A stretch of DNA of 64,000 nucleotides from Naegleria gruberi. Its lineage: Eukaryota. Position 1 is the first letter of the stretch. Every line of letters begins with the position of its first letter. The stretch lies in the NCBI GenBank assembly GCA_000004985.1, contig GG738847.1, one strand, 5' to 3'. The notes under the pieces were generated by a model, which saw nothing but the letters and a program-made list of their open reading frames with translations, searched no databases and was not told where the DNA came from. Positions 1 through 64,000 of the stretch are shown piece after piece. The position numbers were made by a program, and so were the translations under genes.

Positions 1-2894
1 AAAAGTCAATACTTGGATGATGCTTCAACTCTTCAGTGAGCTCATAATAGTGAGTGCTAAACATACACAAACATCCAACAACATCAGCCATGTACTGAGC
101 AACAGAATTAGCAATTGCATAACCATCGTGTGTAGATGTACCTCTTCCCAATTCATCTAGAATGACAAGAGAACGAGAAGTTGCATTTCTAACAATATTG
201 GAAGTTTCCAATAATTCAACCATAAATGTTGATTCACCAGCAAGAATTCTGTCATTAGCACCAATTCTTGTGAATATTCTATCAATAAGAGTCAATTCAC
301 AAGCCTCTGCTGGAACAAAGCAACCAATTTGTGCCATAATAACAGCAATACATGATGATCTGAGAATTGTTGATTTACCACCCATATTTGGTCCAGTAAC
401 CAGCAAAGTGGTTGCATCGTCAGCCCCCATAAAAATGTCATTAGGAATAAATCCACTGGTTGTTCTAACAGTTGGGTGTCTCATCTTAGTTACTTTTAGT
501 ACTGGTTTGTTTTTAAAAGGAAGAATCACTGGTCTACAATAGCCCTCTTGACTACTTGTTGTATAAAGAGAGAGGAGACAATCTAATTCTGAAATTGATC
601 TCATAATAGTCTTCCAATATTGGTCGTATGTTGAAAATTCATTGAGGATTTCTCTGTACTGGTTCTCTCTAATATCATCCATCTTTGTTTGACGGAGTTT
701 GCTTTCTGTTAATTTCTTATCAAGGAATGGATGGCTCCATTTACGAGTTTTTTGGTTCTTCTTTTCACTCTTGAATCCATCCGGCATATTATCAAGTTCA
801 ACCTTTACCTCAGTTTCAATCGTCCATTGTTTAACTATTTTAGTATTTCCTTTATCAATTTTCATTTTGGCAGAGGGAACCTCTTCTTTAACTTTTGCAA
901 TAAAATCCTGAACTTCCTTGTCAATCTCTGCAACCTCTTCTAAATACTTTTCATATTCTGGACCCAAAGAACCATCTATACGTTCTACAATACCCTCCGA
1001 CAAGGCCTTTTGCTGATCAATTTGGTTTTCAAAAGTACTTAAAACATTATCAATTTCATCAAGGTTATCAATATTAATTACTCTTTTCAAAATGCTAGAA
1101 TTCACAGATTCTGCATACTTTTGCAATCCTTGAACAATGATTACTCCAGCTCTCAAACTCTCTAATGCGTGTAAATATGGTTTTACCCTTCTTTTGCTTG
1201 TACTGGTATCAAAAGCAATTTCTTTTTGTACCTTTCTGGATTCTCTATACAAACAATGAAGACATCTTTCCAGATCCTTTATATTTGAGAGTTGATCTCT
1301 AATAGATTGAGGTTCTTCTATTATAGACATTATATCCTCAATAGCATCATATCTATCATTAATTTCTTCAGAATTCTTCAAAGGTCTTGTTAACCAATTT
1401 TCCAACATTCTTCTTCCCATAGCTGTGACTGTATTGTCAACCAAACTCAATAAAGTACCTTCCTTTGTTCCAGTATTAGAATTTACTTTGACATCCAAAT
1501 TAGTGAGAGTTTGTCCATCTAGAATCAAATGACCTGTATCCATTTTCCCGTCATATAATGAAAATTTGATCGTTTTAGATAAAAGTACATCTTCTTTTCT
1601 CAACTAGTTTGAAATATTCTCAATAAATATTGAAAAGTGGTGTTACTTACGTATTTCAAGTAAAATAAGGCCGCACCAAAACTAGACATAACAAGGTCAT
1701 TATCCAAGAATTGTTTAACAATTGCATCCTCTGAAATATGAGGCAGATCTTCAAGAAAATATTTTGTTACATCTGCTGTTGGAAAACCAGTGAATTCTTT
1801 TTGAGCAAGCTCATTACAAGTCTTCTTTTCTCTAATCACAACCCTTTTGTTATCAATATTCTTTTTAGTTTGAACAGAAGTTTGCCCCTTTTCAATAATT
1901 ATTTCGCTTGGGTTGATGGTGTGAATGAGTGTATTGAATTGATTTCTGTGAGTGTCATCTTCAATGAATCCAATATAGAAAGCATCCATAGAAATGTCCA
2001 AGAATGTAATACCGTATCTAGCATGCATAATGTCCTCCTTTACACATAGCAAGTACTGATTACCGTTGTCTGATATGAAATCCAAATCGGTAATAGTAGC
2101 AATAGTGGTAATGTCACAAATTTCTCTTCCAACACAACTGGATGCAGTCTTCTTTTCCTTTTTTCTTTCGTTTCTTTCTTCAACTGTTTCTCTTTAAATT
2201 TGATTATTTTCATTGAGATCATAAAATATACTTACGTTTGTTCAACACGCAAGCAATCATATCCTAAACTGATAAACTTTTTAGCATAATTCAGAAAGGA
2301 ACTTTCTGGTACACCAGCCATTCTCATGTTAATTCTTTCAGTTATCTTTAAATCAAACTCCTTCTTTGCTATATCAGCATCTTCCTCATACAATTCATAG
2401 AATTTTCCCTTTTTGAAAAACACAAGTTTGTCCATATGGTTTTTCTTTGTTGCCCAGTACTGTTGTTCCATTGGTGTTAAATTACTCATATCACCAGTTG
2501 AAATGTACAAAGTTGACTTGTCAAAATCAGGATCACTTTCTGGCCTTCTCTTATCATCTAATCTATTGGTAAGAAATGGAAATCTATCCTTTTCTTTTTC
2601 TTTCTTCTTTTTAATACCAGTAAATTTTGAAGTTCTAATAGTATTTTCCTCCAATTCTTCCTCATCATCGGATTCTTTCTTTTTCTTCTTTTTTGCTGTA
2701 GTCTTTTTTGCTGGTTGCTTTTTCTTTGGTTTTTCCTCTTCTTCATCAATGAATTCAAAGTCTTCATCCTCATCGGATGATTCATCCTTTTTTCTCTTCT
2801 TGCTACCACCAACCGACGATGGTACAGAAGGAGATGCGCTCGATGAAGCACCCTTCTTCTTTGTGAATGAATAAATGTTTTGTTGGACAGGCAT
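1..2894 (-). CDS. MSH6: DNA mismatch repair protein MSH6 homologue. 5' part only; the gene continues past the left edge. Exons on the minus strand: 2894..2236, 2191..1651, 1603..<1. Introns about 44 and 47 nt.
   Basis: N-terminal PIP-box-like QQNIYSF, then an acidic/lysine-rich linker. Mismatch-binding domain (TPMEQQYW...FYELYEEDA). VEQT|ETVE junction restored by splicing. Connector domain (YGITFLDISMDAFYIGFIEDD). Walker A TGPNMGGKST in the minus-strand translation around 370-400. Donors GTAAGT, acceptors AAAG/CTAG. The spliced reading aligns with human MSH6. Confidence 0.85.
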
Positions 2895-2963
2895 TTCGAT
2901 ATATTTTTTTTTGATGATTTATTTGATTCCACCAAATGCTAGCACTCAAATGGGCGGGAGATT

Positions 2964-5865
2964 TTATGCACTGGTTTGGTTAACTTGTTGCTTGCTTTGC
3001 TTTGCCTTTTTCTTGAGACAACGAGTATTGGATCGTTCTGCCATCAATGAAATGAGAGAGTACATGTGTTTGACCTTTTGTTTGTTGAATTTTTCTTTTT
3101 GAGCTTCAATGTAGGCCATCTTGTCCTCAATCTTATTTTCCTCTTTGGATATCACTTCTGTACCATCCTTTGCGAGGGATTTCAAGTGAGAGATTACTTC
3201 ATCAATAGATTGAGAAAATGAAATCTTTTCCTTTCCAGAATATTTTTGATGAAGTGGTGAATCTTCCAAATTAATGTACTTTTTCCTCTTCTTATTCTTC
3301 ACTTGAATGGACAAGTCGAATGTAATGCATGACGGATCAACAATGATGGTCAATGGTTTCTTCTCATCAAGTGTGAGATTGAGTGATTTAAAGTAGGTTG
3401 GGAATAAATTGCTATAGTGATCCTTAACTAGATTCAATTTTTCAACATAGGTGACATTCTCAGTGTTGGCATTAATGATATTTACATCGAGAACCAACTC
3501 TCTATCGAATGTTTCATTCAATTGTTTTACCCAACAATTCACATTATCAAATTGTGATTCGTTTTCTGTAGAGTTGTCCTTTACAATAACCATACACAAT
3601 CTTGGTCTCTTTTGAGGTACTGTATAGCCAACTGGTGGTACGTTTTGAGGCTTTTGAGATTTCAATCCAGAAAATGATATGCCACGAGCGTGAGTCATCT
3701 TCCACTTTAAAAATTCCTTCAAAAGTGAAAGATCCTGTACAAAGTCATCCATACTAATACCATGAGATTCCAAAAATTCAGTCATTAATGCCATATTGAA
3801 TAACTTGTAGTTTACAGCAGGAATGAAAATTCCAACTGGCTCATTCATATCCTTGAGAGCCTTACGGATAAATGAAGCTTCTCTTTCAGTCCTGTCGAAA
3901 AACTCGATTCTTGCATCATTTTCATATACAGAACTTGTTGCATCATAACCAGCAAAGTATTTCGTATCGACAGTAACATTTGGTGAAATGGTATGGAATG
4001 CTCTGTCTAACATTTTCAATGTTTCAGTCTCGATAAAGTGATGCAACACTCTTGGAAGATAGGCATCGACTGATCTGGAAATTGTGACATAGGCCGGTAA
4101 TTTTTCTTGAGCGACAATGATTCTTTCAAGCTTGTTCATTTCATCTACGATTTGATCCTTTGTCAAGTACTTGGAAGGTAAACCACTTGGACAAACTCCA
4201 AACATTTGATTGACATTACAATACTTTTCAACTGTTGGGAATCTATAATTCATTTGTAATAAAGATAAATGGAAATAATTAATACTCTCCAAAAACAAGA
4301 CAATAAACTTGGATAACTCATAGAGATGTTGTAAAGCAAACAGCTTTCCCTCGCACCACATATTTAACAATTCCTTTGTAAATACTGACTCTTCATCGAA
4401 TCTTATTGACTGAACAGGTTGTTTTGTGAACATGGCATTCTCATCAAACAAGACTCCTTTGAAAAACATTTCATGCAAGAAGTCTGACATTCTCTTTCTG
4501 TTAAACTTTTTGATTTCCTCTGTATTGTTCATATGCTTGGTTTCTGGCAATACATTCTTACCATAGCACAAAATCTTATCTTCCTCTACCATTTCTGCAA
4601 ATACTTTGAACAGGGGAGCGTATTGTTTTCTTGGAACCATGTTAAAAAGCATTTCATCATCTGTTGAAAAGTAGTCCAAATCAATGTCAAGCAAATAAGA
4701 TGTAGAGTTGAAAAATTGAGCATTCTTGTTGATTTCTCCAGTTGTTCTATTGAATAGAGATTTCATTCTAAATACATCCCATTGAATTGGAATAGTTTCC
4801 TTCTCTGGTTGATTGAATTCTTCATAGGGAGAGCATACACCTGCTTTAGCAATTTGTGAAATATTGCCCAATCTCTTTGTTACAGTTTTTTTGCCATTTC
4901 TATTGATTTTTCTTGTCCATTTGTACCCATCTGATTTTCTATAACACAAGTAGGTAGTTTCTGGGTCAACTGTGTCTGTTTGTCTAATATCTTCAATAGA
5001 TTGAGATCCCTTCAAAACTGCTGACTTTCTCACTCCCAACTCGGCATTGAAACGACCTTGTCCAAAATTGTATCCACCTCCCTCAAAGTCACTTTGAAGC
5101 CATACTACCTTTGGACTAACCAATCCCAAATATTGTCCAACAGGAATGAAATCTCCAATAGATGTAGCTTCCAATAATTCACTCAAATGTGTATCATTAA
5201 AGACATGTCTAAATTTGGTTTGATTCTTTGAATTAACATATTGCACTCTTTCATAATTTGAAGGATTTTCAATAATATCTCTAAATTTCTTAAAATTGAA
5301 ATAATGTTGTGGAATTTGAGCATCAGAGTGAGAATCAATATGAAGCAAAGGTAATCCTTGATATTGTAAATTATATTCATTAGAATTTGCCTTCTCACCA
5401 TCATATTTAATTCTAGGAATGAGACCCAACTTGTGAGCTCTCACCCAGAAAAACAATGCATAATTGTGCTCATCAAAAATTCCAATATGAACCCTATTCT
5501 TCTTTTTCTTGTCCTTTCCAATAGTTTCGTTCAATTTCTTTGCATAATTCAAATAGGCAGGAGTTGAAGTGATTGGAGCTGGAAATTTACTCTTTGCTCC
5601 GAGAGTTGGATAGAAACGAGCACTTCCATGTCCAAGAGAAAAGAGTTTACTCAGTATTGTACTACTACCACCATCAGGAGAAAACAGATTCGCCTTGTAG
5701 AGAAGTGCAATGGAAAGGATTAGGATAAGGAAGGAAACAATGAGAAGGGTCTTGCTGAGTGAAGATGATTCTGTGAAATGTTAATGGGAATGTGTGATTT
5801 ATTTTGTACGAACCTGATGGTTTAGTGGCAGGTGAAGAAGATTCCTGCTTTTTCTTTTTTGCCAT
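2964..5865 (-). CDS. Type II membrane protein with a large luminal domain of unknown function (possibly UPF0489/C5orf22-like). Exons 5865..5814 and 5770..2964, joined by an intron of about 43 nt.
   Basis: ATG at 5865 encodes MAKKKKQESSSPATKPS. Donor GTTCGT and acceptor CACAG join in frame to a hydrophobic anchor (SLSKTLLIVSFLILILSIALLY) that has no in-frame ATG of its own. Exon lengths sum to a multiple of 3. Luminal motifs VHIGIFDEHNYALFFW and LHIDSHSD. Confidence 0.55.
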
Positions 5866-6021
5866 TTTTTTTGATTTTAATCAATTATTATTTTGGCTGA
5901 CATCACATTAGACATTCGACATTTAAGTATTATCCAAAAATAATTGTTAAACTATTGCACTTATCTTAAAAACAATGTTAGTCATCGCTAAAAGAAAAAA
6001 TTGGAAATATAATGGATACTA

Positions 6022-8015
6022 CTATATTTCTCCAAAAATATTTCCATCATCTGTGTCGGTTACTGGAGTTCTGTATTTTTCTTTTTGCTTGAAAAACTCA
6101 ACTGATGTTCTACACTCGATTGGGTACAAACTCTTTACAAATGTAATGCATTCCTCTACTGTCCATCTTTCAACATTGTTTTTTTTTGTCATGTTCAATA
6201 TTAATTCTTTCATAAACATATTGAACTGCTTTCTATGGGTTTCTTCCATATCGTTTTTAATATCTGTTCTTAAAGACTCATTGATTATTTCACTAATAGA
6301 ACGACCTAATGAAAACAAATCACTTTTAGGAGAAACACTGCCATGTTTTCTCTTTTCTGGTGAATCATAAGAAGGAGATCCAGAAGTTGAAGTGATTACA
6401 TTCTGGTCAAAATCCTTACAGACATCTCCATCACAGCTAGCATATTCAATTGACAAGCCATAATCAATTATAAAATAATGGTTGTCATACTTTACAATAT
6501 TTTGTGGTTTTAAATCGTTGTGAATTATTCGACTATTTTTGAGAAAATACAGTTGCACCAATAAGTCTATAGTCAAACTAATAATCTCTTCCGGATCTGA
6601 TATAGTCTCAACCTTTTCACCCTCCAACAAGATAATTTCTCCTGAACTTGCACGAGTGATGAACAATGTTAGGAACTTAAGATTACCTATTAATGAATCA
6701 CTACTATTCGGCTCAACTTGTTTACAAAAAGCCTTCCAACTGTTATTAGATTTTGGATTAATGATATCACATTTCCACAAAGATTTTGTTGTTTGGCAAA
6801 GTTTCTCTGGTGCTTTTTCACGTAATTTGATAATCAGTCCTCCAACAACTAAGGATGTTTGAGGCTTCTTCTTTTCTGTTTGGGGCTCTTTTATGGAAGG
6901 TTTTGAGTGCTTTAAATACGTTTCTACTATATCTGAGTCAGGAATAGAAAAGGAGTTCAAAATTATATGTATCAATTGTGCACGTTCTTTTACCTCAGTA
7001 TGTTGGAAATTTCCAAGTGTATACATTTTGTAAGATATAGATAGATCATCCTTAATATTTGCATGCATACAATACAAATTTGTTTGTATGTTGTCAGTAG
7101 TCATGCCAAGAATAAATAATTTGTCGTGTATGTTTGATTCCAGATCCTTTTTAACAAGATGTCTAATGTTCTTTGAAAGTGCCAATCTCATCACAAATAC
7201 CACTCTTAAAAAATCTGGATGATTAAAATGGCTAAACGAATGCTCATGTTTGTCTTCTCTAATAATTTTGGTAATGTACCTATCATTGTACTTTTGGGCC
7301 AAAATGGCATCAACTTGAAGTTCTTTCATTGAATCCTTAATTTTTTGTGACAACATTTTCTTATTTAACATGTTTGGTATCTGTTTGTTGCTATTGACAA
7401 ATATCTTGTTTTTGGAAAGGAGAGCCAATTCAAACAGTGAACTGAAGTGTGTTGTGGTGAGCTGCAATTCTGTAGCACAACCTAAAATGTTCAACTTTGG
7501 TGGAATAAGAGATCTAAGGATTGAAGAATAGCAATCATCACGGAGATTATAATGTTCGATAACAGCTTGAAGATTTTGAATTGAAGGATCTTGAGCATAT
7601 TTCATCAAACAACTTGTATCATCCTTGCAATTAAAAATAGGGCAAGTTTCTTTCGAATATTCAATACTCAAAGTCAACAATAACCTTCTCAAGGAAGTCA
7701 TATCAGTGCACCCTTCGATATCTGGTATTGCCACCAATTGTTCTTTCAACTTTTCATCTATTTCGTCGTTGGTTGTGACAAATGGTAATTCTTTCTTTAA
7801 ATATTGCTCTATTTGTTCCAAAAATTCAAAGCCTTGATTGATGGTATCTTGAAGCTTCTTTTTCTTGGCCTTTGGTTGTTGTTTAGATGGTGATGTTCGA
7901 CTTCTTGTTTTGCTTCTTGCAGCTTTGGAGTAAGGAACAGACAATCCAACATCATCGCCCTCTTCACATTCTTCTCCCGAAGAAGAAGAGGCTTCTTGTG
8001 TAAAATAACCAGCCT
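6022..8015 (-). CDS. Divergent protein kinase with a long N-terminal region. A possible 7-nt start exon (8056..8050, ATGGAAG) may be joined by a 34-nt intron. The ORF caller's M at 7944 is a TTG.
   Basis: Catalytic loop IIHNDLKPQNIV (non-RD), DYG in place of DFG, and a C-lobe. The open frame extends upstream to 8015 with no ATG. The ATGGAAG|GTATGT...AACAAG|AG model gives a total length divisible by 3, but the intron is unusually short. Confidence 0.6.
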
Positions 8016-8410
8016 CTTGTTAAGTAAGCAACAAACATGGTTAACATACCTTCCATTTTTTCTATCTAATCTCACAATAAGCTTAATGAGGCAAAAAGCT
8101 CTATGGTATTAATATGGATGAGAACTATTCCCTGACCCTGGAATAAAAGATACACCTAATTATTGAATTCTTGTACAAATTGAAAGAACATAATTTAGCA
8201 CAAAACATTAAAACGTTGTTAATTGCATTAGACATGAAGCCATCCACGTTTGATGAAAAGTGTGAAAAAAGAGAAGTGCACATCACATATTAGACATTTG
8301 ACATTACTTTAGTATTTTCTAAAACTCTATTGATATATTGTTCGATTTTCAAATTCTGTGTTAAAATTGTATTAAAACGTATTTCAACGTGATTTTTTGG
8401 TAATTAAGGT

Positions 8411-9340
8411 ATGAATATTACAAAAAGAAGTGCAAAATCAAAAAAGAATAATTTTAAAAAAATGTCTAAACTAACTTCCCTCTCCAATGATTCTCTGATG
8501 GATATTTTATTATTCTGCAAAAATGATTTAAAAACTGTGATGAGTTTGGCACTAACATGTTCCGATTGTTATCGTACTGTAACAGAGAGTTTCGATCGGT
8601 TTTGGATTGTTATTTTGAATGAGATGGCTGAACGGAATCCTACTGGTTTTAAGTCAAAGACTCTTTCTATTGTGAATCATCCATTGATTTCAAAGAGGAG
8701 TATTAAATTATTGACCATTGTTAAATCACAAATAAGATTTGAGAGGAAACGAAAAATTCTGAAAGATTATAATGGGTTGGAAATGTTGGCAAAATATAGA
8801 TATTTTGAAAATTTACAAATTCATGATCCATATGTTAACAAATTGATTTCAAAAGAGAGAAAGGAATCATTGAGATACTCTGCTGAAAATATACTCAGAG
8901 AGGTGTTTGAAGATTCACATATTGCATTAATTGATTGTTGGTTAACAAAAGTACACTCATTTGAAGTTAAAGATCTAATCGATGCTTTATTTAGAAAATC
9001 AGGAGCTCATCTTGAATTGAATGTTAAGAATAGAACCCAATCATCTTCAATCTATGACTTTTGGAAAACCCAGGATCCTTCCTACCAAGACAATCTATTT
9101 CACTGGTACAAGGTAGCATCTCTCTCAACAGTTGATAGTACTCTCCTATTTCTCAAGTTCTTTTTTCTTGAACTACCAAATAATTTAGTTTATGGCCAAA
9201 GAGTTAGTGAAACTGGATACGAACAGGAAAAGAGAAATACTGGCGCATTCAAGAAACAATTAGATAATTTGACTGTTTACGCACATCGTGTATTGATGGA
9301 AGCCATTCAGATTTTCAAAAAGGAACTTTACGATGAGTGA
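8411..9340 (+). CDS. F-box-like protein, single exon.
   Basis: ATG start. N-terminal LSNDSLMDILLFCKNDLKTV resembles an F-box. No other recognisable domain. Confidence 0.5.
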   Translation: MNITKRSAKSKKNNFKKMSKLTSLSNDSLMDILLFCKNDLKTVMSLALTCSDCYRTVTESFDRFWIVILNEMAERNPTGFKSKTLSIVNHPLISKRSIKLLTIVKSQIRFERKRKILKDYNGLEMLAKYRYFENLQIHDPYVNKLISKERKESLRYSAENILREVFEDSHIALIDCWLTKVHSFEVKDLIDALFRKSGAHLELNVKNRTQSSSIYDFWKTQDPSYQDNLFHWYKVASLSTVDSTLLFLKFFFLELPNNLVYGQRVSETGYEQEKRNTGAFKKQLDNLTVYAHRVLMEAIQIFKKELYDE

Positions 9341-9384
9341 ATTTTGAAAAGTTTACAAAAAATATTTTTAATTTACAAATTTAT

Positions 9385-10029
9385 TTAACGCAATTGAGCA
9401 ACTTCTTGCCATGCAGGTCTAGAACTAATCTTTTCCCACCAAGTTTTAACATGTGGACGTTCCAATAGCAAATGACCAAAATTAACTTGAGGCAAGAACA
9501 AGAGACTTCCATAAGGAAGATGGAACAAATCAGCAAGAGTAAATTGATTTCCACCAATATATTCTTGTTTGCTCAAAATCTTTTCATAAACATCCAAATA
9601 TTGAGCTAATTTTTCACTTGCAACCTTAACTCTTGCTTCATCGGCTTCACCTAAACCCTTCAAGGCCTTGAAAAATTTTTCAAATATAATACCAGAAGCA
9701 TTTGGATCCCAATAGGATGTTTCAATAGAAGCACCTTGTTCGAACAAACCCAATTCTTCAGGATTGGTTGGAATGAGTTGATTTCCACTGGTCTTGTACT
9801 TGTTTTCCAAATATCTACAGATAGCACGTGATTCATAAATAGTGAATTCACCATCTTCAAGAACTGGAATCACTCCGAAAGGTTGTTTTTCAATGTAAGG
9901 AGCTTGCTTATGTTCTCCAGAAGCCAAATTAACAACAATCAATTCGTAGTCCAATTGTTTTTCCTTCAATGTTGCCAAAACACGCTTAGTGCAAGTTGCT
10001 GCAGCAAGTCCATAAACTTTAATAGCCAT
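9385..10029 (-). CDS. Glutathione S-transferase.
   Basis: 214 aa, ATG start. Thioredoxin-like N-domain (VYGLAAATCTKRVLATLKEK...IPVLEDGEFTIYESRAICRYL) and helical C-domain typical of cytosolic GSTs. Confidence 0.85.
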   Translation of the reverse strand: MAIKVYGLAAATCTKRVLATLKEKQLDYELIVVNLASGEHKQAPYIEKQPFGVIPVLEDGEFTIYESRAICRYLENKYKTSGNQLIPTNPEELGLFEQGASIETSYWDPNASGIIFEKFFKALKGLGEADEARVKVASEKLAQYLDVYEKILSKQEYIGGNQFTLADLFHLPYGSLLFLPQVNFGHLLLERPHVKTWWEKISSRPAWQEVAQLR

Positions 10030-10329
10030 TGTTATGATGTTTGTTTTTATGTGTTTTAGAGTAATGTGTTTTTGTTTTGATTGTTATTTGTACTATCATC
10101 ATGAGTTGAAATATTGTTCTTTGAGCGTGCGTATTATTTTCTTGAAGGAAGAAATGCAAGTTTAGGACGTATGTTTTAAATGTGGACTAGAGCGGCCTAT
10201 TCAAGAGATAAATGACAGATAGTTCGTAAGGAGGATCTTTGTAATAATTATAAATTTTATTCATTAATTTAAATCATTGAGATGGTAGTAACATGATAAG
10301 GTAAAAATAAAACTTATTCCGAATAAAAA

Positions 10330-11477
10330 ATGGTCAATCAAAAGAAGGTTGAGTACAACGAACGTGGACAAAGAATTGAAAAAAGCCTTAAATATTTCGT
10401 AATTGAGGAAAGAAGAAAACGGGAAAAGGAAGAGGACGATCCACTAGAAGGCATTATGGAAGAGAGTTTGTTCATTAATAGTCAATCGGGAATGGAATTA
10501 CTTTCTCAATATTGTCTTCCAACACCAAAGAGGTTTGTAAATTGTCAGAGGAAATATAGTTTTGAAAATTTAATAGCCTAAATAATCAGCTTATTGTAGA
10601 GAATTATGATCATCATCTTATTGATTTGAATTCAATGTTGCTTGTCAAGTATGAAGACATGAATGATTTACAATCTAGGCTTGATGATATTACTACCTCA
10701 ATGAAAACATTATCCTTTGAGAAGGATGTTCCTGGAGAGGAAGAATTTCCAACTCAATTTGATGGAGTTAATTTTGAAATTAGTACTCAATTGAAAAAGT
10801 ATAAATCAAACTTTGAAAATAAGAGACTAAGCAAGTTTCTATCATGCGAAAAGAATCAAAAGACAATATTTGATTTCATCAAACCATCCCATGTAAGTTG
10901 TATTGAATCAGTAGGACATAACATTAGCCTTTCGAATGAGAAGAAAAGAAAACCCGATGAACCTAAACTCTCCGAAGAGCAATCCAACTTCAAAAAGCAA
11001 AAACTCATTTCAGAATATACATGTCATCAGAGTGGAGAGGAAATGTTTGAAATCTTAGAGAGGAGCATTGAGAGAAAGAAGAAACAGCATCAAGGACATT
11101 CTGAGAAACAAGTTGAAGAACAACATTTAGTGGTTGTACTCGAAGAATCACCAGATGTTTCATCCTATTCGTCTAAAAATCAGCCTTCCTCCTTGAAACC
11201 TCAAGAACCTTCTGCCTCAATTCAATCCAACAGTAAAGCAAAGCAATTAGAATCAAAGCCAAGTGAGGAAACTCCCATCGAAACCAAGCCAAAAACCTAC
11301 ATGGAAAGAATTAGAGATCATGCCAAACTCTTCCATTCCAAACACATTCCCAAAAGCACCCTAACCATCAAAAAGAAGCCAGAGAAACAAAAAACTAGAG
11401 ACATTCTCAAAGAGGAAGATGATTTCTCGATTCCACAGGTTGACTCTTCTGTGATAAACAGTCTCTTTTCCTATTAA
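10330..11477 (+). CDS. Acidic, serine-rich protein of unknown function. Exons 10330..10536 and 10590..11477, joined by an intron of about 53 nt (GTAAAT...CAG).
   Basis: ORFs 10330..10581 and 10626..11477 are in different frames. The second has no in-frame ATG before an upstream stop. The splice joins them in frame, and the total length is divisible by 3. Confidence 0.5.
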
Positions 11478-11480
11478 AAA

Positions 11481-11897
11481 ATGTCTCAAACAACAGCTGT
11501 TGTCGATAGTAATCTTTCACACTTTAAGACAATCAAGGAATTTATTTTCAATTCCTTTGTGATACATCTCGGAACAGAGAGATGTCCAGTTCTTTCCGAT
11601 ATTTTAATGTTGTGCATGAGCTCGGCTCCACCATCATCAAGAGAAGAATTATGTCGGCTACACAAAGATAGATTGGATCATTGTTTGGATCATGAAATGA
11701 GGATAGAGTAAGTAGTAGATTTGTGTGATTTGTTTTGGATGATTATTTTCAATAGATTTGAAAGACAAATTCACTCAAATTGTTCAACTCAATTCAGAAC
11801 ATTAACTTCGGGGAAGTTGGAAAAGAACTTGGCCTATAATGAATTGATCAATTGTCTCAGGGAGCAAATCACCAAACCTACCTCCATCATTATTTAA
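11481..11897 (+). CDS. Small Cys/His-rich protein of about 122 aa. Exons 11481..11707 and 11756..11897, joined by a 48-nt intron (GTAAGT...ATAG).
   Basis: The ORF ends at a GTAAGT donor. The downstream exon stays open for 47 codons in the frame that the splice requires. Confidence 0.45.
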
Positions 11898-12189
11898 TTG
11901 TGTAGGTTACATGGAAGTATACTCTTCTTGGATCGATTTAACTTTGGATTGAATTGTAGTATTATTCGCCTGTTTAGCAATATGAACGAATGAAGCTTAC
12001 ATTAATACTAAAATTGATGAAATATTATTTTGCAATTATTCCATCAGATAATAAAGAAATAACACAACAATTTAATTAGTTTTAAATTTTTATATAAATT
12101 ATTGTTGGATTGTAAGACAATCCTTTTCGTTTGATTATGTTTGTTGGATTGGTTTAAAAACGGAGGATAATTTAGAGGAGAGGGAAAAT

Positions 12190-12651
12190 TTACAAAGTGT
12201 CAAAGTTGATGGTTTCTTCTTCCTTGCCGCTTCCTTCTTCATCAGAGTCCATTTGGTCATCACCAACGAATTCAATACCAATGTTTTCTTCAGTGGCTTC
12301 ATTAATTTTAGCATCTTTAGGGATTTCACCGAGCTTTTTCAATTCTCTGGCTTCATCAGGAAGGAATTTGTGAATAACGTCAGCCTTATCGTCTTGATAT
12401 TCTCTCAAGCCAATAAGAATAGTATCACCTTGGTTAATCCAAACCTTTCTTCTCATTGTACCTCTGATGGTGCAGAGTCTAGTCTTTCCGTCATAACAAT
12501 AACATTCAAGTCTACCGTTACCCAACATTCTAGTAACGACACCATATTCTTGTCCTTCTTCCTTGAGTTGGAGATCTCTCTTACTTCCTGCTCCACCCTT
12601 GTTCAAATCCTTTTTTCTCTTACCACCTTTTGACTTGCTCTTTGTTGTCAT
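12190..12651 (-). CDS. EIF1A: Translation initiation factor eIF-1A.
   Basis: [70 protein letters not shown] matches the eIF1A S1/OB domain. Acidic C-terminal tail. Confidence 0.9.
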
Positions 12652-13027
12652 TTTTAATAAAATTCAAATATTAAATAAAACTTTGAACAAAAAGTTTTTT
12701 ATTAATAGGCTCATCATCAATTCTTCTATTTTTATTTCAACAATTTTAAAATTGATGAAGAGTAAATAATAATATTCTTGGACAATGAAGTATCCATTTT
12801 CCTGATATTCTATTAATTTCATATCGTGTTGCAGTGTTAGATTGAAGTAAATTACATGTTCCGAAATATTGCTTTAAAAATTCATTTTAATTGAATGAAA
12901 AATTCAAAACAATTTAAATGATAGTTTTTTACATTATCATTCTAACATTTCCATCAATTCACAACCAAAATCAATAAACATTAATAAATATGAAACGATT
13001 TTTAATGATTTTTTAAAATAAAAAAAA

Positions 13028-14199
13028 ATGAAAACAAAGGAACATATTATGTTTGATTTGGAGATGCCATCTTCGTTAGAGAGTTTATCGGAGGCGGATA
13101 GGAAAAAATTATCTTCTTTCCAGAGAAGTAATTCAAGAGGAAATATTCAAACCTATGAAAAGATTGTGCCAATTTCTTTGAATGATGATTTGGTAATCGA
13201 TATTGATGATAATGCTGGTTCGTTGGAGTATTTGGAAATTGATTGTGGAAAAGGTAATTTTGATCATCTTGTTATTGATTGTTATTGATCTTTTTAGGTC
13301 TTGAAATTAATTATATAGAGAAGAATCCATTTGATGTATATAATGATGATAGCATTTCAGAGTATAGGTATCCAAAAGATTGTGATGTAAAAAAGAAGAA
13401 ATCAGCTAATGGTTCATCATCGAATGGACAAGTTTCTTCAGAGGATTCTTCAAGGCCTTCAAGTGCTGGCAGTAGTGGAAGCAGTAAGAGGATACGAGTA
13501 AATGCAAATCCACTCTGTGAAACAGTTTCTCATAATTTACAAATAGATACCATAGATACAGATTCTCTGAGAGATGGAATTCTTTGCCTAAGTGAAAGAA
13601 AGAGAAGAAAAAGAGCCATTCTCAATTTATCGACATTTAATGCAGAGGCTATGGTTATTGAAAAGATTTTACAGAGAAGAAAAACAGGGTTTGAGGACGA
13701 ATATGAATATTTGGTAAAACCAGAGAATTTTGAGGATACTGTTTGGGTTTCCGAAAGTGTTTGTAAAATTAAGGGAGTGAAAGCATGGGCTCTCTATCAA
13801 AAATGCACAGATTCTATACCTTCTTTTGAGAGCAAGGAGGAACAATTAATAGATGAAATATCAAAAGAAATTTGTGACTGTTTTGAAAATGATGGGATTT
13901 TGGATGCTTTAATTGATTTAGAAAAGGAGGAGAATGTAAATGCAATAATTCAATCTACATTTATGGATAATTTATTGATGAATTATTCTCAAGATTTGAG
14001 CACACTACGAAATGTAAAAACATCCATTGCTAGCTCTAAATTACCTGAAAAAATTAAGAAACACATAGACGAGAAAGTAGAACAATTTTTACAAATGTCA
14101 GCAATGAAATCTAAGCGTGATCCACTAGAAATTACCAAAAACGATATTGCACTGAGAAAGGAATTGGTGAAATTTGCAAATTATATCAACAAGCATTAA
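13028..14199 (+). CDS. Chromodomain-containing protein. Exons 13028..13253 and 13298..14199, joined by a 44-nt intron (GTAATT...TTTAG).
   Basis: Phase-1 splice verified against the frames of both ORFs. Chromodomain-like segment MVIEKILQRRKTGFEDEYEYLVKPENFEDTVWVSES. Nuclear localisation signal KRRKR. Confidence 0.6.
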
Positions 14200-15876
14200 A
14201 GTTTAATATAAATCTTCTTCCAGTACAATAAGAAGGCAATTGGAATGAAAATCAATTCAAACACAACACCATGTAAGAATGAGGCCAATTCCAAAGGTTT
14301 GATCCAACTTGCAAATAATGTCAAGAACTCTGCACTATAAAGATTACTTTGCTTTCCATTGTGAGGCACTGGAATCTTGAGCATTATGATAGCAACCAAA
14401 GTTGGAACACAATACATTATCAATGGATTTGAACCAATCCAAAGAAATGGTGCACTCCAATACTTTTTGAATTGGTGAATATCCACAATAAATGAAACAA
14501 TAGCCAAAAAGATACAAGCAATACCACTTGTAATCAAAGCAAATGAAGTTGTCCAGAGCTTTTTACCAATTGGTAGACCAGCATAATCAATAGCCAAAGC
14601 AGCCAAAATCATCAAAGATCCCATTATAAACCAATAATTGAGACGTTTGTGAGCATCCTTACCAGCAGCTCTAGCCACCTTAAAAGCTAAAATACCAACA
14701 AATGCATTAGTAACAGCAGAGAGACTGGACAAAAATCCCTCTGGATCATATGAATCTTGTAAATAAATGTGATCCCTAGAGAGAATTAATCGATCAATAT
14801 AACCCTCAGCAGTGCATCGAGGTTCATACAGTTCACCTCTCGTTCCACAACCATCACCTTCACCCTCCATAGGAACATATAATCCAAATGTGACTGTAAT
14901 GTAAATAGCTTGGAAGAGGACAACAATGAGAATTTGAACAAATGTCCAAGGAACCATGACAAGTATCAAGCTCACAATAAAGTAACAAATGGCAATTCTT
15001 TGAAAAACACCCATCACTCTCACATGTGTGAAATTAAACAAGTGAGCTAGAACTGAGAATGAAAATCCAATCAAGAACATGAGAATTGGTCTTCTAAATA
15101 ATTTGACCCATTTGCTTACAAATTCATACAGAGATTTCCTCATTGGTATCAGATACATGAATTTGATACTTTCTTCTTCCTTCTTTTCATTTTCATCCAT
15201 TAAATCTTGTTTCTTTCCACACAATTCTCTAAAATAGGATTGAATTGATAATTTAACATGACTTGGTGGATACAAGTAAACATCACTTGGCCACTCTCTG
15301 GAATAGACAATTGCAGCTGCATATCCCATCACAAATAAAAAGAATGGAAAGACACAATCACTACATGTTCACGTCCATTCAATCAATCAATTGATAGTAC
15401 ATGTAGATAGAAAATTTGAAAATAAATGTTTTTGCATTGAAATCGAATCCACACATTCCGAAAAGGAGAACATTCATAAAGTGAAATTTCAACATTTTCA
15501 TTGTGTTATCCAACAAGGACCATCAAAATGATGAGAGAAAGAATTGCACTGCTGTAACTTACGTTGGGGTAAATCCGAACCATTCAGCATGATCCAACGG
15601 GATAAAAGCTCTAGCTGGTTGATTATTCACAATAATCATCAACATGATGGTCATTCCTCTCATAATATCCAATGCAACCATACGTTCCTTTCTCGGTGGA
15701 GTATTGGTTGTGGTAATTTCTGCTGTTGTTACTGTTACTGCTGCTGATGATGATGGTGATGGATCTTCATTGTTATTTACTGCTGTTCCCGAAGACAGTA
15801 ATTGTTGAGCTTCAGAATTCTTTTCACTCGACTGCCATTTGAACAGTTTACGCAATTTGAGACCCAATTCACTCAT
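14196..15876 (-). CDS. HGSNAT: Heparan-alpha-glucosaminide N-acetyltransferase-like (HGSNAT/DUF1624) multi-pass membrane protein. Exons 15876..15563 and about 15360..14196, joined by an intron of about 200 nt.
   Basis: Exon 1 ends ...RMVALDIMRGMTIMLMIIVNN...HAEWFGFTPT|GTAAGT. Exon 2 restores ...DCVFPFFLFVMGYAAAIV, which aligns with human HGSNAT (RLRSVDTFRG...[25 protein letters not shown]). Many TM helices follow. Confidence 0.8.
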
Positions 15877-16036
15877 TTTTCTGTTGTTTGTGAATTGGTT
15901 ACTTGAGGGGTTCGTTGTGTTTGGATTGGGTTCCGAATTTATACCTTATCTTACTCGTTTGGTTGTTGTAATCAGAGTTCACAAACAACAACAAAATGTG
16001 AGAGCGGGCAGTATGGTTTATTAAAACAGAGGGATC

Positions 16037-17415
16037 TTATACACCTACTAATTTATACAATGATATCTTGTTATCCCATGTACCAACTGAGATGTAGTCT
16101 CCATCAGTGCTACTCACAACATCACAAGACAGAACAGAGTTGCTCAATCGTTCTGAGGCAAGCTGTCTAAAGCATGCATCAACTCCAGAGATGGTAAGCA
16201 TGCCTCCCTTTGCTCCTGAAATAATGTAATTTCCTTTAGGAGAGAATTTAGTGGTAAGAACACAATCAGAATGCTTAATGACATTGTGAGAATTTGATTG
16301 TGTCTTGTAAGTGACCAAATCTAATCCACCATCTTCCAATCCGTACACAATCAAATCTGAAGCAGGTGAGTTGGTGAGGGATAAAACTCTAGAGTTGGTT
16401 TGGAATTCTTGGAAACATTTACCTGAGTTAATGTCCCACATTTTAACTGTCTTATCCAATCCACCACTCATCAGAACTTTTCCTGAAGGATCAAGATCAA
16501 TGCTTGAGCATGGTGATGAGTGACCGTCGAATAATCTTACAAGTTGGCTCGATCTAAGATCCCACATTCCAATTGTTCCCTTTAGTAATGTTGCAAATAC
16601 TGTAGAGTCATCTCCAGCTAGAGATAGCGAATAGTTCACATTACTGTCTAGTGTAGATAAGGTTAACTTTTTCATTCCTCTAGTAAGATCGAAAAGATGA
16701 ATTCCAGCACCTTCTCCAGATACTACTATTGTGGTCTCATCTCTGAACAATTTACAAGATCTCACATATTGCAATGGAGAAAAGTCAATTGATTCTTTGT
16801 TCTTTCTCTCGGAAAGTGAGGAAACAATCTCAACCCTTCCCTTTCCACCTACAAAGACACGGAATCCATCTTTACTCATTGTCACACTAGATGCAGATGA
16901 ATCCAATGGAATTGATGTCAATAAGGTTAATTTCTCCTTTGGTTTATCAAGACTTTGATCTCTTGATTGTTGTTGCTCTGAAATTGTCACAGCTGTTGAT
17001 GACAAAGAATTAGATTTGCTGTGGGACGACTTGGATTTAATTCTATTCTCTATATCTCCTGCTGTAATATTATTCACATTATTTAGTTCTTGTTGATACA
17101 TATTTCGTTTCTATTATATTTGACAAGATTTATAATAATAGGAGGAGAGGAAACTTACATCTTCTGGTAATTCATTCAAAATTCGTTGTATCATGTTGGA
17201 AAGTCTATCATTCACTTCCGAAGCTATGTGATTATTAGTATTTAAAAAGTAAGACATTTCAAAGAACTATTAGAGTTTGATTAGGTTAAGGCTTTTTGAT
17301 TTAAACAAACCTTTTTTGATTGTTGTATCAGTTCTTCCTTTTCACTCCTCAGTCTTTCGTTTTCTATTTTGTACATATTAAGCTGACTATTCACAAATTC
17401 AAATTCATACTTCAT
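16037..17415 (-). CDS. WD40-repeat protein with an N-terminal coiled-coil. Three exons: 17415..17311, 17266..17159, 17110..16037. Introns 44 and 48 nt.
   Basis: Exon 1 encodes MKYEFEFVNSQLNMYKIENERLRSEKEELIQQSKK and ends at a GTTTGT donor. Exon 2 ends at a GTAAGT donor. Both acceptors are TAG. All lengths are phase-consistent. About 7 WD repeats (SGGLDKTVKMWD, DGHSSPCSSID and others). Confidence 0.65.
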
Positions 17416-17890
17416 CCTATCGCAAAACTCAAAGGCTGAAAATGCTTGCCCATTCTAATAACATGATGAAAAAAATCCACAATGATAATCACAGCCATGA
17501 TGGTGGTAGTATGATGATGAATAGAAAATTAGCGTGATCATGATAATGTTGATTAGTGAATGAAGGTGGTGTAAAAAATGAGGTTATTGTCGCCAGTCAA
17601 AATCAAAGCCTTAATATTTTTTACGTACCATTGCTGGGCGGGAATTAGATTGCAAATGTTGTTGGCTATTGCTTGCTGACATTTTTTTTGATGAGAACAC
17701 TTTGCAGCGATAATGGTTTTTCTCTCTCGAGTCATGACATGATGACTTGTTGAGGATTAAGCCTGTGGTCCACAAAATAACACTTATACAAAATAATCCC
17801 TTACCTGTTCTATCCAACACACATTTACACTTGTAATATTTACAATTGTTAGTGACAATGATAATTATTATAATAACAACAATAATAAAT

Positions 17891-20185
17891 TTATTTCCAA
17901 TTAGAGAGTGAAGAAGGGAAAATATTCATATCATTGTTATCAGTCATGGATGAGAGAACTCCCAACTCATCAAACGGTGTAGAAAATTTGAGTAATTGTC
18001 TTCCATGATAGGATTCCTTAATTCTTGATCGGTAGGATTTCATCACTGTAAAGAGAGCATTTCTCTGATTAGTATCACTTTGTTTTACCAATTCCATCAG
18101 AACAGAGGTTCCCTGCTCACTATTGATCAACATGAAAAAGTTATTGCTATTAAATTCTTTTGGACTATCTTCTGTTTCTAAGAATCTTCTCATCATTGGC
18201 ATTCTGGTTTCTGGAGTACGAACGAGGAATTGAATGATAAAGCATCCATGTTTATCCAATGCTAATTGCATGGCCTGTTGCCAAATGTCTTTCATTAAAC
18301 TGATTTTAGTTTCTTTGGAAACTAGATTGCAAGTGGATGCTGCAAAGGCAATATTTAAAACTTGTTGAATACAGAAAGCTCCATACTTGTCCTTAGATAA
18401 TTGAACTGTATGCTTGCTGAATTCATTCAATAATTCATCGAGGGAGAATGGTAAAGCAACTCCCTTTTTAGAATAGTGAACAATCATATTCAACACATAC
18501 TCAATTACCTTGGATGAATATCTTTGATAGGAGAGTAAAACTAGAGAGCCTCTCAATTCTTGAACTACTAAATCCAAATACTTGACATTATAGGTAGAGC
18601 AAAGGATTTGCTTCATGAAGAAAGTAGCATATCTATCTTGTGACATGGCCAAAAAGTGACCTTTACATTCAACAAGGAACGAATCAATTTCCTCTGGTTT
18701 GGCAGCAATGAATAATTGATTTACAACATGTGAAGCAGATGGTCCCAGCGATGAAATTAACAAATGTCCCTTGAAGGCATCAATAATCAACCTCTTTTGA
18801 GAGGATGATGCATACTTGAGAGTTTGAGTAATAAAGCAAGCTCCATGAGTGTCCTTACTTAAATTGACATAGTCGATTTTTGATAGTTTCCCAAGTAGTA
18901 TTGTTCTAGTTTCAGAAAATTTAACAAATTTTTCTAAAACTCTACATGGTTGATTCAATGCTAATAGCTCTTGAATGGAGTCTGTTTCAATAAGCTCATT
19001 CAACAATTGCTTTCTATGTTCCATATTACTTCCCCTAGCAATGGCATCAATAATGTACTGAGCGAATGCATCTCGAATGCACTTTGATAATGAACCCTTA
19101 AGTTCAGAAAGGATCATATCAGCTCTAGGATCATTCTCATTTGTAAATAATTCATAAATTCTCTCGCAAATCATGGAACCACCAGCAGTAAATACTAGGT
19201 CCTTAATACTACCCTTCAAAGATTTATCGAAAATTATTTTCGATTGTTTTGGTGAGCAGACCATCAAAAGGTGATATACTATAAATTTTCCGTAAACGTG
19301 TGAATTTAACTCTTCCAAGTGAGGTAAAACCTCCTCAAAAACCATATCTACATCCTCAGTAGTGTGTCCAATCACATGTTTTTTCAAAACTGATGCCACT
19401 TCCTGTGAAGCAGGAGTTCCAGTTAAGGCATATTCATGTTCAACAAACCACAACCCATTCTCTGATTGTTCCAACTTGCTGGAAGAGCTTGGATCTTTTT
19501 TCGTAATTTCCCTAGCTTTATCAGATCCTTTTGCAATCCAAACTTTTCTTCGTTGTAAACTATTTGAAATAAAAGCAGAACCAAACTTGTCCATTGCAAA
19601 AGCATAAATATGTCCTTTCAGTTCCGAAAGTGTGAGCATTGAACGTGCATGTTTGTCCATACCCAAATAGAAATCCTTTAGTTTTGAATCCTGAATATTG
19701 TTGGCGTGAGCAATGAGTCCCTGTTTTTGATAGAGACTATTCTCATGATCTTCAATACTATCTTCTGATGAAAGTAATTGTTTCTTTTCCAAGGCAAGTG
19801 CTTTTGAGAAACCTGGTTTTTTCTGTTTTTGTTTTATATGTTGTTGCTGCTGTTGTTGAGTATCACGATGATATTCAACATGATCGGAATCAACTTTAAC
19901 CATCAAATTACCTTCACCATCTCTTTTAAAATTAGGTGGTAAACTCGACAGTAAGTGTTCATCAAAGAATTCATCTTCATTTGGGAAGAATGCATCATAT
20001 TCAGTTGTGAATGGAAGATGACTTGTATCATCGTTGTGTGGTGTGAGTAGTGTCGAATTCACTCTGGAAAGATGTCTCTTCCCTCCGAATGAAGAACAAT
20101 TCGATGTTCCGAATATTGTGATGAAGGCTTGTTTTTTGCAAGTGGATAAACAACTAGACAATGATAATTTCCTCAAACCAATCAT
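17891..20185 (-). CDS. Pumilio-family (PUF) RNA-binding protein.
   Basis: 764 aa, ATG start. Repeated Puf-like units (GHIYAFAMDKFGSAFISNSLQ, DKYGAFCIQQVL, DKHGCFIIQFLV). N-terminal poly-Q region. Confidence 0.75.
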   Translation of the reverse strand: MIGLRKLSLSSCLSTCKKQAFITIFGTSNCSSFGGKRHLSRVNSTLLTPHNDDTSHLPFTTEYDAFFPNEDEFFDEHLLSSLPPNFKRDGEGNLMVKVDSDHVEYHRDTQQQQQQHIKQKQKKPGFSKALALEKKQLLSSEDSIEDHENSLYQKQGLIAHANNIQDSKLKDFYLGMDKHARSMLTLSELKGHIYAFAMDKFGSAFISNSLQRRKVWIAKGSDKAREITKKDPSSSSKLEQSENGLWFVEHEYALTGTPASQEVASVLKKHVIGHTTEDVDMVFEEVLPHLEELNSHVYGKFIVYHLLMVCSPKQSKIIFDKSLKGSIKDLVFTAGGSMICERIYELFTNENDPRADMILSELKGSLSKCIRDAFAQYIIDAIARGSNMEHRKQLLNELIETDSIQELLALNQPCRVLEKFVKFSETRTILLGKLSKIDYVNLSKDTHGACFITQTLKYASSSQKRLIIDAFKGHLLISSLGPSASHVVNQLFIAAKPEEIDSFLVECKGHFLAMSQDRYATFFMKQILCSTYNVKYLDLVVQELRGSLVLLSYQRYSSKVIEYVLNMIVHYSKKGVALPFSLDELLNEFSKHTVQLSKDKYGAFCIQQVLNIAFAASTCNLVSKETKISLMKDIWQQAMQLALDKHGCFIIQFLVRTPETRMPMMRRFLETEDSPKEFNSNNFFMLINSEQGTSVLMELVKQSDTNQRNALFTVMKSYRSRIKESYHGRQLLKFSTPFDELGVLSSMTDNNDMNIFPSSLSNWK

Positions 20186-20318
20186 TTCTCTCTATTTTTG
20201 TGTTATTCTCTTTTTTTTGATTGAATTTCTTGTTGTTCAACAATTAATTGCTGCATCACGAAGAGGGAGAGAATGAAATAATTGAGAGAATTGAATATAA
20301 TGATAATTGAATAAATTT

Positions 20319-21179
20319 TTACTTTTGACTTCCTAGGTTTTTCATAATTACATTATCTGTGCATCTCATTAATTCCTTATCAGAGGCAATACATTCGTAG
20401 AAACCAACTGAATCTTCTCTATTGAAACATTGTTGAAGTTGTTCTGCACACATGACACTAGCAGTACATGTTGAGAAATTGACTCTATTTATGAGTGCAT
20501 CACTATCAAACCATTGTTCCAAGTTTCGTTCCGGAAGACAATGTTGAGCTACGAGATGATTCATTTGTTGAGCTATATTAGGATTGAGTGGATTCTTCTC
20601 ATCGACATTGAGGGTAGGTCCAAAGTTTTCCAAACTAAATTCAGATAATTTGTACCACTTATCAAAGGCTTGTTGTGGATTCAAGTGTAAAATTTGTTCA
20701 ATCTTTCTTCCCATTAGAGCAATTCTTTCATGATTCTTTGAGAGGAAAAATCCAACATTTCTGCTTGGTTTTTCCTTGAATACTTGATCCAAACTCTTAT
20801 CTTTAATAGATTCTCCATCGAACAAATCTGTAATTTTCTTTTGTGTTTCATCATCATTATTTGTTTTAAAAACTTCTTCCGAAACCTTATCAAGTTGAAC
20901 TAAATCCAAATCCAAAATATTTTTCTTATTAGCATTTGGTGTTTTGGAGGTTTCTATTGGTGAATCAAATTCTCTATTTACAAAATTACTCATACATGTA
21001 TTATAGAGGGAAACAAGTACAGTATGTTTGAAGGTATTTTGAGGTTCGTTAATTCTAACAGACTCGGCCATCATTAATTGTTTGTTACATGTAAAATTCT
21101 TATACACGGAGGCGAATAAGGTCTTGAAGAGAATACGAGGTACGAATGTATCGGAAGGTTCAAAGTTATTGTTTGACAT
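20319..21179 (-). CDS. Hypothetical protein, 286 aa.
   Basis: Continuous ORF with an ATG start. No family recognised. Confidence 0.4.
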   Translation of the reverse strand: MSNNNFEPSDTFVPRILFKTLFASVYKNFTCNKQLMMAESVRINEPQNTFKHTVLVSLYNTCMSNFVNREFDSPIETSKTPNANKKNILDLDLVQLDKVSEEVFKTNNDDETQKKITDLFDGESIKDKSLDQVFKEKPSRNVGFFLSKNHERIALMGRKIEQILHLNPQQAFDKWYKLSEFSLENFGPTLNVDEKNPLNPNIAQQMNHLVAQHCLPERNLEQWFDSDALINRVNFSTCTASVMCAEQLQQCFNREDSVGFYECIASDKELMRCTDNVIMKNLGSQK

Positions 21180-21474
21180 TTTTTAATTATTATTATTTGT
21201 GATGATGATCACACAAGTCAATCAATTTTTAATTAGCCGAATTTACCATCATCAAATACTAAATTACAGTATTATTATTATATATTTAAATAACACAAGT
21301 AAACAAATTGATGAATCTATTCTTATTAATAGTTCGGAAAAGAAATTCCGATATCAAGTAAGGAATTAATATTTGAACAAAATTTTGGTTAAATTTAGAT
21401 TAATTCAAAGTGAAAAGAATTCATTCACACATTCTCGGACTCTAACAAGATAACAACAATATTAGTAAACAACA

Positions 21475-22323
21475 ATGAGGGATCACTGCACTCCACTGAG
21501 TTACCTCCTCGACAAGTACCAACACAATTTATATCTTGATACGACTCAGCATCACCATCATAGCTTTCATTCACCTTTTCATCATAGAAAACATCATCAA
21601 ACCATTAATAATAATAATAACAACATTGAATTGAATGATAGTAAAGGAGATGCTGGCCATTCACTTCATTCAACTTTTGATTCAACCCGAACATTAAATC
21701 ATCATCAACAAGATGAAACTATAACAACTCATGAAAAACCAACATTATCTACATACAAATATAAGAGCAATGGCATGAGAAGTATTCCTATTCAGGAACA
21801 ACAACAACATGATCATGCTTCCGAAACTAACAAGAAAAAAGAAGAATTACTCACCGATTACATGAAGAGAAATCAATTGAGGATGGTAGAGGCAAAATCT
21901 AATGGAAATTGTCTCTTCAATTCAATTTCTCTTGCATTATTCGATGGTGAACATAAGAATTTCCAATTGAGACAGTTGTGTGTTGATTGGATTGAGGAAA
22001 ATTTGGATTCGATAGTGAAAGATGGAATTAAGATTAGAGATTTGATATTTCTACGGGAAGATCAATCAAATATTTCAGATTATTTGCATGATATGAGACA
22101 GGAAAAGGAATGGGCTGATTATTGTTGTCTTAATGCTCTTGCAAATTTATTGGAATGTGAATTGGAAGTTGTTTATGTAAATTATCAGGAAAATGAATGG
22201 ATTGTAAAGTCGGAAATTCAGGTTGAGCCAATTAATCGACCAACAGGGCTGCTACTAACGAAAATAAGATTAATGTATATTGAAGATTTGAAACATTACA
22301 ATTTATTAATTAAATGTAAATAA
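21475..22323 (+). CDS. OTU-domain cysteine protease (deubiquitinase-like).
   Basis: Catalytic Cys motif SNGNCLFNSISLAL. His-rich and Asn-rich low-complexity N-terminus. Confidence 0.75.
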   Translation: MRDHCTPLSYLLDKYQHNLYLDTTQHHHHSFHSPFHHRKHHQTINNNNNNIELNDSKGDAGHSLHSTFDSTRTLNHHQQDETITTHEKPTLSTYKYKSNGMRSIPIQEQQQHDHASETNKKKEELLTDYMKRNQLRMVEAKSNGNCLFNSISLALFDGEHKNFQLRQLCVDWIEENLDSIVKDGIKIRDLIFLREDQSNISDYLHDMRQEKEWADYCCLNALANLLECELEVVYVNYQENEWIVKSEIQVEPINRPTGLLLTKIRLMYIEDLKHYNLLIKCK

Positions 22324-22727
22324 TTTCGCTTACAATAATTTTCAAAAATTATGTTATAACAGACGTAGTGATAGGTTCAAACATACCAAACTTGGACAAT
22401 GTTCAACCGCTTTTGATTGCAGATTTGTCCTCTCCAAGAAAGGAGAGATTTGGCCAATCCTTTAATTCCAACAGACATAGACGAAACCTTGAAATTAAAC
22501 ACGTTTTCGACTACCATACAATCAATTGCAAAGTGTTGTTTTGATGTTGGTAATGCAAAATCTCAATCCTCTGTATTTGAACCAACAGGAACCAAGTTCA
22601 TTTATCATCCAACCACTTTCCTTGATTGGATAGCCATTATGCCGCATAATCCAGCTCGTTTTTGCTCTTGCTGACAGGTGTCAACAACTCAAAGGTTTTC
22701 AAAGCCAAAAAAAACAACATCAGAATC

Positions 22728-24947
22728 ATGTCCATATTACCATTAGGAAAGTCAAAGAGTCTGTTTGTTGGTTCGTTGTGGTTGACCTGCTTGACCTGCA
22801 TCTTCATTCTTCTAGTTTCGTCCACGCATGTGTTTGCGAAAGTTCATCAACAATTCATGCTTCAAGCAGATAACAACACGACAACCACCTCCCAAAACAC
22901 CAATAATCAAACTATCCTCCAATTAATTCCTCCTCCTGATGTTTCCCTCACAGATTACAACGTTACAGAATTTATTATTCTACTTTCTAATGTGACCAAT
23001 AATCTAACATTGGCTCAAAACAAAATTGTTCTTACCAATTACACCAAAATCCATCCTTCAATCATTGTAACTTTGAGAAGCTTATTTATTCTTTTTAATA
23101 TTTGGCTTTTAGTTTCGGCAGTCATGTTCAGAAATTATGAACCTGTCAAATCAAAGTTTTTCTTTGTAATTGTATTAATTAGTGTCAATATTATTGCTCA
23201 TAGTCAGGGAGTTATTGAAAATCTTCCGATTATGAGGTTGTATTTTGAAAGTTATTGGAATAAGTTTATAAACGAAAGGAGACTAAACTCTATTGATGCT
23301 CAAACTTTTTACATGAATAATTTGGATTCGAAAGGATTTCCAACATGGATGAGAGGATATGCCTCTTTTGAAAACGGCTATTGTTTCTTCAATAGTTACG
23401 TTCTGGCCCCTTTGGTAGTTATGGGATTGGCATTATATTCGATTCAGATTCTTAAACTAATGTTACTACTCTTTCTGAAGGATAAAATTGAATCGGTCGA
23501 AAGATATTGGCAAGATTTCAAACAGAAACAATTAGAGAAACTCAAAAATATGAAAAAACAAGAAACGAATCAAACTGATCTGAAAACTCCAAAATCTATT
23601 GCAGATCAAGATCCAACAAATTCCACAAGTCAATCATCACTTAGACCTTCAATAACTACAAGTAATGAAATATCAATTACAGACGATACTCTCTCATCAA
23701 TTGATGTGGATGGTTCAGATGATGAAGTTATTTCACTAGATGTATTATCTGAAAGAGGACGATTCCTAAACCTTTTAAAGATTATTATCAGATATAAGGT
23801 TATTGAAATATCATACATTATCTTTTGGGGAATTGTAACTTATATTGCATTGAGTGCGAGAATATTTCTCTCCCCTGCAGATACACTCATTGAACCAATT
23901 TTTAATTCTTCATGGAAATCATTAGAAACTTATTGCAATTATACGGCTAGAGTTGATAATAATTTATATACCTTGATAATTTCTGCTATATTATTCTTAA
24001 TAGTTCCAATATTTCTCACAGTTGACTGTTTCGTTTCCCTTATAAAATATTTCAGACTAAGAAGGGAAAATAAGGAAAAGGGAATCAAGACTGAGAATTT
24101 CCTTGTGTATCACTTTTATGAAACAGATCCATTTGTATACAGATCAGAATCTTTACTTCGTTTCATATTTGACGTTATTGCTTTAATTATTTACTTGGTT
24201 CTTAGCTCAACGATCAATACTGATGGTACAGTGGGAGGAACAATTTCATCACTTGTAATTACAATTTTACTTCACTTTTTTGGAGGAACTTTCAGTAATC
24301 CTGGTGTGACCATTTACAAAACCTATCACAATTTCATTCGCATGAAGAAGAAGAGTAAGAATGCACTCATGCCCTCTCAACAAATTCAAAATCTTCAAGA
24401 GTTAATGTCCTCTCCAGTGAGTTCCTTCTCAATTGATTATGTCATTTCACGAAGAGTGGAAAGAGAATTTTTCCATGAATTTCTTAAAAAGGAATTCTCA
24501 GTGGAAAATTTACTTTTCGCTGAAGATTTACAAAAATTGAGAAATATTAATGAAAGACATGCAAGATCCAAAGTTTCCAAAGTCAAGGAAATGGTCAAAC
24601 TATACCTTTCAGATAATAGTTCAGTTTTTGAAGTGAATATTCCATCAAAAATCATTCATGCAGAATTGAAAGATTTTAGAGAGCTCACTCAATTAATGAA
24701 TCAACATGGAATTCAATTAAACAGCATTCCAAAAAGTATCAAGGAAAAGAGCTCAACAAGATATTTTCCTCAAATAGATTCCACCATTGAAGATCAAGTT
24801 CGAAAGCTCATTGAAAATTTGTCAAAATCTGACGTTTTCTCAACACTCAACATTGAAATTTACAAAAATTTGATGGATTCTTTCTATAGATTTAAACATT
24901 CTAGAAAGTGGATTGAATTTGTCAAGACAAATAAGGTTCAAATTTAA
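22728..24947 (+). CDS. Seven-transmembrane receptor fused to a C-terminal RGS domain (7TM-RGS, architecture as in plant AtRGS1).
   Basis: First ATG in frame at 22728 (the ORF caller started at an upstream TTG). Signal-peptide-like N-terminus MSILPLGKSKSLFVGSLWLTCLTCIFILLVSSTHVFA. Seven hydrophobic helices. Then FFHEFLKKEFSVENLLFAEDLQKLRNI, which matches the RGS consensus. Confidence 0.7.
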   Translation: MSILPLGKSKSLFVGSLWLTCLTCIFILLVSSTHVFAKVHQQFMLQADNNTTTTSQNTNNQTILQLIPPPDVSLTDYNVTEFIILLSNVTNNLTLAQNKIVLTNYTKIHPSIIVTLRSLFILFNIWLLVSAVMFRNYEPVKSKFFFVIVLISVNIIAHSQGVIENLPIMRLYFESYWNKFINERRLNSIDAQTFYMNNLDSKGFPTWMRGYASFENGYCFFNSYVLAPLVVMGLALYSIQILKLMLLLFLKDKIESVERYWQDFKQKQLEKLKNMKKQETNQTDLKTPKSIADQDPTNSTSQSSLRPSITTSNEISITDDTLSSIDVDGSDDEVISLDVLSERGRFLNLLKIIIRYKVIEISYIIFWGIVTYIALSARIFLSPADTLIEPIFNSSWKSLETYCNYTARVDNNLYTLIISAILFLIVPIFLTVDCFVSLIKYFRLRRENKEKGIKTENFLVYHFYETDPFVYRSESLLRFIFDVIALIIYLVLSSTINTDGTVGGTISSLVITILLHFFGGTFSNPGVTIYKTYHNFIRMKKKSKNALMPSQQIQNLQELMSSPVSSFSIDYVISRRVEREFFHEFLKKEFSVENLLFAEDLQKLRNINERHARSKVSKVKEMVKLYLSDNSSVFEVNIPSKIIHAELKDFRELTQLMNQHGIQLNSIPKSIKEKSSTRYFPQIDSTIEDQVRKLIENLSKSDVFSTLNIEIYKNLMDSFYRFKHSRKWIEFVKTNKVQI

Positions 24948-25271
24948 TTGTGTTGGATTTTCCATGTTGTGTTGTAGGAAGTGTTGGAAAAAGAAATTGG
25001 ATTTACAGAATTGTGTGCACAATAGAGTGCAAGAAAATTCATTTGTTATGAACTGTTGGCAGATGATATTTGAAATAAATTATTTGACTTTTGACTTGTA
25101 AATTGGCTAAAAGATTTTTATGAACCATGTCAACAGAAAAGTCATTCAAGTTGTCCACAAAAGCAACATCATTTCTGATAGTTGACTTTTCTTGATAAAT
25201 CGTTCAAACATTTGACATGAAAAAGATTTCTAGACAATTTAAGATACACAAGAAAAAAACAAATTCAAAAC

Positions 25272-26810
25272 ATGAGTGATTTTCATGCAAGAAACTATCA
25301 GATAGTATTTGAAGAGGCAATAAAATGTGCCCAGTTTCGAATAGTTTTTCAAAGCTTTTTAGAAAGACATCATAATCAAGAATCTATTCTATTTATTAAC
25401 AAGGTGATTGAATATACTGAAGAATATAAGAAAGTTGTTGGTCTTCCTTTCGAATACGAAACATTCTCGTTAATGTTGAGAGGAAACAATCATCAAGCTG
25501 ACATTCGTATTTCTTCAGCATCATCAAATAGACGAAATACATTAAAACTTTCTAGAAGAAGCTTGCAGAATTTACACGACAAGATGAATTCTATTGTCGA
25601 AACCTTTCTTAGAAATGATGGAGAAAGTGAACTAAACATTGGTCCACTTCAAAAGTCATCTATAGAACTCTGGCAACAAACAAGTCAAAAATTAAGTAGG
25701 GAAGAACAAGATGATGCATGTAGTGAAGGTTCGTCAGGCTCTAGCTCTTCAAATTCTTCATCACTCAGCTATTCGAAACCAAGTTTAGAAAGTCTAATTG
25801 AGGAATTTCATCCTGGGTATTTATTAGGATCTATTTCATTGTTAATTTTGGTAGATTTGAGTTTGGGACACTTTATCAAGTTTTCCCGATCGGAAGAATT
25901 ATTGCACTTCCTTAACAAGATGGGAATGAGCTATACGAGAAAGATTGGAATTGACATTTCGAAAGGATACAAGGTAGATTTGAGATTTAAACCCAATGAT
26001 TTAAAGACACCTGTTATAACGGATGAGCATATTTATTTTGGATTGACATTAGCTCAGGATACACCCGACTGGAAGATTGTTCATGAGAAGAAGAATTTGA
26101 CCGTTAGTACTTCTAGAACATCGTACGTGTTTAATTCCAAGCAAATGAAAGGATTTAAACTTTGTAAATTATCAATTGATCTGCCGTATAGTTTGGAAGA
26201 TGTTTGGGGAATGTGGACCCATCAGAAGAATCATCTCTATTTCGAACCAATGTTTTGTAATAATTTGAATTATCTGAATTATATTGAACCGAATGAGAGC
26301 TTTCATGGAACAACTTGTCCCTATGCTGTAAAGATTATGACCACGGCTTTTGATACCAAGATTCCACTCCTAAAGAAGAGATATGTGGAGACAGTTACAA
26401 CATGTGTAAAAGATAGTGCAATCGATCTTTACATGTTTGTTTTACATACAGCTGATCTTCCTAGTGGAGTTGCAACAATGCCGTCCAATTCTTTAGCAAT
26501 TGAAGGATTGTGTTATTATATAATGATGAGAGTGAATGAGAAGACGACGAGATTTTTGAATATAATGTACTCTGATTTTCAATTACCTTTGCAAAATATG
26601 ACCATTGGGCAAGTATTTAAACAGAGAGGTAAAACCATGTTGAATGGATTGAATTCAATATTACACAAATTGACTGATGGAAGGAAGAATCCTGTTGATA
26701 CCTTAGAAAATGAAGATACAGCTGAAGCTCAACGTTGTGTTGATGATAACATGAAATCTTTCCCAGATAGATCTTGGTATATGGAATGGAAGGGGTTGCA
26801 AAAGAAATAA
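25272..26810 (+). CDS. RGS-like N-terminal domain protein. The C-terminal domain is unassigned and could be a START/Bet v1-like fold.
   Basis: AIKCAQFRIVFQSFLERHHNQESILFINKVIEYTEEY fits the RGS helix pattern F..FL...E.L.F...V.Y. 512 aa, ATG start. Confidence 0.45.
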   Translation: MSDFHARNYQIVFEEAIKCAQFRIVFQSFLERHHNQESILFINKVIEYTEEYKKVVGLPFEYETFSLMLRGNNHQADIRISSASSNRRNTLKLSRRSLQNLHDKMNSIVETFLRNDGESELNIGPLQKSSIELWQQTSQKLSREEQDDACSEGSSGSSSSNSSSLSYSKPSLESLIEEFHPGYLLGSISLLILVDLSLGHFIKFSRSEELLHFLNKMGMSYTRKIGIDISKGYKVDLRFKPNDLKTPVITDEHIYFGLTLAQDTPDWKIVHEKKNLTVSTSRTSYVFNSKQMKGFKLCKLSIDLPYSLEDVWGMWTHQKNHLYFEPMFCNNLNYLNYIEPNESFHGTTCPYAVKIMTTAFDTKIPLLKKRYVETVTTCVKDSAIDLYMFVLHTADLPSGVATMPSNSLAIEGLCYYIMMRVNEKTTRFLNIMYSDFQLPLQNMTIGQVFKQRGKTMLNGLNSILHKLTDGRKNPVDTLENEDTAEAQRCVDDNMKSFPDRSWYMEWKGLQKK

Positions 26811-26832
26811 ATCATTTTTGAAATTAGATTTA

Positions 26833-28893
26833 TTACTTTGATGCTGTCACATTCTTCTCAGCTTTACCGATTTCGACCTTTCTGGCTCTTTGGGCAAAAC
26901 CAAGAGAACACAGAGTTTCTGGACAACTCTCTGAAGTTGGACTTACATTTACAAACATCAAAATCTTAGAGTTACCTCCCAAAGAGTCTTGTAAAAGTGA
27001 GGTGAGTTTTGAATTTCTAAATGGAATGTGACTCTTCTTAGTTGCCAAGGCAGAAATAACTTCTCCGAGAGAACTCAAACTAGAGTTAATACTTTGAGCT
27101 TCTTTCAGTCTGTCACCCTTAACATCGGTTCTCTTTAATCTTTCGCTACCTGCCAAATCGATCAAGTGAAGCTTGCCTGATACCTTTTGGTTTGTGTACG
27201 TATTGATACCTTCAGTAAAAACACTGACAATACAGTGAGATCTAGAACTGTGTGCGTTGATGTTATTGTTTCCGACTGCTCTATTATCGTAGCCTTGTGA
27301 AAGGACTCTCCTCACATCATCTGATGAGCTCACCTTATACTTGGTCAGGCCTGGAATGGCTACCTTATTACTCAACATGATATCAAGTTTGGTCTTTTCC
27401 TTGCTTAATAAATCAAAGAGTGTTTCATTATAAATTTCCATAACAGCAACTTCAACCTCGTAATTATATTCGCCTTTTCTTTCCTTAACCATTGCGAAAA
27501 GCTCGTCTAGAGTTCTATAATTTACACCACGGTTGGATGGTGATCCTTCCATAGTATAGGTCTTACCAGAACCTGTTTGACCGTAAGCAAAAATACATAC
27601 ATTATAACCGTCCAGAATAGATGTTGCCAGTGGTTTGACATCTTCGAAAACTTGTTCTTGTGTTGAGTTGATTCCAAAAACGTTATCAAACTCAAACTTT
27701 TGAATCTTTTTACCCTCCTTATCAGAAACTTTGATTTCTCTCTCATCTACAGTATCAATACAAGTTTCTGGATTTTGACCGTCCTGCTCTGGAATTATTG
27801 GTCTAATTCTTAAGTTGACTCTAATATTTCCCTTCAGGTCTTGTAACTGGTTGTATAAAACTCTTCTTTCCTTAACTTCCTTCTTGTACTGGTCTTCCAG
27901 ATCTTTATAACCATCTAAAAGTTTCTTCATAGCCTTAGAAGAAATGAGTTGAACAGCATTCAGGAATTCTTTTTGCATATCTTGAGCTTCCTTCTTAAGG
28001 AACCCATTTTCGAACTTGATTGCTTGAACTTGTTTCTTCATTCTAATTACCTTGGTACTCATGTGTTTAATTGATCCGTCTTTCTGTTCCTTCAGTCTTT
28101 GAGAAAGATCCCTAACATCAGTATTGTATTTTTGTTTGACATCTGTCAGAGATTTGTCAAGAGTAACAACTTGCCCTTCGAGTTGAGTATTCTTTTGCTT
28201 CAACTTTTCAATGGTTTTTTGCATATCAGTTGTTGCTGTTGAGTTGGAAGAAGACTTTTCAGCTGCTTGTTTGATCTTCGTTTCGTATTCCTTTTCCATT
28301 TCCTTTTGCTTCTTTTCAAAATCAGCTTGTTGCTTCTGCATCAATTGTTGAACTTCTTGGTTTGAAAGACCAGGCGAGCCTCTTGGTGTTGTTCTTGGAG
28401 TGGTCGATTTCTCTTCACCTCCCTTAGATGCCTCTGTCTTGGTTTTTAAGAGTTCTTCCTTGAGTTTTTTGATTTCTTCCATTTGCTTTTGTTTTATCAT
28501 TTGATCTTCCATTTGTTTTTGCAATGCTTCTTGGAGATCCTTCTTCTTCTTTTCATAGGCCTCTTCAGTAACAAACTTACCACCAGCAGGCATGGCAGTT
28601 GTAATGGTTTGATTTGTGGCTACTGGTTGAGGTGAATTTGATGAACTAGGTTGAGTTTTAGTGACCATTGGACTGGGTTTCTTTTCTGGAACAATGTCAT
28701 CATCGGATTCAATTTCTTCATCTTCATCAGACATTAATTCATCCCAATCTACAGTTCCTAAGCCCAATTGGCTGGCTATTTCTTTTCTTTTTTGGAGTTG
28801 AGGATCAACAGTTTTAGTGTTTGTCTTTTTTGGATCGAATGTGACAGGCTTATTGAATGTTTTTTCTCTTCTTCTCGGGCTTTCCTCAACCAT
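26833..28893 (-). CDS. Kinesin-14 (C-terminal motor kinesin) with coiled-coil stalk. May carry an additional 5' SH3 exon (see the feature at 28934-29188).
   Basis: C-terminal motor with IRVNLRIRP neck, P-loop FAYGQTGSGKTYTMEG, switch I SSRSHCIVSVF and switch II LIDLAGSER. ATG at 28893. Confidence 0.9.
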   Translation of the reverse strand: MVEESPRRREKTFNKPVTFDPKKTNTKTVDPQLQKRKEIASQLGLGTVDWDELMSDEDEEIESDDDIVPEKKPSPMVTKTQPSSSNSPQPVATNQTITTAMPAGGKFVTEEAYEKKKKDLQEALQKQMEDQMIKQKQMEEIKKLKEELLKTKTEASKGGEEKSTTPRTTPRGSPGLSNQEVQQLMQKQQADFEKKQKEMEKEYETKIKQAAEKSSSNSTATTDMQKTIEKLKQKNTQLEGQVVTLDKSLTDVKQKYNTDVRDLSQRLKEQKDGSIKHMSTKVIRMKKQVQAIKFENGFLKKEAQDMQKEFLNAVQLISSKAMKKLLDGYKDLEDQYKKEVKERRVLYNQLQDLKGNIRVNLRIRPIIPEQDGQNPETCIDTVDEREIKVSDKEGKKIQKFEFDNVFGINSTQEQVFEDVKPLATSILDGYNVCIFAYGQTGSGKTYTMEGSPSNRGVNYRTLDELFAMVKERKGEYNYEVEVAVMEIYNETLFDLLSKEKTKLDIMLSNKVAIPGLTKYKVSSSDDVRRVLSQGYDNRAVGNNNINAHSSRSHCIVSVFTEGINTYTNQKVSGKLHLIDLAGSERLKRTDVKGDRLKEAQSINSSLSSLGEVISALATKKSHIPFRNSKLTSLLQDSLGGNSKILMFVNVSPTSESCPETLCSLGFAQRARKVEIGKAEKNVTASK

Positions 28894-28933
28894 ATCTTGC
28901 TAAACATTTAAAAATTAAATCCAAGAATAATCA

Positions 28934-29188
28934 TTAGATACATTCTAAGGAAGATACTATAACACATACCACTCTTCTTACATAATTAGCAGGAAATAAC
29001 CCTACTTCTCCATTAGCTTTTTCTCCAATCCACCAATCACTCTTGTGTGTTTCAATCACTTTAATTTTTTCATATTGTGATAGAGTGAGATGTTGTTTAT
29101 CCGATGGAAAGAATGGATAGAGGACCTCAACAATGAACATTGCTGGACGTCCCGACATGGTCGTATTGCTCGTCTCCGTTGTACTCAT
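28934..29188 (-). CDS. SH3-domain ORF of 84 aa. Either an independent small SH3 protein or the 5' exon of the kinesin-14 gene.
   Basis: ALYDF-like core (VEVLYPFFPSDKQHLTLSQYEKIKVIE), WW dipeptide, and GLFPANYV ending. Its stop lies only 40 nt upstream of the kinesin ATG. An 82-nt GTAAGA...TTTAG intron (28981..28900) would join it in frame. Confidence 0.55.
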   Translation of the reverse strand: MSTTETSNTTMSGRPAMFIVEVLYPFFPSDKQHLTLSQYEKIKVIETHKSDWWIGEKANGEVGLFPANYVRRVVCVIVSSLECI

Positions 29189-29573
29189 ATTATAATACTA
29201 TCCCTTATTCAAAAATGTTGTTGCTTTGATACTATATTGTTGTTCTTGTTGTTGTAATTATATATGTAGGTGGAAATATCTCCTCAAATACAGCAATGAT
29301 GACGTCGACGACTTTTTTCTTGGAACGTCGTAACGTACAATTTGATTTCTTTTTTTTTGGTGGTTTAAGGCGCATTCAAGGCGCAGTTGATGCTCTGAAA
29401 ATCTGTTACATAATTTTGGAGGGAAAAAAGACTTTCCATGATTTCCTTTCAAGAAAGTGTCTTTCGAATGCTTTATGTTTCTCTAATGTTTTTGAAATGG
29501 TTTTGTAATGGCTTTCAAACTACAATTGATTGATGTGAGTTGATTTAATGAGAAATTGTAATTACATGTAAAT

Positions 29574-30881
29574 TCAGAAGAGTGGAGCAACCTTAGAATT
29601 CCATTCATCATTCCATCGGTGGGATTGGAAGTTTTGTTTGAGATGGTTTCTCATGGATTTCAATTTGGAGGAGCCCTCTGGTGAGATGAGTAATTCTTCC
29701 AAGTACTTGGTAAGGTTAGTACTACTGTCAAAGATGTAGCCATTCTCGTCATGTTTGACCAACTCTGGTAATGTCAGATATTTAATAGCACATACTGGAA
29801 GACCACTGCCAAACATGTCGACGACCTTCATTGGAAGATCCAATCCAGAGCTAGAATAGTGGAGACAAACACCAACATCGCTAGATGCCAACAGTTTGGA
29901 ATAATCAGCATAGGACAGGAAGTAAGTTTGAACTCTACAATATTTGAGATTGAGGGAGGCAATCTTTTTGAGATAATACTCCTTTTGAGGCCCTTTACCA
30001 GTAATGATAAATTCCAAATAAATAGAAGGTGAAATACTTTCCAATTTCTTTTCAAGTTCCATAATTGAGGAAAGGAGAATGCTAAAATCCTCATCTTCAG
30101 TCCAACTGGTAGAACTGACAACAAGCTTGAAATTTCTTGAAGTATCAATAGAAAGAACATCCTTGAAAAGTGTATTTCTCTCAGAGTCAGAAAGATTGGA
30201 ACCAAACATTTCTGGTGGTCTGTCATACATTACAGTAACTTTGGATTCACTAATACCCAATCTTTGACACAAATCCTTTTTCAAATGCTCAGAAACACAC
30301 AAGTGATGGGTGGCACAATTCTTAACAAAATTAAATTCTAAAAATGTAGCAAAATTAATCAAATGTTTGTTCTTTCTTGTGAGTGCCAAAATTGAAAATC
30401 CATAATTGTGCCAATCAATAATGTATTCATCCAATTTAATAAGATGTAACTTTTGTAATATCCAAAATAAGAATAAATTTGGGATAGCAGGAGGATTTTG
30501 AGTCAACAAAACCTTCTTACATGAAGAATTTCCAAATGGATTCCTATTAATAATATAACATAATTGAATAGTCATGATTAAAAATTGCAATAAAACCTTC
30601 ACTGGTGCAAAAAGTAAAAACATGGTAAAGTGCAACCTCATCAAATAATTAACCCAATTCCACCACTTTGATGCCAATGGATTAATTTTAATATTCTTTT
30701 GTTTCATGACTTGATCGTGAGGATCGGAATCGTATAATCCAACAAAATCCACATGATGATTTTCTGGGTTCATCCTAGCAAGAGATAGTGAATGGTATTG
30801 CATACGAGGACTGTGTCCCATATCACCTAGAACAAACACAACAAAATGCTTTTTATCGCCAGCATAAACCTGTTTTTTCAT
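29574..30881 (-). CDS. ALG1: Chitobiosyldiphosphodolichol beta-1,4-mannosyltransferase (ALG1).
   Basis: HFVVFVLGDMGHSPRMQYHSLSLA, VVSSTSWTEDEDFSILL, ITGKGPQKEYY and GVCLHYSSSGLDLPMKVVDMFGSGLPVCA are collinear with human ALG1. First ATG at 30881 (the caller started at a GTG at 30920). Confidence 0.85.
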   Translation of the reverse strand: MKKQVYAGDKKHFVVFVLGDMGHSPRMQYHSLSLARMNPENHHVDFVGLYDSDPHDQVMKQKNIKINPLASKWWNWVNYLMRLHFTMFLLFAPVKVLLQFLIMTIQLCYIINRNPFGNSSCKKVLLTQNPPAIPNLFLFWILQKLHLIKLDEYIIDWHNYGFSILALTRKNKHLINFATFLEFNFVKNCATHHLCVSEHLKKDLCQRLGISESKVTVMYDRPPEMFGSNLSDSERNTLFKDVLSIDTSRNFKLVVSSTSWTEDEDFSILLSSIMELEKKLESISPSIYLEFIITGKGPQKEYYLKKIASLNLKYCRVQTYFLSYADYSKLLASSDVGVCLHYSSSGLDLPMKVVDMFGSGLPVCAIKYLTLPELVKHDENGYIFDSSTNLTKYLEELLISPEGSSKLKSMRNHLKQNFQSHRWNDEWNSKVAPLF

Positions 30882-31008
30882 TTTTTTTAAATTTTTTAAT
30901 GTTTTTAAGTGGTAAACCACACCGAAGAAAGGTACCTCTAATCTGGCGCCTTACTATTTAGTAAATGCACGGTGAAACATATAGCTACTCTTATTATCGT
31001 CAATGTGA

Positions 31009-31081
31009 TCCCCCTTAGCTCAGTCGGTAGAGCGTCAGACTGTTAATCTGCAGGTCGGTGGTTCGAGCCCACCAGGGGGAG
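31009..31081 (+). tRNA. tRNA-Asn: tRNA-Asn (anticodon GUU), 73 nt, no intron.
   Basis: Cloverleaf folded by hand: acceptor UCCCCCU/AGGGGGA, D-arm GCUC-AGUCGGUAG-GAGC, anticodon loop CUGUUAA, T-arm GGUGG-UUCGAGC-CCACC, discriminator G73. One U27-C43 mismatch in the anticodon stem. Confidence 0.8.
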
Positions 31082-31288
31082 TCTACTTTTGGTTTTGTAA
31101 TCATCCATCCAAATTGCTTGTGTTGAAAATAACGGATTTAGTATGCTTTTGGATAATAAACTATTAAATATTCAATCAAATAACCGTACAACATAGGAAA
31201 ATCTACACTGAAGAGGCTTACTCCCTTAAGATTTAATTCCAATTAAATTTTTTAAATTTTAATTAAAATCAAAAAAAAGCAAAACAAC

Positions 31289-32245
31289 ATGCCGCCAAAG
31301 AGAAAGAGCAAGAGTGATGGAAAGGAGGAAACCAAAAAGACTAAAACATCATCATCAGCTTCTTCTTCCGTAACACAACAAGCTGTTGAATCATGGAAGA
31401 AGAAATCGTTAGAAGAATTTAAGATAATTCTGAAGGCTAATGATAATCGATCGGATGGTGCTGATGATGAATGGAAAATATATTATGAGACTAGAAAGAA
31501 GGCACAAACATTTCATAAGAAAATATTGGAGAATGATGAAAATTTGGGAATGGAAGAACTCATCATGGAAGAGATGAGAAAAGTTGTTCAAGCTAATACT
31601 AAGCTAACCGAGAAGGAAGAGTCTAAAGTTTTGAGCCAATTCCTCATTACACAGTTGGAGGCTTGTTTTGAGGATTCTGATTTGGATGATTTGAGAAGTT
31701 GTACTATTGGTGTCACTGCCTACTCTGATCATTCATATTCGAGTATTGAATTTGAATTTGAGTATCATTTCAGAGTTAGAGGTTATGGTATTGAATTCTT
31801 TAGATCATTCAAATATGCCACACATGACAAACCATCAACTAAAGCAAAGAAGACAGTTTGGTATTCTAATGGAGCTCCTTCTGAGTATGAGGAAGATAGA
31901 AAATTCAAATTAACACTTGGACAGCTTTTGAACATTAAGGAATTATTATTTAGTGAGACAATTTGTGAAAAACTTACAAATTATGAATTTGTGCAACTTA
32001 CTTTGGAATCAATTGCACAATTTGGTGAAACAGGTCATGTGAAAGATGATGATTGGATAGGATATCATAATAGAATGTTGTGTGGATGTCCAACTAAGGA
32101 GGATCGTGACTATGTCCATCCAACTTTTGAGAAACCAAAACGTGGCCGTAGACAAAGAGATTATGGCGAAGACAATTCTGATAGTGACAGAGACTCTAAT
32201 GAAGATGATGATGACTCTGATAATAGAGGTTGTGCACAACAATAA
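31289..32245 (+). CDS. Hypothetical acidic protein with an N-terminal lysine-rich NLS-like segment.
   Basis: 318 aa continuous ORF with an ATG start. No family recognised. Confidence 0.45.
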   Translation: MPPKRKSKSDGKEETKKTKTSSSASSSVTQQAVESWKKKSLEEFKIILKANDNRSDGADDEWKIYYETRKKAQTFHKKILENDENLGMEELIMEEMRKVVQANTKLTEKEESKVLSQFLITQLEACFEDSDLDDLRSCTIGVTAYSDHSYSSIEFEFEYHFRVRGYGIEFFRSFKYATHDKPSTKAKKTVWYSNGAPSEYEEDRKFKLTLGQLLNIKELLFSETICEKLTNYEFVQLTLESIAQFGETGHVKDDDWIGYHNRMLCGCPTKEDRDYVHPTFEKPKRGRRQRDYGEDNSDSDRDSNEDDDDSDNRGCAQQ

Positions 32246-32558
32246 CTTTCTATTTTAACATTGTATTGATTTTGCTGATCATTCCAGTATTTGAAAAGAA
32301 TTATATTCAAATATAACTACTGTTGCCATGTTTTATTATTATGTATTAATCAAATAAATAGGTCATTTCTAATTTTGTTGGCTTAATTCGCTTTATTAGT
32401 GAGGAACATTCAATGTTGGAATTAGAAGGAACAACGGAATACAATTTGTGAAACTTCCAACAATTCCTTAATCTTCAGCAAATTTAGCAACATCAATATA
32501 GTTGGAAACAAACAGTGAATACAAATTCTTGCCAAGAATGTCATAAAAAACACTTTGT

Positions 32559-35059
32559 CTAAATCAAGATACGTACCTCTATTCTCGGTTCTATTTCAAC
32601 TGTGGCCATTTCTTGTAAGTGCACTAATAAGAGAATTGATTTTTGATTGTTAACCATATCCTCAAGCAATTTTTTAGCAGTACAATTATCCCACCAACTT
32701 GCTAGTGTTTCTCCAGGTGTAGCATTTTGAGACTTTGTTTTGAAAAACAGGTTTGGTGAAATTGACTTTATACCTTGTCGTATTTTTTCATTCTTGTTAC
32801 AAACGAAAATACCAGTAAGGCCATTTTTGTTTTTGTTTAAACAAATGACATCTGGATGACAATATCTCGAAGGATAATAGTACAGTCCATGAATTAAATG
32901 AGATAAGGTTTGTTCACCAACACAATGGAAGTACAAAAGATCTCCCAATAAGCACTCCACAACATGTTTGTATCGTTCCAGTAAGGGAATCGCCCATTTT
33001 GATTGTCTATATTTACGTAAAAAATCATAGCAGGTCATTGATGGATTTTCTAATGACAATCTAATTCACAAACAGGTCTTGCAATACCTGAGCCAGTAAG
33101 CATAGAAGAAATTGTAAGGTCACATTTGATTAGTTTTCCTGCAAAAATAGGGTAATCATGTTTTACTAGGGCTTCAAGTAAAAATGCAGCATCTATCGTG
33201 TCCTTTGAGGTTTTTGTTGTGAATCCTTCACTGACTAGCGAGGAAAGTGTTTGGGTAAAAGTTCTCCAAGCTAGTTTGAAAGCATTTTCAACATTTTCTA
33301 AAATTAATGAAGGATTGGCAATTATCATTCCAATAACTCTTCTTCTTGTTGGAAACATGGCAAATAATTTGACTTTGAGTAGGTTTTTGGAGACTTTTTG
33401 CTTTTTTAAAATCTCTCTGATATTGTAAAAAGGTTCTAGCATTTGGAGAGCTTGATCAAATGATACAAGATCAAGGCCAATAGAGTATTTCATGTTTCTT
33501 TCCGTGAGTTTGCAAACAGAGGATTGAATAATGTCTACAACATCCGAAGTAAAAAAAGTTCCACAATACATATCTGATATAGTTAGATTCTTCTCAATCA
33601 TTTCAATTTGTAAACTACTAATCTCTGAAGCAATAGCTGTTAATAAATCTCTTGGTGTTCCTTGTGCAGATAACATGACTGTTGAACTTTTTGAAAAAAT
33701 GGATGCTTCATCAACAGCAATTACAAAAGGTATATCATGCGATAATTCTAATTTCGTATAAAGATCAACAATAAGATTTACAGTAATCTTCCTTAATGAG
33801 TTAATCGGGAGGTATTGCCATCCTTGTTCTATCATGTCTTTGAAAATAGATGTTGCCATATTGGTATTACCATTCCATTGTATATATGAAATTAATTGTA
33901 ATGGGGTTTCAAAATAATCCAACAGAGTTTGATTTTCCAAACATGCCTGTGAAACAAGTAATCTAGCAATAAAGTTACATTCGATTAATTGTCTAACAGA
34001 TGCATATAATTCAATATTAGACAATTTTTCACAATGCATAAATAGTGCTAATGATGCGTAATCTATTCCTCTTCCATTTAATACGCTAGCATCCAAAGAA
34101 GAAGTGCATGTGATAAATAGTCCTGGATTAACTCCTAATCTTCTTGCAATTAGCGCTGTTTTACCCAAACCTGATGGTCCAATAATCACAACTGTAGATC
34201 CTGAGTTAATATTTTGATTAAGTGTTTCTCTTTCCTCTGTTGAAAACAAATCCACTTGAAACTTTGGAAGAAATGGTAAAATATCTTTAGCTAATTGGTT
34301 TTTAGAGTCAACTGGTACAATGACATTACCACGTACTAAGTCACTGTTATCATGTTCATTAAATATTTTTTTAAATTGGACGAACTTAATTTCTTTCAGA
34401 GTTCCTAAAGTGTTTAAGTCAGTACCCTTTAAAAATTTTAACTTTTGCATGTCAACTTCTTTGGGAGGTGTAAAGAAGTCTAAGGCATCATCCATAAGCA
34501 AATCTAATTGGTTTTTAAAGCTTATTTTCTTGGTATATGTCTCTCCTTGTTGTTCAGCACCTGCAACCACACATTTAGCAAAATTTAAATACCACTGTTG
34601 TTTGGATTGATCAAGATTAAGATTTCGAGCTTCAATATCGATACAACCATTCAAAATGTTGTCTGCTTTAATCATCGTCAATCTTTCATCTGCACTATAA
34701 GATAAAAACTCAGTAAAATATTTGTTTGGAAATAGTTGAAACGAGACTGAATAATTAATTGATAACAAATTTTCAATACAAGCCGAAATGGAATCTTCCT
34801 CTTCTAAAAGAAAAGGATAATTAGAACGAATATACTCTTTTCTTTCTTCCCTTTTCAATTTGGCGACATATAAGAATGCTGAGGGAAAAAAAGATGTGGC
34901 AAACCATTGTTCTGCCTTAGTGAGCGGTAGATTAGCACCATGTTCCGAAATAATAAGAGAAAAAAATTGATTTTTTTTCCACTTTGAAACTCCACCACGC
35001 TTATGAACTAAAGTTGCACCGCACATGCATGCACCCTGATCAGCTGAGGATTGAAACAT
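32559..35059 (-). CDS. P-loop NTPase (STAND/AAA-like) of about 820 aa. ORFs 33050..35059 and 32559..33059 are probably one gene joined by an intron of about 38 nt (GTATTG...TTAG, 33087..33050), or interrupted by a frameshift.
   Basis: Walker A VVIIGPSGLGKTAL and Walker B FVIAVDEAS. The two ORFs abut with a +1 frame offset. The splice model gives a total length divisible by 3. N-terminal Cys-rich segment CMCGATLVHKRGG. Confidence 0.5.
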
Positions 35060-35311
35060 TTTTTATTTTCTAAAAATAATACAAATAAGGTGTACCCTTA
35101 ATGGTGTATCGTGGTATTATTCTCTGTTGGGATCTCAGGTATTTCAATATTCTTAAAAAAAAACTTTAAAAGAGACCACAAACTCTGTGCAAGATTTTGG
35201 GCTTGCTTTATTTGTCTCCAAACTTTGACAGACTCACCAGGATCAACGACACATTCTACCACAGACAACAAATAGACAAGGATAGACGGGCTAATAGTAT
35301 TTATATTCCAA

Positions 35312-36127
35312 ATGAAATTCTTCACCTCTTTTCCACGTATGCATAATTGCAAAACATCAATGTGGAGAAAGTGGAATTGGAAAGACAACAATGTTACACA
35401 AAGCCTTAGAAGAATTCTAGATCCCCGTCCTTACTTGCTAATAACACTCACAAACACAACAACAGAGGAGTCCCTAGGAAAGACACTAAATCTTCAATTT
35501 AATGATAATGATCTTATTTCATGGAATATCATTGAGGATACAATTCTTGAATTCCTTAATAACATACCTTCCTCTGAGAAATACTGTCCTATAATTATCA
35601 TAGACAATGCAAACAGAAATCCTGTTATAACCAACAACTTTGTCAATTTGGTAAGAGAAAAGTTAAGAATTATAAGTTTACTAATTGTGTCCTCTGATGG
35701 AACTTTTGAGGAATTTGGGGATTCAGCAGGAGGGAGATTATCATATATGGAGCTTTTTGATCCTTCCTATGAATTTGAAGTTCAATACTTGAACATGCTA
35801 AACATAACAAATCAAACGGAAATCAACAAGATAATCGAATTGTTAGGATCCAAGCCTCTCTATTTGGAGTATGTTGAACGAGTAATCATGCCAGATGGAT
35901 CAGTAGATTTTGAACTATTGGAGAGGAGAATATTTTCTCTTGTTGTGATGGCACTGGCAAAGCTACCTACTGAGGTCCAAAAACAAATTGATATTCTGTC
36001 AAGAGTATTATTAGAAAGACCGTTCACGCCACATTATGTGAATGATTCAGTACCTGAAGAGGCTAAAAGAATGATATTTAGCTCCAATATACTCAGAAAG
36101 AAAAATTCTCTTATGATCAAAGAGTAG
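35312..36127 (+). CDS. Degenerate NB-ARC/STAND-like protein, 271 aa, divergently transcribed from the P-loop NTPase gene.
   Basis: Degenerate P-loop EESLGKT, kinase-2-like CPIIIIDNANR, RNBS-B-like ISLLIVSSDGTFEEF and GLPL-like LLGSKPLYLEYV in the canonical order. Confidence 0.4.
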   Translation: MKFFTSFPRMHNCKTSMWRKWNWKDNNVTQSLRRILDPRPYLLITLTNTTTEESLGKTLNLQFNDNDLISWNIIEDTILEFLNNIPSSEKYCPIIIIDNANRNPVITNNFVNLVREKLRIISLLIVSSDGTFEEFGDSAGGRLSYMELFDPSYEFEVQYLNMLNITNQTEINKIIELLGSKPLYLEYVERVIMPDGSVDFELLERRIFSLVVMALAKLPTEVQKQIDILSRVLLERPFTPHYVNDSVPEEAKRMIFSSNILRKKNSLMIKE

Positions 36128-36241
36128 CATTTCAGAATAAGGTTGTTATGAAATATTTCCAAAAAAAATTCCAAAAATAAATCAGACGAAACTGTAATTA
36201 CAAAATCAAATATTAATTGTGGAAATTGTAAGATCTATTAA

Positions 36242-37486
36242 TTATTTCATTTCACTTAAATGTTTTGTTCCTTCATCACCAATAGAGTTGTTGTTAATAT
36301 CAAGTTTGGTTAATTGTTTCAATTCACTAATGTATTTAGCTCCTTCATCACCAAATTCATTGCCACCAACATTAAGATAGATTAGTTGTTTTAAATCACG
36401 TAAATATTTTGCTCCTTCCTCTCCAATGTCATTGTCATTAATATAAAGATCAACTAATTGTTTCAATTCTCCAATATATTTTGATCCTTCATCACCAATA
36501 CGATTATCACTAATATTAAGAAAGGTTAATTGTTTCAATTCACTTAAATATTGTGCTCCTTCAGCACCAATGTCATTTTGATTAATAATAAGAGTGGTCA
36601 ATTGTTTCAATTTGCCAATATTTTCAAGTCCTTCATCTTGAATCTTATTATGGGAAATATTAAGAAGAGTTAATTGCTTCAATTCACCTAAATGTTTTCC
36701 TCCTTCAGCGCCAATATCATTGTGAGAAATATCAAGAATGGTCAATTGTTTAATTTTGCTTACGTATGCAAGTCCTTCATTACCAAGCCAATTAACGGAA
36801 ATACCAAGATTGGTCAATTGTTTCAATTCACTTAAATATTTTGCTCCTTCAACACCAATACTATTTTCAGCAATGAATAGAGTGGTCAATTGGTTCAATT
36901 CACTTATATATTTAGATCCTTTAGCACCAATATGATTGCCATAAATATTAAGAGTGGTTAATTGTTTCAATTCACTTAGGTATTTAGCTCCAATATGAAA
37001 AATATTATGACTACGAATATCAAGATTGGTCAATTGTTTCAATTCACTAATATATCTAACTCCCTCACCACGAATTTGACTGCCATATATATGAAGACTT
37101 TTTAATTGTTTCAATCCACTTAGATGATGAACTTCTTCTTCTTCTTCAATTCTAATAACAAGTTTAGTTAGTGATTTCATCAAGATTAATTTTTTAAAAG
37201 TATCATCACTCGTGGCACTAACTTTAAGAGTTGCAATATTCTGTAAAAATTGGCCACCCATTTCAACACCAAATTTACAATTCGAAACAAGATTATTACA
37301 TGTTGATAAAATAACATTGTACCACTGTTTGGATACCAATGCACAATGCAAGACAATAAAATTAAAATCATCAAAGAAGGAAATAATTTCATATATAATG
37401 TCATTGTGAAATTTATAGTCTTGCGATGAGTTCATCATCAACAAGTCCTTTGAAAGTTGTGATTTACATGTTGCGAGTTTTTCCAT
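36242..37486 (-). CDS. F-box/leucine-rich-repeat protein with RI-type LRRs.
   Basis: N-terminal F-box (DIIYEIISFFDDFNFIVLHCALVSKQWYNV). At least 10 repeats of the form ELKQLT.L.I..N.IG.EGAKYLS. ATG at about 37486 (the caller began at a TTG at 37513). Confidence 0.8.
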   Translation of the reverse strand: MEKLATCKSQLSKDLLMMNSSQDYKFHNDIIYEIISFFDDFNFIVLHCALVSKQWYNVILSTCNNLVSNCKFGVEMGGQFLQNIATLKVSATSDDTFKKLILMKSLTKLVIRIEEEEEVHHLSGLKQLKSLHIYGSQIRGEGVRYISELKQLTNLDIRSHNIFHIGAKYLSELKQLTTLNIYGNHIGAKGSKYISELNQLTTLFIAENSIGVEGAKYLSELKQLTNLGISVNWLGNEGLAYVSKIKQLTILDISHNDIGAEGGKHLGELKQLTLLNISHNKIQDEGLENIGKLKQLTTLIINQNDIGAEGAQYLSELKQLTFLNISDNRIGDEGSKYIGELKQLVDLYINDNDIGEEGAKYLRDLKQLIYLNVGGNEFGDEGAKYISELKQLTKLDINNNSIGDEGTKHLSEMK

Positions 37487-37652
37487 TTTTTTTAATGATA
37501 AAGCGACCAACAAATTTATTTTCAGGTCAACTCGACATTCAAGTATGATAAAAGGTAAATTACTTCACAAATGAAAACATCATGGACAAAGTTCTAGTTA
37601 AATTATCATTAACACGAACAAGGGACATTAGATATTTGAAAACAATTTGTAT

Positions 37653-39470
37653 CTATTTATTGGAAGAGTTTACTAAGGCTCTCCTTGAGAAGCTTGTTAG
37701 TTTTCTCCACTTTTTATCATAGCCACCACATACGACCATCAAGTGCTCGCTCCAACTTCCAAATTCGTACACACTTTCTTCATCAGTGGATGGTAGGCAA
37801 CTTCTTGGATATTGAACTACATCCATGCATAGAATTCTATCTCCCACAGAGGATTGAGAAATTGGTTTGAAAGATATTGGATCCCAAAATCTAACAACTC
37901 CATCAAAACCACTGGAAATTATTGATCTACCGCATGATGGCTCATACATGATAGTATTCATCAGTTTACCACTTGCTGGTATAGAGTAAACTGGATCTTG
38001 TTTAAATTGTTCAGGATTGGAATCTGTTTGTTTGGCAGCAATGGTTTGACTAATATTTCTTAAATCCCAAACGTTAATCAAACCATCCACACCACCAGTA
38101 ACCAAATTAATACCATTGTATGGATTGAATGAGCAATTGAGTACCTCCTTGACATGGTGAACAAGGTTGGCCACCAACAAGCCAGTTCTTAAATCCCATA
38201 ATTTGACAATACCATTCATATCAGTTGTACACAATAATCCTCCATCAGGATGATGGTCTACACCATAAACTGGAGAATAGTGACCTTCCTGTGAATAGAG
38301 TAATTCGTTTCTCGATAAATCCCACATACACCAAGTTTGGTCAGAACTTGTACTGATGAATTGTTGGCCACTTGGATGAATGGACAATCTATTGATTACT
38401 GATGTATGTGCATTTCCAGCAGTGACAATTTCTCTCGAATTGATATCCTCATTGTTTTCTGATGTTCCATTAAATATTTGTACAGGTTTGTCAGTATCCT
38501 CAGCTTCCAAATTCCAAAGCTTAATAGTTCTGTCAGCAGAAGAACTCAACACATACTCATTTCTCACTTGTAGACATGTAATTCTCTCGTCATGAGCATT
38601 TGAGAAACTTCTCAATTGAGTACAGGAGAAGGATTCGTCTTCATTCATAACTTCTGGTTTTGTTGATACTTCCTCACTCTCGTCAATCATATTGTCTTCT
38701 TCCTTGAAACATGGATTGGCAACCTGCCAAACTTTCATGTCACCTGACCATCCTGATGAAATACATTTTCCAAAATCGTGTCCCAGAAATTTGATTTGTG
38801 AAATCGGCCTAGAATCACCAGTAATCGAAGAAACCAGTGATAAATTTTGTTGTAAATTCTTTACAAATCTATTCTTTCTCTCCACTAAATGTGCTGCAAG
38901 ACCTTGTTTAATAGTTGGTTCTCCCAATTTATCCTTCTTTACAATTTCTACATATTCTCTAATGCTCTCCAATCTTTGATGTGATGATTGCAGAGAGTGC
39001 ATTGCAATTTGTTCACGAACCTCTGCCAAATGTGGATTTGTACTTTGGAAAGTAAAATATTGTTTTGATAAATCCTCTTCTTCTTCTTCTTCCTCTACTG
39101 TTGCTTCCTCTTCATCATCTTGCATTTGCTCCACTAAATCTTGTCTTCCACTTTGTATTAATTCCTTCCTAAAATCAGCCATAATAACTGATTGTTCCGA
39201 GACTGATCTCGTCGATGCTGATGATGCTGATGATGGTTGTTCTACATCTTCCGATTCTCTAAGCTTTTGAATGGCTATCATTCTCTTCAGACGTTCTCTT
39301 CTCTCGGACGAACCTTCTCCAAACAAGGTCATTGGCTCTCCCATCTCTCTCAACTTTAACCTCACATCTAAATCGATGGTGGGTATTTTGAATTGTGTAT
39401 TAAAATTTGGTGAGAGGAGGATGAGTTGAATTTTTTGTTCATCTGGAAGGTGAGAAGCGTCAGACAACAT
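37653..39470 (-). CDS. PRPF4: U4/U6 snRNP protein Prp4 (PRPF4 homologue) with 7 WD40 repeats.
   Basis: Prp4-specific motif [27 protein letters not shown] blades are collinear with human PRPF4 ([14 protein letters not shown]..., [17 protein letters not shown]..., [17 protein letters not shown]...). ATG at 39470. Acidic, Glu-rich insertion. Confidence 0.85.
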
Positions 39471-39789
39471 TTTTTTTCTTTTAATTTTTCTAATATTTAT
39501 TTCCTCATTGAACCAGTTGACATTATTATTTGTGAATCTTGTTGTGTAAGATGGTTGCAAAGTACAATTATTTTAGAGATTTCCATTGCTATATTTTCAG
39601 ATTTACATTTACTTCTCTTTTCAAAGTGTTGCTTGTTATTTCATTCGATCATCGTAATAATAGTCTTCAATGTAGGAAAAGACCTATTTGCACTTTCCAT
39701 CCTTTAATTGATTGAGAAATCCAACTAATTTCAGATATAGCTCTAGAGAAACTCTTCCAATTCTTTTTAAGGCATTATTTGATCTCCTA

Positions 39790-41298
39790 TTACTTATTAG
39801 CAGTGACAGCACCAGTCAAGGCAATCATTGGATAGATACCAAGTACTGCAATAACAATGACCAATACACCAATAATAGCTACGGTGGCAGGATTGAGGAT
39901 TTTCAACAAGGTCTGAAGTCTTTGGGTATACTCTTTCAAAACCATTTGAGAAACATACTTCAAACCATCCTGAATGATAACATGTTTTCCACTCATAAAA
40001 CAAGCTTGAAGATAGGCTATTTCATAAGGTGAAAATATATGCTTTTGCTTTAACATGTAAGCTAAAACTTCATCTGCACCAGCTCCATATTTTGCCAAGC
40101 TGGCCATACTTTCCACCATGTGTTGAAGAATTGGGTTGGAACTGATGTTTGAGCAGACAATTAAGAGCTTGGAAGTGATTTGTTCCTTATCGAGTAATGA
40201 TAATGTATGCAAGAGCGTGGCCTTATCTTGTAAGAATGTTAAATTTCCAATAGGGGTGTGCATTCGAATGTATTGCCATTTCAAGAATGATTTGAAAGGT
40301 AAATACTCTGATGATATTGTTGAAGGAATAATATAAATAAGAGCCAACCAATGGTATTGAATAGATCTTACGAGATAATTTGTAAATTGTAAAAAGGATG
40401 GGACTGTAAGACCCATACTTTCAAAAATACCAATATTCTGTGGTAAAATCTTGGTCAATAACATTGTAATACCCAATAGACCAATTACTGTCATTATTGC
40501 AGGATAAATTAAAGCTCCAGTAATGGCTTTCTGGACCTTAATTTCCCTAGCAAATCTCTGTGCACAGTATAAGAGAATAGAGTCGAAATTTGAAAGGGCC
40601 TTTGCAAGAACTAGAGAATTATAATACCAACTGGGCAGATACATTTGTACTTTTGACAGTGTTGCAATAAATGTCTTGTAGTCAGTGCCACCAAGTGCAC
40701 TCTTTGGAATTTTAACTTGAGCAAGGAAGGGCAATAAATCTGAATCCAATTTTGAACTTCTCAACATGATATCGAAAATACTGACACTATTCACTGAGGG
40801 AGGAATTGAATTTACCAGAAATAGAATATTATTAAATGCTTGGAGTGAATCTGTAGAAAGTGAGCTGTTGCCTTGAAAGCTCCTGATCAGTTTGTTCAAC
40901 AAACCTGGATGAGAAGTTGGATCGGATTTTGATTTATCTGACGACATCTTTTTCTTTCCAGCAGTAATAGGCTTTGCTTCTGTCTTTCCTGCTGTTTGTG
41001 AATGTTCAATCCATTGTTGTTTCTCGAAAATTGCAATATTTTCCTCTGCAATTACATATTGATCATGATCCGAAACAAATCCTTGCACACCTTTCAATAA
41101 TAAATTATTATTCAATAAATATTGTAATATTAATTTTAGGCTTTTTGTTTTTTGCTTGTTATTTTCGTTCATTGTTTGTCCACTTGTTTGTCCATGTTGT
41201 TTATTGTCATCATCACATTGAATTGTTGTTGTATTGTTTTTCGGAAATAAATGGTCTGCAATTCTATCCATTCGGGAAATGTGTTGTGGTGACAACAT
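39790..41298 (-). CDS. gspF: Type II secretion system platform protein GspF/PilC family (T2SSF domains). Candidate mitochondrial T2SS (miT2SS) inner-membrane component encoded in the nucleus.
   Basis: 502 aa, ATG start, no intron seen. Conserved TM1 motif ALIYPAIMTVIGLLGITMLL...ILPQ. Second T2SSF cytoplasmic domain ...FSPYEIAYLQACFMSGKHVIIQDGLKYVSQMVLKEY. C-terminal TM3 LNPATVAIIGVLVIVIAVLGIYPMIALTGAV, as in bacterial GspF/PilC. About 150 aa of N-terminal extension before the first T2SSF domain. Confidence 0.75.
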   Translation of the reverse strand: MLSPQHISRMDRIADHLFPKNNTTTIQCDDDNKQHGQTSGQTMNENNKQKTKSLKLILQYLLNNNLLLKGVQGFVSDHDQYVIAEENIAIFEKQQWIEHSQTAGKTEAKPITAGKKKMSSDKSKSDPTSHPGLLNKLIRSFQGNSSLSTDSLQAFNNILFLVNSIPPSVNSVSIFDIMLRSSKLDSDLLPFLAQVKIPKSALGGTDYKTFIATLSKVQMYLPSWYYNSLVLAKALSNFDSILLYCAQRFAREIKVQKAITGALIYPAIMTVIGLLGITMLLTKILPQNIGIFESMGLTVPSFLQFTNYLVRSIQYHWLALIYIIPSTISSEYLPFKSFLKWQYIRMHTPIGNLTFLQDKATLLHTLSLLDKEQITSKLLIVCSNISSNPILQHMVESMASLAKYGAGADEVLAYMLKQKHIFSPYEIAYLQACFMSGKHVIIQDGLKYVSQMVLKEYTQRLQTLLKILNPATVAIIGVLVIVIAVLGIYPMIALTGAVTANK

Positions 41299-41645
41299 TT
41301 TTAATTCATTTTTAATTACTTAATTTTAATAATTAATTAATATTATTTTTATATTTCTAATGTACCAGAAAGTCTATTTTGAAATAGACCCACATGAGTT
41401 TGTATCTAAAGTAATTCATTTATTTTGCAAGTTGACTTGTTCATTACCTTCCTTCTATGTGAAATCTCTAAACAATTCAGACAGATAACACTTCAAGAAC
41501 CAAAGAGTAGCCAATCTCAAATTAGCAATAATTAGCTTGCATTCCATTTTTAGATGAATTACAAAAAAGAACCTACTTTTAATTTCGTTAAATCCATCTC
41601 AGTTCACTCTGATCAATAATCTCCATTACACAAAAACAAAACAAA

Positions 41646-42317
41646 ATGAACAACAAACTCACTCTATTCACTTTCATACTTTTGCTCGTTATTCTCTTCT
41701 TGATAAACTTATCTGAACAATCCATATATTTACCAGGTGGTAAAGCAATTGAAACAGACAAGACAAAGATCAAAGAATTGATGGAATTCATGACTGTTAA
41801 ATTGATGGAAACTCCATATCAAGCAAAGATTCATGAAATTATTAAGGTTGAAAGACAAATTGTAAATGGTGTAAATTATTATATCACAATGCACGTTATT
41901 TCGAATGAAAAGATTAAACAATTGGTTGAAGCTAAGGTATTTGAACCAATGCATCACGTCCATGCTTTTGAATTGGTTTCTATTGACAAGAAGGATTCTA
42001 TCAAGTCCATATCAAACCAAGCATTAGAATCAATTCCAGGAGGAAGAAATAAGGAAACCGACTACTTGAAGATTACTGAATTGGTTAACTTTTTACAACA
42101 AAAACTCATTGAATCTGAAAATCAATCTGTTATTAGAAAGGTTATTTCCATTGAAAAGCAAGTCGTTGCTGGTATTAATTATTTCCTTGATGTGCATTTG
42201 GAATTTGCTGATGGAAAGGTCAAATTAATGCAAGCAACAATTCATGAACCACCAATCTTTGCTGGAAGTTCTTCATTGCACTTGAAATCACTCATTGAAA
42301 TTAATGGCAAAGAATAA
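41646..42317 (+). CDS. Secreted two-domain cystatin (family I25 cysteine protease inhibitor).
   Basis: Signal peptide MNNKLTLFTFILLLVILFLINLS. Two repeats, each with the conserved Gly (LPGG, IPGG) and a QxVxG motif (QIVNG, QVVAG). Confidence 0.8.
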   Translation: MNNKLTLFTFILLLVILFLINLSEQSIYLPGGKAIETDKTKIKELMEFMTVKLMETPYQAKIHEIIKVERQIVNGVNYYITMHVISNEKIKQLVEAKVFEPMHHVHAFELVSIDKKDSIKSISNQALESIPGGRNKETDYLKITELVNFLQQKLIESENQSVIRKVISIEKQVVAGINYFLDVHLEFADGKVKLMQATIHEPPIFAGSSSLHLKSLIEINGKE

Positions 42318-42443
42318 ATAATAATATTTTGTTTTATTAGTAATGAAAAGTCGTTTGAAGCAATAACAAAACAATCAATTCGAGAGGCTACTAAATTTAT
42401 TGTCTTCCCGCCAAAATTTTAATTCAAATTCAACAGAAAAAAA

Positions 42444-45400
42444 ATGGCGAACGAAGACTATGTGTTAAACTTTTCGATTCCTTTAAAACCTGAGGACTTG
42501 GAAATAGAGTCAGAGACCTTTTTCTATGTTTCTGATGATATGGATGTGAATTCATTCTCTACGACAGAAATTCACAGTTTAATTGATGGTACGTTTTATA
42601 TTTTAATCGGAATGTGTGATGATCATTGTTTTATTAGATATTGAAAACAAAATTTCGGATAAACCCTACTCTATCACAGATGGAAGCGTCTTTACAGCAA
42701 TCTACAGTTGCATTAAACATTTTTCTGCTCTTGATGATACTTGTAAACAACGTCTATTGGACAGTTTAGTCACAAATCTAAGCAGTCTGTTAACTAGCAT
42801 AACGAATCTGTTCATCAGATCATCAGCCGAAAGATCATATGGAGCAGATGATTTTGACAAAGTTGTTGCTATTCACAAGAATGCTTTGAAAATGTTCGTC
42901 TTCTGTGTTTTCTGGGGAATTTATAAATTCGAAAAGGAGGAAATGGAATCCAATAGTGAAGCAGAAAAGAAGAAGAAGAAATCCAAATCTAAAAAGAGAA
43001 GGAAAAGCGTTTTGGAAATGGATGATTGGAAAGAAAGAATACTGAAACTCTTGATTTCTGTCCTAGGACATAAATTAGACAAGTTGTGGAATAAGGAAGA
43101 CAAAATAGAGGACTCTTTTGTTTTGTTATTCTTCAGAGTTGCCTTCTCCTTTATGGAAAATCCAGAAAACCTAAAATCAGAAACTCTCAAACCAAAGATT
43201 ATTGAGCTTATCATTGCTGCCCTTCATGCACCATCAGGAAATATGCAAACAGTTATTTCTTCGATACTATCCATGATAATGTCGAACGCCAGTTGCTTAT
43301 CATGTATTATTGAAATGATAGAACACATTTGTGCTCCTTCATCTGATTCTGAGAATAGTGTTGGAAAGCTTTTTGTTAGCGAGTTATTCAGAGAGATAAG
43401 CAGATTAGAACAATCTGTCATGAAGTCAGATTCTGCAGGTACAAAAAACCTTGCTCAATTCATATCAGACTTGGGCGAAAGAGTTCCACTATCGATTCTT
43501 GTAAATATGAGCGTAGTGATATCCCATTTGGATGCAGAATGCTATCATATCAGAAATGCTGTTCTGCAAGCAATCACACACGTAATTTGTAAAATACTCA
43601 AGTCAACTTCAGAAGAAAATAACAGTAGAAATACCACAACAGAAAACATTACCAAGAAAACTCGTGATTCTCTGATTGATATTCTTGAAGAGAGAATGTA
43701 CGACGTAAATGCATACACACGTAGTAAGGTTCTTGCTTGTTGGGGAATGTTGTGCGAGGAAAAGGCTCTGCCTGTGAGAAAAATACCTCAAGTTTTGGAA
43801 ATGGTGTCTGGAAGATTATATGATAAGAGTGCTTTCGTCAGAAAGGCTGCAGTGCATTTCTTATCAACCATTCTGTCTAACAATCCTTATGGAAGTGTTC
43901 TGAAATTATCTATATTGGAAGAGAAATTGGCAGCTGCTAAAAAAACATATGATGATATTCCACAGTACTCTGAACCTGAGCTTGAACTTCTTCCAGAAGC
44001 AGAAAAAACTGATCTCAAGACAAAACAAGACAGGGCAAAAAGATATTGCATTTTGTTCAGAGAAGCAATTTCTTTTGTTAACAATTTGCATTCAACCTTT
44101 GAATCTGCCTATCAACTCTTAAATTCTAAAACCAGCTCTGATGTTTGTGAATGTATCAGCTTTATAGAGAAGTCTTTCATGTTTAAACTTGATATCTCCA
44201 CTCCTGCCCTTAAGAAAATATTTAAGCTTATCTGGTCTCCTGAACAGACTGTCAAAGATGCTGTATTGGAATCAATTCAAAATATCTTTATGAACCCTGA
44301 AAATTTGAAATCGACTGATGAGTGTATTGAAGTTGCACAACGATTTGCAGAGTTAGCTTTAGAGTGCAACCAATCTGAGCTTTCCTCTCTGGAAACTATT
44401 GTGAACTTGATTGTTTACAATAATAAGTTTTCAAAAAATCTGTTCTTGGCATTGTTCGAATTGACCGGGAAAAAACAACCAGAAAATCATGTAGTTGGAG
44501 CCCTTATTATAATTAATATGGTTGCTACAGCTAGACCAGAACCAATAAGAAAAAAGATTAAACTGTTAGTTACCGAGGTTATGGAAGAACGAGCTAAAGC
44601 TAGCTTCCTCATTGCAGTATATTCATGCCAAATTCTGCAAAGACTTGCTAAGGACGACTCTAGCGAAGCTTTTCAAGATGAAAAAAAGAAGAAGAGTAGC
44701 TCAAACGAGAATGATGACTGTCTGAAATATGTTGGTGGTAATCCAAGATACAGACTACCAGATAATCACAGTGTTTTCAAACTTTTGCTTGACCTCATCA
44801 TTGGAGATCCTAATTCACCACCGGAGCTATCCAAACTTTCTGAATGGATGACCATTACTGAATCTGCTTTGAATGCTATATTTTGCCTTGCAGAAGATCC
44901 AATACAGTTGACAACCCACATTATTAAGGAGGTTTCATTGAAAACTAATTTATCAGACCCAAACCAATCACGATCTGAGACGCTCACTGTTTCTCCTATT
45001 GAACTTACAAAGCTATTTTTTATTTTAGGACATTCTGCTCTAAAAGAATTAGTGCTGATTGAAGACCAATTCAAACAAGCCAAGAAATATAAACATAGAA
45101 TGGCCCTAGAGAAGGAACAAGCAGCTGCAGAAAAGAAGGAAAAACCAAAGAAAGGATCTAAAAAGAAGAGGGATAGACAAGAACTTGAGGAGGAGAATGA
45201 TAATGATACAACCGTTCTGGAAAGAGAATTAGGCTTAGATCCATCAAGTCTTGACGATCATGAACTTGAAGAAACATTTGAAAAGAAGGAACGAAATATC
45301 ATTACTGAGTCATCTTTATATGGGTCCTACTTGCCTTTGATTTTATCTATTTGCCATGATAGTGCCAATTTGTACAGATATTCTCCATTGAGAAAAACAG

Positions 45401-46776
45401 CCATTCTTGCCCTTTGTAAATATATGTGTATCAGTCAAACAGTATGCGAGGATAACATCAGATTACTTTTTACAATCCTCATAAGAAAACCAGAAATGAG
45501 ATCTAAACAATCCATAGAAGGTTATACCACCATTAGAAATAACATTATTGTAACAATAGGCGATCTTGCGTGTAGATACCCTAATGTTGTTGAAAGATAT
45601 ATTCATCACTTGTATAGTTGTCTCAGAGATTCGGATAGTAGAATCAGAAAGAACACCTTGTTGGTTCTTTCTCACTTGGTTCTTAACGATATGGTAAAAG
45701 TCAAGTCAAATATTTTCGAAATTGTCAGATGTATTGAAGACACTTCTGAAGAAATTTCGCAACTATCAAAATCTTTCTTTACAGAGCTAGCTAAGAAGGC
45801 ATCCGGTAGCAACAATCCAATTTATAACTTGTTACCAACCATTTTAAGTAATTTATCAAGAAGGGATGCTGGTGTAGGCCCTGTTGCATTCCAAAACATT
45901 ATGAAATTCCTCATTTCATTTGTAACAAAGGTGCAACATAATGAAAAGTTAGTTCGCAAACTTTGCCAAAGATTTGACCTTGTACGTTCTTCTTCAACAA
46001 CCAAAGCCACAGATGAAGTTTTTGAGAAGAAGGAAGAGGATCACCACACAGATGAAACCAATATGGATGTGCAGCCAAATGAAGATCTAACAAAGAGTGA
46101 CTTTGATCCAGAAATTATTCAACAGTGGAGAAATCTTGCTTACTGTTTGACCCAACTCACAATGAACGACAAGTGTATTCAAATATTGATTTCAGAAGAT
46201 TGTGTTAAATCCTATAAGAAGTCTTTGATAGATTTTGAGGTTTATGAATATCTTACTTCAATAACTGCCAAATTTAAGAAAACTGCCACCTCAAAAATTG
46301 GAAAGAAAGCCAGTGATGGAAATATGAATCAAGAACTTAAGGATCAGATTGAGGAATGGGAAAAGCAAACAAGACTTACTCACCTCAAACTATGTGAAGA
46401 AAATGATATTGAATCGAAATTACTCACCAAAGAAGAGGAGGAAGAGGAAGGAAAGAAAAAACCAAGAAAAGCAAACAGTAAGGTAAAATCCAAACAAAAG
46501 GGCAGAAAGGCAATCGAAGAAGAAGAGGAGGAAGACATGTCAGAAGAAGAGGATGATGATGGAATTGACGAGCTATTGGACGATGATGATGAAGAGCTTG
46601 ATTTACTGGACGAAGAGGATGATGAGCCAGCTAGTAAATCTAAATCCAAACAATCCTCTCAAAGCTCCTCCAAAGTGGTTGAAGATGAAGAAATGCCTGA
46701 AGAAGAGCAAGAAGAAGAAGAAGAGGAGCAAGTCATTCAAACAAGAACTAGATCAAGAAGAATTAAAAATAAATAG
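42444..46776 (+). CDS. NCAPD2: Condensin complex subunit 1 (Cnd1/Ycs4/NCAPD2 homologue). Exons 42444..42588 and 42638..46776, joined by a 49-nt intron (GTACGT...TTAG).
   Basis: Collinear with human NCAPD2: FISDLGERVPLSILVNMSVVISHLDAECYHIRNAVLQAI and LLFTILIRKPEMRSKQSIEGYTTIRNNIIVTIGDLACRYPNVVERYIHHLYSCLRDSDSRIRKNTLLVLSHLVLNDMVKVK...IYNLLPTILSNLS. Acidic C-terminus. The splice is phase-verified against both ORFs, and the total is 1428 codons. Confidence 0.9.
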
Positions 46777-46781
46777 TTCTT

Positions 46782-48203
46782 TTACTTTTTCTTATCAGAT
46801 TTCTTTTCCTTCTTTTCAGATTTCTTGTCAGATTTCTTTTCTTCAGACTTCTTTTCAGATTTCTTTTCTTCCTTCTTTTTATCGTCCTTCTTTTCAGATT
46901 TCTTTTCTGATTTCTTTTCTTCCTTCTTTTCGTCTTTTTTATGTTCTGATTTCTTTTCTTCCTTCTTTTCAGATTTCTTTTCGAGCTTATCAGACTTCTT
47001 CTCTTCCTTCTTTTCTACTTTCTTTTCATCCTTCTTCTCGTGTTTCTTTTCAGATTTCTTTTCTTCAGATTTCTTTTCAGATTTTTTCTCTACCTTTTCT
47101 TCTTTCTTTTCGGATTTCTTTTCTTCCTTTTTATGTTCAGATTTCTTGTCTTCTTTCTTTTTATCGTCCTTCTTTTCAGATTTCTTTTCTTCCTTCTTTC
47201 TATCGTCCTTCTTTTCAGATTTCTTTTCATGCTTATCAGACTTCTTTTCTTCCTTCTTTTCAGATTTCTTTTCAGATTTCTTTTCACTCTTCTTATGTGA
47301 TTTAGATACGTCTACAGACTTGTCAGACCAACCATCAGGTTTGAAAATGTTTTGAGAAATTTTAACAGAGAATTCTTCTCTTTCTTGGATTCTAGATTTC
47401 TTTTCTTCGAGTTTTTTTTGTTTTTCCTTCAAGGCATCATATTTTGGCATATCAAGCTTTTGTTCAATTCTATAGAATCCATCAATTGTTGAATTTCTCA
47501 GTCTATGGTCGTCGCTATCCTTAGTTGTAAATAATGGAGCAATAGATCCCTTAACACTATCTTCCCTAGAGAAAGCAAGTCCAGTATTTGAATCCAGCAT
47601 ATATTCATCTTGTTCTCCAAGAGATGAAATTCCTTCCAATTTCTTCTTAACTTCATCAACAGAAAATCCTTTTGGTATTTCAATAACATAAATTTTGCTA
47701 TTTTGTACATCTTCATATGTTATCTTTGGATCTTGTGGAGCATAGGTCATATTTGTTGGTAAAGTGAAGGTAAATTCAGAGTCTTCAATCATTGGCTCTT
47801 CAACAACAGGTTCAGGCTTTTCATCATCAGACATGTGTGTATCTTCTTGGACTTCATTGTCACTTTCATTATCAGATTCTTTTTTCTTTGTTTCTTCTTC
47901 ATCATCGGATTTGGAACTCTTTTTAGACTTTTTCTTCTTTGGTTCTTCATCTTCATTATCACTATCGGAAGACTTCTTTTTATCCTTCTTCTTTTCCTTC
48001 TTTTCCTTCTTTTCTTTCTTTTCCTTTTTCTCCTTTTTCTCCTTCTTTTCCTTCTTCTCCTTCTTATCCTTCTTTTTCTTTTCGGATTTCTTTGGAGATT
48101 CCTCTTTGGTTTCTTCCTCTGATTCCTCTATTGTTGTTGTTTTTGTTGTTGTTTCCTCTGCAGAGTCATCGTCGAGAAGTACTTGATGTTTTCTTTTGCT
48201 CAT
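46782..48203 (-). CDS. Nucleolar-type KKE/D-repeat protein (possibly RNA polymerase I subunit A34.5/RPA34-like). N- and C-terminal (S/E)EKK tandem repeats flank a small globular domain.
   Basis: ATG at 48203. The (KKEKKE)n and (KKSEKKEE)n arrays are encoded by about 24-nt tandem DNA repeats. The central segment IYVIEIPKGFSVDEVKK...SIAPLF weakly resembles the A34.5 core, which in yeast is followed by a K-rich tail. Confidence 0.5.
   Translation of the reverse strand: MSKRKHQVLLDDDSAEETTTKTTTIEESEEETKEESPKKSEKKKKDKKEKKEKKEKKEKKEKKEKKEKKEKKKDKKKSSDSDNEDEEPKKKKSKKSSKSDDEEETKKKESDNESDNEVQEDTHMSDDEKPEPVVEEPMIEDSEFTFTLPTNMTYAPQDPKITYEDVQNSKIYVIEIPKGFSVDEVKKKLEGISSLGEQDEYMLDSNTGLAFSREDSVKGSIAPLFTTKDSDDHRLRNSTIDGFYRIEQKLDMPKYDALKEKQKKLEEKKSRIQEREEFSVKISQNIFKPDGWSDKSVDVSKSHKKSEKKSEKKSEKKEEKKSDKHEKKSEKKDDRKKEEKKSEKKDDKKKEDKKSEHKKEEKKSEKKEEKVEKKSEKKSEEKKSEKKHEKKDEKKVEKKEEKKSDKLEKKSEKKEEKKSEHKKDEKKEEKKSEKKSEKKDDKKKEEKKSEKKSEEKKSDKKSEKKEKKSDKKK
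46790..47300. repeat. Tandem array of about 24-nt units (ttcttttcagatttcttttcttcc...) encoding the C-terminal SEKKEEKK repeats of the 46782..48203 gene. A second array of 15-24-nt units at about 47930-48110 encodes the N-terminal KKEKKE repeats.
   Basis: The periodicity is visible directly in the sequence. It also produces several spurious overlapping ORFs on both strands in the track. Confidence 0.85.
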
Positions 48204-48443
48204 TTTTTTTGAACTTCATTTAAAATTTTTATTGCCAAGTTATTTCGATATTAATTATTCATGTTGTTATCAACTTGAGCGTTTTGAACGAGATTTTGAA
48301 AGGAAAACCCAACATAAGAATCGATATTATTAATCTATGAGTAATGCTTGCTGGTAAAAACAAGTTTTTATTAAATTTTCTTCATCCATTTAATGTAAAA
48401 TTTGTGAAGGAAGAATAAGAAAAAAATAGAGCAAGTTTAAACC

Positions 48444-48855
48444 ATGCCAATCCTTGGTATTCCACCTCCTAGAATCACTAGGGCCACCCAAAAGTATCAC
48501 GTCAAGTTTGGATTTGAAATCTTCTCCAATTTATTACACATGATGAGAACAGCTCACAGATTCGGAGAGCCACAAAAGACTGTATGTTTTTTAAAATCTT
48601 CCGATAATGTTATCAACCATATATTATCATGATTATTAGCAAATAATTAAACAAATTAAACAACAAGTCAGATTACATAAATATGAAAAGAATAGAGAAA
48701 AAATCAATGATTTAATTTATGATTTGAGAAATGCCATGTCTGATTTGGATTTCAAATTGGAATGTAAGATGGGAGGTTCTGTTCCAGTGCCACAAAATCA
48801 AAATGCTATGAATATTAGTACTCTCAAAAAGAGAGTACCCAAAAAGACAAAATAG
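48444..48855 (+). CDS. Small basic protein of about 117 aa, unknown function. Exons 48444..48581 and 48640..48855, joined by a 58-nt intron (GTATGT...TTAG).
   Basis: ATG start. The ORF ends just after an ACT|GTATGT donor. A phase-0 acceptor opens a 71-codon continuation with no stop, which is unlikely by chance in AT-rich DNA. Confidence 0.4.
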
Positions 48856-48970
48856 ATTTTCACATTGGAACTATGTTTGTAGAAAATTGATTGGATTTTA
48901 GTTTTGAGGAGAGTGAAAGTTGAATAGATTTTGAAAATTATTTAATTGATAAATAATTGAAATTTAATAT

Positions 48971-50056
48971 TTATCTTCTATATTGATTTTGAGGAAATTG
49001 TTGTTGAGGTGGAGGTTGTTGGTAGTTTTGTTGGAAGTTCTGTTGTTGATTAGGGAAATTGTTTGGTTGTTGCATAAATGATTGATTAGCTCCAAAGGTC
49101 ATTCCTTGTTGTGGAAACATTGGCTGGTGGAATGAATTAAACATTGGCTGGTGCATGCCCATTTGCATATTTTGCATGTTTTGCATTGCTTGTAAGTGTT
49201 GTTGTCTCATATTATTTTGCATATTCATCATGTTGTGGTGCATAGATGCAAACGGATCGTTGAAGAATGGATCATTTCCGAATGGATTAGAGAATGGATC
49301 AGTGTTAAATGTTGGTCCTGAAGAGAATGGATTTTGCATTGGAGCAAATCCACCACCAAATCCAGAACTTGAACTAACGGTAGTAGTTGATGTTCCATTT
49401 CCATTTGAAGTTACAGTCTTTGAGCTTGTCATTGTTACAGGAATGTCACCAGAAGATCCAAGATTGACTGTTTTTGAGCTGGTACTTGTTGAAATTACTC
49501 TACCATCAGTTCCCAATACTTTCTTTGTAGTGGTCTTGGTTTGAGTTTGTGGTTGACCTGATTTGGCGTCGTTAATGATTGTCTTAGTGGATCTAACATA
49601 TCTATTTCCACTTTCGTCCTCTCCTTCACTATCTTCATGTTCTATTTCCTCCTCAACGAGAAATGAATTTGGATTTCTCATCATTATATTTCCTTGCTGT
49701 TGTTGTTGTTGATAATTTCTCATTTCGTGATGGGGTGTTTTATGTACAAAATCTTGTTGGTCTTCCATGACTTCTTCTCCATCTGATAATTCTTCAAATT
49801 GTAAATTTGTATTACCATTAGATGAGGAGGCTCCTTCGTTTAGTCCGTGAACGTTTGTTCTGTTATGGTGATGATCATCTTGCTCTATAATTGTAAAATT
49901 ACTGCCATGTTGTTGTTGTTGTTGTTGTTGTATGGTTGGTTGTTGTTGTTGTTGATCGGAGGAGGAGTAATAGTAGGCTTCCTGTGGCTGATGATCGGAA
50001 ACATCTTGAAAGGCTTCCTGCACAGTTTTCATCTTTTTGTTTCCTCTTCCATCCAT
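48971..50056 (-). CDS. Q/N-rich low-complexity protein with clustered NPF/DPF motifs (endocytic-adaptor-like).
   Basis: 361 aa, ATG start. Poly-Q tracts. C-terminal DPFSNPFGNDPFFNDPF and a Met/Gln/Asn-rich tail. A (caa)n microsatellite at about 49911-49965. Confidence 0.55.
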   Translation of the reverse strand: MDGRGNKKMKTVQEAFQDVSDHQPQEAYYYSSSDQQQQQPTIQQQQQQQHGSNFTIIEQDDHHHNRTNVHGLNEGASSSNGNTNLQFEELSDGEEVMEDQQDFVHKTPHHEMRNYQQQQQQGNIMMRNPNSFLVEEEIEHEDSEGEDESGNRYVRSTKTIINDAKSGQPQTQTKTTTKKVLGTDGRVISTSTSSKTVNLGSSGDIPVTMTSSKTVTSNGNGTSTTTVSSSSGFGGGFAPMQNPFSSGPTFNTDPFSNPFGNDPFFNDPFASMHHNMMNMQNNMRQQHLQAMQNMQNMQMGMHQPMFNSFHQPMFPQQGMTFGANQSFMQQPNNFPNQQQNFQQNYQQPPPQQQFPQNQYRR

Positions 50057-50353
50057 TTTCTTATTCGTTAAATTATTCGTTTTTTTTGTTGTCTATTTTT
50101 AATCCTAAAATTGTTGAAACCAATCTTGGAGTAAGGTCCACCACATTTGAAAACTTTCTGTGAATACGAACAATCATGTGCTGGTTTGTGAGATTCATAG
50201 CATCATACTAATTGGTAATGGCATGGTATATCCTAGTAATGGAATTTATATATTTAAGGAATTATTGCCTAGCCATCTTTGAAAGATATTGATCACTGCA
50301 GAGGACCAATTTTTAATTGCAACAAAACTGTAAATTGAGAAAGGCAATACTAG

Positions 50354-51817
50354 TTGCATTATCAAAGATTGTCATTGACTCATGATGATGAGAATCTCTT
50401 CTCGTACGATTCATTAATTGTGCAGAGCTCTAAATGTTTGATGGTGGTCATATCTCGTTTTGAATCAAAACACTTACCAAACACAACAAAGAGTCTCAAA
50501 AAAAAGATGAATCAACAACAACAACCTTATCATTTGTATCTATTGAATCAAAAACCAAGAAAGAGTATTCTCAAGACTACTGCCTCACAAGTTGGTGCTC
50601 CAAAAGCTTCAAAGACTGCTACTTTTTTCAAAGAAGAGCAACGAAAGGAGCCAATTACAACTCTTCAAACAAAAACTCTTTCATTCGGAGCCAACAACAG
50701 TTCTCCTCCTCAACAAGAACAACAATCGGAATCTAGCAATATGAGCAAAAGCATTGGATTTTCATCACAAACTCCTGCTTTGAATGAGAATATTTCAAGT
50801 GGTAGTGTTTCCCAGTATTCATTAGCTTCAACCCAACAATTGGCACCATCGAAAACAATAGACTCTTCACCAACAACATTCTTTTACAAGCCATCACCGT
50901 CTTTACTCTTCCAATCTCTCATTTCTGACCTTCCATTGAAACCAGATGATGTTTCCAATCAAACAATAAGCAACAAGCCACTCGACTCCTTATCTTCCTT
51001 AATGGAAACTAATAATGGTCAATCGCTTTCCTCCAACAACAATATGAATCATCATTTAACTTTTAACACTCAATACTCCAATACAACTCTCCAAAATGAT
51101 TGCAACAATAATACAGATTCAACATGTCAACCTCTAGTATTTCAAAGAATGAACACAGTTTCATCTCTTCTCTCTCTTTTCCCTTCAATCCAAAAAGAAA
51201 CACAAGACACAAAAATGAGTCAACAACAAGTGGGCAGACATGTTGCTCCATCTTCTTCAGCAACAACCTCATCGGATAATCTTTCTCATCATTCGTTGAT
51301 TAATGGAGGTGTGGTAGGATTATCAAACCAATCTAACATGTTCAAAAAGGATTACTCTAAAGCTATAAGACAATTTCAAAATCAAACAACAAATCAATTT
51401 ATACAACGAACGATAGCCTCCAATCTAGATAATATTCAAAAGAATAGACCAAACATTGCTTCCGACAGATCCTTCCTTGAAGGCATGGAATTGGGAATGC
51501 AATTAAATGGTTTTTTGAATAAGCTTACACGTGATAGCAAGGACTACATCAAGGAATTACTCGATGACGTCTCCAGAAGAACAGCACAGGTTCCTCCAAC
51601 TACTATAGTGCACAATATTTCATCACCAACCATGCCAATCATTCCTACCACCACAACATCACCAATGCCAGTCACTTCACCAACCATTGATCCTTTCGTT
51701 CATTCCTCTGTGCAAAACATTATGCAAAAGGGTCAAGAACAAGCTTTCCAAACCCTCTTTGTTAGGAAATGTATGCAAGAGGCTGTTTCTAGAGCCATTC
51801 ACAACTCTCAACACTAA
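50354..51817 (+). CDS. Ser/Thr/Asn/Gln-rich low-complexity protein with a structured C-terminal domain of unknown function.
   Basis: Continuous 487-codon ORF. The caller's start is a TTG. The first ATGs are MVVISRF... and MNQQQQ... about 30-50 codons downstream. Confidence 0.45.
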   Translation: MHYQRLSLTHDDENLFSYDSLIVQSSKCLMVVISRFESKHLPNTTKSLKKKMNQQQQPYHLYLLNQKPRKSILKTTASQVGAPKASKTATFFKEEQRKEPITTLQTKTLSFGANNSSPPQQEQQSESSNMSKSIGFSSQTPALNENISSGSVSQYSLASTQQLAPSKTIDSSPTTFFYKPSPSLLFQSLISDLPLKPDDVSNQTISNKPLDSLSSLMETNNGQSLSSNNNMNHHLTFNTQYSNTTLQNDCNNNTDSTCQPLVFQRMNTVSSLLSLFPSIQKETQDTKMSQQQVGRHVAPSSSATTSSDNLSHHSLINGGVVGLSNQSNMFKKDYSKAIRQFQNQTTNQFIQRTIASNLDNIQKNRPNIASDRSFLEGMELGMQLNGFLNKLTRDSKDYIKELLDDVSRRTAQVPPTTIVHNISSPTMPIIPTTTTSPMPVTSPTIDPFVHSSVQNIMQKGQEQAFQTLFVRKCMQEAVSRAIHNSQH

Positions 51818-51937
51818 GTGCTACTCTCATGTAACTGTATAATAAACTCTAACTAGTACACTAACCAATGTATTTACAAAGACTGAATAATAAGACGAAT
51901 AAGAAGCTTGCAGTTTTGATGACCAAAGCATAAAAAA

Positions 51938-54900
51938 ATGACGTCATTGCAATCTTCATCATTGAGTGATGTTCTATTAGACGATGACACACAGAACAAC
52001 TCCTCGGAAAGATCGTTGGAAGATATTAAACTTTATAATTTTGAGGAAATTGGAGAACATTCTGTACAAATTAAAAAACGATTATATGTTACCGATTTTT
52101 TGAAAAAGACATCTGGATCGGAACAAGATGAAGGAAATTATTTTTCTAAATTATCTAAAATGTTGTCAATGATTTACAATACATACACAAACAAGGATCA
52201 ATCAGCAACAGAAAAAAGTCAAGACAATAATGTTAGACAATCTATCATTCAGAAATTTCATCAAAATTGGGCTATTGAATACACTTCTAATGGGCTATAT
52301 ACCCTAAAGGAGGCAACACTGAGATTGCTTAATGAAGATTTAGTTTCATTAGCAAGTGTGAAAGCTATGGAGTGGACTGACAGAAGAAAAATATTATCCT
52401 GTTCAGACGATTTAGTAGTAGTCACATGTTCAGACGATGGAAAGATTCGAGTCTACACACATGACCTTAAATTACTAATTTCAATTGATTTGAACTCTCT
52501 ATTGAATTTTGACAAGCATTCTATGAGTGGACCATCAATTTCAAATGTAAAAATTTCAAAGCCATCACTTAATTCGGAAAGGTAAGATTTTATTGAGAAT
52601 TTTTGAGTATTTAATCAAGGATAGATATGACATTTTGTTCCTATATGAGCAATCAGTTTTTGTTATTCCTCTAGTTAAGAATTCATCAAACTTCCAACTT
52701 TACAAGATGAAGAGCTATTCTGATCAAGTTTTATCTTTCGATATTTATAATGATAGCGAAAATGGAAGAATTATTTCTCTAGTTTTGGAACATGGTGAGC
52801 AGGAATCAATTTTCTTGAGTTATCCTGAATTGGAAGATTCTACTCTTGTTAAGGTTGATCAAAAACCAAAACGCACCAAATTATCAACATCCTTCTTGAG
52901 TAATAGTGATGATGTAATTGTAAATCCAAAACTTGTATTTTCTAAAGATGGATCACGTTGCGCCTTTTTATCAACAGCTAAAAAGCTCTACATTTACCGA
53001 GCTCCATTTCCATTTAAGAATGACTCCAGAATCCAACATATGAGTGAAATAGTAGATGTAGTAGAGTTTAATTGGTGGTCAACCTCATCAGTTATAATTT
53101 GTACAACCTCTAATCAATTATCAGTGTTGGATGTAACATCAAAATCAAACATTCTCGGAGATGGTGATGTAACAGAGGATGTGGAAGGAATGCCAATCAT
53201 TTCTAGTTCTCATGATGGAAAATTCTTCTTATTGGAATATGAACCTAATGTAAATCAACTCAAATTGGACCAACAATATCTCCTGCTTCAAGAGCAACAG
53301 AAGCAAATGCAAACATTGGAAAATGCTTCAGAAACTTCTTTATTTAGCGCCTTTGCCACCTTGCTGACGTTCCTTTTCCCAAAGGCCATTAAAGAACCAG
53401 AAGAGTTAAAGGAAGAAAACATGATTCCATCCACTTTATCACTTGCCTACAGACTTTATAGATTCTGTAAGAAGCAACCTGAATTAGAATTCAAGGAAAA
53501 GTTAGAACAAGGAGATTTGGAAGAGGCTTTATCATTAGCCAAATCATACTCCTTGGATTTAAATCAAGTTTACAAGAAAATGTGGAGAAGACAAGTCATT
53601 TCACTCTTTTCCATTGAAATACTCAACCAAGTCTCGGATAAGAATTGGATTATTGAGGAATGTATCCAGAGAGTAGCCACCAATGAAGAAAGCATGAGAG
53701 CTCTTCTCGAGTGTGGTCTCACCATAACAGAACAAATGTTAAAGGAATTAGATGACGAAGATATTGTACAAAAGCGTTTGAAGATCCTTTACTATTTAGA
53801 CAGATTGGATATGTACATGCAACTTGCAGATCAACAATATAAGGCTGACCAGTACAATTCTTTCAGAAATTGTGATCTATTCGAGTATGCCAAGGAAAAA
53901 GCCTCTATGAAAGATTTAGATTCCTTGAAGACAGTTTTATCATATGGGTTGCGAGTGGAAAAATTGAATCATCAAAGCAGATCTATTTCTCCACACCTTA
54001 TTCTAGACATTTTATCTTTTATACCAGAATCTCTGGATCCAAGACTATACGAGGATGCATTACCAGGAGTAGAATCTGGTAAATTGAAACGCTGGGATCA
54101 AATTAGTTTGAGCAGATTGTGTAATGATTTTTGTGAAGAAAAATTGCCAAAACTCGATACCATCTACCCAACATCACAGGAAATAACTGAGTGGTATATT
54201 GGTAGGGCTGAAACTATTGATGTTACCTCAGGTATGGTGAGCTATGCTGAGACGATACTGGCTATTGGTATTAACAAGAATGTTAATGGATTGGAAGAAA
54301 AACTGAATCAACTGAAATTCTTGTCCCAAATGATTTATAATAGAGGCAATCTGTTTAATTTGAATAAGCAACTTGTCTCCATCAAAGATTTTGAAGAAAA
54401 CATGTCCAACTATGACAAATTCAAATTGCTCATTAATAAGAATAGTGTAGATATTGTCTCCCAGCTTGTCAACAAGGGAATCAATTTCGTTGAACATTGT
54501 GAAGAGGAAAAGACTGGAAAAGACTCACTTATTTATCGATTTGTTGCTCACGAACTTGCACCATACAGCTTTGAGCAATGTTGCAAGATATTAACTGCTC
54601 AACAAAGAACAAGCTTATTGGGAGACAATGAGACCATTACTCTCTTAGCTATTGAATGTATTTACTCGGTCAAGAACTGGAAAGAAAATACTGAAAATAT
54701 TATTAGAGTATTGAATGCTCTCCCTACATCGAATATTCACGAAGAATTGGAAGACCAAGTCAATCAACTCAAGAGAAATACTCTAGCAGTTACCATTCTC
54801 TCTAAACAGTAAGTTTTCAATTTGTTCACCAACTTTAACATGTAAAAATAGTAACCTTTCTATTCAACTTTCATTGTCGATGGATTTGGAAGCTGAGGGA

Positions 54901-57900
54901 AATAATATTATGCAAGAACTTTTGCAAACAGGTATCAAGAGTGCAAAATCTGAGAGATCATACCAAACACTCTATAATGATTTGAATAATCTTCACAAGT
55001 CCTGCTTTGCTCACTTGTCTCTCAATGATATTTATCACCAATTTTTGAAAAACTGCTGCCTCTCTGGTCATGCCAATTTGGCCTATGATTACATTGTTGC
55101 CAAGTGTATTCTTCCTTTTGATGAAGCTGATGATGTCATATTTGAGGCTACTTCTGAGCTTTTCAACAGTTCTGTGCAACCAACTGATTCTTCCATAATG
55201 ATTGCCGATAAGTGTATCTCACTACACCAAAGCTTACAAAATGAGAAGCACATTTCCCTCTCACAAGAACATAAGTGGAAGAGAGAAAAAGATGTATTGG
55301 CAGCTTTTAGAATGCTTGACAAAATTTATACCAACTATCCTCCAGCATTATTCTTGAAAAAGCATAGCCCTGTTGAAGTAATCAAATACCTAATTGAAAA
55401 TAATACAACAGGAACTGAGGAAGAAAGATTGAAAGAATTTTATGAAATTTCCAAGTTATTGGGTGGAACTGAGCATGATAAGAAGGAAATTAAAAAGTTG
55501 GCTATTGAATCATCTTTGGAGCAGGCTGGCTCAGGAAATATTTCAGTAATCAAGACCCTTATGGAGCAAAATCATACTGGAGTTTACAAAATCTGCTCCA
55601 AGATGAGTATCGACAGCATGTGTGAAATTTCACATGAAGACCGCTTGAAATTTGTAAGTTTTATTCATATATTTATTTAATTTACAATCGAATATAGGCC
55701 TCATTTGCTATCCAAAATTGTGATCCTTCAGAACTTTCTGAAATGATCTCTAACTATGAACTAATTGAATCACAAGAGCTTTTCTCCTCTCGCTCATCCA
55801 TTAAACCATTGACAGAGTGTGTACTTCTTGCCCATCAAGAATTTGAGAAACTGACCAAGACTACCCCATTCAATGCAAACTTTGTAGGTTCATCTCCAAT
55901 TTATTCTAGCAGTTCGGAAGTATCATTCCTCTCCAAGTTTGGCATTTCTTCCAGCTCGTTAGAAATTGAACACCTTCTCAAATTGAAGGCTTCACATATT
56001 AGAAATTGTATAGCTACAGGTACTGATATTTCTCTAGAGTCACTCCTTGAATTTGCAAGCTTGACCCTACTGAATGGTCATATCATTTCATTTGTTTCTA
56101 TACTAATTCAAGTACCTATTGAACAAATTGACCAGGTCAAAAGGTTATTTGACTCTATTCTTTCTTCTCAACCTCGTGAAACCAAGTCAAGCATTGTTGA
56201 AAGAATGCTCAGGGTGTTTAACTTTTACTTTGGACTAAGACTTTTGTTATTGGAAAACCCAGATGGATTGGCTGACTATTATGACGAGCTCAGCATTGAA
56301 GAAACTATTGAAAAGGCTTTAGAATCTGATTTGAAAACCGAATTCAGCTCAATTGTAGATATTTTAACTCTTTATAACGGATTGTTGTACATATGTAGTC
56401 ATTTCAATGAGCTTTCTACTTTATCCAACAACAAGTTGAGCTGTTTGAAATTTATAACCGAGGAGGATTATAGAATCAAGTCTCTTACCTTACTCTCTCA
56501 AACAAGCAACAAGGATCACCTACAAACTGTATTACAAGTGGCCGATAAGTTAAAATTAGGAAAGGATGAATTTTACCTTTGCTACCTGGAAGCAGTCTTG
56601 AAAAATAAGGTCATTTCTCAAGAAGACAAAACTTTCATATTTGAGTTTGTTTCAAACATTAACCGTGAGAAGGTAACCAGCTTATTATTACAATTTATGG
56701 AACCTTCACTTGCCAAAGAGTATGACCTCACAAAGCTTTCCTTCTTGATGGACGTTCTTTTATCGTTAGGAGATGACCAATTCAGAGATCAGAAACTTGT
56801 TCTAGACACCCTCTGTAAAGAATGCAAGGGAATTACCAATAAGGAGTATCACGGAATTCTCAACTCTACTTCTCCAGATTCCCTATTTGACCTTTTACGT
56901 CCATACATTAATCACCAAAATGTAAATACCATATTGGATAGTGTTGAGAAAGTAGTTAAGAATAACGTAGAAAGACCAAGATTTTACCTTTTCATCACTG
57001 AATCATTGTTGACAAGTAACAGCATTGACAATAAGGAAAAACCAACACTGGCAGAAGAGTACATTTGCAAGTTGACCGAGAGTGATATTAGATCTATAGT
57101 AGAAAAGCTTTCATTTAACAATAGTTACAAACTTCCTCATGCTATTCGTATTTCAATCATGAAGAACTCCCTCAATGTTATAACTAATTCTGAGCTCGAA
57201 CATTTTGTTAGAGGCAATATTTTCAGAATGTTGGCAGCCAAGAGAGTATTCCAAAGAGAGGAATTGGATAATTTACTCGGATTATTGGACAAGTATTTTA
57301 AAAACCAAGTTGGATTGACTAGAGTACTTGCCAATATTGCCCTCTGTACTCGAAGCAAAGATATGGTAGAATCAGTTCTTACCGATCTTAAAGAAGAATA
57401 CTCTGATATCTTCTCTGAAAGTAAGACTCCTGGTGAACAACCTTCGTTCCTTTCTACTGACTCCACTAAATCCTATCTGGAAATAGTTGACCAAGTCATT
57501 CAATGCCTAGTGGATCATGCTGAAGAGCTCAGCAATGAAACTGAGACCAATGATGAGGAAGACTTTACACAAGAAGAGCTCGAGAATTTAACATATGAAG
57601 AGGATGGCATATGTTGGCCTCCAAACAATGCTAAGCTTGGATGCACTTACTTGCATATTATTTTGGGCTCTATTAAGGATCTCTCAGACTTGTTCAATAC
57701 CATCCTCTCACATATTGAGCATACCACTAAGAAGGAAGATGACTTCCCTGTAAGAACTAGAATTGCTCTCATTAGAATTATTAGAAAATATAAGAAACCA
57801 CAAACTCCTTCACCTGAAATCAAACAAGAACAAATTGTAATTCAAAAAGAAGATTCTCCAATCATTGGTGAAGTACAAGAACCTAAAGTAGAAACACCTT

Positions 57901-58766
57901 CAACATTAGCTGATCAAGATGAAGACATTCTGTTGGCCATCTATCAGACCAAGGATGCCATTGGTGAAAACTTCCCATTACAAAAGGATGTTTATGCACA
58001 AACACCAAAACCACCAACTGATGAATTCAAAAACATGTTCTCTTCCCTTTTATCATCTACCTCAAATGAAAAACAATTCAAGGCACTTTCATTTATCTTG
58101 AGAATATGGTTCAAGGAGAAGAGACAATGTCAATCATTTTTAGAAGCACTTCTAGTTGACCTTCTTAACACTCTTGTAGATAGAAATGCTAAGGAAGAAA
58201 CAGTGTTGGATATTACTAGAGAGGAAGTCGAACTTTTGAACGAAACGATTGCTAATGATTTCTTTGAAAAGCTATTCAATAAGGGAAGTTATTTCCTCTC
58301 TTTCAAGTTTGCTCTCCAAACTAACCACAAGAATCTTGCTACAAATGTTGTAGAAAAACTCAAATCTCTTGCAGAATCGAACTCAGATTGCTTGGATACA
58401 GAATATATGGGAGTGATCTTTGATGAGTGCATTTCAAAGAATTTAATTTCAAAGCTTTTATCAGACCCTATTATTACCTTACTTTTCAATTGTAAAAAGT
58501 TGAAGTTATCTGAAAATAGTGAAGCTCATTTGATTTCAGAATTGGCACAAAGTGGGCTTAAGAAAAAGGCCACCAATAACCAAACACTATTAGCATGTGA
58601 GTATTTACAAAGAAAGGTGTATGGTATGCACTCTAGATTATGTGATTTGAACAGTGGTCTATTCTTACTGCGAAGATATTTACAACAATGCCAAACTCAT
58701 GTCAAAATTGATAGAAATGCAAAGGAGCAGTGCAGCAGTACATTGAAGAAGCTTGTTACAAAATAA
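51938..58766 (+). CDS. NBAS: NBAS (neuroblastoma-amplified sequence / Sec39-domain) homologue of about 2232 aa. Four exons: 51938..52581, 52625..54808, 54852..55653, 55698..58766. Introns 43, 43 and 44 nt.
   Basis: Four consecutive plus-strand ORFs. Each ends within 1-3 codons after a GTAAG donor and resumes after a TAG acceptor. All phases were verified against the track coordinates. N-terminal WD/beta-propeller blades. YRLYRFCKKQPELEFKEKLEQGDLEEALSLAKSYSLDLNQVYKKMWRRQVISLF...ECIQRV...LLECGL is collinear with the human NBAS Sec39 region (YRLVSLRSTTPEELYQRKIESEEYEEALSLAHTYGLDTDLVYQRQWRKS...HECLERV...LLQYGL). Confidence 0.8.
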
Positions 58767-58802
58767 ATCTAGTTTTTCAAAAGTTCCATTTCACTTAAAA
58801 AT

Positions 58803-59812
58803 TTATTCTGAAGGTGATTCCAGAATAATGCTCATGTAATCAGCCATTTCCTTATTGTTAGATTTTTTGTACATTTGAATAATCTTATCCTTGGAATGTT
58901 TAGCAAGTTCCTTGTTTAACTTTTCATTGGAAGAAAATCCCAATGATTTGCAAGTCAAATATAATCCAAAAAGTGCTCTCATGTTTGTTTCACTGTTAAT
59001 ATTAAGTGATTGACTGTAATATTTTCTGGCATTTCTGTAATCTCCAGTGGTGTAAAGAATATCTGCATATTTCAAATGGAAAATATAATTTGCTGGATTA
59101 CTCAAAATCATTTCCTCAATACAGAAAAGAGCATTCTTATATTCAGCATTAGCAAGATAAATATCTGCCAATTCTTCATAAGCTTCCAAATCATTTTGAT
59201 ATATTTTCAAATATTCATTGAGTGCTGTAATACTTTCCTCGATTAAATTTTGCGATCTGAAAATTGCAACCTTTCTCTTGTAAGAGAGAGCATCAGTTGG
59301 ATGATCTTTAAGAATGTCATCATAGATTTGTAATGCTGTTTCGAATTGGTTTTGTGCCTCCATCAAAAGTCCTTCCAATCTTTTTACTCTGAGAGACTCT
59401 CCGAATTGCCCTTGAAGACTAACTAAACATTCCTATATTGTTGTTCCAATCACAATAATTATTTATAATAAATATTATTATTAACAATGTATTATAATAA
59501 ATTAAATAATAATAATAAATTATTACAAGATGATATTTTGTTAAAACATACTTGGGCCACAGTAATATTATTCAAATCAGCAGCTGCTCTCAATAAATGT
59601 TCATAATAATCCCAAACATTGTTTCCAAGTTTTGAGAAGGCTTCACTCTTATGATTATAGAACAAATGTTTTCCGCACTTGAGCACTAAATCAGGTCTCC
59701 TCAGTGAAGATCTCTCACAAACTTCCTTTATAATATCAATACATAGAGATGCTGATGGTTTTCCAACTTGTTTTAATTCCTTCTCGAGTTCGAGCAAGCT
59801 TGGTGTTGTCAT
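58803..59812 (-). CDS. EMC2: ER membrane protein complex subunit 2 (EMC2/TTC35) TPR protein. Exons 59812..59552 and 59432..58803, joined by an intron of about 119 nt (GTATGT...ATAG).
   Basis: 296 codons after splicing. SLRVKRLEGLLMEAQNQFETALQIYDDILKDHPTDALSYKRKVAIFRSQ...NALFCIEEMILSNPANY...NMRALFGLYLT is collinear with human EMC2 ([48 protein letters not shown]...AAFCLEELMMTNPHNH...NMRALFGLYMS). Confidence 0.85.
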
Positions 59813-60043
59813 TTGAAACTCTATTTTTTTATTATTTGTGTTTAGTGCTTCAATTAATAATATCTAAAGTCTGATGAGAATCAACTTCCTAATAACCAAT
59901 TAGATATTGTCATCTTCATCTTACATCCGCTTCCTATTAAAAACAATACACAAATCTTCATCATGATGACAATTGTTAATAACATATTAAAATTCAAGAG
60001 AGAATAAAGTTTTAAAAAATAAAATTTAAGAAGAAAAACAAAA

Positions 60044-60406
60044 ATGCTCGAAAAACCTGTGGACCATCTTGACTCTAAAGGCACAAACGGAATCAACGTT
60101 AGAAGAAGACCAGAAACCCAACAAGTCTATTATGAACACTCTACACAATTGATAGAATGCGACAAGTCCCTTCAACAATTAAAATCTTGTTTGGGAAGCA
60201 CAAATTCAACATTGGATAATGTGGATTCTTCTTGCAAGGCTATTTTGGACTCTACTAAATCAGCCTGTGGTTTGAGAAGGTAAATATCAACATATTGAAA
60301 ATCAAAATTATTAATTGATGAATTTTTAATAATTAATTTCTTTGGATAATTTAGACTCCTCTATGTTACCGATATTAAGAGCAGAGTTCAAAACTTGACC
60401 ATCTAA
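60044..60406 (+). CDS. Small coiled-coil protein of about 95 aa, unknown function. Exons 60044..60279 and 60355..60406, joined by a 75-nt intron (GTAAAT...TTTAG).
   Basis: ATG start. The ORF terminates 1 codon after the AG|GTAAAT donor. The short second exon is in the required phase. Confidence 0.35.
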
Positions 60407-60827
60407 ATCATTGAGTTTTTTCTTTCATCATATCACCAACCCGTTGTGGATTTACAACATCTTTCTTCCTGTCTTTAATTTAATCCACCCACCTTTAGAG
60501 ATGTTGTAGCTTCCATCAATGTTTTCAATCATCATCATCTAATGCTTCTAATAAAAAAAGTAGTATTTAGGGACTTTCTCTACTATTCAACACCTCTTCC
60601 TTTATTAATACTTACCAGTGTAAAAAATGTCTTGATCCGATATTGCATAATATTTATTCATTTCTTTGGATTATCAATAATAACAATATTATATTAATTG
60701 TAGAGACATAATTCAAAGAATAATAATATTATGAATTGTAGAGATGTCTCGTGATGGCTCAAGAAAAGGAACTCAAACCATACTTTGATAATTGTGAGAA
60801 GAGAACCGCCAAAAACACTACAAAAAA

Positions 60828-63800
60828 ATGTCCTTGTTTAATGGGTTATCTTCATCGACTAGTATAAATAGCCCATCATCAACTAACAATACACCCCGAG
60901 AAACAAATGATCACAAAGGGGATTTGAGGAAGAGATCTCTCCGAAAAGTGCATGTTGACTTGCCCTCACCTTTGGAAATTAAGAAATTCAATCGAAGTAT
61001 TAGAAATTTAGAAGATTACAAACCTTTCAAAATCGATGAAGGGAATGGCTATTTAACAACCTCTTATTGGTTTGAATTAATAAGTGCATATACGTTGGAC
61101 ATGGAAATATTTCAGACTATTCTAGCTCTTTCGTCTGCTCTCTTTTTTATCATTTCAACATATATTCAATTGGATATTGATGGCAAACTAACAGCTATTC
61201 TAGTAGTGGATTTGATATTTTCCCTTTTATTTATTTTCTTCTTTGTTGTAAACTTCTTCTTGGCTAAGGACAAGTAGGTTTGCTAGTTATTGAAATATTT
61301 CTAACCCTGGAAAATTAGGAAAATGTATTTTTTTCATCCTTTATCAGTATTGGATTATATTACGGTGGTACCTTCACTAACAATTAACACACTTTCAATT
61401 ATAGGAGGTTGGAGTGGGTTGGAGGACATTTATTCATTTGTCGGTTTATTGAGAGTTTTCAGATTGCTAAGGTTAATTCCTCTCATTAAAAAAATTTCAT
61501 CTAAGGGAGATATCAATTCAATTTATGCAAAAGTTGCAGAGCTAGGTCTTACAATTGCTTGTCTTCTTGTTATATTTACCGGTGTTTTTCAGTGGCTAGA
61601 AAATTATTTTGGGACAAATACCAATATTTATTTTCATGATGCATTGTACTTTATAGGTATTACCCTTGTTACAATTGGGTATGGTGATATTGTAAGTGGA
61701 ATGTTATTTGAAAATTGACTTATTCAATGATTTAGACTCCAACACATTGGACTTCTAGGTTTGCTGTTCTATCCTTCTTCATTATTGGTGTTACAATTAT
61801 TCCAATTCAGGTCTCAGGAATTTATGCCATTGTCACAGCAGAGAAAACAATTTTCAAAGTTAAAAACCCTGTGTTAAAAAAACATGCTATTATAACAGGA
61901 CATTGTAGATTAGATGAAGTGTTGGATTTTATCAAAGAATGCTTTCAGTATAAATCAAACGAGGTTGAGAAGATTATTCGTAAGTAATTCTCAACTCCAA
62001 AAATGTTATTTACCTCTAATATGAAATAATACTATAGTATTATTCAATGACCGACCATTTTGTGAATCCTTGACTGATTCTTTGAGAAAGTTTGATTTTA
62101 ACAGTAAAATTCAAGTGCTATTTGGAGAAATTATGGACTTTGAGATTATGTCCTTACTAAAAATAGCAGAGGCTCACAGGTAAGTATTTTAGTGATATGA
62201 GGATAGAATCCATTTTCCTCCTTAAAGTATTTTTTTATTAAATAGTCCAAAGATAGGAAACCCAAAACAGCAGGACACTAATATTATTATGACAACTATT
62301 GCATTGAGAAACTTTAACCCAAAGATTAGCGTTTATGCTCAAATCAATTTAATAGAATCAAAAAATTTGATTCAAAAAGCAGGTGCTAGAGTAATCGTCT
62401 GTTACGAATCTATTTGTTCGAAGGTAATGTCTGCTTGCTCTACAGCTCCAGTATTTTCTTGCTTTCTGTATAATCTACTAAGTGGAGCTGATGTGGATAT
62501 TGAACATGACAAGTTGAAAGACTATGTCTTTTCTGAAAATTTATCGGAACAAGAGAACGACATTAATTGGATTATTGAGTATTCTGATGGAATGAACAAT
62601 GAATTATATCGAGCCAAGTTCAGCCCTGTATTTTATGGAAGTCTATTTATTGATGTTGCTGAATTGTTGAGAAGATCTGATATTACTATCTTTGCGCTGG
62701 AAAGTAATCATACAATTCATATTAACCCATCAGGTCATAGAATCAAGGAGGGTGATAGATGCTACTGTATTGCGCCTTCTATTGAATATGCTGAATTGGT
62801 CGAAAAATTCAAAATATCTGCTGCTGAGCTCTCAAAGTTTAAATCTGGAAAGGAGGAAGAGGAGATTATTGAATACAATCAAACAGAAGAAAATAACGAA
62901 GAAGCCGAGGTATTTGAACAAGAATTTACAGAATATCTAAAACCTGCTAGCTCTTCAAACAGTAGCTCTAACCAACAACAGAAAAAGGTTGATAATGAGA
63001 AATGGGTTTTAAGAAGTCCTAGACTAAGGGTGACACCCAGATTACGTATCAATCAGTTGCTGAGGATGAGAACTGAAACAAATGTTGATATCTCTCTACT
63101 AAGAGATGAGGATGATGATCACAACACTCACTTGGAAATTTTGCTAAAGTTAATTTCTCCAGAATCATACTTTCAAGAAAAACGAAAGTACTTGCAATCT
63201 ATCAGAAATACATTTACAGGAAGTGAGTTGGCCGAAAAGGAGAAGGAATTCTACAGCAAAATTACACAAATTTATAATATGGTAGACCGACCATTCTCCA
63301 AAGATGAGATTTTCATCCAACACCACAAAGATAAGAATATTAGTGATCACCTAATTATTCTTGGAGATTTCAGTCAACCAGCTATTGTGTGCGCATTGTC
63401 GAGATCTCTTCAAAGGCACTCGAGAGATACCCAAATTGTATTAATGACCGATAAGACTGATTATTTGGATCTAATTTACCAAAGATTAAGATACTTTAAT
63501 AAGGTTTATATTATTTTAGGAAATTATTTGAAGACAACACACTTGAGAAGGGCAGGGTTTGGTGTATGCAAGAGAATTTTATTTTTCGCAACTGAGGATA
63601 AGGATAATGAAATTATCAATGAATACACTATTGATTCGGAGGCAATTAAGCTTTCTCTAGGAATTTCAGTCATGGATAAGAGTAAGGGTTATGTTATTGG
63701 TAAGTTTATCATTCACTTTCATTGTTCATCTAAAGAATTCATAGAATTGGTGAATAGAGCTAATATGAAGTTCTTTCAACATCAGGGAATTCCTACTCAT

Positions 63801-64000
63801 TTAAAAGTTAAGAAAATGAGAGAGGATGGTCTTTTAGATTATGATATTGACGAATTTGATCAATTTTGCTTATTTTCTGATTATTACATCTCTGGAAGAG
63901 TATTTCCATCCTCTTCCTTCCTAAGCAAACTGTTGTCTCAATCATTTCACAATAGAAAGATAGTTGACCTAATTGAGCAATTGTGTTCAGATGAATTTAC
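60828..64000 (+). CDS. Slo/BK-type K+ channel with S4 voltage sensor, TIGYGD pore and RCK domains. 3' end beyond the window. Exons 60828..61273, 61319..61691, 61736..61979, 62038..62179, 62246..~63699, 63745..>64000. Introns 45, 44, 58, 66 and probably 45 nt.
   Basis: S4 LLRVFRLLRLIPLIKK. Selectivity filter TLVTIGYGDI. Then KHAIITGHCRLDEVLDFIKECFQ, ...NIIMTTIALRNFNPKISVYAQINLIESKNLIQKAGARVIVCYESICSK, collinear with BK RCK1 ([24 protein letters not shown]...[22 protein letters not shown]). Exon phases are consistent through exon 5. Confidence 0.8.

Follow-up and report, generated by a model that had tools for sequence, protein, structure and literature searches.

The interruptions of open reading frames (ORFs) in the window, the whole 64-kb stretch analyzed here of the nuclear genome of Naegleria gruberi NEG-M, a heterolobosean amoeba, are almost certainly ordinary U2-type (GT-AG) spliceosomal introns. 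Support was found for 22 GT-AG introns, of which 19 are short (43-58 nt, median 45) and three are longer (82, 119 and 202 nt). The short introns are tightly clustered in length, with 16 of 19 falling at 43-49 nt (43 nt in three, 44 in six, 45 in two, 47 in one, 48 in three and 49 in one) and the others at 55, 58 and 58 nt. Seventeen of them are well supported, and two (7995..8049 and 11708..11755) are tentative candidates proposed from frame and coding score. When the segments are removed, continuous conserved coding sequence results: alignments to homologs or domain profiles are gapless over 15 junctions, and identity to a deposited protein is exact for 3. Homology and annotation show the segments to be missing from the mature coding sequence, and we infer that they are excised from the RNA. 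Short GT-AG introns in Naegleria are an already known kind that is annotated in public records. The window belongs to a genome that has been both published and annotated, and the class is therefore no discovery.

One of ten spliced full-length models is exactly equal to a deposited protein. This is the NBAS-like gene on the plus strand, whose three-intron model is letter for letter EFC49575.1, ‘neuroblastoma-amplified protein-like protein [Naegleria gruberi]’. Its introns lie at 52582..52624 (43 nt, GTAAGA..GATAG, phase 2), 54809..54851 (43 nt, GTAAGT..AATAG, phase 2) and 55654..55697 (44 nt, GTAAGT..TATAG, phase 0); the second and third are identical in alignment column and phase in N. lovaniensis, and the first has a same-phase intron two columns away there. 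The other nine spliced models, together with nine ‘first-ATG-in-ORF’ variants, had no exact match in the protein collection, and for these the GenBank or the present versions diverge at some point, in their starts or in other introns; the GenBank version was compared for three multi-exon genes. Among single-exon ATG ORFs, 7 of 10 are identical to GenBank/RefSeq N. gruberi proteins (EFC49xxx). The GC content of the window is 32-35% in 4-kb stretches, beside a published N. gruberi value of 33% (PMC8296547).

Homologs from other species also read straight through the junctions. The MSH6 gene (minus strand) has introns at 1604..1650 (47 nt, GTAAGT..CTAG, phase 0), where the spliced protein aligns without a gap to human MSH6 (2o8b_B) across residue 400/401, and at 2192..2235 (44 nt, GTAAGT..AAAG, phase 2), which lies inside the conserved RVEQTET motif and is likewise gapless against human MSH6. 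Two of the longer introns, both on the minus strand, behave in the same way: the HGSNAT intron at 15361..15562 (202 nt, GTAAGT..TGTAG, phase 2) is gapless against human HGSNAT (8vkj_A; ..WFGFTPT|DCVFPFFLF..), and the EMC2 intron at 59433..59551 (119 nt, GTATGT..TATAG, phase 0) is gapless against human EMC2 (8eoi_B) across residue 87/88. An intron at 42589..42637 on the plus strand (49 nt, GTACGT..ATTAG, phase 1) makes an in-frame join in the condensin Cnd1/NCAPD2 gene, and the alignment to Ycs4 (6qj3_A) begins eight residues before the junction and crosses it without a gap. The third longer intron, at 28900..28981 on the minus strand (82 nt, GTAAGA..TTTAG, phase 0), makes an in-frame join in a kinesin-14 gene; the exon before it carries an entire SH3 domain (Pfam SH3_1, E 4e-11, residues 22-67), which ends at the junction.

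In the BK channel gene (60828 onward, plus strand), introns at 61274..61318 (45 nt, GTAGGT..ATTAG, phase 2), 61692..61735 (44 nt, GTAAGT..TTTAG, phase 0; directly 3’ of the GYGDI selectivity filter) and 61980..62037 (58 nt, GTAAGT..TATAG, phase 1) are gapless against 9di8_A and occupy the same column and phase in N. lovaniensis. A fourth, at 62180..62227 (48 nt, GTAAGT..TAAAG, phase 2), is gapless against both 9di8_A and the N. lovaniensis protein, which is intronless at this position. A further segment at 63700..63744 (45 nt, GTAAGT..CATAG, phase 1) is probably an in-frame, stop-free intron, as it coincides exactly with the sole 15-aa gap of the N. lovaniensis ortholog in the region. The GenBank model (NAEGRDRAFT_62424) probably translates through this intron; the same model lacks the 5’ exons behind the short introns, and with them the whole voltage-sensor/pore module.

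The Groucho/TLE-like WD40 gene (16037-17415, minus strand) has introns at 17111..17158 (48 nt, GTAAGT..AATAG, phase 0) and 17267..17310 (44 nt, GTTTGT..AATAG, phase 0), both at the column and phase of N. lovaniensis introns. The Q domain is encoded by the two upstream exons, and a single contiguous Pfam TLE_N match (E 1e-13) covers both junctions. When the whole library was searched with this protein, generic WD40 matches dominated, and the N. lovaniensis ortholog was recovered among the results. The GenBank protein EFC49783.1 lacks the 5’ exons behind these introns and with them the Groucho Q domain.

In the remaining genes the introns are indicated by frame, coding score and, in one gene, a weak domain match. 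The UPF0489/type II membrane protein gene begins with a 52-nt exon, followed by a predicted intron at 5771..5813 on the minus strand (43 nt, GTTCGT..CACAG, phase 1); in its large ORF, 338 codons ahead of the first ATG score as coding (78.6 bits), and the join leads in frame to an ATG at 5865. The tentative protein kinase intron at 7995..8049, also on the minus strand (55 nt, GTATGT..ACAAG), would follow a 7-nt first exon (ATGGAAG), and the ORF, in which 106 codons ahead of the first ATG score as coding, is joined in frame. The others are on the plus strand. In a small gene, 10533..10576 (44 nt, GTTTGT..AATAG, phase 2; alternatively 10537-10589, 53 nt) joins two coding-scored ORFs in frame. The tentative intron at 11708..11755 (48 nt, GTAAGT..AATAG) also makes an in-frame join and has a stop 1 nt past the donor; coding scores are weak, and no homolog of this small ORF gene was found. 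At 13254..13297 (44 nt, GTAATT..TTTAG, phase 1) an in-frame join reaches an ORF with a coding signal over the 124 codons that precede its first ATG; the earlier note had called this a chromodomain gene, an assignment that Pfam did not reproduce, since it finds no domain there. Finally, an intron at 48582..48639 (58 nt, GTATGT..ATTAG, phase 0) joins a 117-aa gene in frame, with a Complex1_LYR match below the cut-off (E 0.009, residues 32-74) over the junction.

All 22 introns begin with GT and end with AG. The 5’ splice sites are close to GTAAGT, a U1-complementary, GTRAGT-like sequence (G22 T22, A19/T3, A14/T5/C2/G1, G21/T1, T20/A2), which is itself the donor in 11 of 22, and the 3’ splice sites are TAG in 18, AAG in three and CAG in one. 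Intron GC is 25.5%, as compared with 32-35% for the window. Thirteen of the 22 introns have a YTRAY branch-point-like motif 6-35 nt before the 3’ end, against a mean of 10.3 in shuffled interiors (P=0.18), and AT-richness makes the motif little informative. The window also speaks for a spliceosome in the host, as 37653-39470 encodes a PRP4 domain plus WD40 protein, i.e., a PRP4-type U4/U6 snRNP protein; human U4/U6 snRNP Prp4 is its second-best PDB match (E 3e-36), after a generic WD40 repeat protein. In the PDB search with PRP4, an in-frame 45-nt segment at about 38285-38329 stayed a possible candidate. Self-splicing group I/II or other structured RNA introns were rejected, as the segments measure 43-202 nt and catalytic RNA is hundreds of nucleotides long; an Rfam scan of the whole window gave one tRNA only and no structured-RNA intron. 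For most of the introns, 43-49 nt may represent a minimal-intron length. The spliceosome would presumably act on them by intron definition, with U1 base-pairing to the strong donor and the acceptor being whichever usable AG comes first, some 40-45 nt further on.

Because the introns are so short, and mostly stop-bearing or frame-shifting, a prokaryotic ORF caller sees the genes as chains of truncated ORFs. The ORF track does split genes and place TTG/GTG starts, as the earlier note observed (TTG for 2964..5552, 6022..7944, 52593..54812 and 54874..55680; GTG for 42616..46776). The note's broader proposal, that GT...AG segments of 43-58 nt connect many same-strand neighboring ORFs in frame, is sound, with 19 such segments supported, and its reading of them as introns is upheld by the spliced proteins, which are gapless at the junctions against human MSH6, BK channels, human HGSNAT, human EMC2 and Ycs4/Cnd1 and, for NBAS, equal to the deposited protein. 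The named examples were all located, at the lengths given there for MSH6 (44/47), the type II membrane protein (43), the ‘chromodomain’ gene (44), WD40 (44/48), condensin (49) and NBAS (43/43/44). The K+ channel introns of 45, 44 and 58 nt were found together with one of 48 nt and another of 45 nt, the latter (63700..63744) absent from the earlier list, and the small-ORF introns were found at 48 and 58 nt, and at 44 or 53 nt depending on the choice between 10533 and 10537.

The count and the delimitation of the class are another matter, and we think it rather likely that the short class is real while part of the claimed list of at least 25 junctions is false or mis-delimited, through optional C-terminal extensions, in-frame 3n candidates and merges of neighboring genes. 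Only 19 short introns could be supported, including the two tentative ones, and a total of about 24-26 is reached only by counting longer and unverified introns. An OTU C-terminal candidate (22316-22362 or 22316-22374) is unnecessary for an ORF, and several 3n ‘introns’ predicted by a gene finder fall inside GenBank single-exon ORFs, e.g., two in 25272-26810, which is EFC49569.1. This fixed-parameter gene finder served for lead generation only, its false positives being such 3n ‘introns’ and neighbor-gene merges; a self-training dynamic-programming version diverged and produced hundreds of spurious introns. The rule that the donor lies within 0-3 codons of the stop proved too strict, as only 7 of 19 conform to it; elsewhere the read-through stop is 24-53 nt downstream, beyond the intron (2 cases) or absent (63700-63744). 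The proposed donor types (GTAAGT/GTATGT/GTAAAT) were too narrow, since GTTTGT (2), GTTCGT, GTACGT, GTAGGT, GTAATT and GTAAGA (2) also occur. Among longer introns, those of 82, 119 and 202 nt are supported. The 17 well-supported short introns are, however, unaffected by mis-delimitation of others.

A more radical doubt is that a permissive GT...AG search joins almost any neighboring ORFs in frame, and that the class is an artefact of the search. Any GT with any AG does allow 691 and 569 possible joins per strand, and non-consensus GT donors give 39 in-frame and 56 out-of-frame pairs, which is near chance. Moreover, when the GT-initial hexamers of the window are compared, those of GTAAGT type do not rank with the most enriched, and only GTAAAT reaches 1.7-fold; window-wide donor hexamer enrichment was an uninformative approach. 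Against this, in-frame joins are in excess only for consensus donors and only at 41-60 nt: at coding-scored ORF junctions, donor-motif/acceptor pairs of 41-60 nt are in frame in 18 cases and out of frame in 10 (p=8e-4 against 1/3), whereas pairs of 61-130 nt (31 in frame, 61 out) sit exactly at the chance value of 1/3, and decoy donor motifs at ORF junctions showed no significant in-frame excess. A frame-blind rule taking the first non-GAG AG at least 38 nt past the donor finds the in-frame acceptor in 18 of 19, a figure that gives no clean probability since the donors were chosen partly for frame restoration. Together with junctions inside conserved motifs, gapless homolog alignments, the exact NBAS model and positions common to a second species, this makes coincidence highly improbable for the class, and for at least 12 homology-supported introns it is already refuted.

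Draft eukaryotic assemblies can in general carry indel errors, but nothing specific favors frameshifting or stop-creating assembly errors, or pseudogenes, and we give such explanations practically no weight, as the same interruptions recur at 6 of 6 introns covered in a metagenome assembly of independent origin, from a strain 98-99% identical, they start and stop at defined GT/AG sites and vary little in length, and the flanking exons retain strong coding scores and conserved domains. Relative to that strain, spliceosomal introns are the more variable part, with substitutions at 7/280 positions in introns and 72/12,924 in exons, a 4.5x density (Fisher p=0.0014). Two substitutions fall in 17111..17158 and three in 48582..48639, where a 1-nt indel is also tolerated.

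The short-intron class as such has little significance, and its practical value lies in re-annotation. Two GenBank models in one 64-kb window lack functionally defining N-terminal parts owing to unrecognised short introns and, if this rate holds genome-wide, domain surveys on the 2010 N. gruberi proteome would contain false absences, and the quoted mean intron length would be misleading. N. gruberi is a widely used free-living discoban reference. A Naegleria Groucho-branch sequence has been described without the TLE_N region (PMC4943189), and EFC49783.1 is probably that sequence. We propose tentatively, at somewhat below even chances, that the 2010 catalogue systematically under-calls introns of 43-58 nt, in-frame stop-free ones included, with EFC49783.1 as a concrete case. 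Both the intron statistics in print (mean 203 bp) and some inferences of a ‘missing domain’ would then be artefacts of annotation, and a discoban with complete Groucho architecture would make it more plausible that Groucho arose before the opisthokonts.

The closest known system is the annotated N. gruberi genome itself (Fritz-Laylin et al., 2010, Cell, as cited in PMC3488318), as genome and loci are the same and EFC49575.1 already includes the NBAS introns of 43, 43 and 44 nt. The window agrees with its GT-AG termini and its figure of about 1.7 exons per gene (PMC8296547), whereas the median intron of 45 nt differs from the published mean of 203 bp (PMC8296547), and at least two GenBank models in the window (NAEGRDRAFT_62424 and EFC49783.1) omit exons behind short introns. 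Analysts have already lowered the minimum-intron setting to 30 bp for Naegleria (PMC8296547).

In N. lovaniensis (GCA_003324165.2) the donors are alike (GTAAGT, GTATGT, GTACGT or GTAGGT), and 7 of 9 tested introns share column and phase with annotated introns there, with an eighth two columns away. Its introns are longer in 7 of the 8 shared or nearly shared comparisons (65, 50, 74, 56, 54, 54, 59 and 111 nt, against 43, 43, 44, 45, 44, 58, 44 and 48 nt here), and six of its NBAS/BK introns have no counterpart in the N. gruberi window.

Minimal introns of about 40-60 nt occur in Caenorhabditis elegans, Schizosaccharomyces pombe and Pneumocystis, and much shorter ones, of about 18-30 nt, in Paramecium and nucleomorphs. 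Nothing in the window suggests an unusual splicing mechanism. The very short introns of Paramecium and the Bigelowiella nucleomorph are discussed in PMC3488318. With compact, minimal-intron genomes the window shares a sharp lower length mode, AT-rich introns, a strong 5’ site and apparently a weak branch signal; it differs in that Naegleria belongs to another lineage (Discoba) and in that 43-49 nt is well above the record-short classes.

Since seven of ten single-exon ATG ORFs looked up are exact-sequence matches to GenBank/RefSeq entries called "predicted protein" of Naegleria gruberi (EFC49780.1, EFC49569.1, EFC49570.1, EFC49787.1, EFC49571.1 and others), all on a single 941,567-bp scaffold, the window is N. 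gruberi NEG-M nuclear DNA. GC is 32-35% along its entire length, and for the N. gruberi genome published in 2010 a later paper quotes a GC of 33%, 1.7 exons per gene and introns of 203 bp on average (PMC8296547). Eukaryotic genes are tightly packed, with domains and products including MutS I, II, III and V, a kinesin motor, condensin Cnd1, PRP4/WD40, GST, an OTU protease, a PUF protein, EMC2 and BK-channel RCK domains. A tRNA-Asn (GTT) at 31009-31081 (+) is intergenic between a glycosyltransferase gene and the gene at 31289-32245 (Rfam 67.9 bits; ARAGORN concurs). At 39790-41298 (-), an ORF of roughly 500 aa in one exon has a Pfam T2SSF match (E 2e-12), the family of bacterial type II secretion protein F, which is consistent with GspF of the mitochondrial T2SS-derived system described in N. 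gruberi and other protists (PMC8134430); no exact deposited protein was found for its 502-aa or 493-aa ATG version.

The bacterial-code ORF list does contain same-strand ORF chains with TTG and GTG "starts", as the earlier note observed. Because nearly anything can be joined by unrestricted GT and AG, stricter tests were adopted. The frame test used adjacent ORF junctions with positive codon-usage scores on both sides, consensus-type donors and non-GAG acceptors. Of the pairs of 41-60 nt, 18 were in frame and 10 were not (p = 8e-4 against an expectation of 1/3), while pairs of 61-130 nt gave exactly the chance ratio (31:61), and decoy donor motifs produced no significant in-frame excess. A frame-blind rule, which takes whichever non-GAG AG comes first from 38 nt past the donor onward, found the in-frame acceptor for 18 of 19 short introns, and the single exception is resolved by the GenBank model. 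Together with homolog alignments, GenBank identity of the NBAS-like protein and intron positions in N. lovaniensis, the frame excess shows that the central claim of short introns interrupting genes is essentially correct. Its details need revision. Rather than at least 25 junctions, 19 short introns are supportable (43, 43, 43, 44, 44, 44, 44, 44, 44, 45, 45, 47, 48, 48, 48, 49, 55, 58 and 58 nt), two of them tentatively (7995-8049 and 11708-11755), and the donor lies within 0-3 codons of the stop in only seven. GTAAGT and the other donors named earlier do occur, but the repertoire also includes GTTTGT, GTTCGT, GTACGT, GTAGGT, GTAATT and GTAAGA.

The proposed homology of the spliced products to MSH6, HGSNAT, NCAPD2, NBAS and EMC2 was borne out, by gapless alignments across junctions for MSH6, HGSNAT, NCAPD2 and EMC2 and by identity with a deposited protein for NBAS. 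Spliced MSH6 aligns with human MSH6 (E 1e-129) with no gap at either junction, and one of the two junctions splits the RVEQTET motif. The BK channel product aligns with BK channel structures across all four junctions, one directly past the GYGDI selectivity filter. Junctions are likewise gap-free against solved homologs for HGSNAT (202-nt intron), EMC2 (119-nt intron) and Cnd1 (49-nt intron), and in the kinesin gene an SH3 domain is completed by the exon that precedes the 82-nt intron. The NBAS-like model (2232 aa; introns of 43, 43 and 44 nt within 52582-55697, +) is identical to GenBank EFC49575.1/XP_002682319.1. For the other nine of ten full-length spliced models no identical deposited protein was found, so either these models or the deposited ones may be off at starts or at other introns.

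Over the 22 supported introns, the 5' site counts are G22 T22 A19 A14 G21 T20 and the 3' site is TAG in 18, AAG in three and CAG in one, with an intron GC of 25.5%. A branch-like YTRAY motif is present in 13 of the 22, without excess over shuffles. In five short introns the length is a multiple of three; four of these hold in-frame stops, and the fifth is the stop-free segment at 63700-63744. The interruptions are U2-type introns of the ordinary kind, with the minimal intron length of this organism. Recognition would presumably proceed by intron definition: the donor is strong and complementary to U1, and the acceptor would be the first usable AG some 40-45 nt further on. The window itself contains a gene for a PRP4-type U4/U6 snRNP protein. 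We infer removal from RNA from homology, annotation and conservation.

Three contigs of the ENA metagenome assembly ERZ929261 (run ERR1078381, project PRJEB11402) match 15.4 kb of the window at 98.2-98.9% identity (L002, 16603-22103; L003, 12088-12863; L004, 48118-57209). This level of identity indicates that a very close Naegleria strain is present in the environmental sample. The contigs are genomic DNA, interrupted at the same places as the window; bacterial-style gene calls on them break at the introns. The six introns covered have a substitution density of 2.5%, coding exons one of 0.56% (Fisher p = 0.0014), and one covered intron differs by a 1-nt indel between strains.

Short introns are a normal and already known property of the annotated genome. 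Some of these very introns are in the reference annotation (the NBAS-like gene, EFC49575.1), and workers on the genus used a minimum intron length of 30 bp, "based on an assessment of predicted genes" (PMC8296547). Within the window, however, the reference annotation is incomplete for the BK channel and Groucho-like models. For the BK gene at 60828-63998 (+), NAEGRDRAFT_62424 (706 aa) takes as its start a Met within the final exon and lacks the whole transmembrane part (voltage sensor and pore), which is encoded by four upstream exons behind four short introns. The same model translates a stop-free in-frame segment of 45 nt (GTAAGT..CATAG, 63700-63744, +) that falls exactly where the N. lovaniensis ortholog has its only 15-aa gap in this stretch, and this segment is very probably an intron invisible to ORF-based reasoning. 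Other long ORFs contain sense-strand GTAAGT or GTATGT sites with an in-frame AG 45-54 nt on and no stop between (10893-10940, +; about 28530-28580, -; about 38285-38329, -), which could be further such introns or plain coding sequence.

In the Groucho-like WD40 gene (16037-17415, -), the two upstream exons and the start of the third produce a single unbroken match to Pfam TLE_N (E 1e-13, 52 bits, profile positions 13-109 of 118), so that removal of the 44-nt and 48-nt introns adds a TLE_N Q domain to the WD40 protein. The best natural single-domain PDB match of its propeller is human TLE1 (1gxr_A, E 6e-41, full propeller). GenBank EFC49783.1 (354 aa) represents only the last exon. In N. lovaniensis, the 587-aa ortholog carries TLE_N and WD40 annotations and has the same two intron positions. 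One passage of PMC4943189 describes a Naegleria Groucho-branch sequence as lacking TLE_N; if that sequence is, as seems probable, this gene, the absent Q domain was an annotation artefact caused by the two missed introns.

GenBank EFC49784.1 (1039 aa; 17891-21179, -) joins a 286-aa ORF to a 764-aa PUF-repeat ORF through a 169-nt intron (20154-20322) whose weak GTAAAA donor starts at the stop of the first ORF, and may on this structure be an over-merge of two genes. The practical yield is a handful of specific gene-model corrections and a caution that exons behind 43-58-nt introns may be under-represented in the N. gruberi proteome of 2010.

For comparison within the genus, annotated exon structures were rebuilt for the N. 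lovaniensis orthologs of the NBAS, BK channel and Groucho-like genes. Identical position and phase were found for two of three NBAS introns (the counterpart of the third being two alignment columns off, with equal phase), three of four BK channel introns and both Groucho-like introns, and all protein alignments are unbroken at the junctions. The N. lovaniensis NBAS and BK genes have six introns that the window lacks. Published mean intron length is longest in the genus for N. gruberi (203 bp versus 126-144 bp for N. fowleri), a mean that models like EFC49784.1 may inflate. The short introns of the window fit oddly with this ranking, as N. lovaniensis introns are 50-111 nt compared to 43-58 nt in N. 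gruberi, which is shorter at seven of eight shared or near-shared positions.

What the first reader, a model, noticed from the sequence alone, without database searches (positions are those of the whole stretch)
22728..26810. 7TM-RGS fusion receptor next to a second RGS-like gene
The 22728..24947 protein has a signal peptide and seven hydrophobic helices followed by a clear RGS domain (FFHEFLKKEFSVENLLFAEDLQKL). This is the architecture of the self-contained G-protein regulator AtRGS1 of plants and some protists.

The next gene on the same strand, 324 bp downstream (25272..26810), opens with an RGS-like helix pattern (FRIVFQSFLERHHNQESILFINKVIEY). Its C-terminal domain of about 250 aa is unassigned and may be a lipid/ligand-binding START-like fold. 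Two adjacent RGS-type genes suggest local duplication or a small G-protein signalling cluster.
Basis: partly seen in the sequence, partly recalled or inferred. Interest (0 to 1): 0.6.

Follow-up and report, generated by a model that had tools for sequence, protein, structure and literature searches.

The report
Naegleria 7TM-RGS receptor beside RGS-START gene
Two neighbouring Naegleria gruberi genes encode a GPCR-shaped membrane protein with a cytosolic RGS tail and a soluble RGS protein with a hidden START lipid-binding domain; both are real, but they are ordinary members of this amoeba's very large RGS repertoire and not a duplicated pair or a signalling cluster.

Summary
The window is Naegleria gruberi.

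**Gene 1 (22728..24947, +, 739 aa)**
- It has a signal-peptide-like N-terminus, a sequon-rich ectodomain, seven hydrophobic helices and a C-terminal RGS domain (Pfam 29.4 bits, cut-off 23.9).
- All RGS4-type Gα-contact residues checked are invariant in its family.
- The reference model (XP_002682312.1, 465 aa) is N-terminally truncated and lacks TM1-3.
- The 7TM part has sequence relatives only in Naegleria, Willaertia and one unnamed ENA contig. That is 5 hits among 1.84 billion representatives, so homology to the AtRGS1 7TM is not shown.

**Gene 2 (25272..26810, +, 512 aa, XP_002682313.1)**

**The pair**
- The two RGS domains are barely alignable.
- Each gene's nearest paralogues lie on other scaffolds.
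- The N. lovaniensis homologue examined has no RGS-START neighbour.
- N. gruberi has 229 RGS proteins, so a few adjacent pairs are expected by chance.

Verdict: new members of known kinds, low to moderate interest.

The parts
22728..24947 (+). Gene 1: complete CDS of a 739-aa 7TM-RGS protein. The reference model XP_002682312.1 / NAEGRDRAFT_62406 covers only residues 275-739.
   Evidence: Uninterrupted ORF from the first ATG. It is 100% identical to P0001 over 465 aa. Residues upstream of the annotated start are conserved in paralogues and orthologues.
22728..22838 (+). Signal-peptide-like N-terminus (residues 1-37; K-containing n-region, h-region LFVGSLWLTCLTCIFILLV, VFA|K site). It could instead be an uncleaved TM0.
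   Evidence: Hydropathy peak 2.49. An analogous segment occurs in the longer ENA version of paralogue P0002 (P0015). AF2 confidence is low here. No SignalP run.
22839..23051 (+). Predicted extracellular N-terminal domain (residues 38-108) with 6 N-x-S/T sequons
   Evidence: Sequon positions 49, 60, 78, 88, 92 and 104. Few flanking K/R.
23052..24308 (+). 7TM core (residues 109-527). TM1 109-133, TM2 143-164, helical ECL1 165-218, TM3 219-244, TM4 357-381, TM5 409-434, TM6 473-496, TM7 503-527. Invariant C219 and C403, ETDPFVYR in ICL3, P525-G526 in TM7.
23460..23795 (+). Long cytosolic loop between TM3 and TM4 (residues 245-356): K-rich helical extension of TM3, then a Ser/Thr/Asp-rich disordered stretch
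   Evidence: AF2 pLDDT below 50 for 281-343. Variable length in the family. Charge counts.
24393..24929 (+). RGS domain of gene 1 (residues 556-734), with an insert of about 40 residues between the EVNIP loop and the C-terminal helices
24948..25271 (.). 324-bp intergenic spacer; the two genes are separate
   Evidence: Seven in-frame stop codons. Paralogues of gene 1 end at, and a paralogue of gene 2 starts at, the same positions.
25272..26810 (+). Gene 2: 512-aa soluble RGS-START protein, identical to XP_002682313.1 / NAEGRDRAFT_45771
   Evidence: Exact sequence found in the collection. No transmembrane-type topology; the single hydrophobic stretch lies inside an RGS helix.
25296..25946 (+). 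Split, divergent RGS domain of gene 2 (residues about 9-225), with two low-complexity inserts (about 58-92 and 150-169)
25947..26807 (+). START-fold domain (residues about 226-470) plus a conserved helical C-terminal extension (about 471-512, RSWY-EW motif)

Best explanation
These are two independent, unrelated members of the expanded RGS repertoire of Naegleria gruberi that happen to be neighbours.

Gene 1 encodes a plasma-membrane receptor-GAP. A cleaved signal peptide directs a glycosylated N-terminal domain and a helical first extracellular loop to the outside. A GPCR-fold seven-helix bundle spans the membrane. A canonical R4-like RGS domain on the cytosolic tail accelerates GTP hydrolysis on one or more of the many Naegleria Gα subunits. 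An extracellular cue sensed by the bundle probably changes how well the tethered RGS reaches Gα, through conformation, phosphorylation of the long Ser/Thr-rich TM3-TM4 loop, or internalisation. This would work like AtRGS1.

Gene 2 encodes a soluble protein in which a divergent RGS domain is joined to a START lipid-binding domain. It probably couples binding of a hydrophobic ligand, or recruitment to a membrane, to Gα binding.

Shown here (by prediction): domain content, predicted topology, predicted folds, residue conservation, phyletic restriction and lack of linkage. Inferred: GAP activity, ligand regulation, lipid binding and cellular location.
For: Organism and gene identity.

Gene 1:
- RGS above the Pfam threshold and PDB RGS hits.
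- Positions matching RGS4 E83, S85, E87, N88, E126, N128, D163, S164 and R167 are identical and invariant in all 7 family members (alignments).
- SP-like segment plus seven hydrophobic helices.
- K+R in membrane-flanking segments: 24 on the predicted cytosolic side against 8 outside. Six sequons in the N-terminal domain and two in ECL2.
- Cys at the top of TM3 and in ECL2 invariant.
- AF2 TM region pLDDT about 70-90.

Gene 2:
- RGS fold and START fold.

Independence of the two genes:
- (RGS domains barely alignable).
- (paralogues on contigs of different sizes).
- (no RGS-START next to the N. lovaniensis homologue).
- PMC3971589 (229 RGS proteins in N. gruberi).

The AtRGS1 mechanism used as the analogy: PMC3386157.
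Against: - No biochemical or expression data exist for either gene.
- Topology was not checked with a dedicated predictor. The N-terminal segment may be an uncleaved eighth helix, although the RGS would still be cytosolic.
- The AF2 models rest on shallow alignments (7 and 6 sequences). Mean pLDDT is 67 and 70, and pTM for gene 1 is 0.48, so the relative placement of the bundle and the RGS is unreliable.
- Whether Naegleria Gα proteins self-activate, which is the context in which a GAP-receptor is the controlling element, was not established here.
- Gene 2 itself has lost several Gα-contact residues (N88->S, D163->G, S164->H, R167->K), so it may not be a GAP at all.
Confidence: 0.6

Rival explanations
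1. Gene 1 is a true G-protein-activating GPCR (a GEF) that carries its own RGS. The bundle activates Gα on ligand binding and the tethered RGS shuts it off quickly. This would sharpen signals in time and space, for example during chemotaxis, instead of the protein acting as a GAP-only receptor.
For: The bundle is structurally closest to bona fide G-protein-coupled class C, D and A receptors. It keeps a TM3-ECL2 Cys pair and a conserved TM7 Pro. N. gruberi also has canonical GPCRs and lineage-specific Gα expansions, and GAP and GEF receptors coexist in several lineages (PMC3971589).
Against: No motif that would argue for G-protein activation was examined here; only a TM7 Pro-Gly is conserved. 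The only characterised 7TM-RGS protein, AtRGS1, works as a GAP on a self-activating Gα (PMC3386157). Fold similarity alone cannot show GEF activity.
Confidence: 0.25
2. The two genes are a functional unit or a recent tandem duplication, forming a small G-protein signalling cluster in which the soluble RGS-START protein works with the neighbouring receptor.
For: Same strand, 324 bp apart, both with RGS domains.
Against: The RGS domains show no significant pairwise similarity. The closest paralogues of each gene are on other scaffolds. The N. lovaniensis homologue is flanked by Rpb1, a PUB-domain protein and an acetyl-CoA hydrolase. The flanking genes here are an OTU protease and a kinesin. With 229 RGS proteins among about 15,700 genes (gene number from memory of the genome paper), about 3 adjacent pairs are expected by chance.
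Confidence: 0.05
3. One or both RGS domains are non-catalytic scaffolds, as in GRKs, axin or the SNX13/14/25 RGS domains, and do not regulate Gα GTPase activity.
Against: For gene 1, all nine contact positions checked are canonical and invariant across 7 sequences that are only 24-46% identical to gene 1 overall. That pattern indicates selection on the Gα-binding face. Gene 2 still keeps the equivalents of E87 and N128.
Confidence: 0.1

Closest known systems
AtRGS1-type 7TM-RGS proteins of plants and various protists
   Same: The domain order is the same: an N-terminal seven-helix membrane domain, then a cytosolic RGS box with canonical Gα-contact residues. The expected logic is also the same: a membrane receptor that promotes GTP hydrolysis (PMC3386157; PMC3971589).
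   Different: - No sequence relationship of the 7TM part was detected. A 7TM-only profile hit just 5 of 1.84 billion representatives: four from Naegleria or Willaertia and one unnamed ENA contig.
- Gene 1 also has a signal peptide, a glycosylated ectodomain of about 70 residues, a helical ECL1 of about 55 residues and a TM3-TM4 loop of about 110 residues. As far as I recall, AtRGS1 has none of these.
- N. gruberi has at least 4 copies, whereas plants have one (PMC3971589).
Class C GPCR transmembrane domains (TAS1R, GABA-B, mGlu, GPRC5D, GPR156/158)
R4-type RGS domains (RGS4, RGS3, RGS10, RGS17)
   Same: Gene 1 shares the fold and all Gα-contact residues checked.
   Different: There is an insert of about 40 residues before the last helices, so Pfam aligns only profile positions 2-74 of 117.
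RGS proteins joined to lipid-handling domains: RGS-START architectures noted in surveys, and SNX13/14/25 (PXA-RGS-PX)
   Same: Gene 2 pairs an RGS domain with a lipid-binding fold. START is listed among the domains that combine with RGS in divergent taxa (PMC3971589). The SNX13 RGS domain is the best structural RGS match.
   Different: The START domain here is invisible to Pfam in all 6 family members, so Pfam-based surveys would have scored this family as RGS only. There are no PX or PXA domains and no TM anchor. The family was found only in Naegleria.
Mammalian START proteins (STARD5, STARD4, STARD3/MLN64, StAR, STARD10, CERT)
   Different: Identity is 8-15%. The ligand is unknown. There is an extra conserved helical tail of about 40 residues.

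Membership tests
RGS domain (PF00615), gene 1 | Profile match above the curated threshold | tested here: met
   29.4 bits against 23.9. 7/7 family members hit, best E 2.3e-8.
RGS domain (PF00615), gene 1 | All-helical RGS fold | tested here: met
RGS domain (PF00615), gene 1 | Gα-contact residues of GAP-active RGS proteins (RGS4 E83, S85, E87, N88, N128, D163, S164, R167) | tested here: met
   All are identical and invariant in 7 sequences.
RGS domain (PF00615), gene 1 | GTPase-accelerating activity on a Gα | not testable with these tools
   Needs a biochemical assay.
RGS domain (PF00615), gene 2 | Profile match above the curated threshold | tested here: inconclusive
   The protein itself scores 15.5 bits, below 23.9. 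All 6 family members match at E <= 10, best E 1.6e-6. A family profile gives 16 PDB matches at E <= 1, all RGS chains, best E 0.0038.
RGS domain (PF00615), gene 2 | All-helical RGS fold | tested here: met
RGS domain (PF00615), gene 2 | Gα-contact residues of GAP-active RGS proteins | tested here: not met
   Only the equivalents of E87, E126 and N128 are kept. E83->H, S85->N, N88->S, D163->G, S164->H, R167->K. Paralogues keep D163 and R167.
7TM-RGS receptor-GAP (AtRGS1 type) | Seven TM helices N-terminal to the RGS, with the RGS on the cytosolic side | tested here: met
   Hydropathy, positive-inside count 24 against 8 and sequon distribution, AF2 helices. This is prediction only; no dedicated topology predictor was run.
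7TM-RGS receptor-GAP (AtRGS1 type) | 7TM domain homologous to that of AtRGS1 | tested here: not met
   The 7TM-only profile against 1.84 billion representatives gave 5 hits: four from Naegleria or Willaertia and one unnamed ENA contig. No Pfam 7TM family was hit at E <= 10. Structural comparison with an AtRGS1 model was impossible because afdb50 was unavailable.
7TM-RGS receptor-GAP (AtRGS1 type) | Partner Gα that self-activates; regulation by ligand-induced phosphorylation or endocytosis | not testable with these tools
   Needs biochemistry and cell biology.
GPCR fold | Seven-helix bundle superposable on solved GPCRs | tested here: met
GPCR fold | Conserved Cys pair linking the top of TM3 to ECL2 | tested here: met
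   C219 and C403 are invariant in 7 sequences. The disulfide itself is inferred.
GPCR fold | Coupling to and activation of heterotrimeric G proteins | not testable with these tools
   Needs experiment.
START domain (PF01852 / Bet v1-like superfamily), gene 2 | Sequence-profile match | tested here: not met
   No START-family hit at E <= 10 in any of the 6 family members. The family profile finds no START chain in PDB by sequence.
START domain (PF01852 / Bet v1-like superfamily), gene 2 | Helix-grip fold: antiparallel sheet wrapped around a long C-terminal helix | tested here: met
START domain (PF01852 / Bet v1-like superfamily), gene 2 | Hydrophobic ligand cavity and lipid binding | not testable with these tools

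The most novel reading that the evidence does not exclude
The heterolobosean 7TM-RGS family arose by an independent fusion of a lineage-specific GPCR-fold receptor, with a signal peptide, an ectodomain and a giant TM3-TM4 loop, to a canonical RGS domain. On this reading, receptor-GAPs evolved convergently in plants and in Naegleria and were not inherited from a common 7TM-RGS ancestor. Naegleria would then run GEF-type GPCRs and several GAP-type receptors side by side on its expanded Gα set.
Probability: 0.4. Interest if true: 0.4.

Novelty: new member of a known kind. Interest (0 to 1): 0.25.

Why it matters
The practical gains are modest.
1. The reference gene model NAEGRDRAFT_62406 is corrected. 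The full model has the three N-terminal helices and the signal peptide, which turns a 4-TM RGS 'predicted protein' into a 7TM-RGS receptor.
2. A small 7TM-RGS family is defined. Its named members are all from Naegleria or Willaertia, with at least 4 copies in N. gruberi. Its membrane domain has a GPCR fold but no detectable sequence tie to AtRGS1. This bears on whether receptor-GAPs are ancestral or convergent.
3. A START domain hidden from Pfam is recognised in a Naegleria RGS family. This hints at a link between lipid sensing and G-protein regulation.

None of this changes current views. Large, architecturally diverse RGS repertoires, and 7TM-RGS proteins in many non-animal lineages, are already documented (PMC3971589).

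Tried and rejected
- **Tandem duplication:** rejected.
- **One spliced gene spanning both ORFs:** both ORFs are in the same frame, but this was rejected. There are seven in-frame stops, and the paralogues' termini coincide with the ORF ends.
- **Signalling cluster:** rejected after Pfam scans of 25 large ORFs and RGS family HMM searches of 331 six-frame ORFs, and after inspecting the N. lovaniensis locus.
- **Pfam 7TM families for gene 1 and Pfam START for gene 2:** no hits even at E <= 10.
- **Third word-indexed homology search with the 7TM-only alignment:** returned only the three N. gruberi proteins already known and added nothing.
- **afdb50 fold library:** not installed, so no comparison with AlphaFold models of AtRGS1 or other 7TM-RGS proteins was possible.
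- **Bradford 2013 and Anantharaman 2011:** these are the papers most likely to list Naegleria 7TM-RGS proteins, but they are not held. The de Mendoza supplements are not held either.
- **Locus look-up of paralogue P0002:** failed.
- **Literature search for RGS + START:** found nothing relevant.
- **Correction of an early impression:** I first thought gene 2 was missing from the NCBI annotation. It is present as XP_002682313.1.
Full report
**Source and coordinates**

The window is Naegleria gruberi. The C-terminal 465 residues of the first ORF are 100% identical to XP_002682312.1 (NAEGRDRAFT_62406). The second ORF is identical over its whole length to XP_002682313.1 (NAEGRDRAFT_45771). Both lie on the same 941,567-bp scaffold. 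The window is 31-37% G+C and has long intron-free ORFs.

Gene 1 runs from its first ATG at 22728 to the stop at 24947 (739 aa). Gene 2 is 25272..26810 (512 aa), on the same strand and 324 bp downstream. The two are in the same reading frame, but seven stop codons lie between them. Paralogues of gene 1 end, and a paralogue of gene 2 begins, at the corresponding positions. They are therefore separate genes.

**Gene 1: the RGS domain**

- Pfam PF00615 matches residues 569-644 at 29.4 bits, above the curated 23.9.
- phmmer against PDB sequences returns RGS17, RGS10, RGS9, RGS14, RGS12, RGS7 and others.
- Pfam aligns only the first two thirds of the profile. An insert of about 40 residues precedes the last helices, but the C-terminal 'DSFYRF' helix aligns with 'DSFPRF' of RGS17.
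- In an alignment of seven family members that are only 24-46% identical to gene 1, the positions equivalent to RGS4 E83, S85, E87, N88, E126, N128, D163, S164 and R167 are identical to RGS4 and invariant.

This is a canonical, probably GAP-competent RGS domain.

**Gene 1: the membrane domain**

Hydropathy shows an N-terminal hydrophobic stretch (residues 10-37) preceded by lysines and followed by VFA|K. It then shows seven further segments, at about 110-134, 141-164, 218-251, 357-382, 409-442, 473-498 and 500-524.

Topology indicators:
- Six N-x-S/T sequons cluster in residues 49-104 and two more lie in the TM4-TM5 loop.
- Lys+Arg in the membrane-flanking segments number 24 on the side that includes the C-tail and 8 on the other side.
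- These point to N-terminus out and RGS in.

Conserved features in all seven sequences:
- A Cys at the top of TM3 (C219) and one in the TM4-TM5 loop (C403). This is the position of the disulfide found in most GPCR classes; the bond itself is inferred.
- The motif ETDPFVYR in the TM5-TM6 loop.
- Pro-Gly in TM7.

No dedicated topology or signal-peptide predictor was available. If the N-terminal segment is not cleaved there would be eight helices, and the RGS would still be cytosolic. A longer ENA version of paralogue P0002 (P0015, 834 aa) restores an equivalent N-terminal hydrophobic segment, which suggests that the signal sequence is a family feature.

**Gene 1: gene model**

The reference protein starts at residue 275 (MKKQETNQ...), downstream of TM3. 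The upstream 200 residues, including TM1-TM3 and the YFESYWNQF loop, are well conserved in paralogues and in the N. lovaniensis, Willaertia magna and ENA homologues. The long ORF is therefore coding and the reference model is truncated. The exact 739-aa sequence is absent from the 15-billion-protein collection.

**Gene 1: family and relation to AtRGS1**

A profile of the 7TM part alone (RGS excluded) was scored by HMMER against 1.84 billion representative proteins. It found only five proteins: gene 1 itself, a second N. gruberi protein (XP_002678090.1), N. lovaniensis XP_044555687.1, Willaertia magna KAL9652243.1 and one unnamed ENA contig protein. All carry the RGS tail.

With P0002 and P0003, N. 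gruberi has at least four paralogues. They lie on contigs of four different lengths, so they are not tandemly arrayed. No Pfam 7TM family is hit by any member at E <= 10.

The protein therefore has the architecture of AtRGS1, but descent from a shared 7TM-RGS ancestor is not shown. A structural comparison with AtRGS1 models could not be made because afdb50 was unavailable.

**Gene 2**

Taken alone, the protein scores below the Pfam threshold for RGS (15.5 bits, E 0.023). Other evidence supports an RGS domain:
- All six family members hit PF00615 (best E 1.6e-6).
- A family profile gives 16 PDB matches at E <= 1, all RGS chains. Where alignments were printed, the matches are colinear pieces separated by low-complexity inserts; the RGS7 alignment shows three: the 'FxxFL...EE..LF' helix pair, the 'ELNLG' loop and the 'DQFPRFVRS' helix.

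Unlike gene 1, the Gα-contact positions are poorly kept. Only the equivalents of E87, E126 and N128 remain. D163 and R167, which the paralogues keep, are G and K here.

The C-terminal half is a START fold:
- Foldseek against PDB gives STARD5, STARD10, STARD6, ACOT11-START and CERT-START at E 3e-8 to 1e-7, with target TM-scores of 0.63-0.75.
- Pfam does not detect START in any of the six members.

Homologues were found only in N. gruberi, N. fowleri, N. lovaniensis and one ENA contig.

**Are the two genes linked?**

- BLASTP between the two RGS regions finds a 16-residue match at E 0.46.
- HMMs built from each family's RGS region find only their own gene among 331 six-frame ORFs of the window, even at E <= 10.
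- hhalign of the two family alignments gives E 0.017 with probability 2.7%.
- Each gene's nearest paralogues lie on other scaffolds.
- The N. lovaniensis homologue of gene 1 is flanked by Rpb1, a PUB-domain protein and an acetyl-CoA hydrolase, not by an RGS-START gene. Its orthology to gene 1, as opposed to another paralogue, was not established.
- Around the pair in this window lie an OTU protease and a C-terminal-motor kinesin. None of the 25 large ORFs scanned with Pfam is a Gα, Gβ or further RGS.
- De Mendoza et al. counted 229 RGS proteins in N. gruberi (PMC3971589). With about 15,700 genes (from memory of the genome paper), about 3 adjacent RGS pairs are expected by chance.

The duplication and cluster readings are therefore rejected.

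**Mechanism**

The best-supported reading is that gene 1 is a receptor-GAP. An extracellular signal is read by the ectodomain, loops and bundle. The tethered canonical RGS accelerates GTP hydrolysis on Naegleria Gα proteins. Its access to Gα is modulated by conformation, by phosphorylation of the long Ser/Thr/Asp-rich TM3-TM4 loop, or by internalisation. This is by analogy with AtRGS1, which constitutively promotes GTP hydrolysis on a self-activating Gα (PMC3386157).

Architecture, topology, folds and residue conservation are shown by prediction. Activity and regulation are inferred.

The main rival is that the bundle is also a GEF and the RGS provides fast shut-off. This cannot be excluded, since GAP- and GEF-type receptors coexist in several lineages (PMC3971589).

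Gene 2 is most simply a soluble Gα-binding protein whose location or activity depends on a lipid bound by its START domain. Its degenerate contact residues make GAP activity doubtful.

**Novelty**

7TM-RGS proteins in 'many bikonts', TM-anchored RGS proteins in most lineages, the very large Naegleria RGS repertoire, and START among the domains that combine with RGS are all documented (PMC3971589). What is added here:
- a corrected gene model;
- a small 7TM-RGS family whose named members are all from Naegleria or Willaertia, with a GPCR fold and no sequence link to AtRGS1;
- a START domain hidden from Pfam in a Naegleria RGS family.

These are new members of known kinds. Interest is low to moderate.

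Noticed in passing
window:39790-41298 (-): A 502-aa ORF matches Pfam T2SSF (type II secretion system protein F, E 2.2e-12). This is very likely the GspF homologue of the mitochondrial T2SS-derived system already described in Naegleria gruberi (PMC8134430, PMC10128026).
   Followed up: partly
window:26833-28893 (-): A 686-aa kinesin with a C-terminal motor domain and an N-terminal coiled coil (Pfam Kinesin E 7e-111). It converges on gene 2, and the two stop codons are only 22 bp apart, so the 3' UTRs must be very short or overlap.
   Followed up: no
window:21475-22323 (+): An OTU-family cysteine protease (Pfam OTU E 3.8e-13) lies about 400 bp upstream of gene 1. It has a His/Asn-rich low-complexity N-terminus.
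   Followed up: no
paralogues outside the window (P0002, P0003, P0007, P0013): Several other reference N. gruberi models in these two families also look wrong. XP_002674497.1 lacks 45 N-terminal residues, including an SP-like segment that is present in ENA protein P0015. XP_002676711.1 starts inside TM2, and XP_002678090.1 has low-complexity sequence where TM1-2 should be. XP_002669643.1 lacks part of an RGS helix.
   Followed up: partly
window:42616-46776 (+), 37653-39560 (-), 17891-20185 (-), 6022-7944 (-): Ordinary housekeeping neighbours unrelated to G-protein signalling: a condensin Cnd1 subunit, a PRP4-type WD40 splicing factor, a Pumilio-repeat protein and a protein kinase.
   Followed up: no

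What the first reader, a model, noticed from the sequence alone, without database searches (positions are those of the whole stretch)
39790..41298. Bacterial-type GspF/PilC T2SS platform protein encoded among intron-containing eukaryotic genes; candidate mitochondrial T2SS component
This 502-aa ORF has the hallmarks of the T2SSF family. It carries the near-invariant TM1 motif (ALIYPAIMTVIGLLG...PQ), a second cytoplasmic T2SSF domain, and the characteristic C-terminal helix (LNPATVAIIGVLVIVIAVLGIYPMIALTGAV).

It is flanked on the same strand by Prp4, which has a spliceosomal-type protein architecture and an acidic low-complexity insert. Neighbouring genes (condensin, EMC2, NBAS) contain spliceosomal introns. 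The ORF shares the AT-rich codon usage of its neighbours, so it is not a bacterial contaminant.

In eukaryotes, GspF homologues are described only as parts of the mitochondrial T2SS-derived apparatus in a few protist lineages (Heterolobosea such as Naegleria, jakobids, malawimonads, Hemimastigophora). Its presence points to the lineage and implies that partner genes (GspD, GspE, GspG, Gcp proteins) exist elsewhere in the genome. The ~150-aa N-terminal extension is not obviously a canonical presequence.
Basis: partly seen in the sequence, partly recalled or inferred. Interest (0 to 1): 0.85.

Follow-up and report, generated by a model that had tools for sequence, protein, structure and literature searches.

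The report
Known Naegleria mitochondrial GspF gene
This is the nuclear gene for GspF, the inner-membrane platform of the bacterial-type secretion machine kept in Naegleria gruberi mitochondria; it was published in 2021, but its N-terminus carries a peroxisome-type (PTS2-like) signal, shared with five partner protein families, that I could not find reported.

Summary
An uninterrupted 502-aa ORF lies at 39790..41298 on the minus strand. It passes Pfam T2SSF (47.5 bits against a cut-off of 25.2), aligns to bacterial GspF profiles from TM1 to the C-terminus (hhalign probability 99.1 %), and its model matches EpsF, OutF and PilC structures.

The context is eukaryotic. A 44-nt spliceosomal intron is proven in a MutS gene in the same window, codon usage matches the neighbours, and the sequence groups inside the Naegleria clade.

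The sequence is residue-for-residue Naegleria gruberi XP_002682534.1, named GspF in Horváthová et al. 2021 (PMC8134430) and detected there in the mitochondrial proteome.

One side observation appears unreported in the searchable literature. Residues 9–17 (RMDRIADHL, followed by FP) belong to a PTS2-like nonapeptide that heads GspE, GspEL, GspEN2A, GspEN2B, GspF and GspG in five protist lineages. My broad pattern hits 51 of 59 of these proteins (0.6 expected by chance) and 0 of 41 GspD-type proteins. The same taxa carry three extra paralogues of Pex7, the PTS2 receptor (Gcp1–3). That suggests a testable receptor–signal pair.

The parts
39790..41298 (-). GspF coding sequence: 502 aa, no intron; stop codon at 39790..39792.
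   Evidence: ORF listing. Pfam T2SSF 47.5 bits. TIGR02120 GspF alignment over aa 226-496. Identical to N. gruberi XP_002682534.1 'GspF'.
40924..41298 (-). Eukaryote-specific N-terminal extension (aa 1-125). It is poorly conserved and mostly disordered, and has no bacterial counterpart.
   Evidence: Alignment A1 is conserved only from about aa 126. AF2 pLDDT is below 50 for aa 21-43 and 67-128. The paper's targeting predictors find no presequence.
41242..41274 (-). PTS2-like nonapeptide RMDRIADHL (aa 9-17) followed by F-P (aa 18-19).
   Evidence: Short helix at aa 9-17 in the model. One mismatch (Met at position 2) to the extended PTS2 consensus quoted in PMC4585086. The same motif occurs in 51 of 59 GspE/EL/EN2A/EN2B/F/G proteins and 0 of 41 GspD-type proteins. 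It is the only hit in the six-frame translation of the window.
41110..41166 (-). Second helix in the extension (aa 45-63, KQKTKSLKLILQYLLNNNL), conserved among Naegleria and Willaertia only.
   Evidence: AF2 helix at 45-63 with block pLDDT 76. Alignment A1 columns 101-125. The paper's TMHMM counts 4 TMDs for N. gruberi and 3 for the other species.
40525..40857 (-). First matrix-facing T2SSF helical domain (about aa 148-258). Its N-terminal half is divergent.
   Evidence: Best Pfam stretch is aa 214-286, matching profile positions 52-125 of 125. hhalign coverage starts at aa 210. SLQAFNNILFLVNS is invariant among the eukaryotic sequences. pLDDT is 50-64 for aa 148-220. Foldseek matches the EpsF, OutF and PilC cytoplasmic domains.
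40447..40515 (-). TM1 (aa 262-284), containing the invariant Y265 and P266; P286 follows just after.
   Evidence: Kyte-Doolittle peak 2.19. Invariant columns in A2. Aligned to bacterial TM1.
40309..40365 (-). TM2 (about aa 312-330, IQYHWLALIYIIPSTISSE), weakly hydrophobic.
   Evidence: Kyte-Doolittle local maximum 1.09 at aa 326. Aligned to bacterial TM2 by hhalign. AF2 helices at 301-315 and 317-328.
39904..40266 (-). Second matrix-facing T2SSF helical domain (about aa 345-465).
   Evidence: Second Pfam stretch. hhalign and TIGR02120 alignments. Six helices with pLDDT 87-94.
39811..39891 (-). TM3 (aa 470-496) with conserved P470, G477 and P490.
   Evidence: Kyte-Doolittle peak 2.83. Invariant or near-invariant columns. 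hhalign runs to the bacterial C-terminus.

Best explanation
The ORF is the intron-less nuclear gene for GspF of Naegleria gruberi. GspF is the single polytopic inner-membrane 'assembly platform' subunit of the mitochondrial type II secretion system (miT2SS).

Shown here:
- It is a divergent but genuine T2SSF-family protein, with three transmembrane helices and two helical-bundle domains in the bacterial order.
- It sits in an ordinary eukaryotic chromosome region.
- It is the orthologue of the published miT2SS GspF proteins.

Taken from the literature (PMC8134430):
- The Gefionella orthologue self-associates and binds the pseudopilin GspG in bacterial two-hybrid assays.

Inferred by homology:
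- The protein is made in the cytosol, imported by means of its ~125-aa extension, and inserted in the inner membrane with both helical domains facing the matrix.
- There it couples the GspE ATPase to extraction and polymerisation of GspG into a pseudopilus, which pushes an unknown cargo through the GspD pore in the outer membrane.

Inferred from my motif analysis: the extension's conserved nonapeptide (aa 9-17) is the functional part of the targeting or assembly signal.
For: Family:
- Pfam T2SSF scores above its cut-off.
- GspF is the best NCBIfam model (66.9 bits, against 41.4 for XpsF and 35.6 for PilC), aligned over aa 226-496 to profile positions 130-399 of 401.
- hhalign of the eukaryotic against the bacterial alignment gives probability 99.1 %, E = 4e-19, over aa 210-501.
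- The AF2 core has pLDDT 82-94.
- The six best Foldseek PDB hits are all PilC, EpsF or OutF, with TM 0.59-0.72 on the cytoplasmic-domain targets.

Orthology:
- N. fowleri, N. lovaniensis and Willaertia match at E < 1e-210, and the Andalucia 'mitochondrial T2SS GspF' at 1e-132, while the best bacterial hit is only 6e-8.
- The NJ tree places the window sequence inside the Naegleria clade of a eukaryote-only group.

Identity with the published NgGspF.

Eukaryotic context:
- Neighbours include kinesin, MutS, Pumilio, Prp4, condensin Cnd1 and EMC2.
- One intron is proven.
- Codon usage matches the neighbours.

Literature:
- Mitochondrial proteome detection.
- GoGspF dimerisation and interaction with GoGspG1.
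Against: - The score is far below the NCBIfam equivalog cut-off for bacterial GspF (66.9 against 424 bits), so functional equivalence is not guaranteed.
- The N-terminal half of the first cytoplasmic domain is only weakly modelled (pLDDT 50-64) and is not covered by the profile alignments.
- TM2 is weakly hydrophobic.
- No secretion activity, cargo or in-cell localisation of GspF itself has been shown. GspF could not be expressed in yeast.
- GspC, GspL and GspM, the partners of bacterial GspF, are missing in eukaryotes.
- Targeting predictors see no presequence.
- The conserved N-terminal motif resembles a peroxisomal signal rather than a mitochondrial one.
Confidence: 0.9

Rival explanations
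1. The conserved N-terminal nonapeptide is a working PTS2-type signal. GspF, and the other Gsp proteins that carry the motif, would then be recognised in the cytosol by a Pex7-family WD40 receptor: either the miT2SS-specific paralogues Gcp1-3 or Pex7 itself. The machine's biogenesis or location would therefore be tied to the peroxisomal import pathway, through dual targeting or a dedicated receptor route, rather than to a plain Tom20-read presequence.
For: - The published PTS2 consensus, which was not tuned on these data, hits 31 of 59 GspE/EL/EN2A/EN2B/F/G proteins against 2.8 expected, across all six families, and 0 of 41 GspD/DL/DN1-3 proteins.
- Sixteen of 51 motif instances fit the extended Petriv consensus exactly and 27 miss at one position. 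Arg is invariant at S1, X3 is always L/I/V, S3 is always H or Q, and no proline lies inside the nonapeptide.
- The motif forms a helix followed by a disordered stretch, as described for PTS2.
- Presequences normally have no sequence consensus.
- Gcp1-3 are Pex7-related paralogues restricted to miT2SS-bearing taxa.
- NgGspEL, with the perfect PTS2 RLTSLLSHL, fell in the peroxisomal proteome cluster.
- The window motif contains two Asp residues, which is atypical for a presequence.
Against: - All five core Gsp proteins, GspF included, were found in the mitochondrial cluster and not the peroxisomal one.
- NgGspD, NgGspE and NgGspG1 reached mitochondria in yeast, and the NgGspG1 extension reached them in T. 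brucei. Both hosts lack Gcp1-3, so a Gcp receptor is not strictly needed.
- The motif also contains the Tom20-binding pattern φxxφφ, and in jakobids and malawimonads it lies inside predicted presequences.
- The window's own nonapeptide has Met at position 2, outside the consensus.
- Counts within a family are not independent, because the members are homologous.
Confidence: 0.35
2. The gene is a bacterial contaminant or a recent horizontal transfer, not an old eukaryotic gene.
For: The family is otherwise bacterial, and the ORF has no intron.
Against: - The gene is flanked within 230-350 nt by Prp4 and a cystatin gene, on a contig full of eukaryotic genes.
- A spliceosomal intron is proven in the same window.
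- GC3 and RSCU match the neighbours.
- GC is flat across the window.
- The closest relatives are all eukaryotic, and bacterial identity is about 20 %.
- The paper states that it verified the nuclear location of Gsp genes by FISH (methods seen).
Confidence: 0.01
3. The gene is a decaying relic with no current function.
For: - The partner subunits GspC, GspL and GspM are missing.
- The protein scores far below the bacterial equivalog cut-off.
- No cargo is known.
Against: - The ORF is intact.
- More than 120 columns are invariant across ten eukaryotic sequences that span heteroloboseans, a jakobid and a malawimonad.
- The protein was detected by mass spectrometry.
- The orthologue retains the interaction with GspG.
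Confidence: 0.04
4. It is the platform protein of a type IV pilus, competence or Tad-like system rather than of a T2SS-type machine.
For: PilC, ComGB and HofC models also match, and the best PDB sequence and fold hit is a PilC model.
Against: - GspF is the best-scoring NCBIfam model by about 25-30 bits.
- The published phylogenies and the co-occurring GspD, GspE and GspG set point to a T2SS origin.
- PilC ranks first in the PDB only because no full-length GspF chain matched.
Confidence: 0.05

Closest known systems
Naegleria gruberi GspF (XP_002682534.1, curated model) of the mitochondrial T2SS, Horváthová et al. 2021, Nat Commun 12:2947 (PMC8134430)
   Same: It is the same gene. The sequence is identical from MLSPQHISRMDRIADHLFPK through all ~400 residues held in the supplement text.
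   Different: Nothing in the gene itself differs. The proteome table gives 51.4 kDa for the RefSeq entry, whereas the uninterrupted ORF gives 56.1 kDa. The RefSeq model is therefore probably shorter than the true ORF; the paper marks its version with an asterisk, which I take to mean a curated model. The exact 502-aa sequence is absent from the protein collection.
Bacterial GspF/EpsF/PulF/OutF (T2SS inner-membrane platform; PF00482, TIGR02120)
   Same: - Same order of two helical cytoplasmic domains and three TM helices.
- Invariant Y-P in TM1 and Pro in TM3.
- Profile-profile probability 99.1 %.
- Cytoplasmic-domain fold match with TM 0.59-0.72.
   Different: - About 20 % identity, and 66.9 bits against the 424-bit equivalog cut-off.
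- A ~125-aa N-terminal extension.
- A divergent first half of domain 1.
- Nuclear-encoded and imported.
- The partners GspC, GspL and GspM are absent.
PilC (type IVa pilus platform protein; 3jc8, 2whn)
   Same: Same superfamily and fold. It is the best PDB hit by both sequence and structure.
   Different: It scores lower than the GspF models (35.6 against 66.9 bits), and the system context is T2SS-like rather than pilus-like.
PTS2 / Pex7 peroxisomal import signal
   Same: - An N-terminal helical nonapeptide, R-φ-x-x-φ-φ-x-H/Q-φ, with no internal proline, followed by a disordered linker.
- 16 of 51 instances fit the extended consensus exactly.
- Pex7 paralogues (Gcp1-3) co-occur with the miT2SS.
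   Different: - The carriers were found in mitochondria, not peroxisomes.
- There is an extra conserved Pro at +2 (32 of 51).
- I, V or M often replaces L/A at the last position.
- The window copy has Met at position 2.
- No binding has been tested.

Membership tests
T2SSF / GspF-PilC platform proteins (Pfam PF00482) | Significant match to the T2SSF profile above the Pfam gathering score. | tested here: met
   47.5 bits against 25.2, E = 2.2e-12.
T2SSF / GspF-PilC platform proteins (Pfam PF00482) | Two T2SSF repeats (two cytoplasmic helical domains). | tested here: met
   Two Pfam stretches. hhalign and TIGR02120 alignments run through both domains from aa 210/226 to 496/501. The first half of domain 1 is divergent and weakly modelled.
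T2SSF / GspF-PilC platform proteins (Pfam PF00482) | Three transmembrane helices at the conserved positions, with conserved Pro residues. | tested here: met
   TM1 has a Kyte-Doolittle peak of 2.19 and TM3 of 2.83. TM2 is weak at 1.09 but aligns to bacterial TM2. Y265, P266, P286 and P470 are invariant. The paper's TMHMM gives 3-4 TMDs.
T2SSF / GspF-PilC platform proteins (Pfam PF00482) | Helical-bundle fold of the cytoplasmic domain, as in EpsF, OutF and PilC. | tested here: met
   Foldseek ranks 1-6 are all members of this family, with probability 0.97-1.0, TM 0.59-0.72 on the domain targets and rmsd 3.2-4.8 Å. E-values are weak, 0.012-0.87.
Bacterial GspF equivalog (NCBIfam TIGR02120) | Score above the curated equivalog cut-off of 424 bits. 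| tested here: not met
   66.9 bits. It is a distant homologue and not an equivalog by NCBI's criterion.
Bacterial GspF equivalog (NCBIfam TIGR02120) | Physical coupling to GspE, GspL and GspG. | not testable with these tools
   From the literature only: GoGspF self-interacts and binds GoGspG1 in BACTH, and GspL is absent from eukaryotes.
Eukaryotic miT2SS GspF (Horváthová et al. 2021) | Orthology with the published eukaryotic GspF set. | tested here: met
   Identical to NgGspF. E values of 1e-132 to 1e-230 to the Andalucia, Malawimonas and Naegleria proteins. It lies within the eukaryote-only clade.
Eukaryotic miT2SS GspF (Horváthová et al. 2021) | Nuclear gene in a eukaryotic genomic context. 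| tested here: met
   Eukaryotic neighbours, one proven intron, and matching codon usage.
Eukaryotic miT2SS GspF (Horváthová et al. 2021) | N-terminal extension relative to the bacterial proteins. | tested here: met
   About 125-147 aa precede the conserved core.
Eukaryotic miT2SS GspF (Horváthová et al. 2021) | Mitochondrial localisation. | not testable with these tools
   [quoted passage not shown] There is no microscopy for GspF.
Eukaryotic miT2SS GspF (Horváthová et al. 2021) | Co-occurrence with GspD, GspE, GspG and Gcp genes in the genome. | not testable with these tools
   None lies in the 64-kb window: there are no other T2SS Pfam domains, and six unannotated neighbours are absent from the paper's tables. 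The rest of the genome is not available here. The paper reports the full set.
PTS2 (Pex7-dependent peroxisomal targeting signal) | Nonapeptide fitting (R/K)(L/V/I)X5(H/Q)(L/A), or the extended form R(L/V/I/Q)xx(L/V/I/H)(L/S/G/A)x(H/Q)(L/A). | tested here: not met
   The window GspF nonapeptide RMDRIADHL fails at position 2 (Met), one mismatch in six defined positions. Orthologues fit, for example N. lovaniensis RLKRVMAHL and P0001 RLHRLANHL. Across the six families, 31 of 59 proteins fit the classical form.
PTS2 (Pex7-dependent peroxisomal targeting signal) | Near the N-terminus, helical, no internal proline, bulky hydrophobic X3, and an unstructured linker downstream. | tested here: met
   The motif is at aa 9-17, where the AF2 model has a helix. 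X3 is Ile13 and there is no Pro inside. pLDDT is below 50 for aa 21-43.
PTS2 (Pex7-dependent peroxisomal targeting signal) | Binding by Pex7 (or a paralogue) and import into peroxisomes. | not testable with these tools
   No assay is available here. The literature places GspF in mitochondria, so I do not file it as a PTS2 protein. The resemblance is a lead.

The most novel reading that the evidence does not exclude
The inner-membrane and matrix-side subunits of the mitochondrial T2SS (GspE, GspEL, GspEN2A, GspEN2B, GspF and GspG, plus Naegleria Gcp6) share an ancient, PTS2-derived N-terminal signal, R-φ-x-x-φ-φ-x-H/Q-φ-x-P. This signal is read by the three Pex7-like WD40 paralogues (Gcp1-3) that occur only in miT2SS-bearing eukaryotes. 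That would amount to a dedicated receptor-signal system, borrowed from peroxisomal import, that sorts or assembles the machine. It would explain both the unexplained Gcp1-3 proteins and the 'peroxisome link' noted in 2021. It would also give a sequence tag for finding further components or cargo. I found no mention of this motif in the two miT2SS papers, their supplements, or the searchable library.
Probability: 0.35. Interest if true: 0.7.

Novelty: already known. Interest (0 to 1): 0.4.

Why it matters
The gene itself adds nothing new. It is the published N. gruberi GspF, one of four core parts of a bacterial secretion machine that survived in the mitochondria of a few deep-branching protists and was probably present in the last eukaryotic common ancestor.

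The N-terminal signal may matter more. The function, cargo and biogenesis of the miT2SS are open questions, and so is the role of the Pex7-like proteins Gcp1-3 that co-occur with it. Six unrelated or only distantly related miT2SS protein families carry a conserved PTS2-like nonapeptide, and the same taxa carry three extra PTS2-receptor paralogues. Together these give a concrete, cheap hypothesis: receptor-peptide binding, testable by mutagenesis of three residues. They also give a search pattern for mining these genomes for further components or substrates.

Tried and rejected
- The single-sequence search against PDB chains gave only a marginal PilC hit (E = 0.25). The profile search improved it to 2e-4. 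The structure-based search was needed for a clear answer.
- The exact-sequence look-up found nothing. I think this is because the RefSeq model differs from the true ORF, not because the gene is new.
- I looked for partner T2SS or Gcp genes next to GspF. No T2SS domains appear in 30 other ORFs, and six Pfam-less neighbours are absent from the paper's Gsp/Gcp and proteome tables. The system is not clustered.
- The condensin intron candidate (42589..42637) is canonical but not required, because an in-frame ATG lies at 42619. The EMC2 splice did not extend the Pfam domain (start moves from profile position 23 to 21). I therefore rest the intron claim on MutS.
- I considered that the N-terminal motif is simply the Tom20-binding φxxφφ core of a presequence. 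This is not excluded. It does not explain the invariant Arg, the H/Q at position 8, the Pro at +2, or conservation across six families and five lineages, given that presequences have no consensus.
Gcp1-4 and Gcp10-16 were not examined for the motif.
Full report
**1. The observation.** The window holds an uninterrupted ATG-to-stop ORF of 502 aa at 39790..41298, on the minus strand. The TM1 segment ALIYPAIMTVIGLLG…PQ is at aa 262–286. The very hydrophobic C-terminal helix is at aa 468–498 (Kyte-Doolittle peaks 2.19 and 2.83). Pfam T2SSF (PF00482) matches at 47.5 bits against a gathering score of 25.2, in two stretches. Among NCBIfam models the best is GspF (TIGR02120, 66.9 bits, aa 226–496 on profile positions 130–399 of 401). 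It scores ahead of XpsF, PilC, ComGB and HofC but far below the 424-bit equivalog cut-off. The ORF is therefore a real but divergent member of the family.

**2. Anatomy.** An alignment of ten eukaryotic homologues is poorly conserved up to about residue 125 and very strongly conserved afterwards, with more than 120 invariant columns. A profile–profile comparison of that alignment with eight bacterial homologues gives 99.1 % probability (E = 4e-19) over aa 210–501 against bacterial positions 112–399 of 399. That region covers the end of the first cytoplasmic domain, TM1, TM2, the whole second cytoplasmic domain and TM3. Y265, P266, P286 and P470 are invariant across eukaryotes and bacteria.

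An AlphaFold2 model built on 26 sequences has mean pLDDT 70. The region from about aa 220 to 500 scores 82–94, aa 148–220 scores 50–64, and the extension is disordered apart from two short helices at 9–17 and 45–63. The six best Foldseek matches in the PDB are all from this family: the PilC model 3jc8, the Vibrio EpsF cytoplasmic domain, Dickeya OutF and the Thermus PilC N-domain. Probabilities are 0.97–1.0, TM-scores on the domain targets are 0.59–0.72, and E-values are weak. TM2 is only weakly hydrophobic (1.09) but aligns with bacterial TM2.

**3. Context.** The window is ordinary eukaryotic DNA with about 33–35 % GC and no compositional island. Other ORFs encode kinesin, a MutS/MSH-type protein, a Pumilio protein, a protein kinase, GST, OTU, RGS, LRR and WD40 proteins, Prp4 (230 nt downstream on the same strand), a double cystatin (348 nt upstream, divergent), condensin subunit Cnd1, EMC2 and a KNTC1/NBAS-like ARM protein.

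I tested the intron claim directly. The MutS ORF ends inside domain I at a stop codon that is part of a GTAAGT donor. Removing 44 nt (2192..2235, minus strand, GTAAGT…AAAG) joins it in frame to the next ORF. This raises MutS_I from 85 bits (1–86 of 113) to 101.9 bits (1–111 of 113) and brings in MutS_II. EMC2 has a good candidate intron of 119 nt with 13 % GC (59433..59551). Condensin has one of 49 nt (42589..42637). Neither is proven. GspF has GC3 of 0.30, like its neighbours (0.30–0.32), and RSCU correlations of 0.73–0.84 with them.

**4. Relatives and identity.** The best database hits are all eukaryotic:
- an environmental Naegleria-like protein at 92 % identity;
- N. fowleri and N. lovaniensis at 70 %;
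- Willaertia magna, Acrasis kona and Malawimonas;
- the Andalucia godoyi protein annotated 'mitochondrial T2SS F-like protein (GspF)', at E = 1e-132.

The best bacterial hit has E = 6e-8 and about 20 % identity. In a neighbour-joining tree on 347 columns the window sequence sits inside the Naegleria clade, and all eukaryotic sequences form one group on a long branch away from the bacterial ones. The bacterial sample there is small, only eight sequences.

The decisive result came from the literature. Supplementary Data 1 and 2 of Horváthová et al. 2021 (PMC8134430) list 'Naegleria gruberi XP_002682534.1*' as GspF, with a sequence identical to the window ORF over all ~400 residues held. So the window is N. 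gruberi, and the gene is the published NgGspF. The paper reports the following:
- All five core Gsp proteins were found in the mitochondrial cluster, and not the peroxisomal cluster, of a fractionation proteome.
- GspF could not be expressed in yeast.
- Gefionella GspF self-associates and binds GspG1 in two-hybrid assays.
- Targeting predictors fail on the heterolobosean proteins, which have the longest extensions.

A 2023 review adds that GspF is the only assembly-platform subunit found in eukaryotes.

**5. How it most likely works.** By homology, supported by the published interaction data, GspF is a three-pass inner-membrane protein whose two helical domains face the matrix. There it links the GspE ATPase to the extraction of GspG pseudopilins from the membrane and their polymerisation, which pushes cargo through the GspD pore. 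Family membership, topology, orthology and nuclear location are shown here. Organelle location comes from the literature. The mechanism is inferred. The cargo is unknown.

**6. A side observation that seems new.** In the alignment, the only conserved element of the extension is a short motif at aa 9–19, RMDRIADHLFP. It coincides with the predicted helix at 9–17.

Reading Supplementary Data 1, I found the same motif near the N-terminus of GspE, GspEL, GspEN2A, GspEN2B and GspG as well as GspF. It occurs in jakobids, malawimonads, heteroloboseans and both hemimastigotes. Examples are NgGspE RLTTLLRHLSP, MjGspE RIQRLLSHLGP, AgGspG RIKAILSHMNP, Spironema GspG RLVALTRHLFP and PkGspF RVNFLLSHLFP.

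This is the shape of a PTS2, the Pex7-dependent peroxisomal signal. The consensus is (R/K)(L/V/I)X5(H/Q)(L/A), extended to R(L/V/I/Q)xx(L/V/I/H)(L/S/G/A)x(H/Q)(L/A). It forms a two-turn helix with a bulky central residue and no proline, followed by an unstructured linker (PMC3178647 and PMC4585086).

Quantitatively:
- The classical consensus, which was not tuned on these data, hits 31 of 59 proteins of the six families (2.8 expected from shuffles) and 0 of 41 GspD/GspDL/GspDN1–3 proteins.
- The broader pattern, which I derived from these sequences, hits 51 of 59 (0.57 expected) and 0 of 41.
- With the trailing x-P it hits 33 of 59 (0.04 expected).

Among the 51 instances:
- Arg is invariant at position 1.
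- Position 5 is always L, I or V.
- Position 8 is His in 40 and Gln in 11.
- No instance contains a proline, and Pro sits at +2 in 32.
- Sixteen fit the extended consensus exactly and 27 miss at one position. The window's copy is one of those 27, with Met at position 2.

Further checks:
- Eleven of 13 N-terminally complete GspF homologues from the independent database search carry the motif. None of the eight bacterial ones does.
- In the six-frame translation of the whole 64-kb window, the motif plus x-P occurs once, in GspF itself.
- Gcp5, Gcp7 and Gcp8 lack it. Gcp9 has a shorter φ-F-P element. Naegleria Gcp6 has the motif.
- Counts within a family are not independent, because the members are homologous. 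The weight of the argument lies in recurrence across six families, of which GspE-type, GspF and GspG are mutually unrelated, and in conservation within otherwise unalignable extensions.

**7. Why that could matter.** The 2021 paper reports that three of the co-occurring proteins, Gcp1–3, are WD40 paralogues most closely related to Pex7, the PTS2 receptor. They are found only in miT2SS-bearing taxa, which also keep Pex7 itself. The paper mentions PTS2 once, only to define Pex7. It ran only a PTS1 predictor. Neither its main text, its supplements nor the 2023 review mentions a PTS2-like motif on Gsp proteins. Full-text searches for PTS2 or Pex7 together with T2SS, Naegleria or miT2SS found nothing further. 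The natural hypothesis is that Gcp1–3 read this motif.

Points in favour:
- Presequences have no sequence consensus, whereas PTS2 does.
- NgGspEL, with a perfect PTS2, fell in the peroxisomal cluster.
- The window motif contains two acidic residues, which are rare in presequences.

Points against:
- The core Gsp proteins are mitochondrial by proteomics.
- N. gruberi GspD, GspE and GspG1 reach mitochondria in yeast, and the NgGspG1 extension does so in T. brucei. Both hosts lack Gcp1–3.
- The motif also contains the Tom20-binding φxxφφ pattern. One point mutation can turn a PTS2 into a mitochondrial signal, so it could be a presequence core of unusual conservation.

I put the receptor–signal reading at about 0.35. 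I cannot exclude that it has been reported in a journal outside the searchable library.

**8. Verdict.** As a finding it is ordinary: it re-discovers a published gene. The residual interest lies in the PTS2-like tag on its N-terminus and in the testable link to the Pex7-like Gcp proteins.

Noticed in passing
window 41242..41274 (-), aa 9-19 of GspF; also the N-termini of GspE, GspEL, GspEN2A, GspEN2B and GspG in Supplementary Data 1 of PMC8134430: A conserved PTS2-like nonapeptide, R-φ-x-x-φ-φ-x-H/Q-φ, usually followed by x-P. It is shared by six miT2SS protein families in five protist lineages and is absent from the GspD-type outer-membrane and IMS proteins. The same taxa have three Pex7-like paralogues (Gcp1-3). 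I found no report of it in the searchable literature.
   Followed up: yes
window 39790..41298 (-): The paper's proteome table gives 51.36 kDa for RefSeq XP_002682534.1, but the uninterrupted ORF gives 56.1 kDa. The exact 502-aa sequence is not in the 15-billion-protein collection. The RefSeq model is probably shorter towards the C-terminus, perhaps through a falsely predicted intron. Alignment with N. fowleri, N. lovaniensis and Willaertia supports the full ORF to its ...TANK end.
   Followed up: partly
window 41110..41166 (-), aa 45-63 of GspF: A second, moderately hydrophobic helix (KSLKLILQYLLNNNLLL) lies in the N-terminal extension. It is conserved only among Naegleria and Willaertia. It may be why TMHMM counts 4 TMDs for N. 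gruberi GspF and 3 for the other species. Its function is unknown.
   Followed up: no
window 2192..2235 (-): A 44-nt spliceosomal intron (GTAAGT...AAAG) in an MSH-type MutS gene. The ORF's apparent stop codon lies inside the donor site. Splicing gives the junction RVEQT|ETVEE and completes MutS domain I (1-111 of 113) and domain II.
   Followed up: yes
window 50354..58766 (+): Five consecutive plus-strand ORFs (487, 215, 739, 268 and 1007 aa) are separated by 7-120 nt. One carries a KNTC1-type ARM domain. The splice sites were not worked out.
   Followed up: no
window 41646..42317 (+): A 223-aa protein with two cystatin domains and a hydrophobic N-terminus that looks like a signal peptide. It is transcribed divergently from GspF, 348 nt away.
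   Followed up: no
P0001 / P0027 (JGI and ENA metagenome contigs): An environmental GspF that is 92 % identical to the window protein over the core, with a perfect PTS2-type motif (RLHRLANHL-FP). It points to an unsequenced close relative of N. gruberi in public metagenomes.
   Followed up: no
Supplementary Data 1 of PMC8134430 (Gcp9 and Gcp6 rows): Gcp9 orthologues share a shorter N-terminal element ending in φ-F-P (RRISRIVFPH, VMNIMFPRV, LAEFFFPRV) that resembles the tail of the Gsp motif. NgGcp9 was in the peroxisomal cluster. Naegleria Gcp6, which was in the mitochondrial cluster, carries the full motif (RRLGVLARHV).
   Followed up: partly
window 46782..48203 (-): A 473-aa ORF antisense to the end of, and just downstream of, the condensin gene. 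Its N-terminus is an extremely Lys/Glu-rich repeat (KKEKKEKKEKKEKK...). It has no Pfam match.
   Followed up: no
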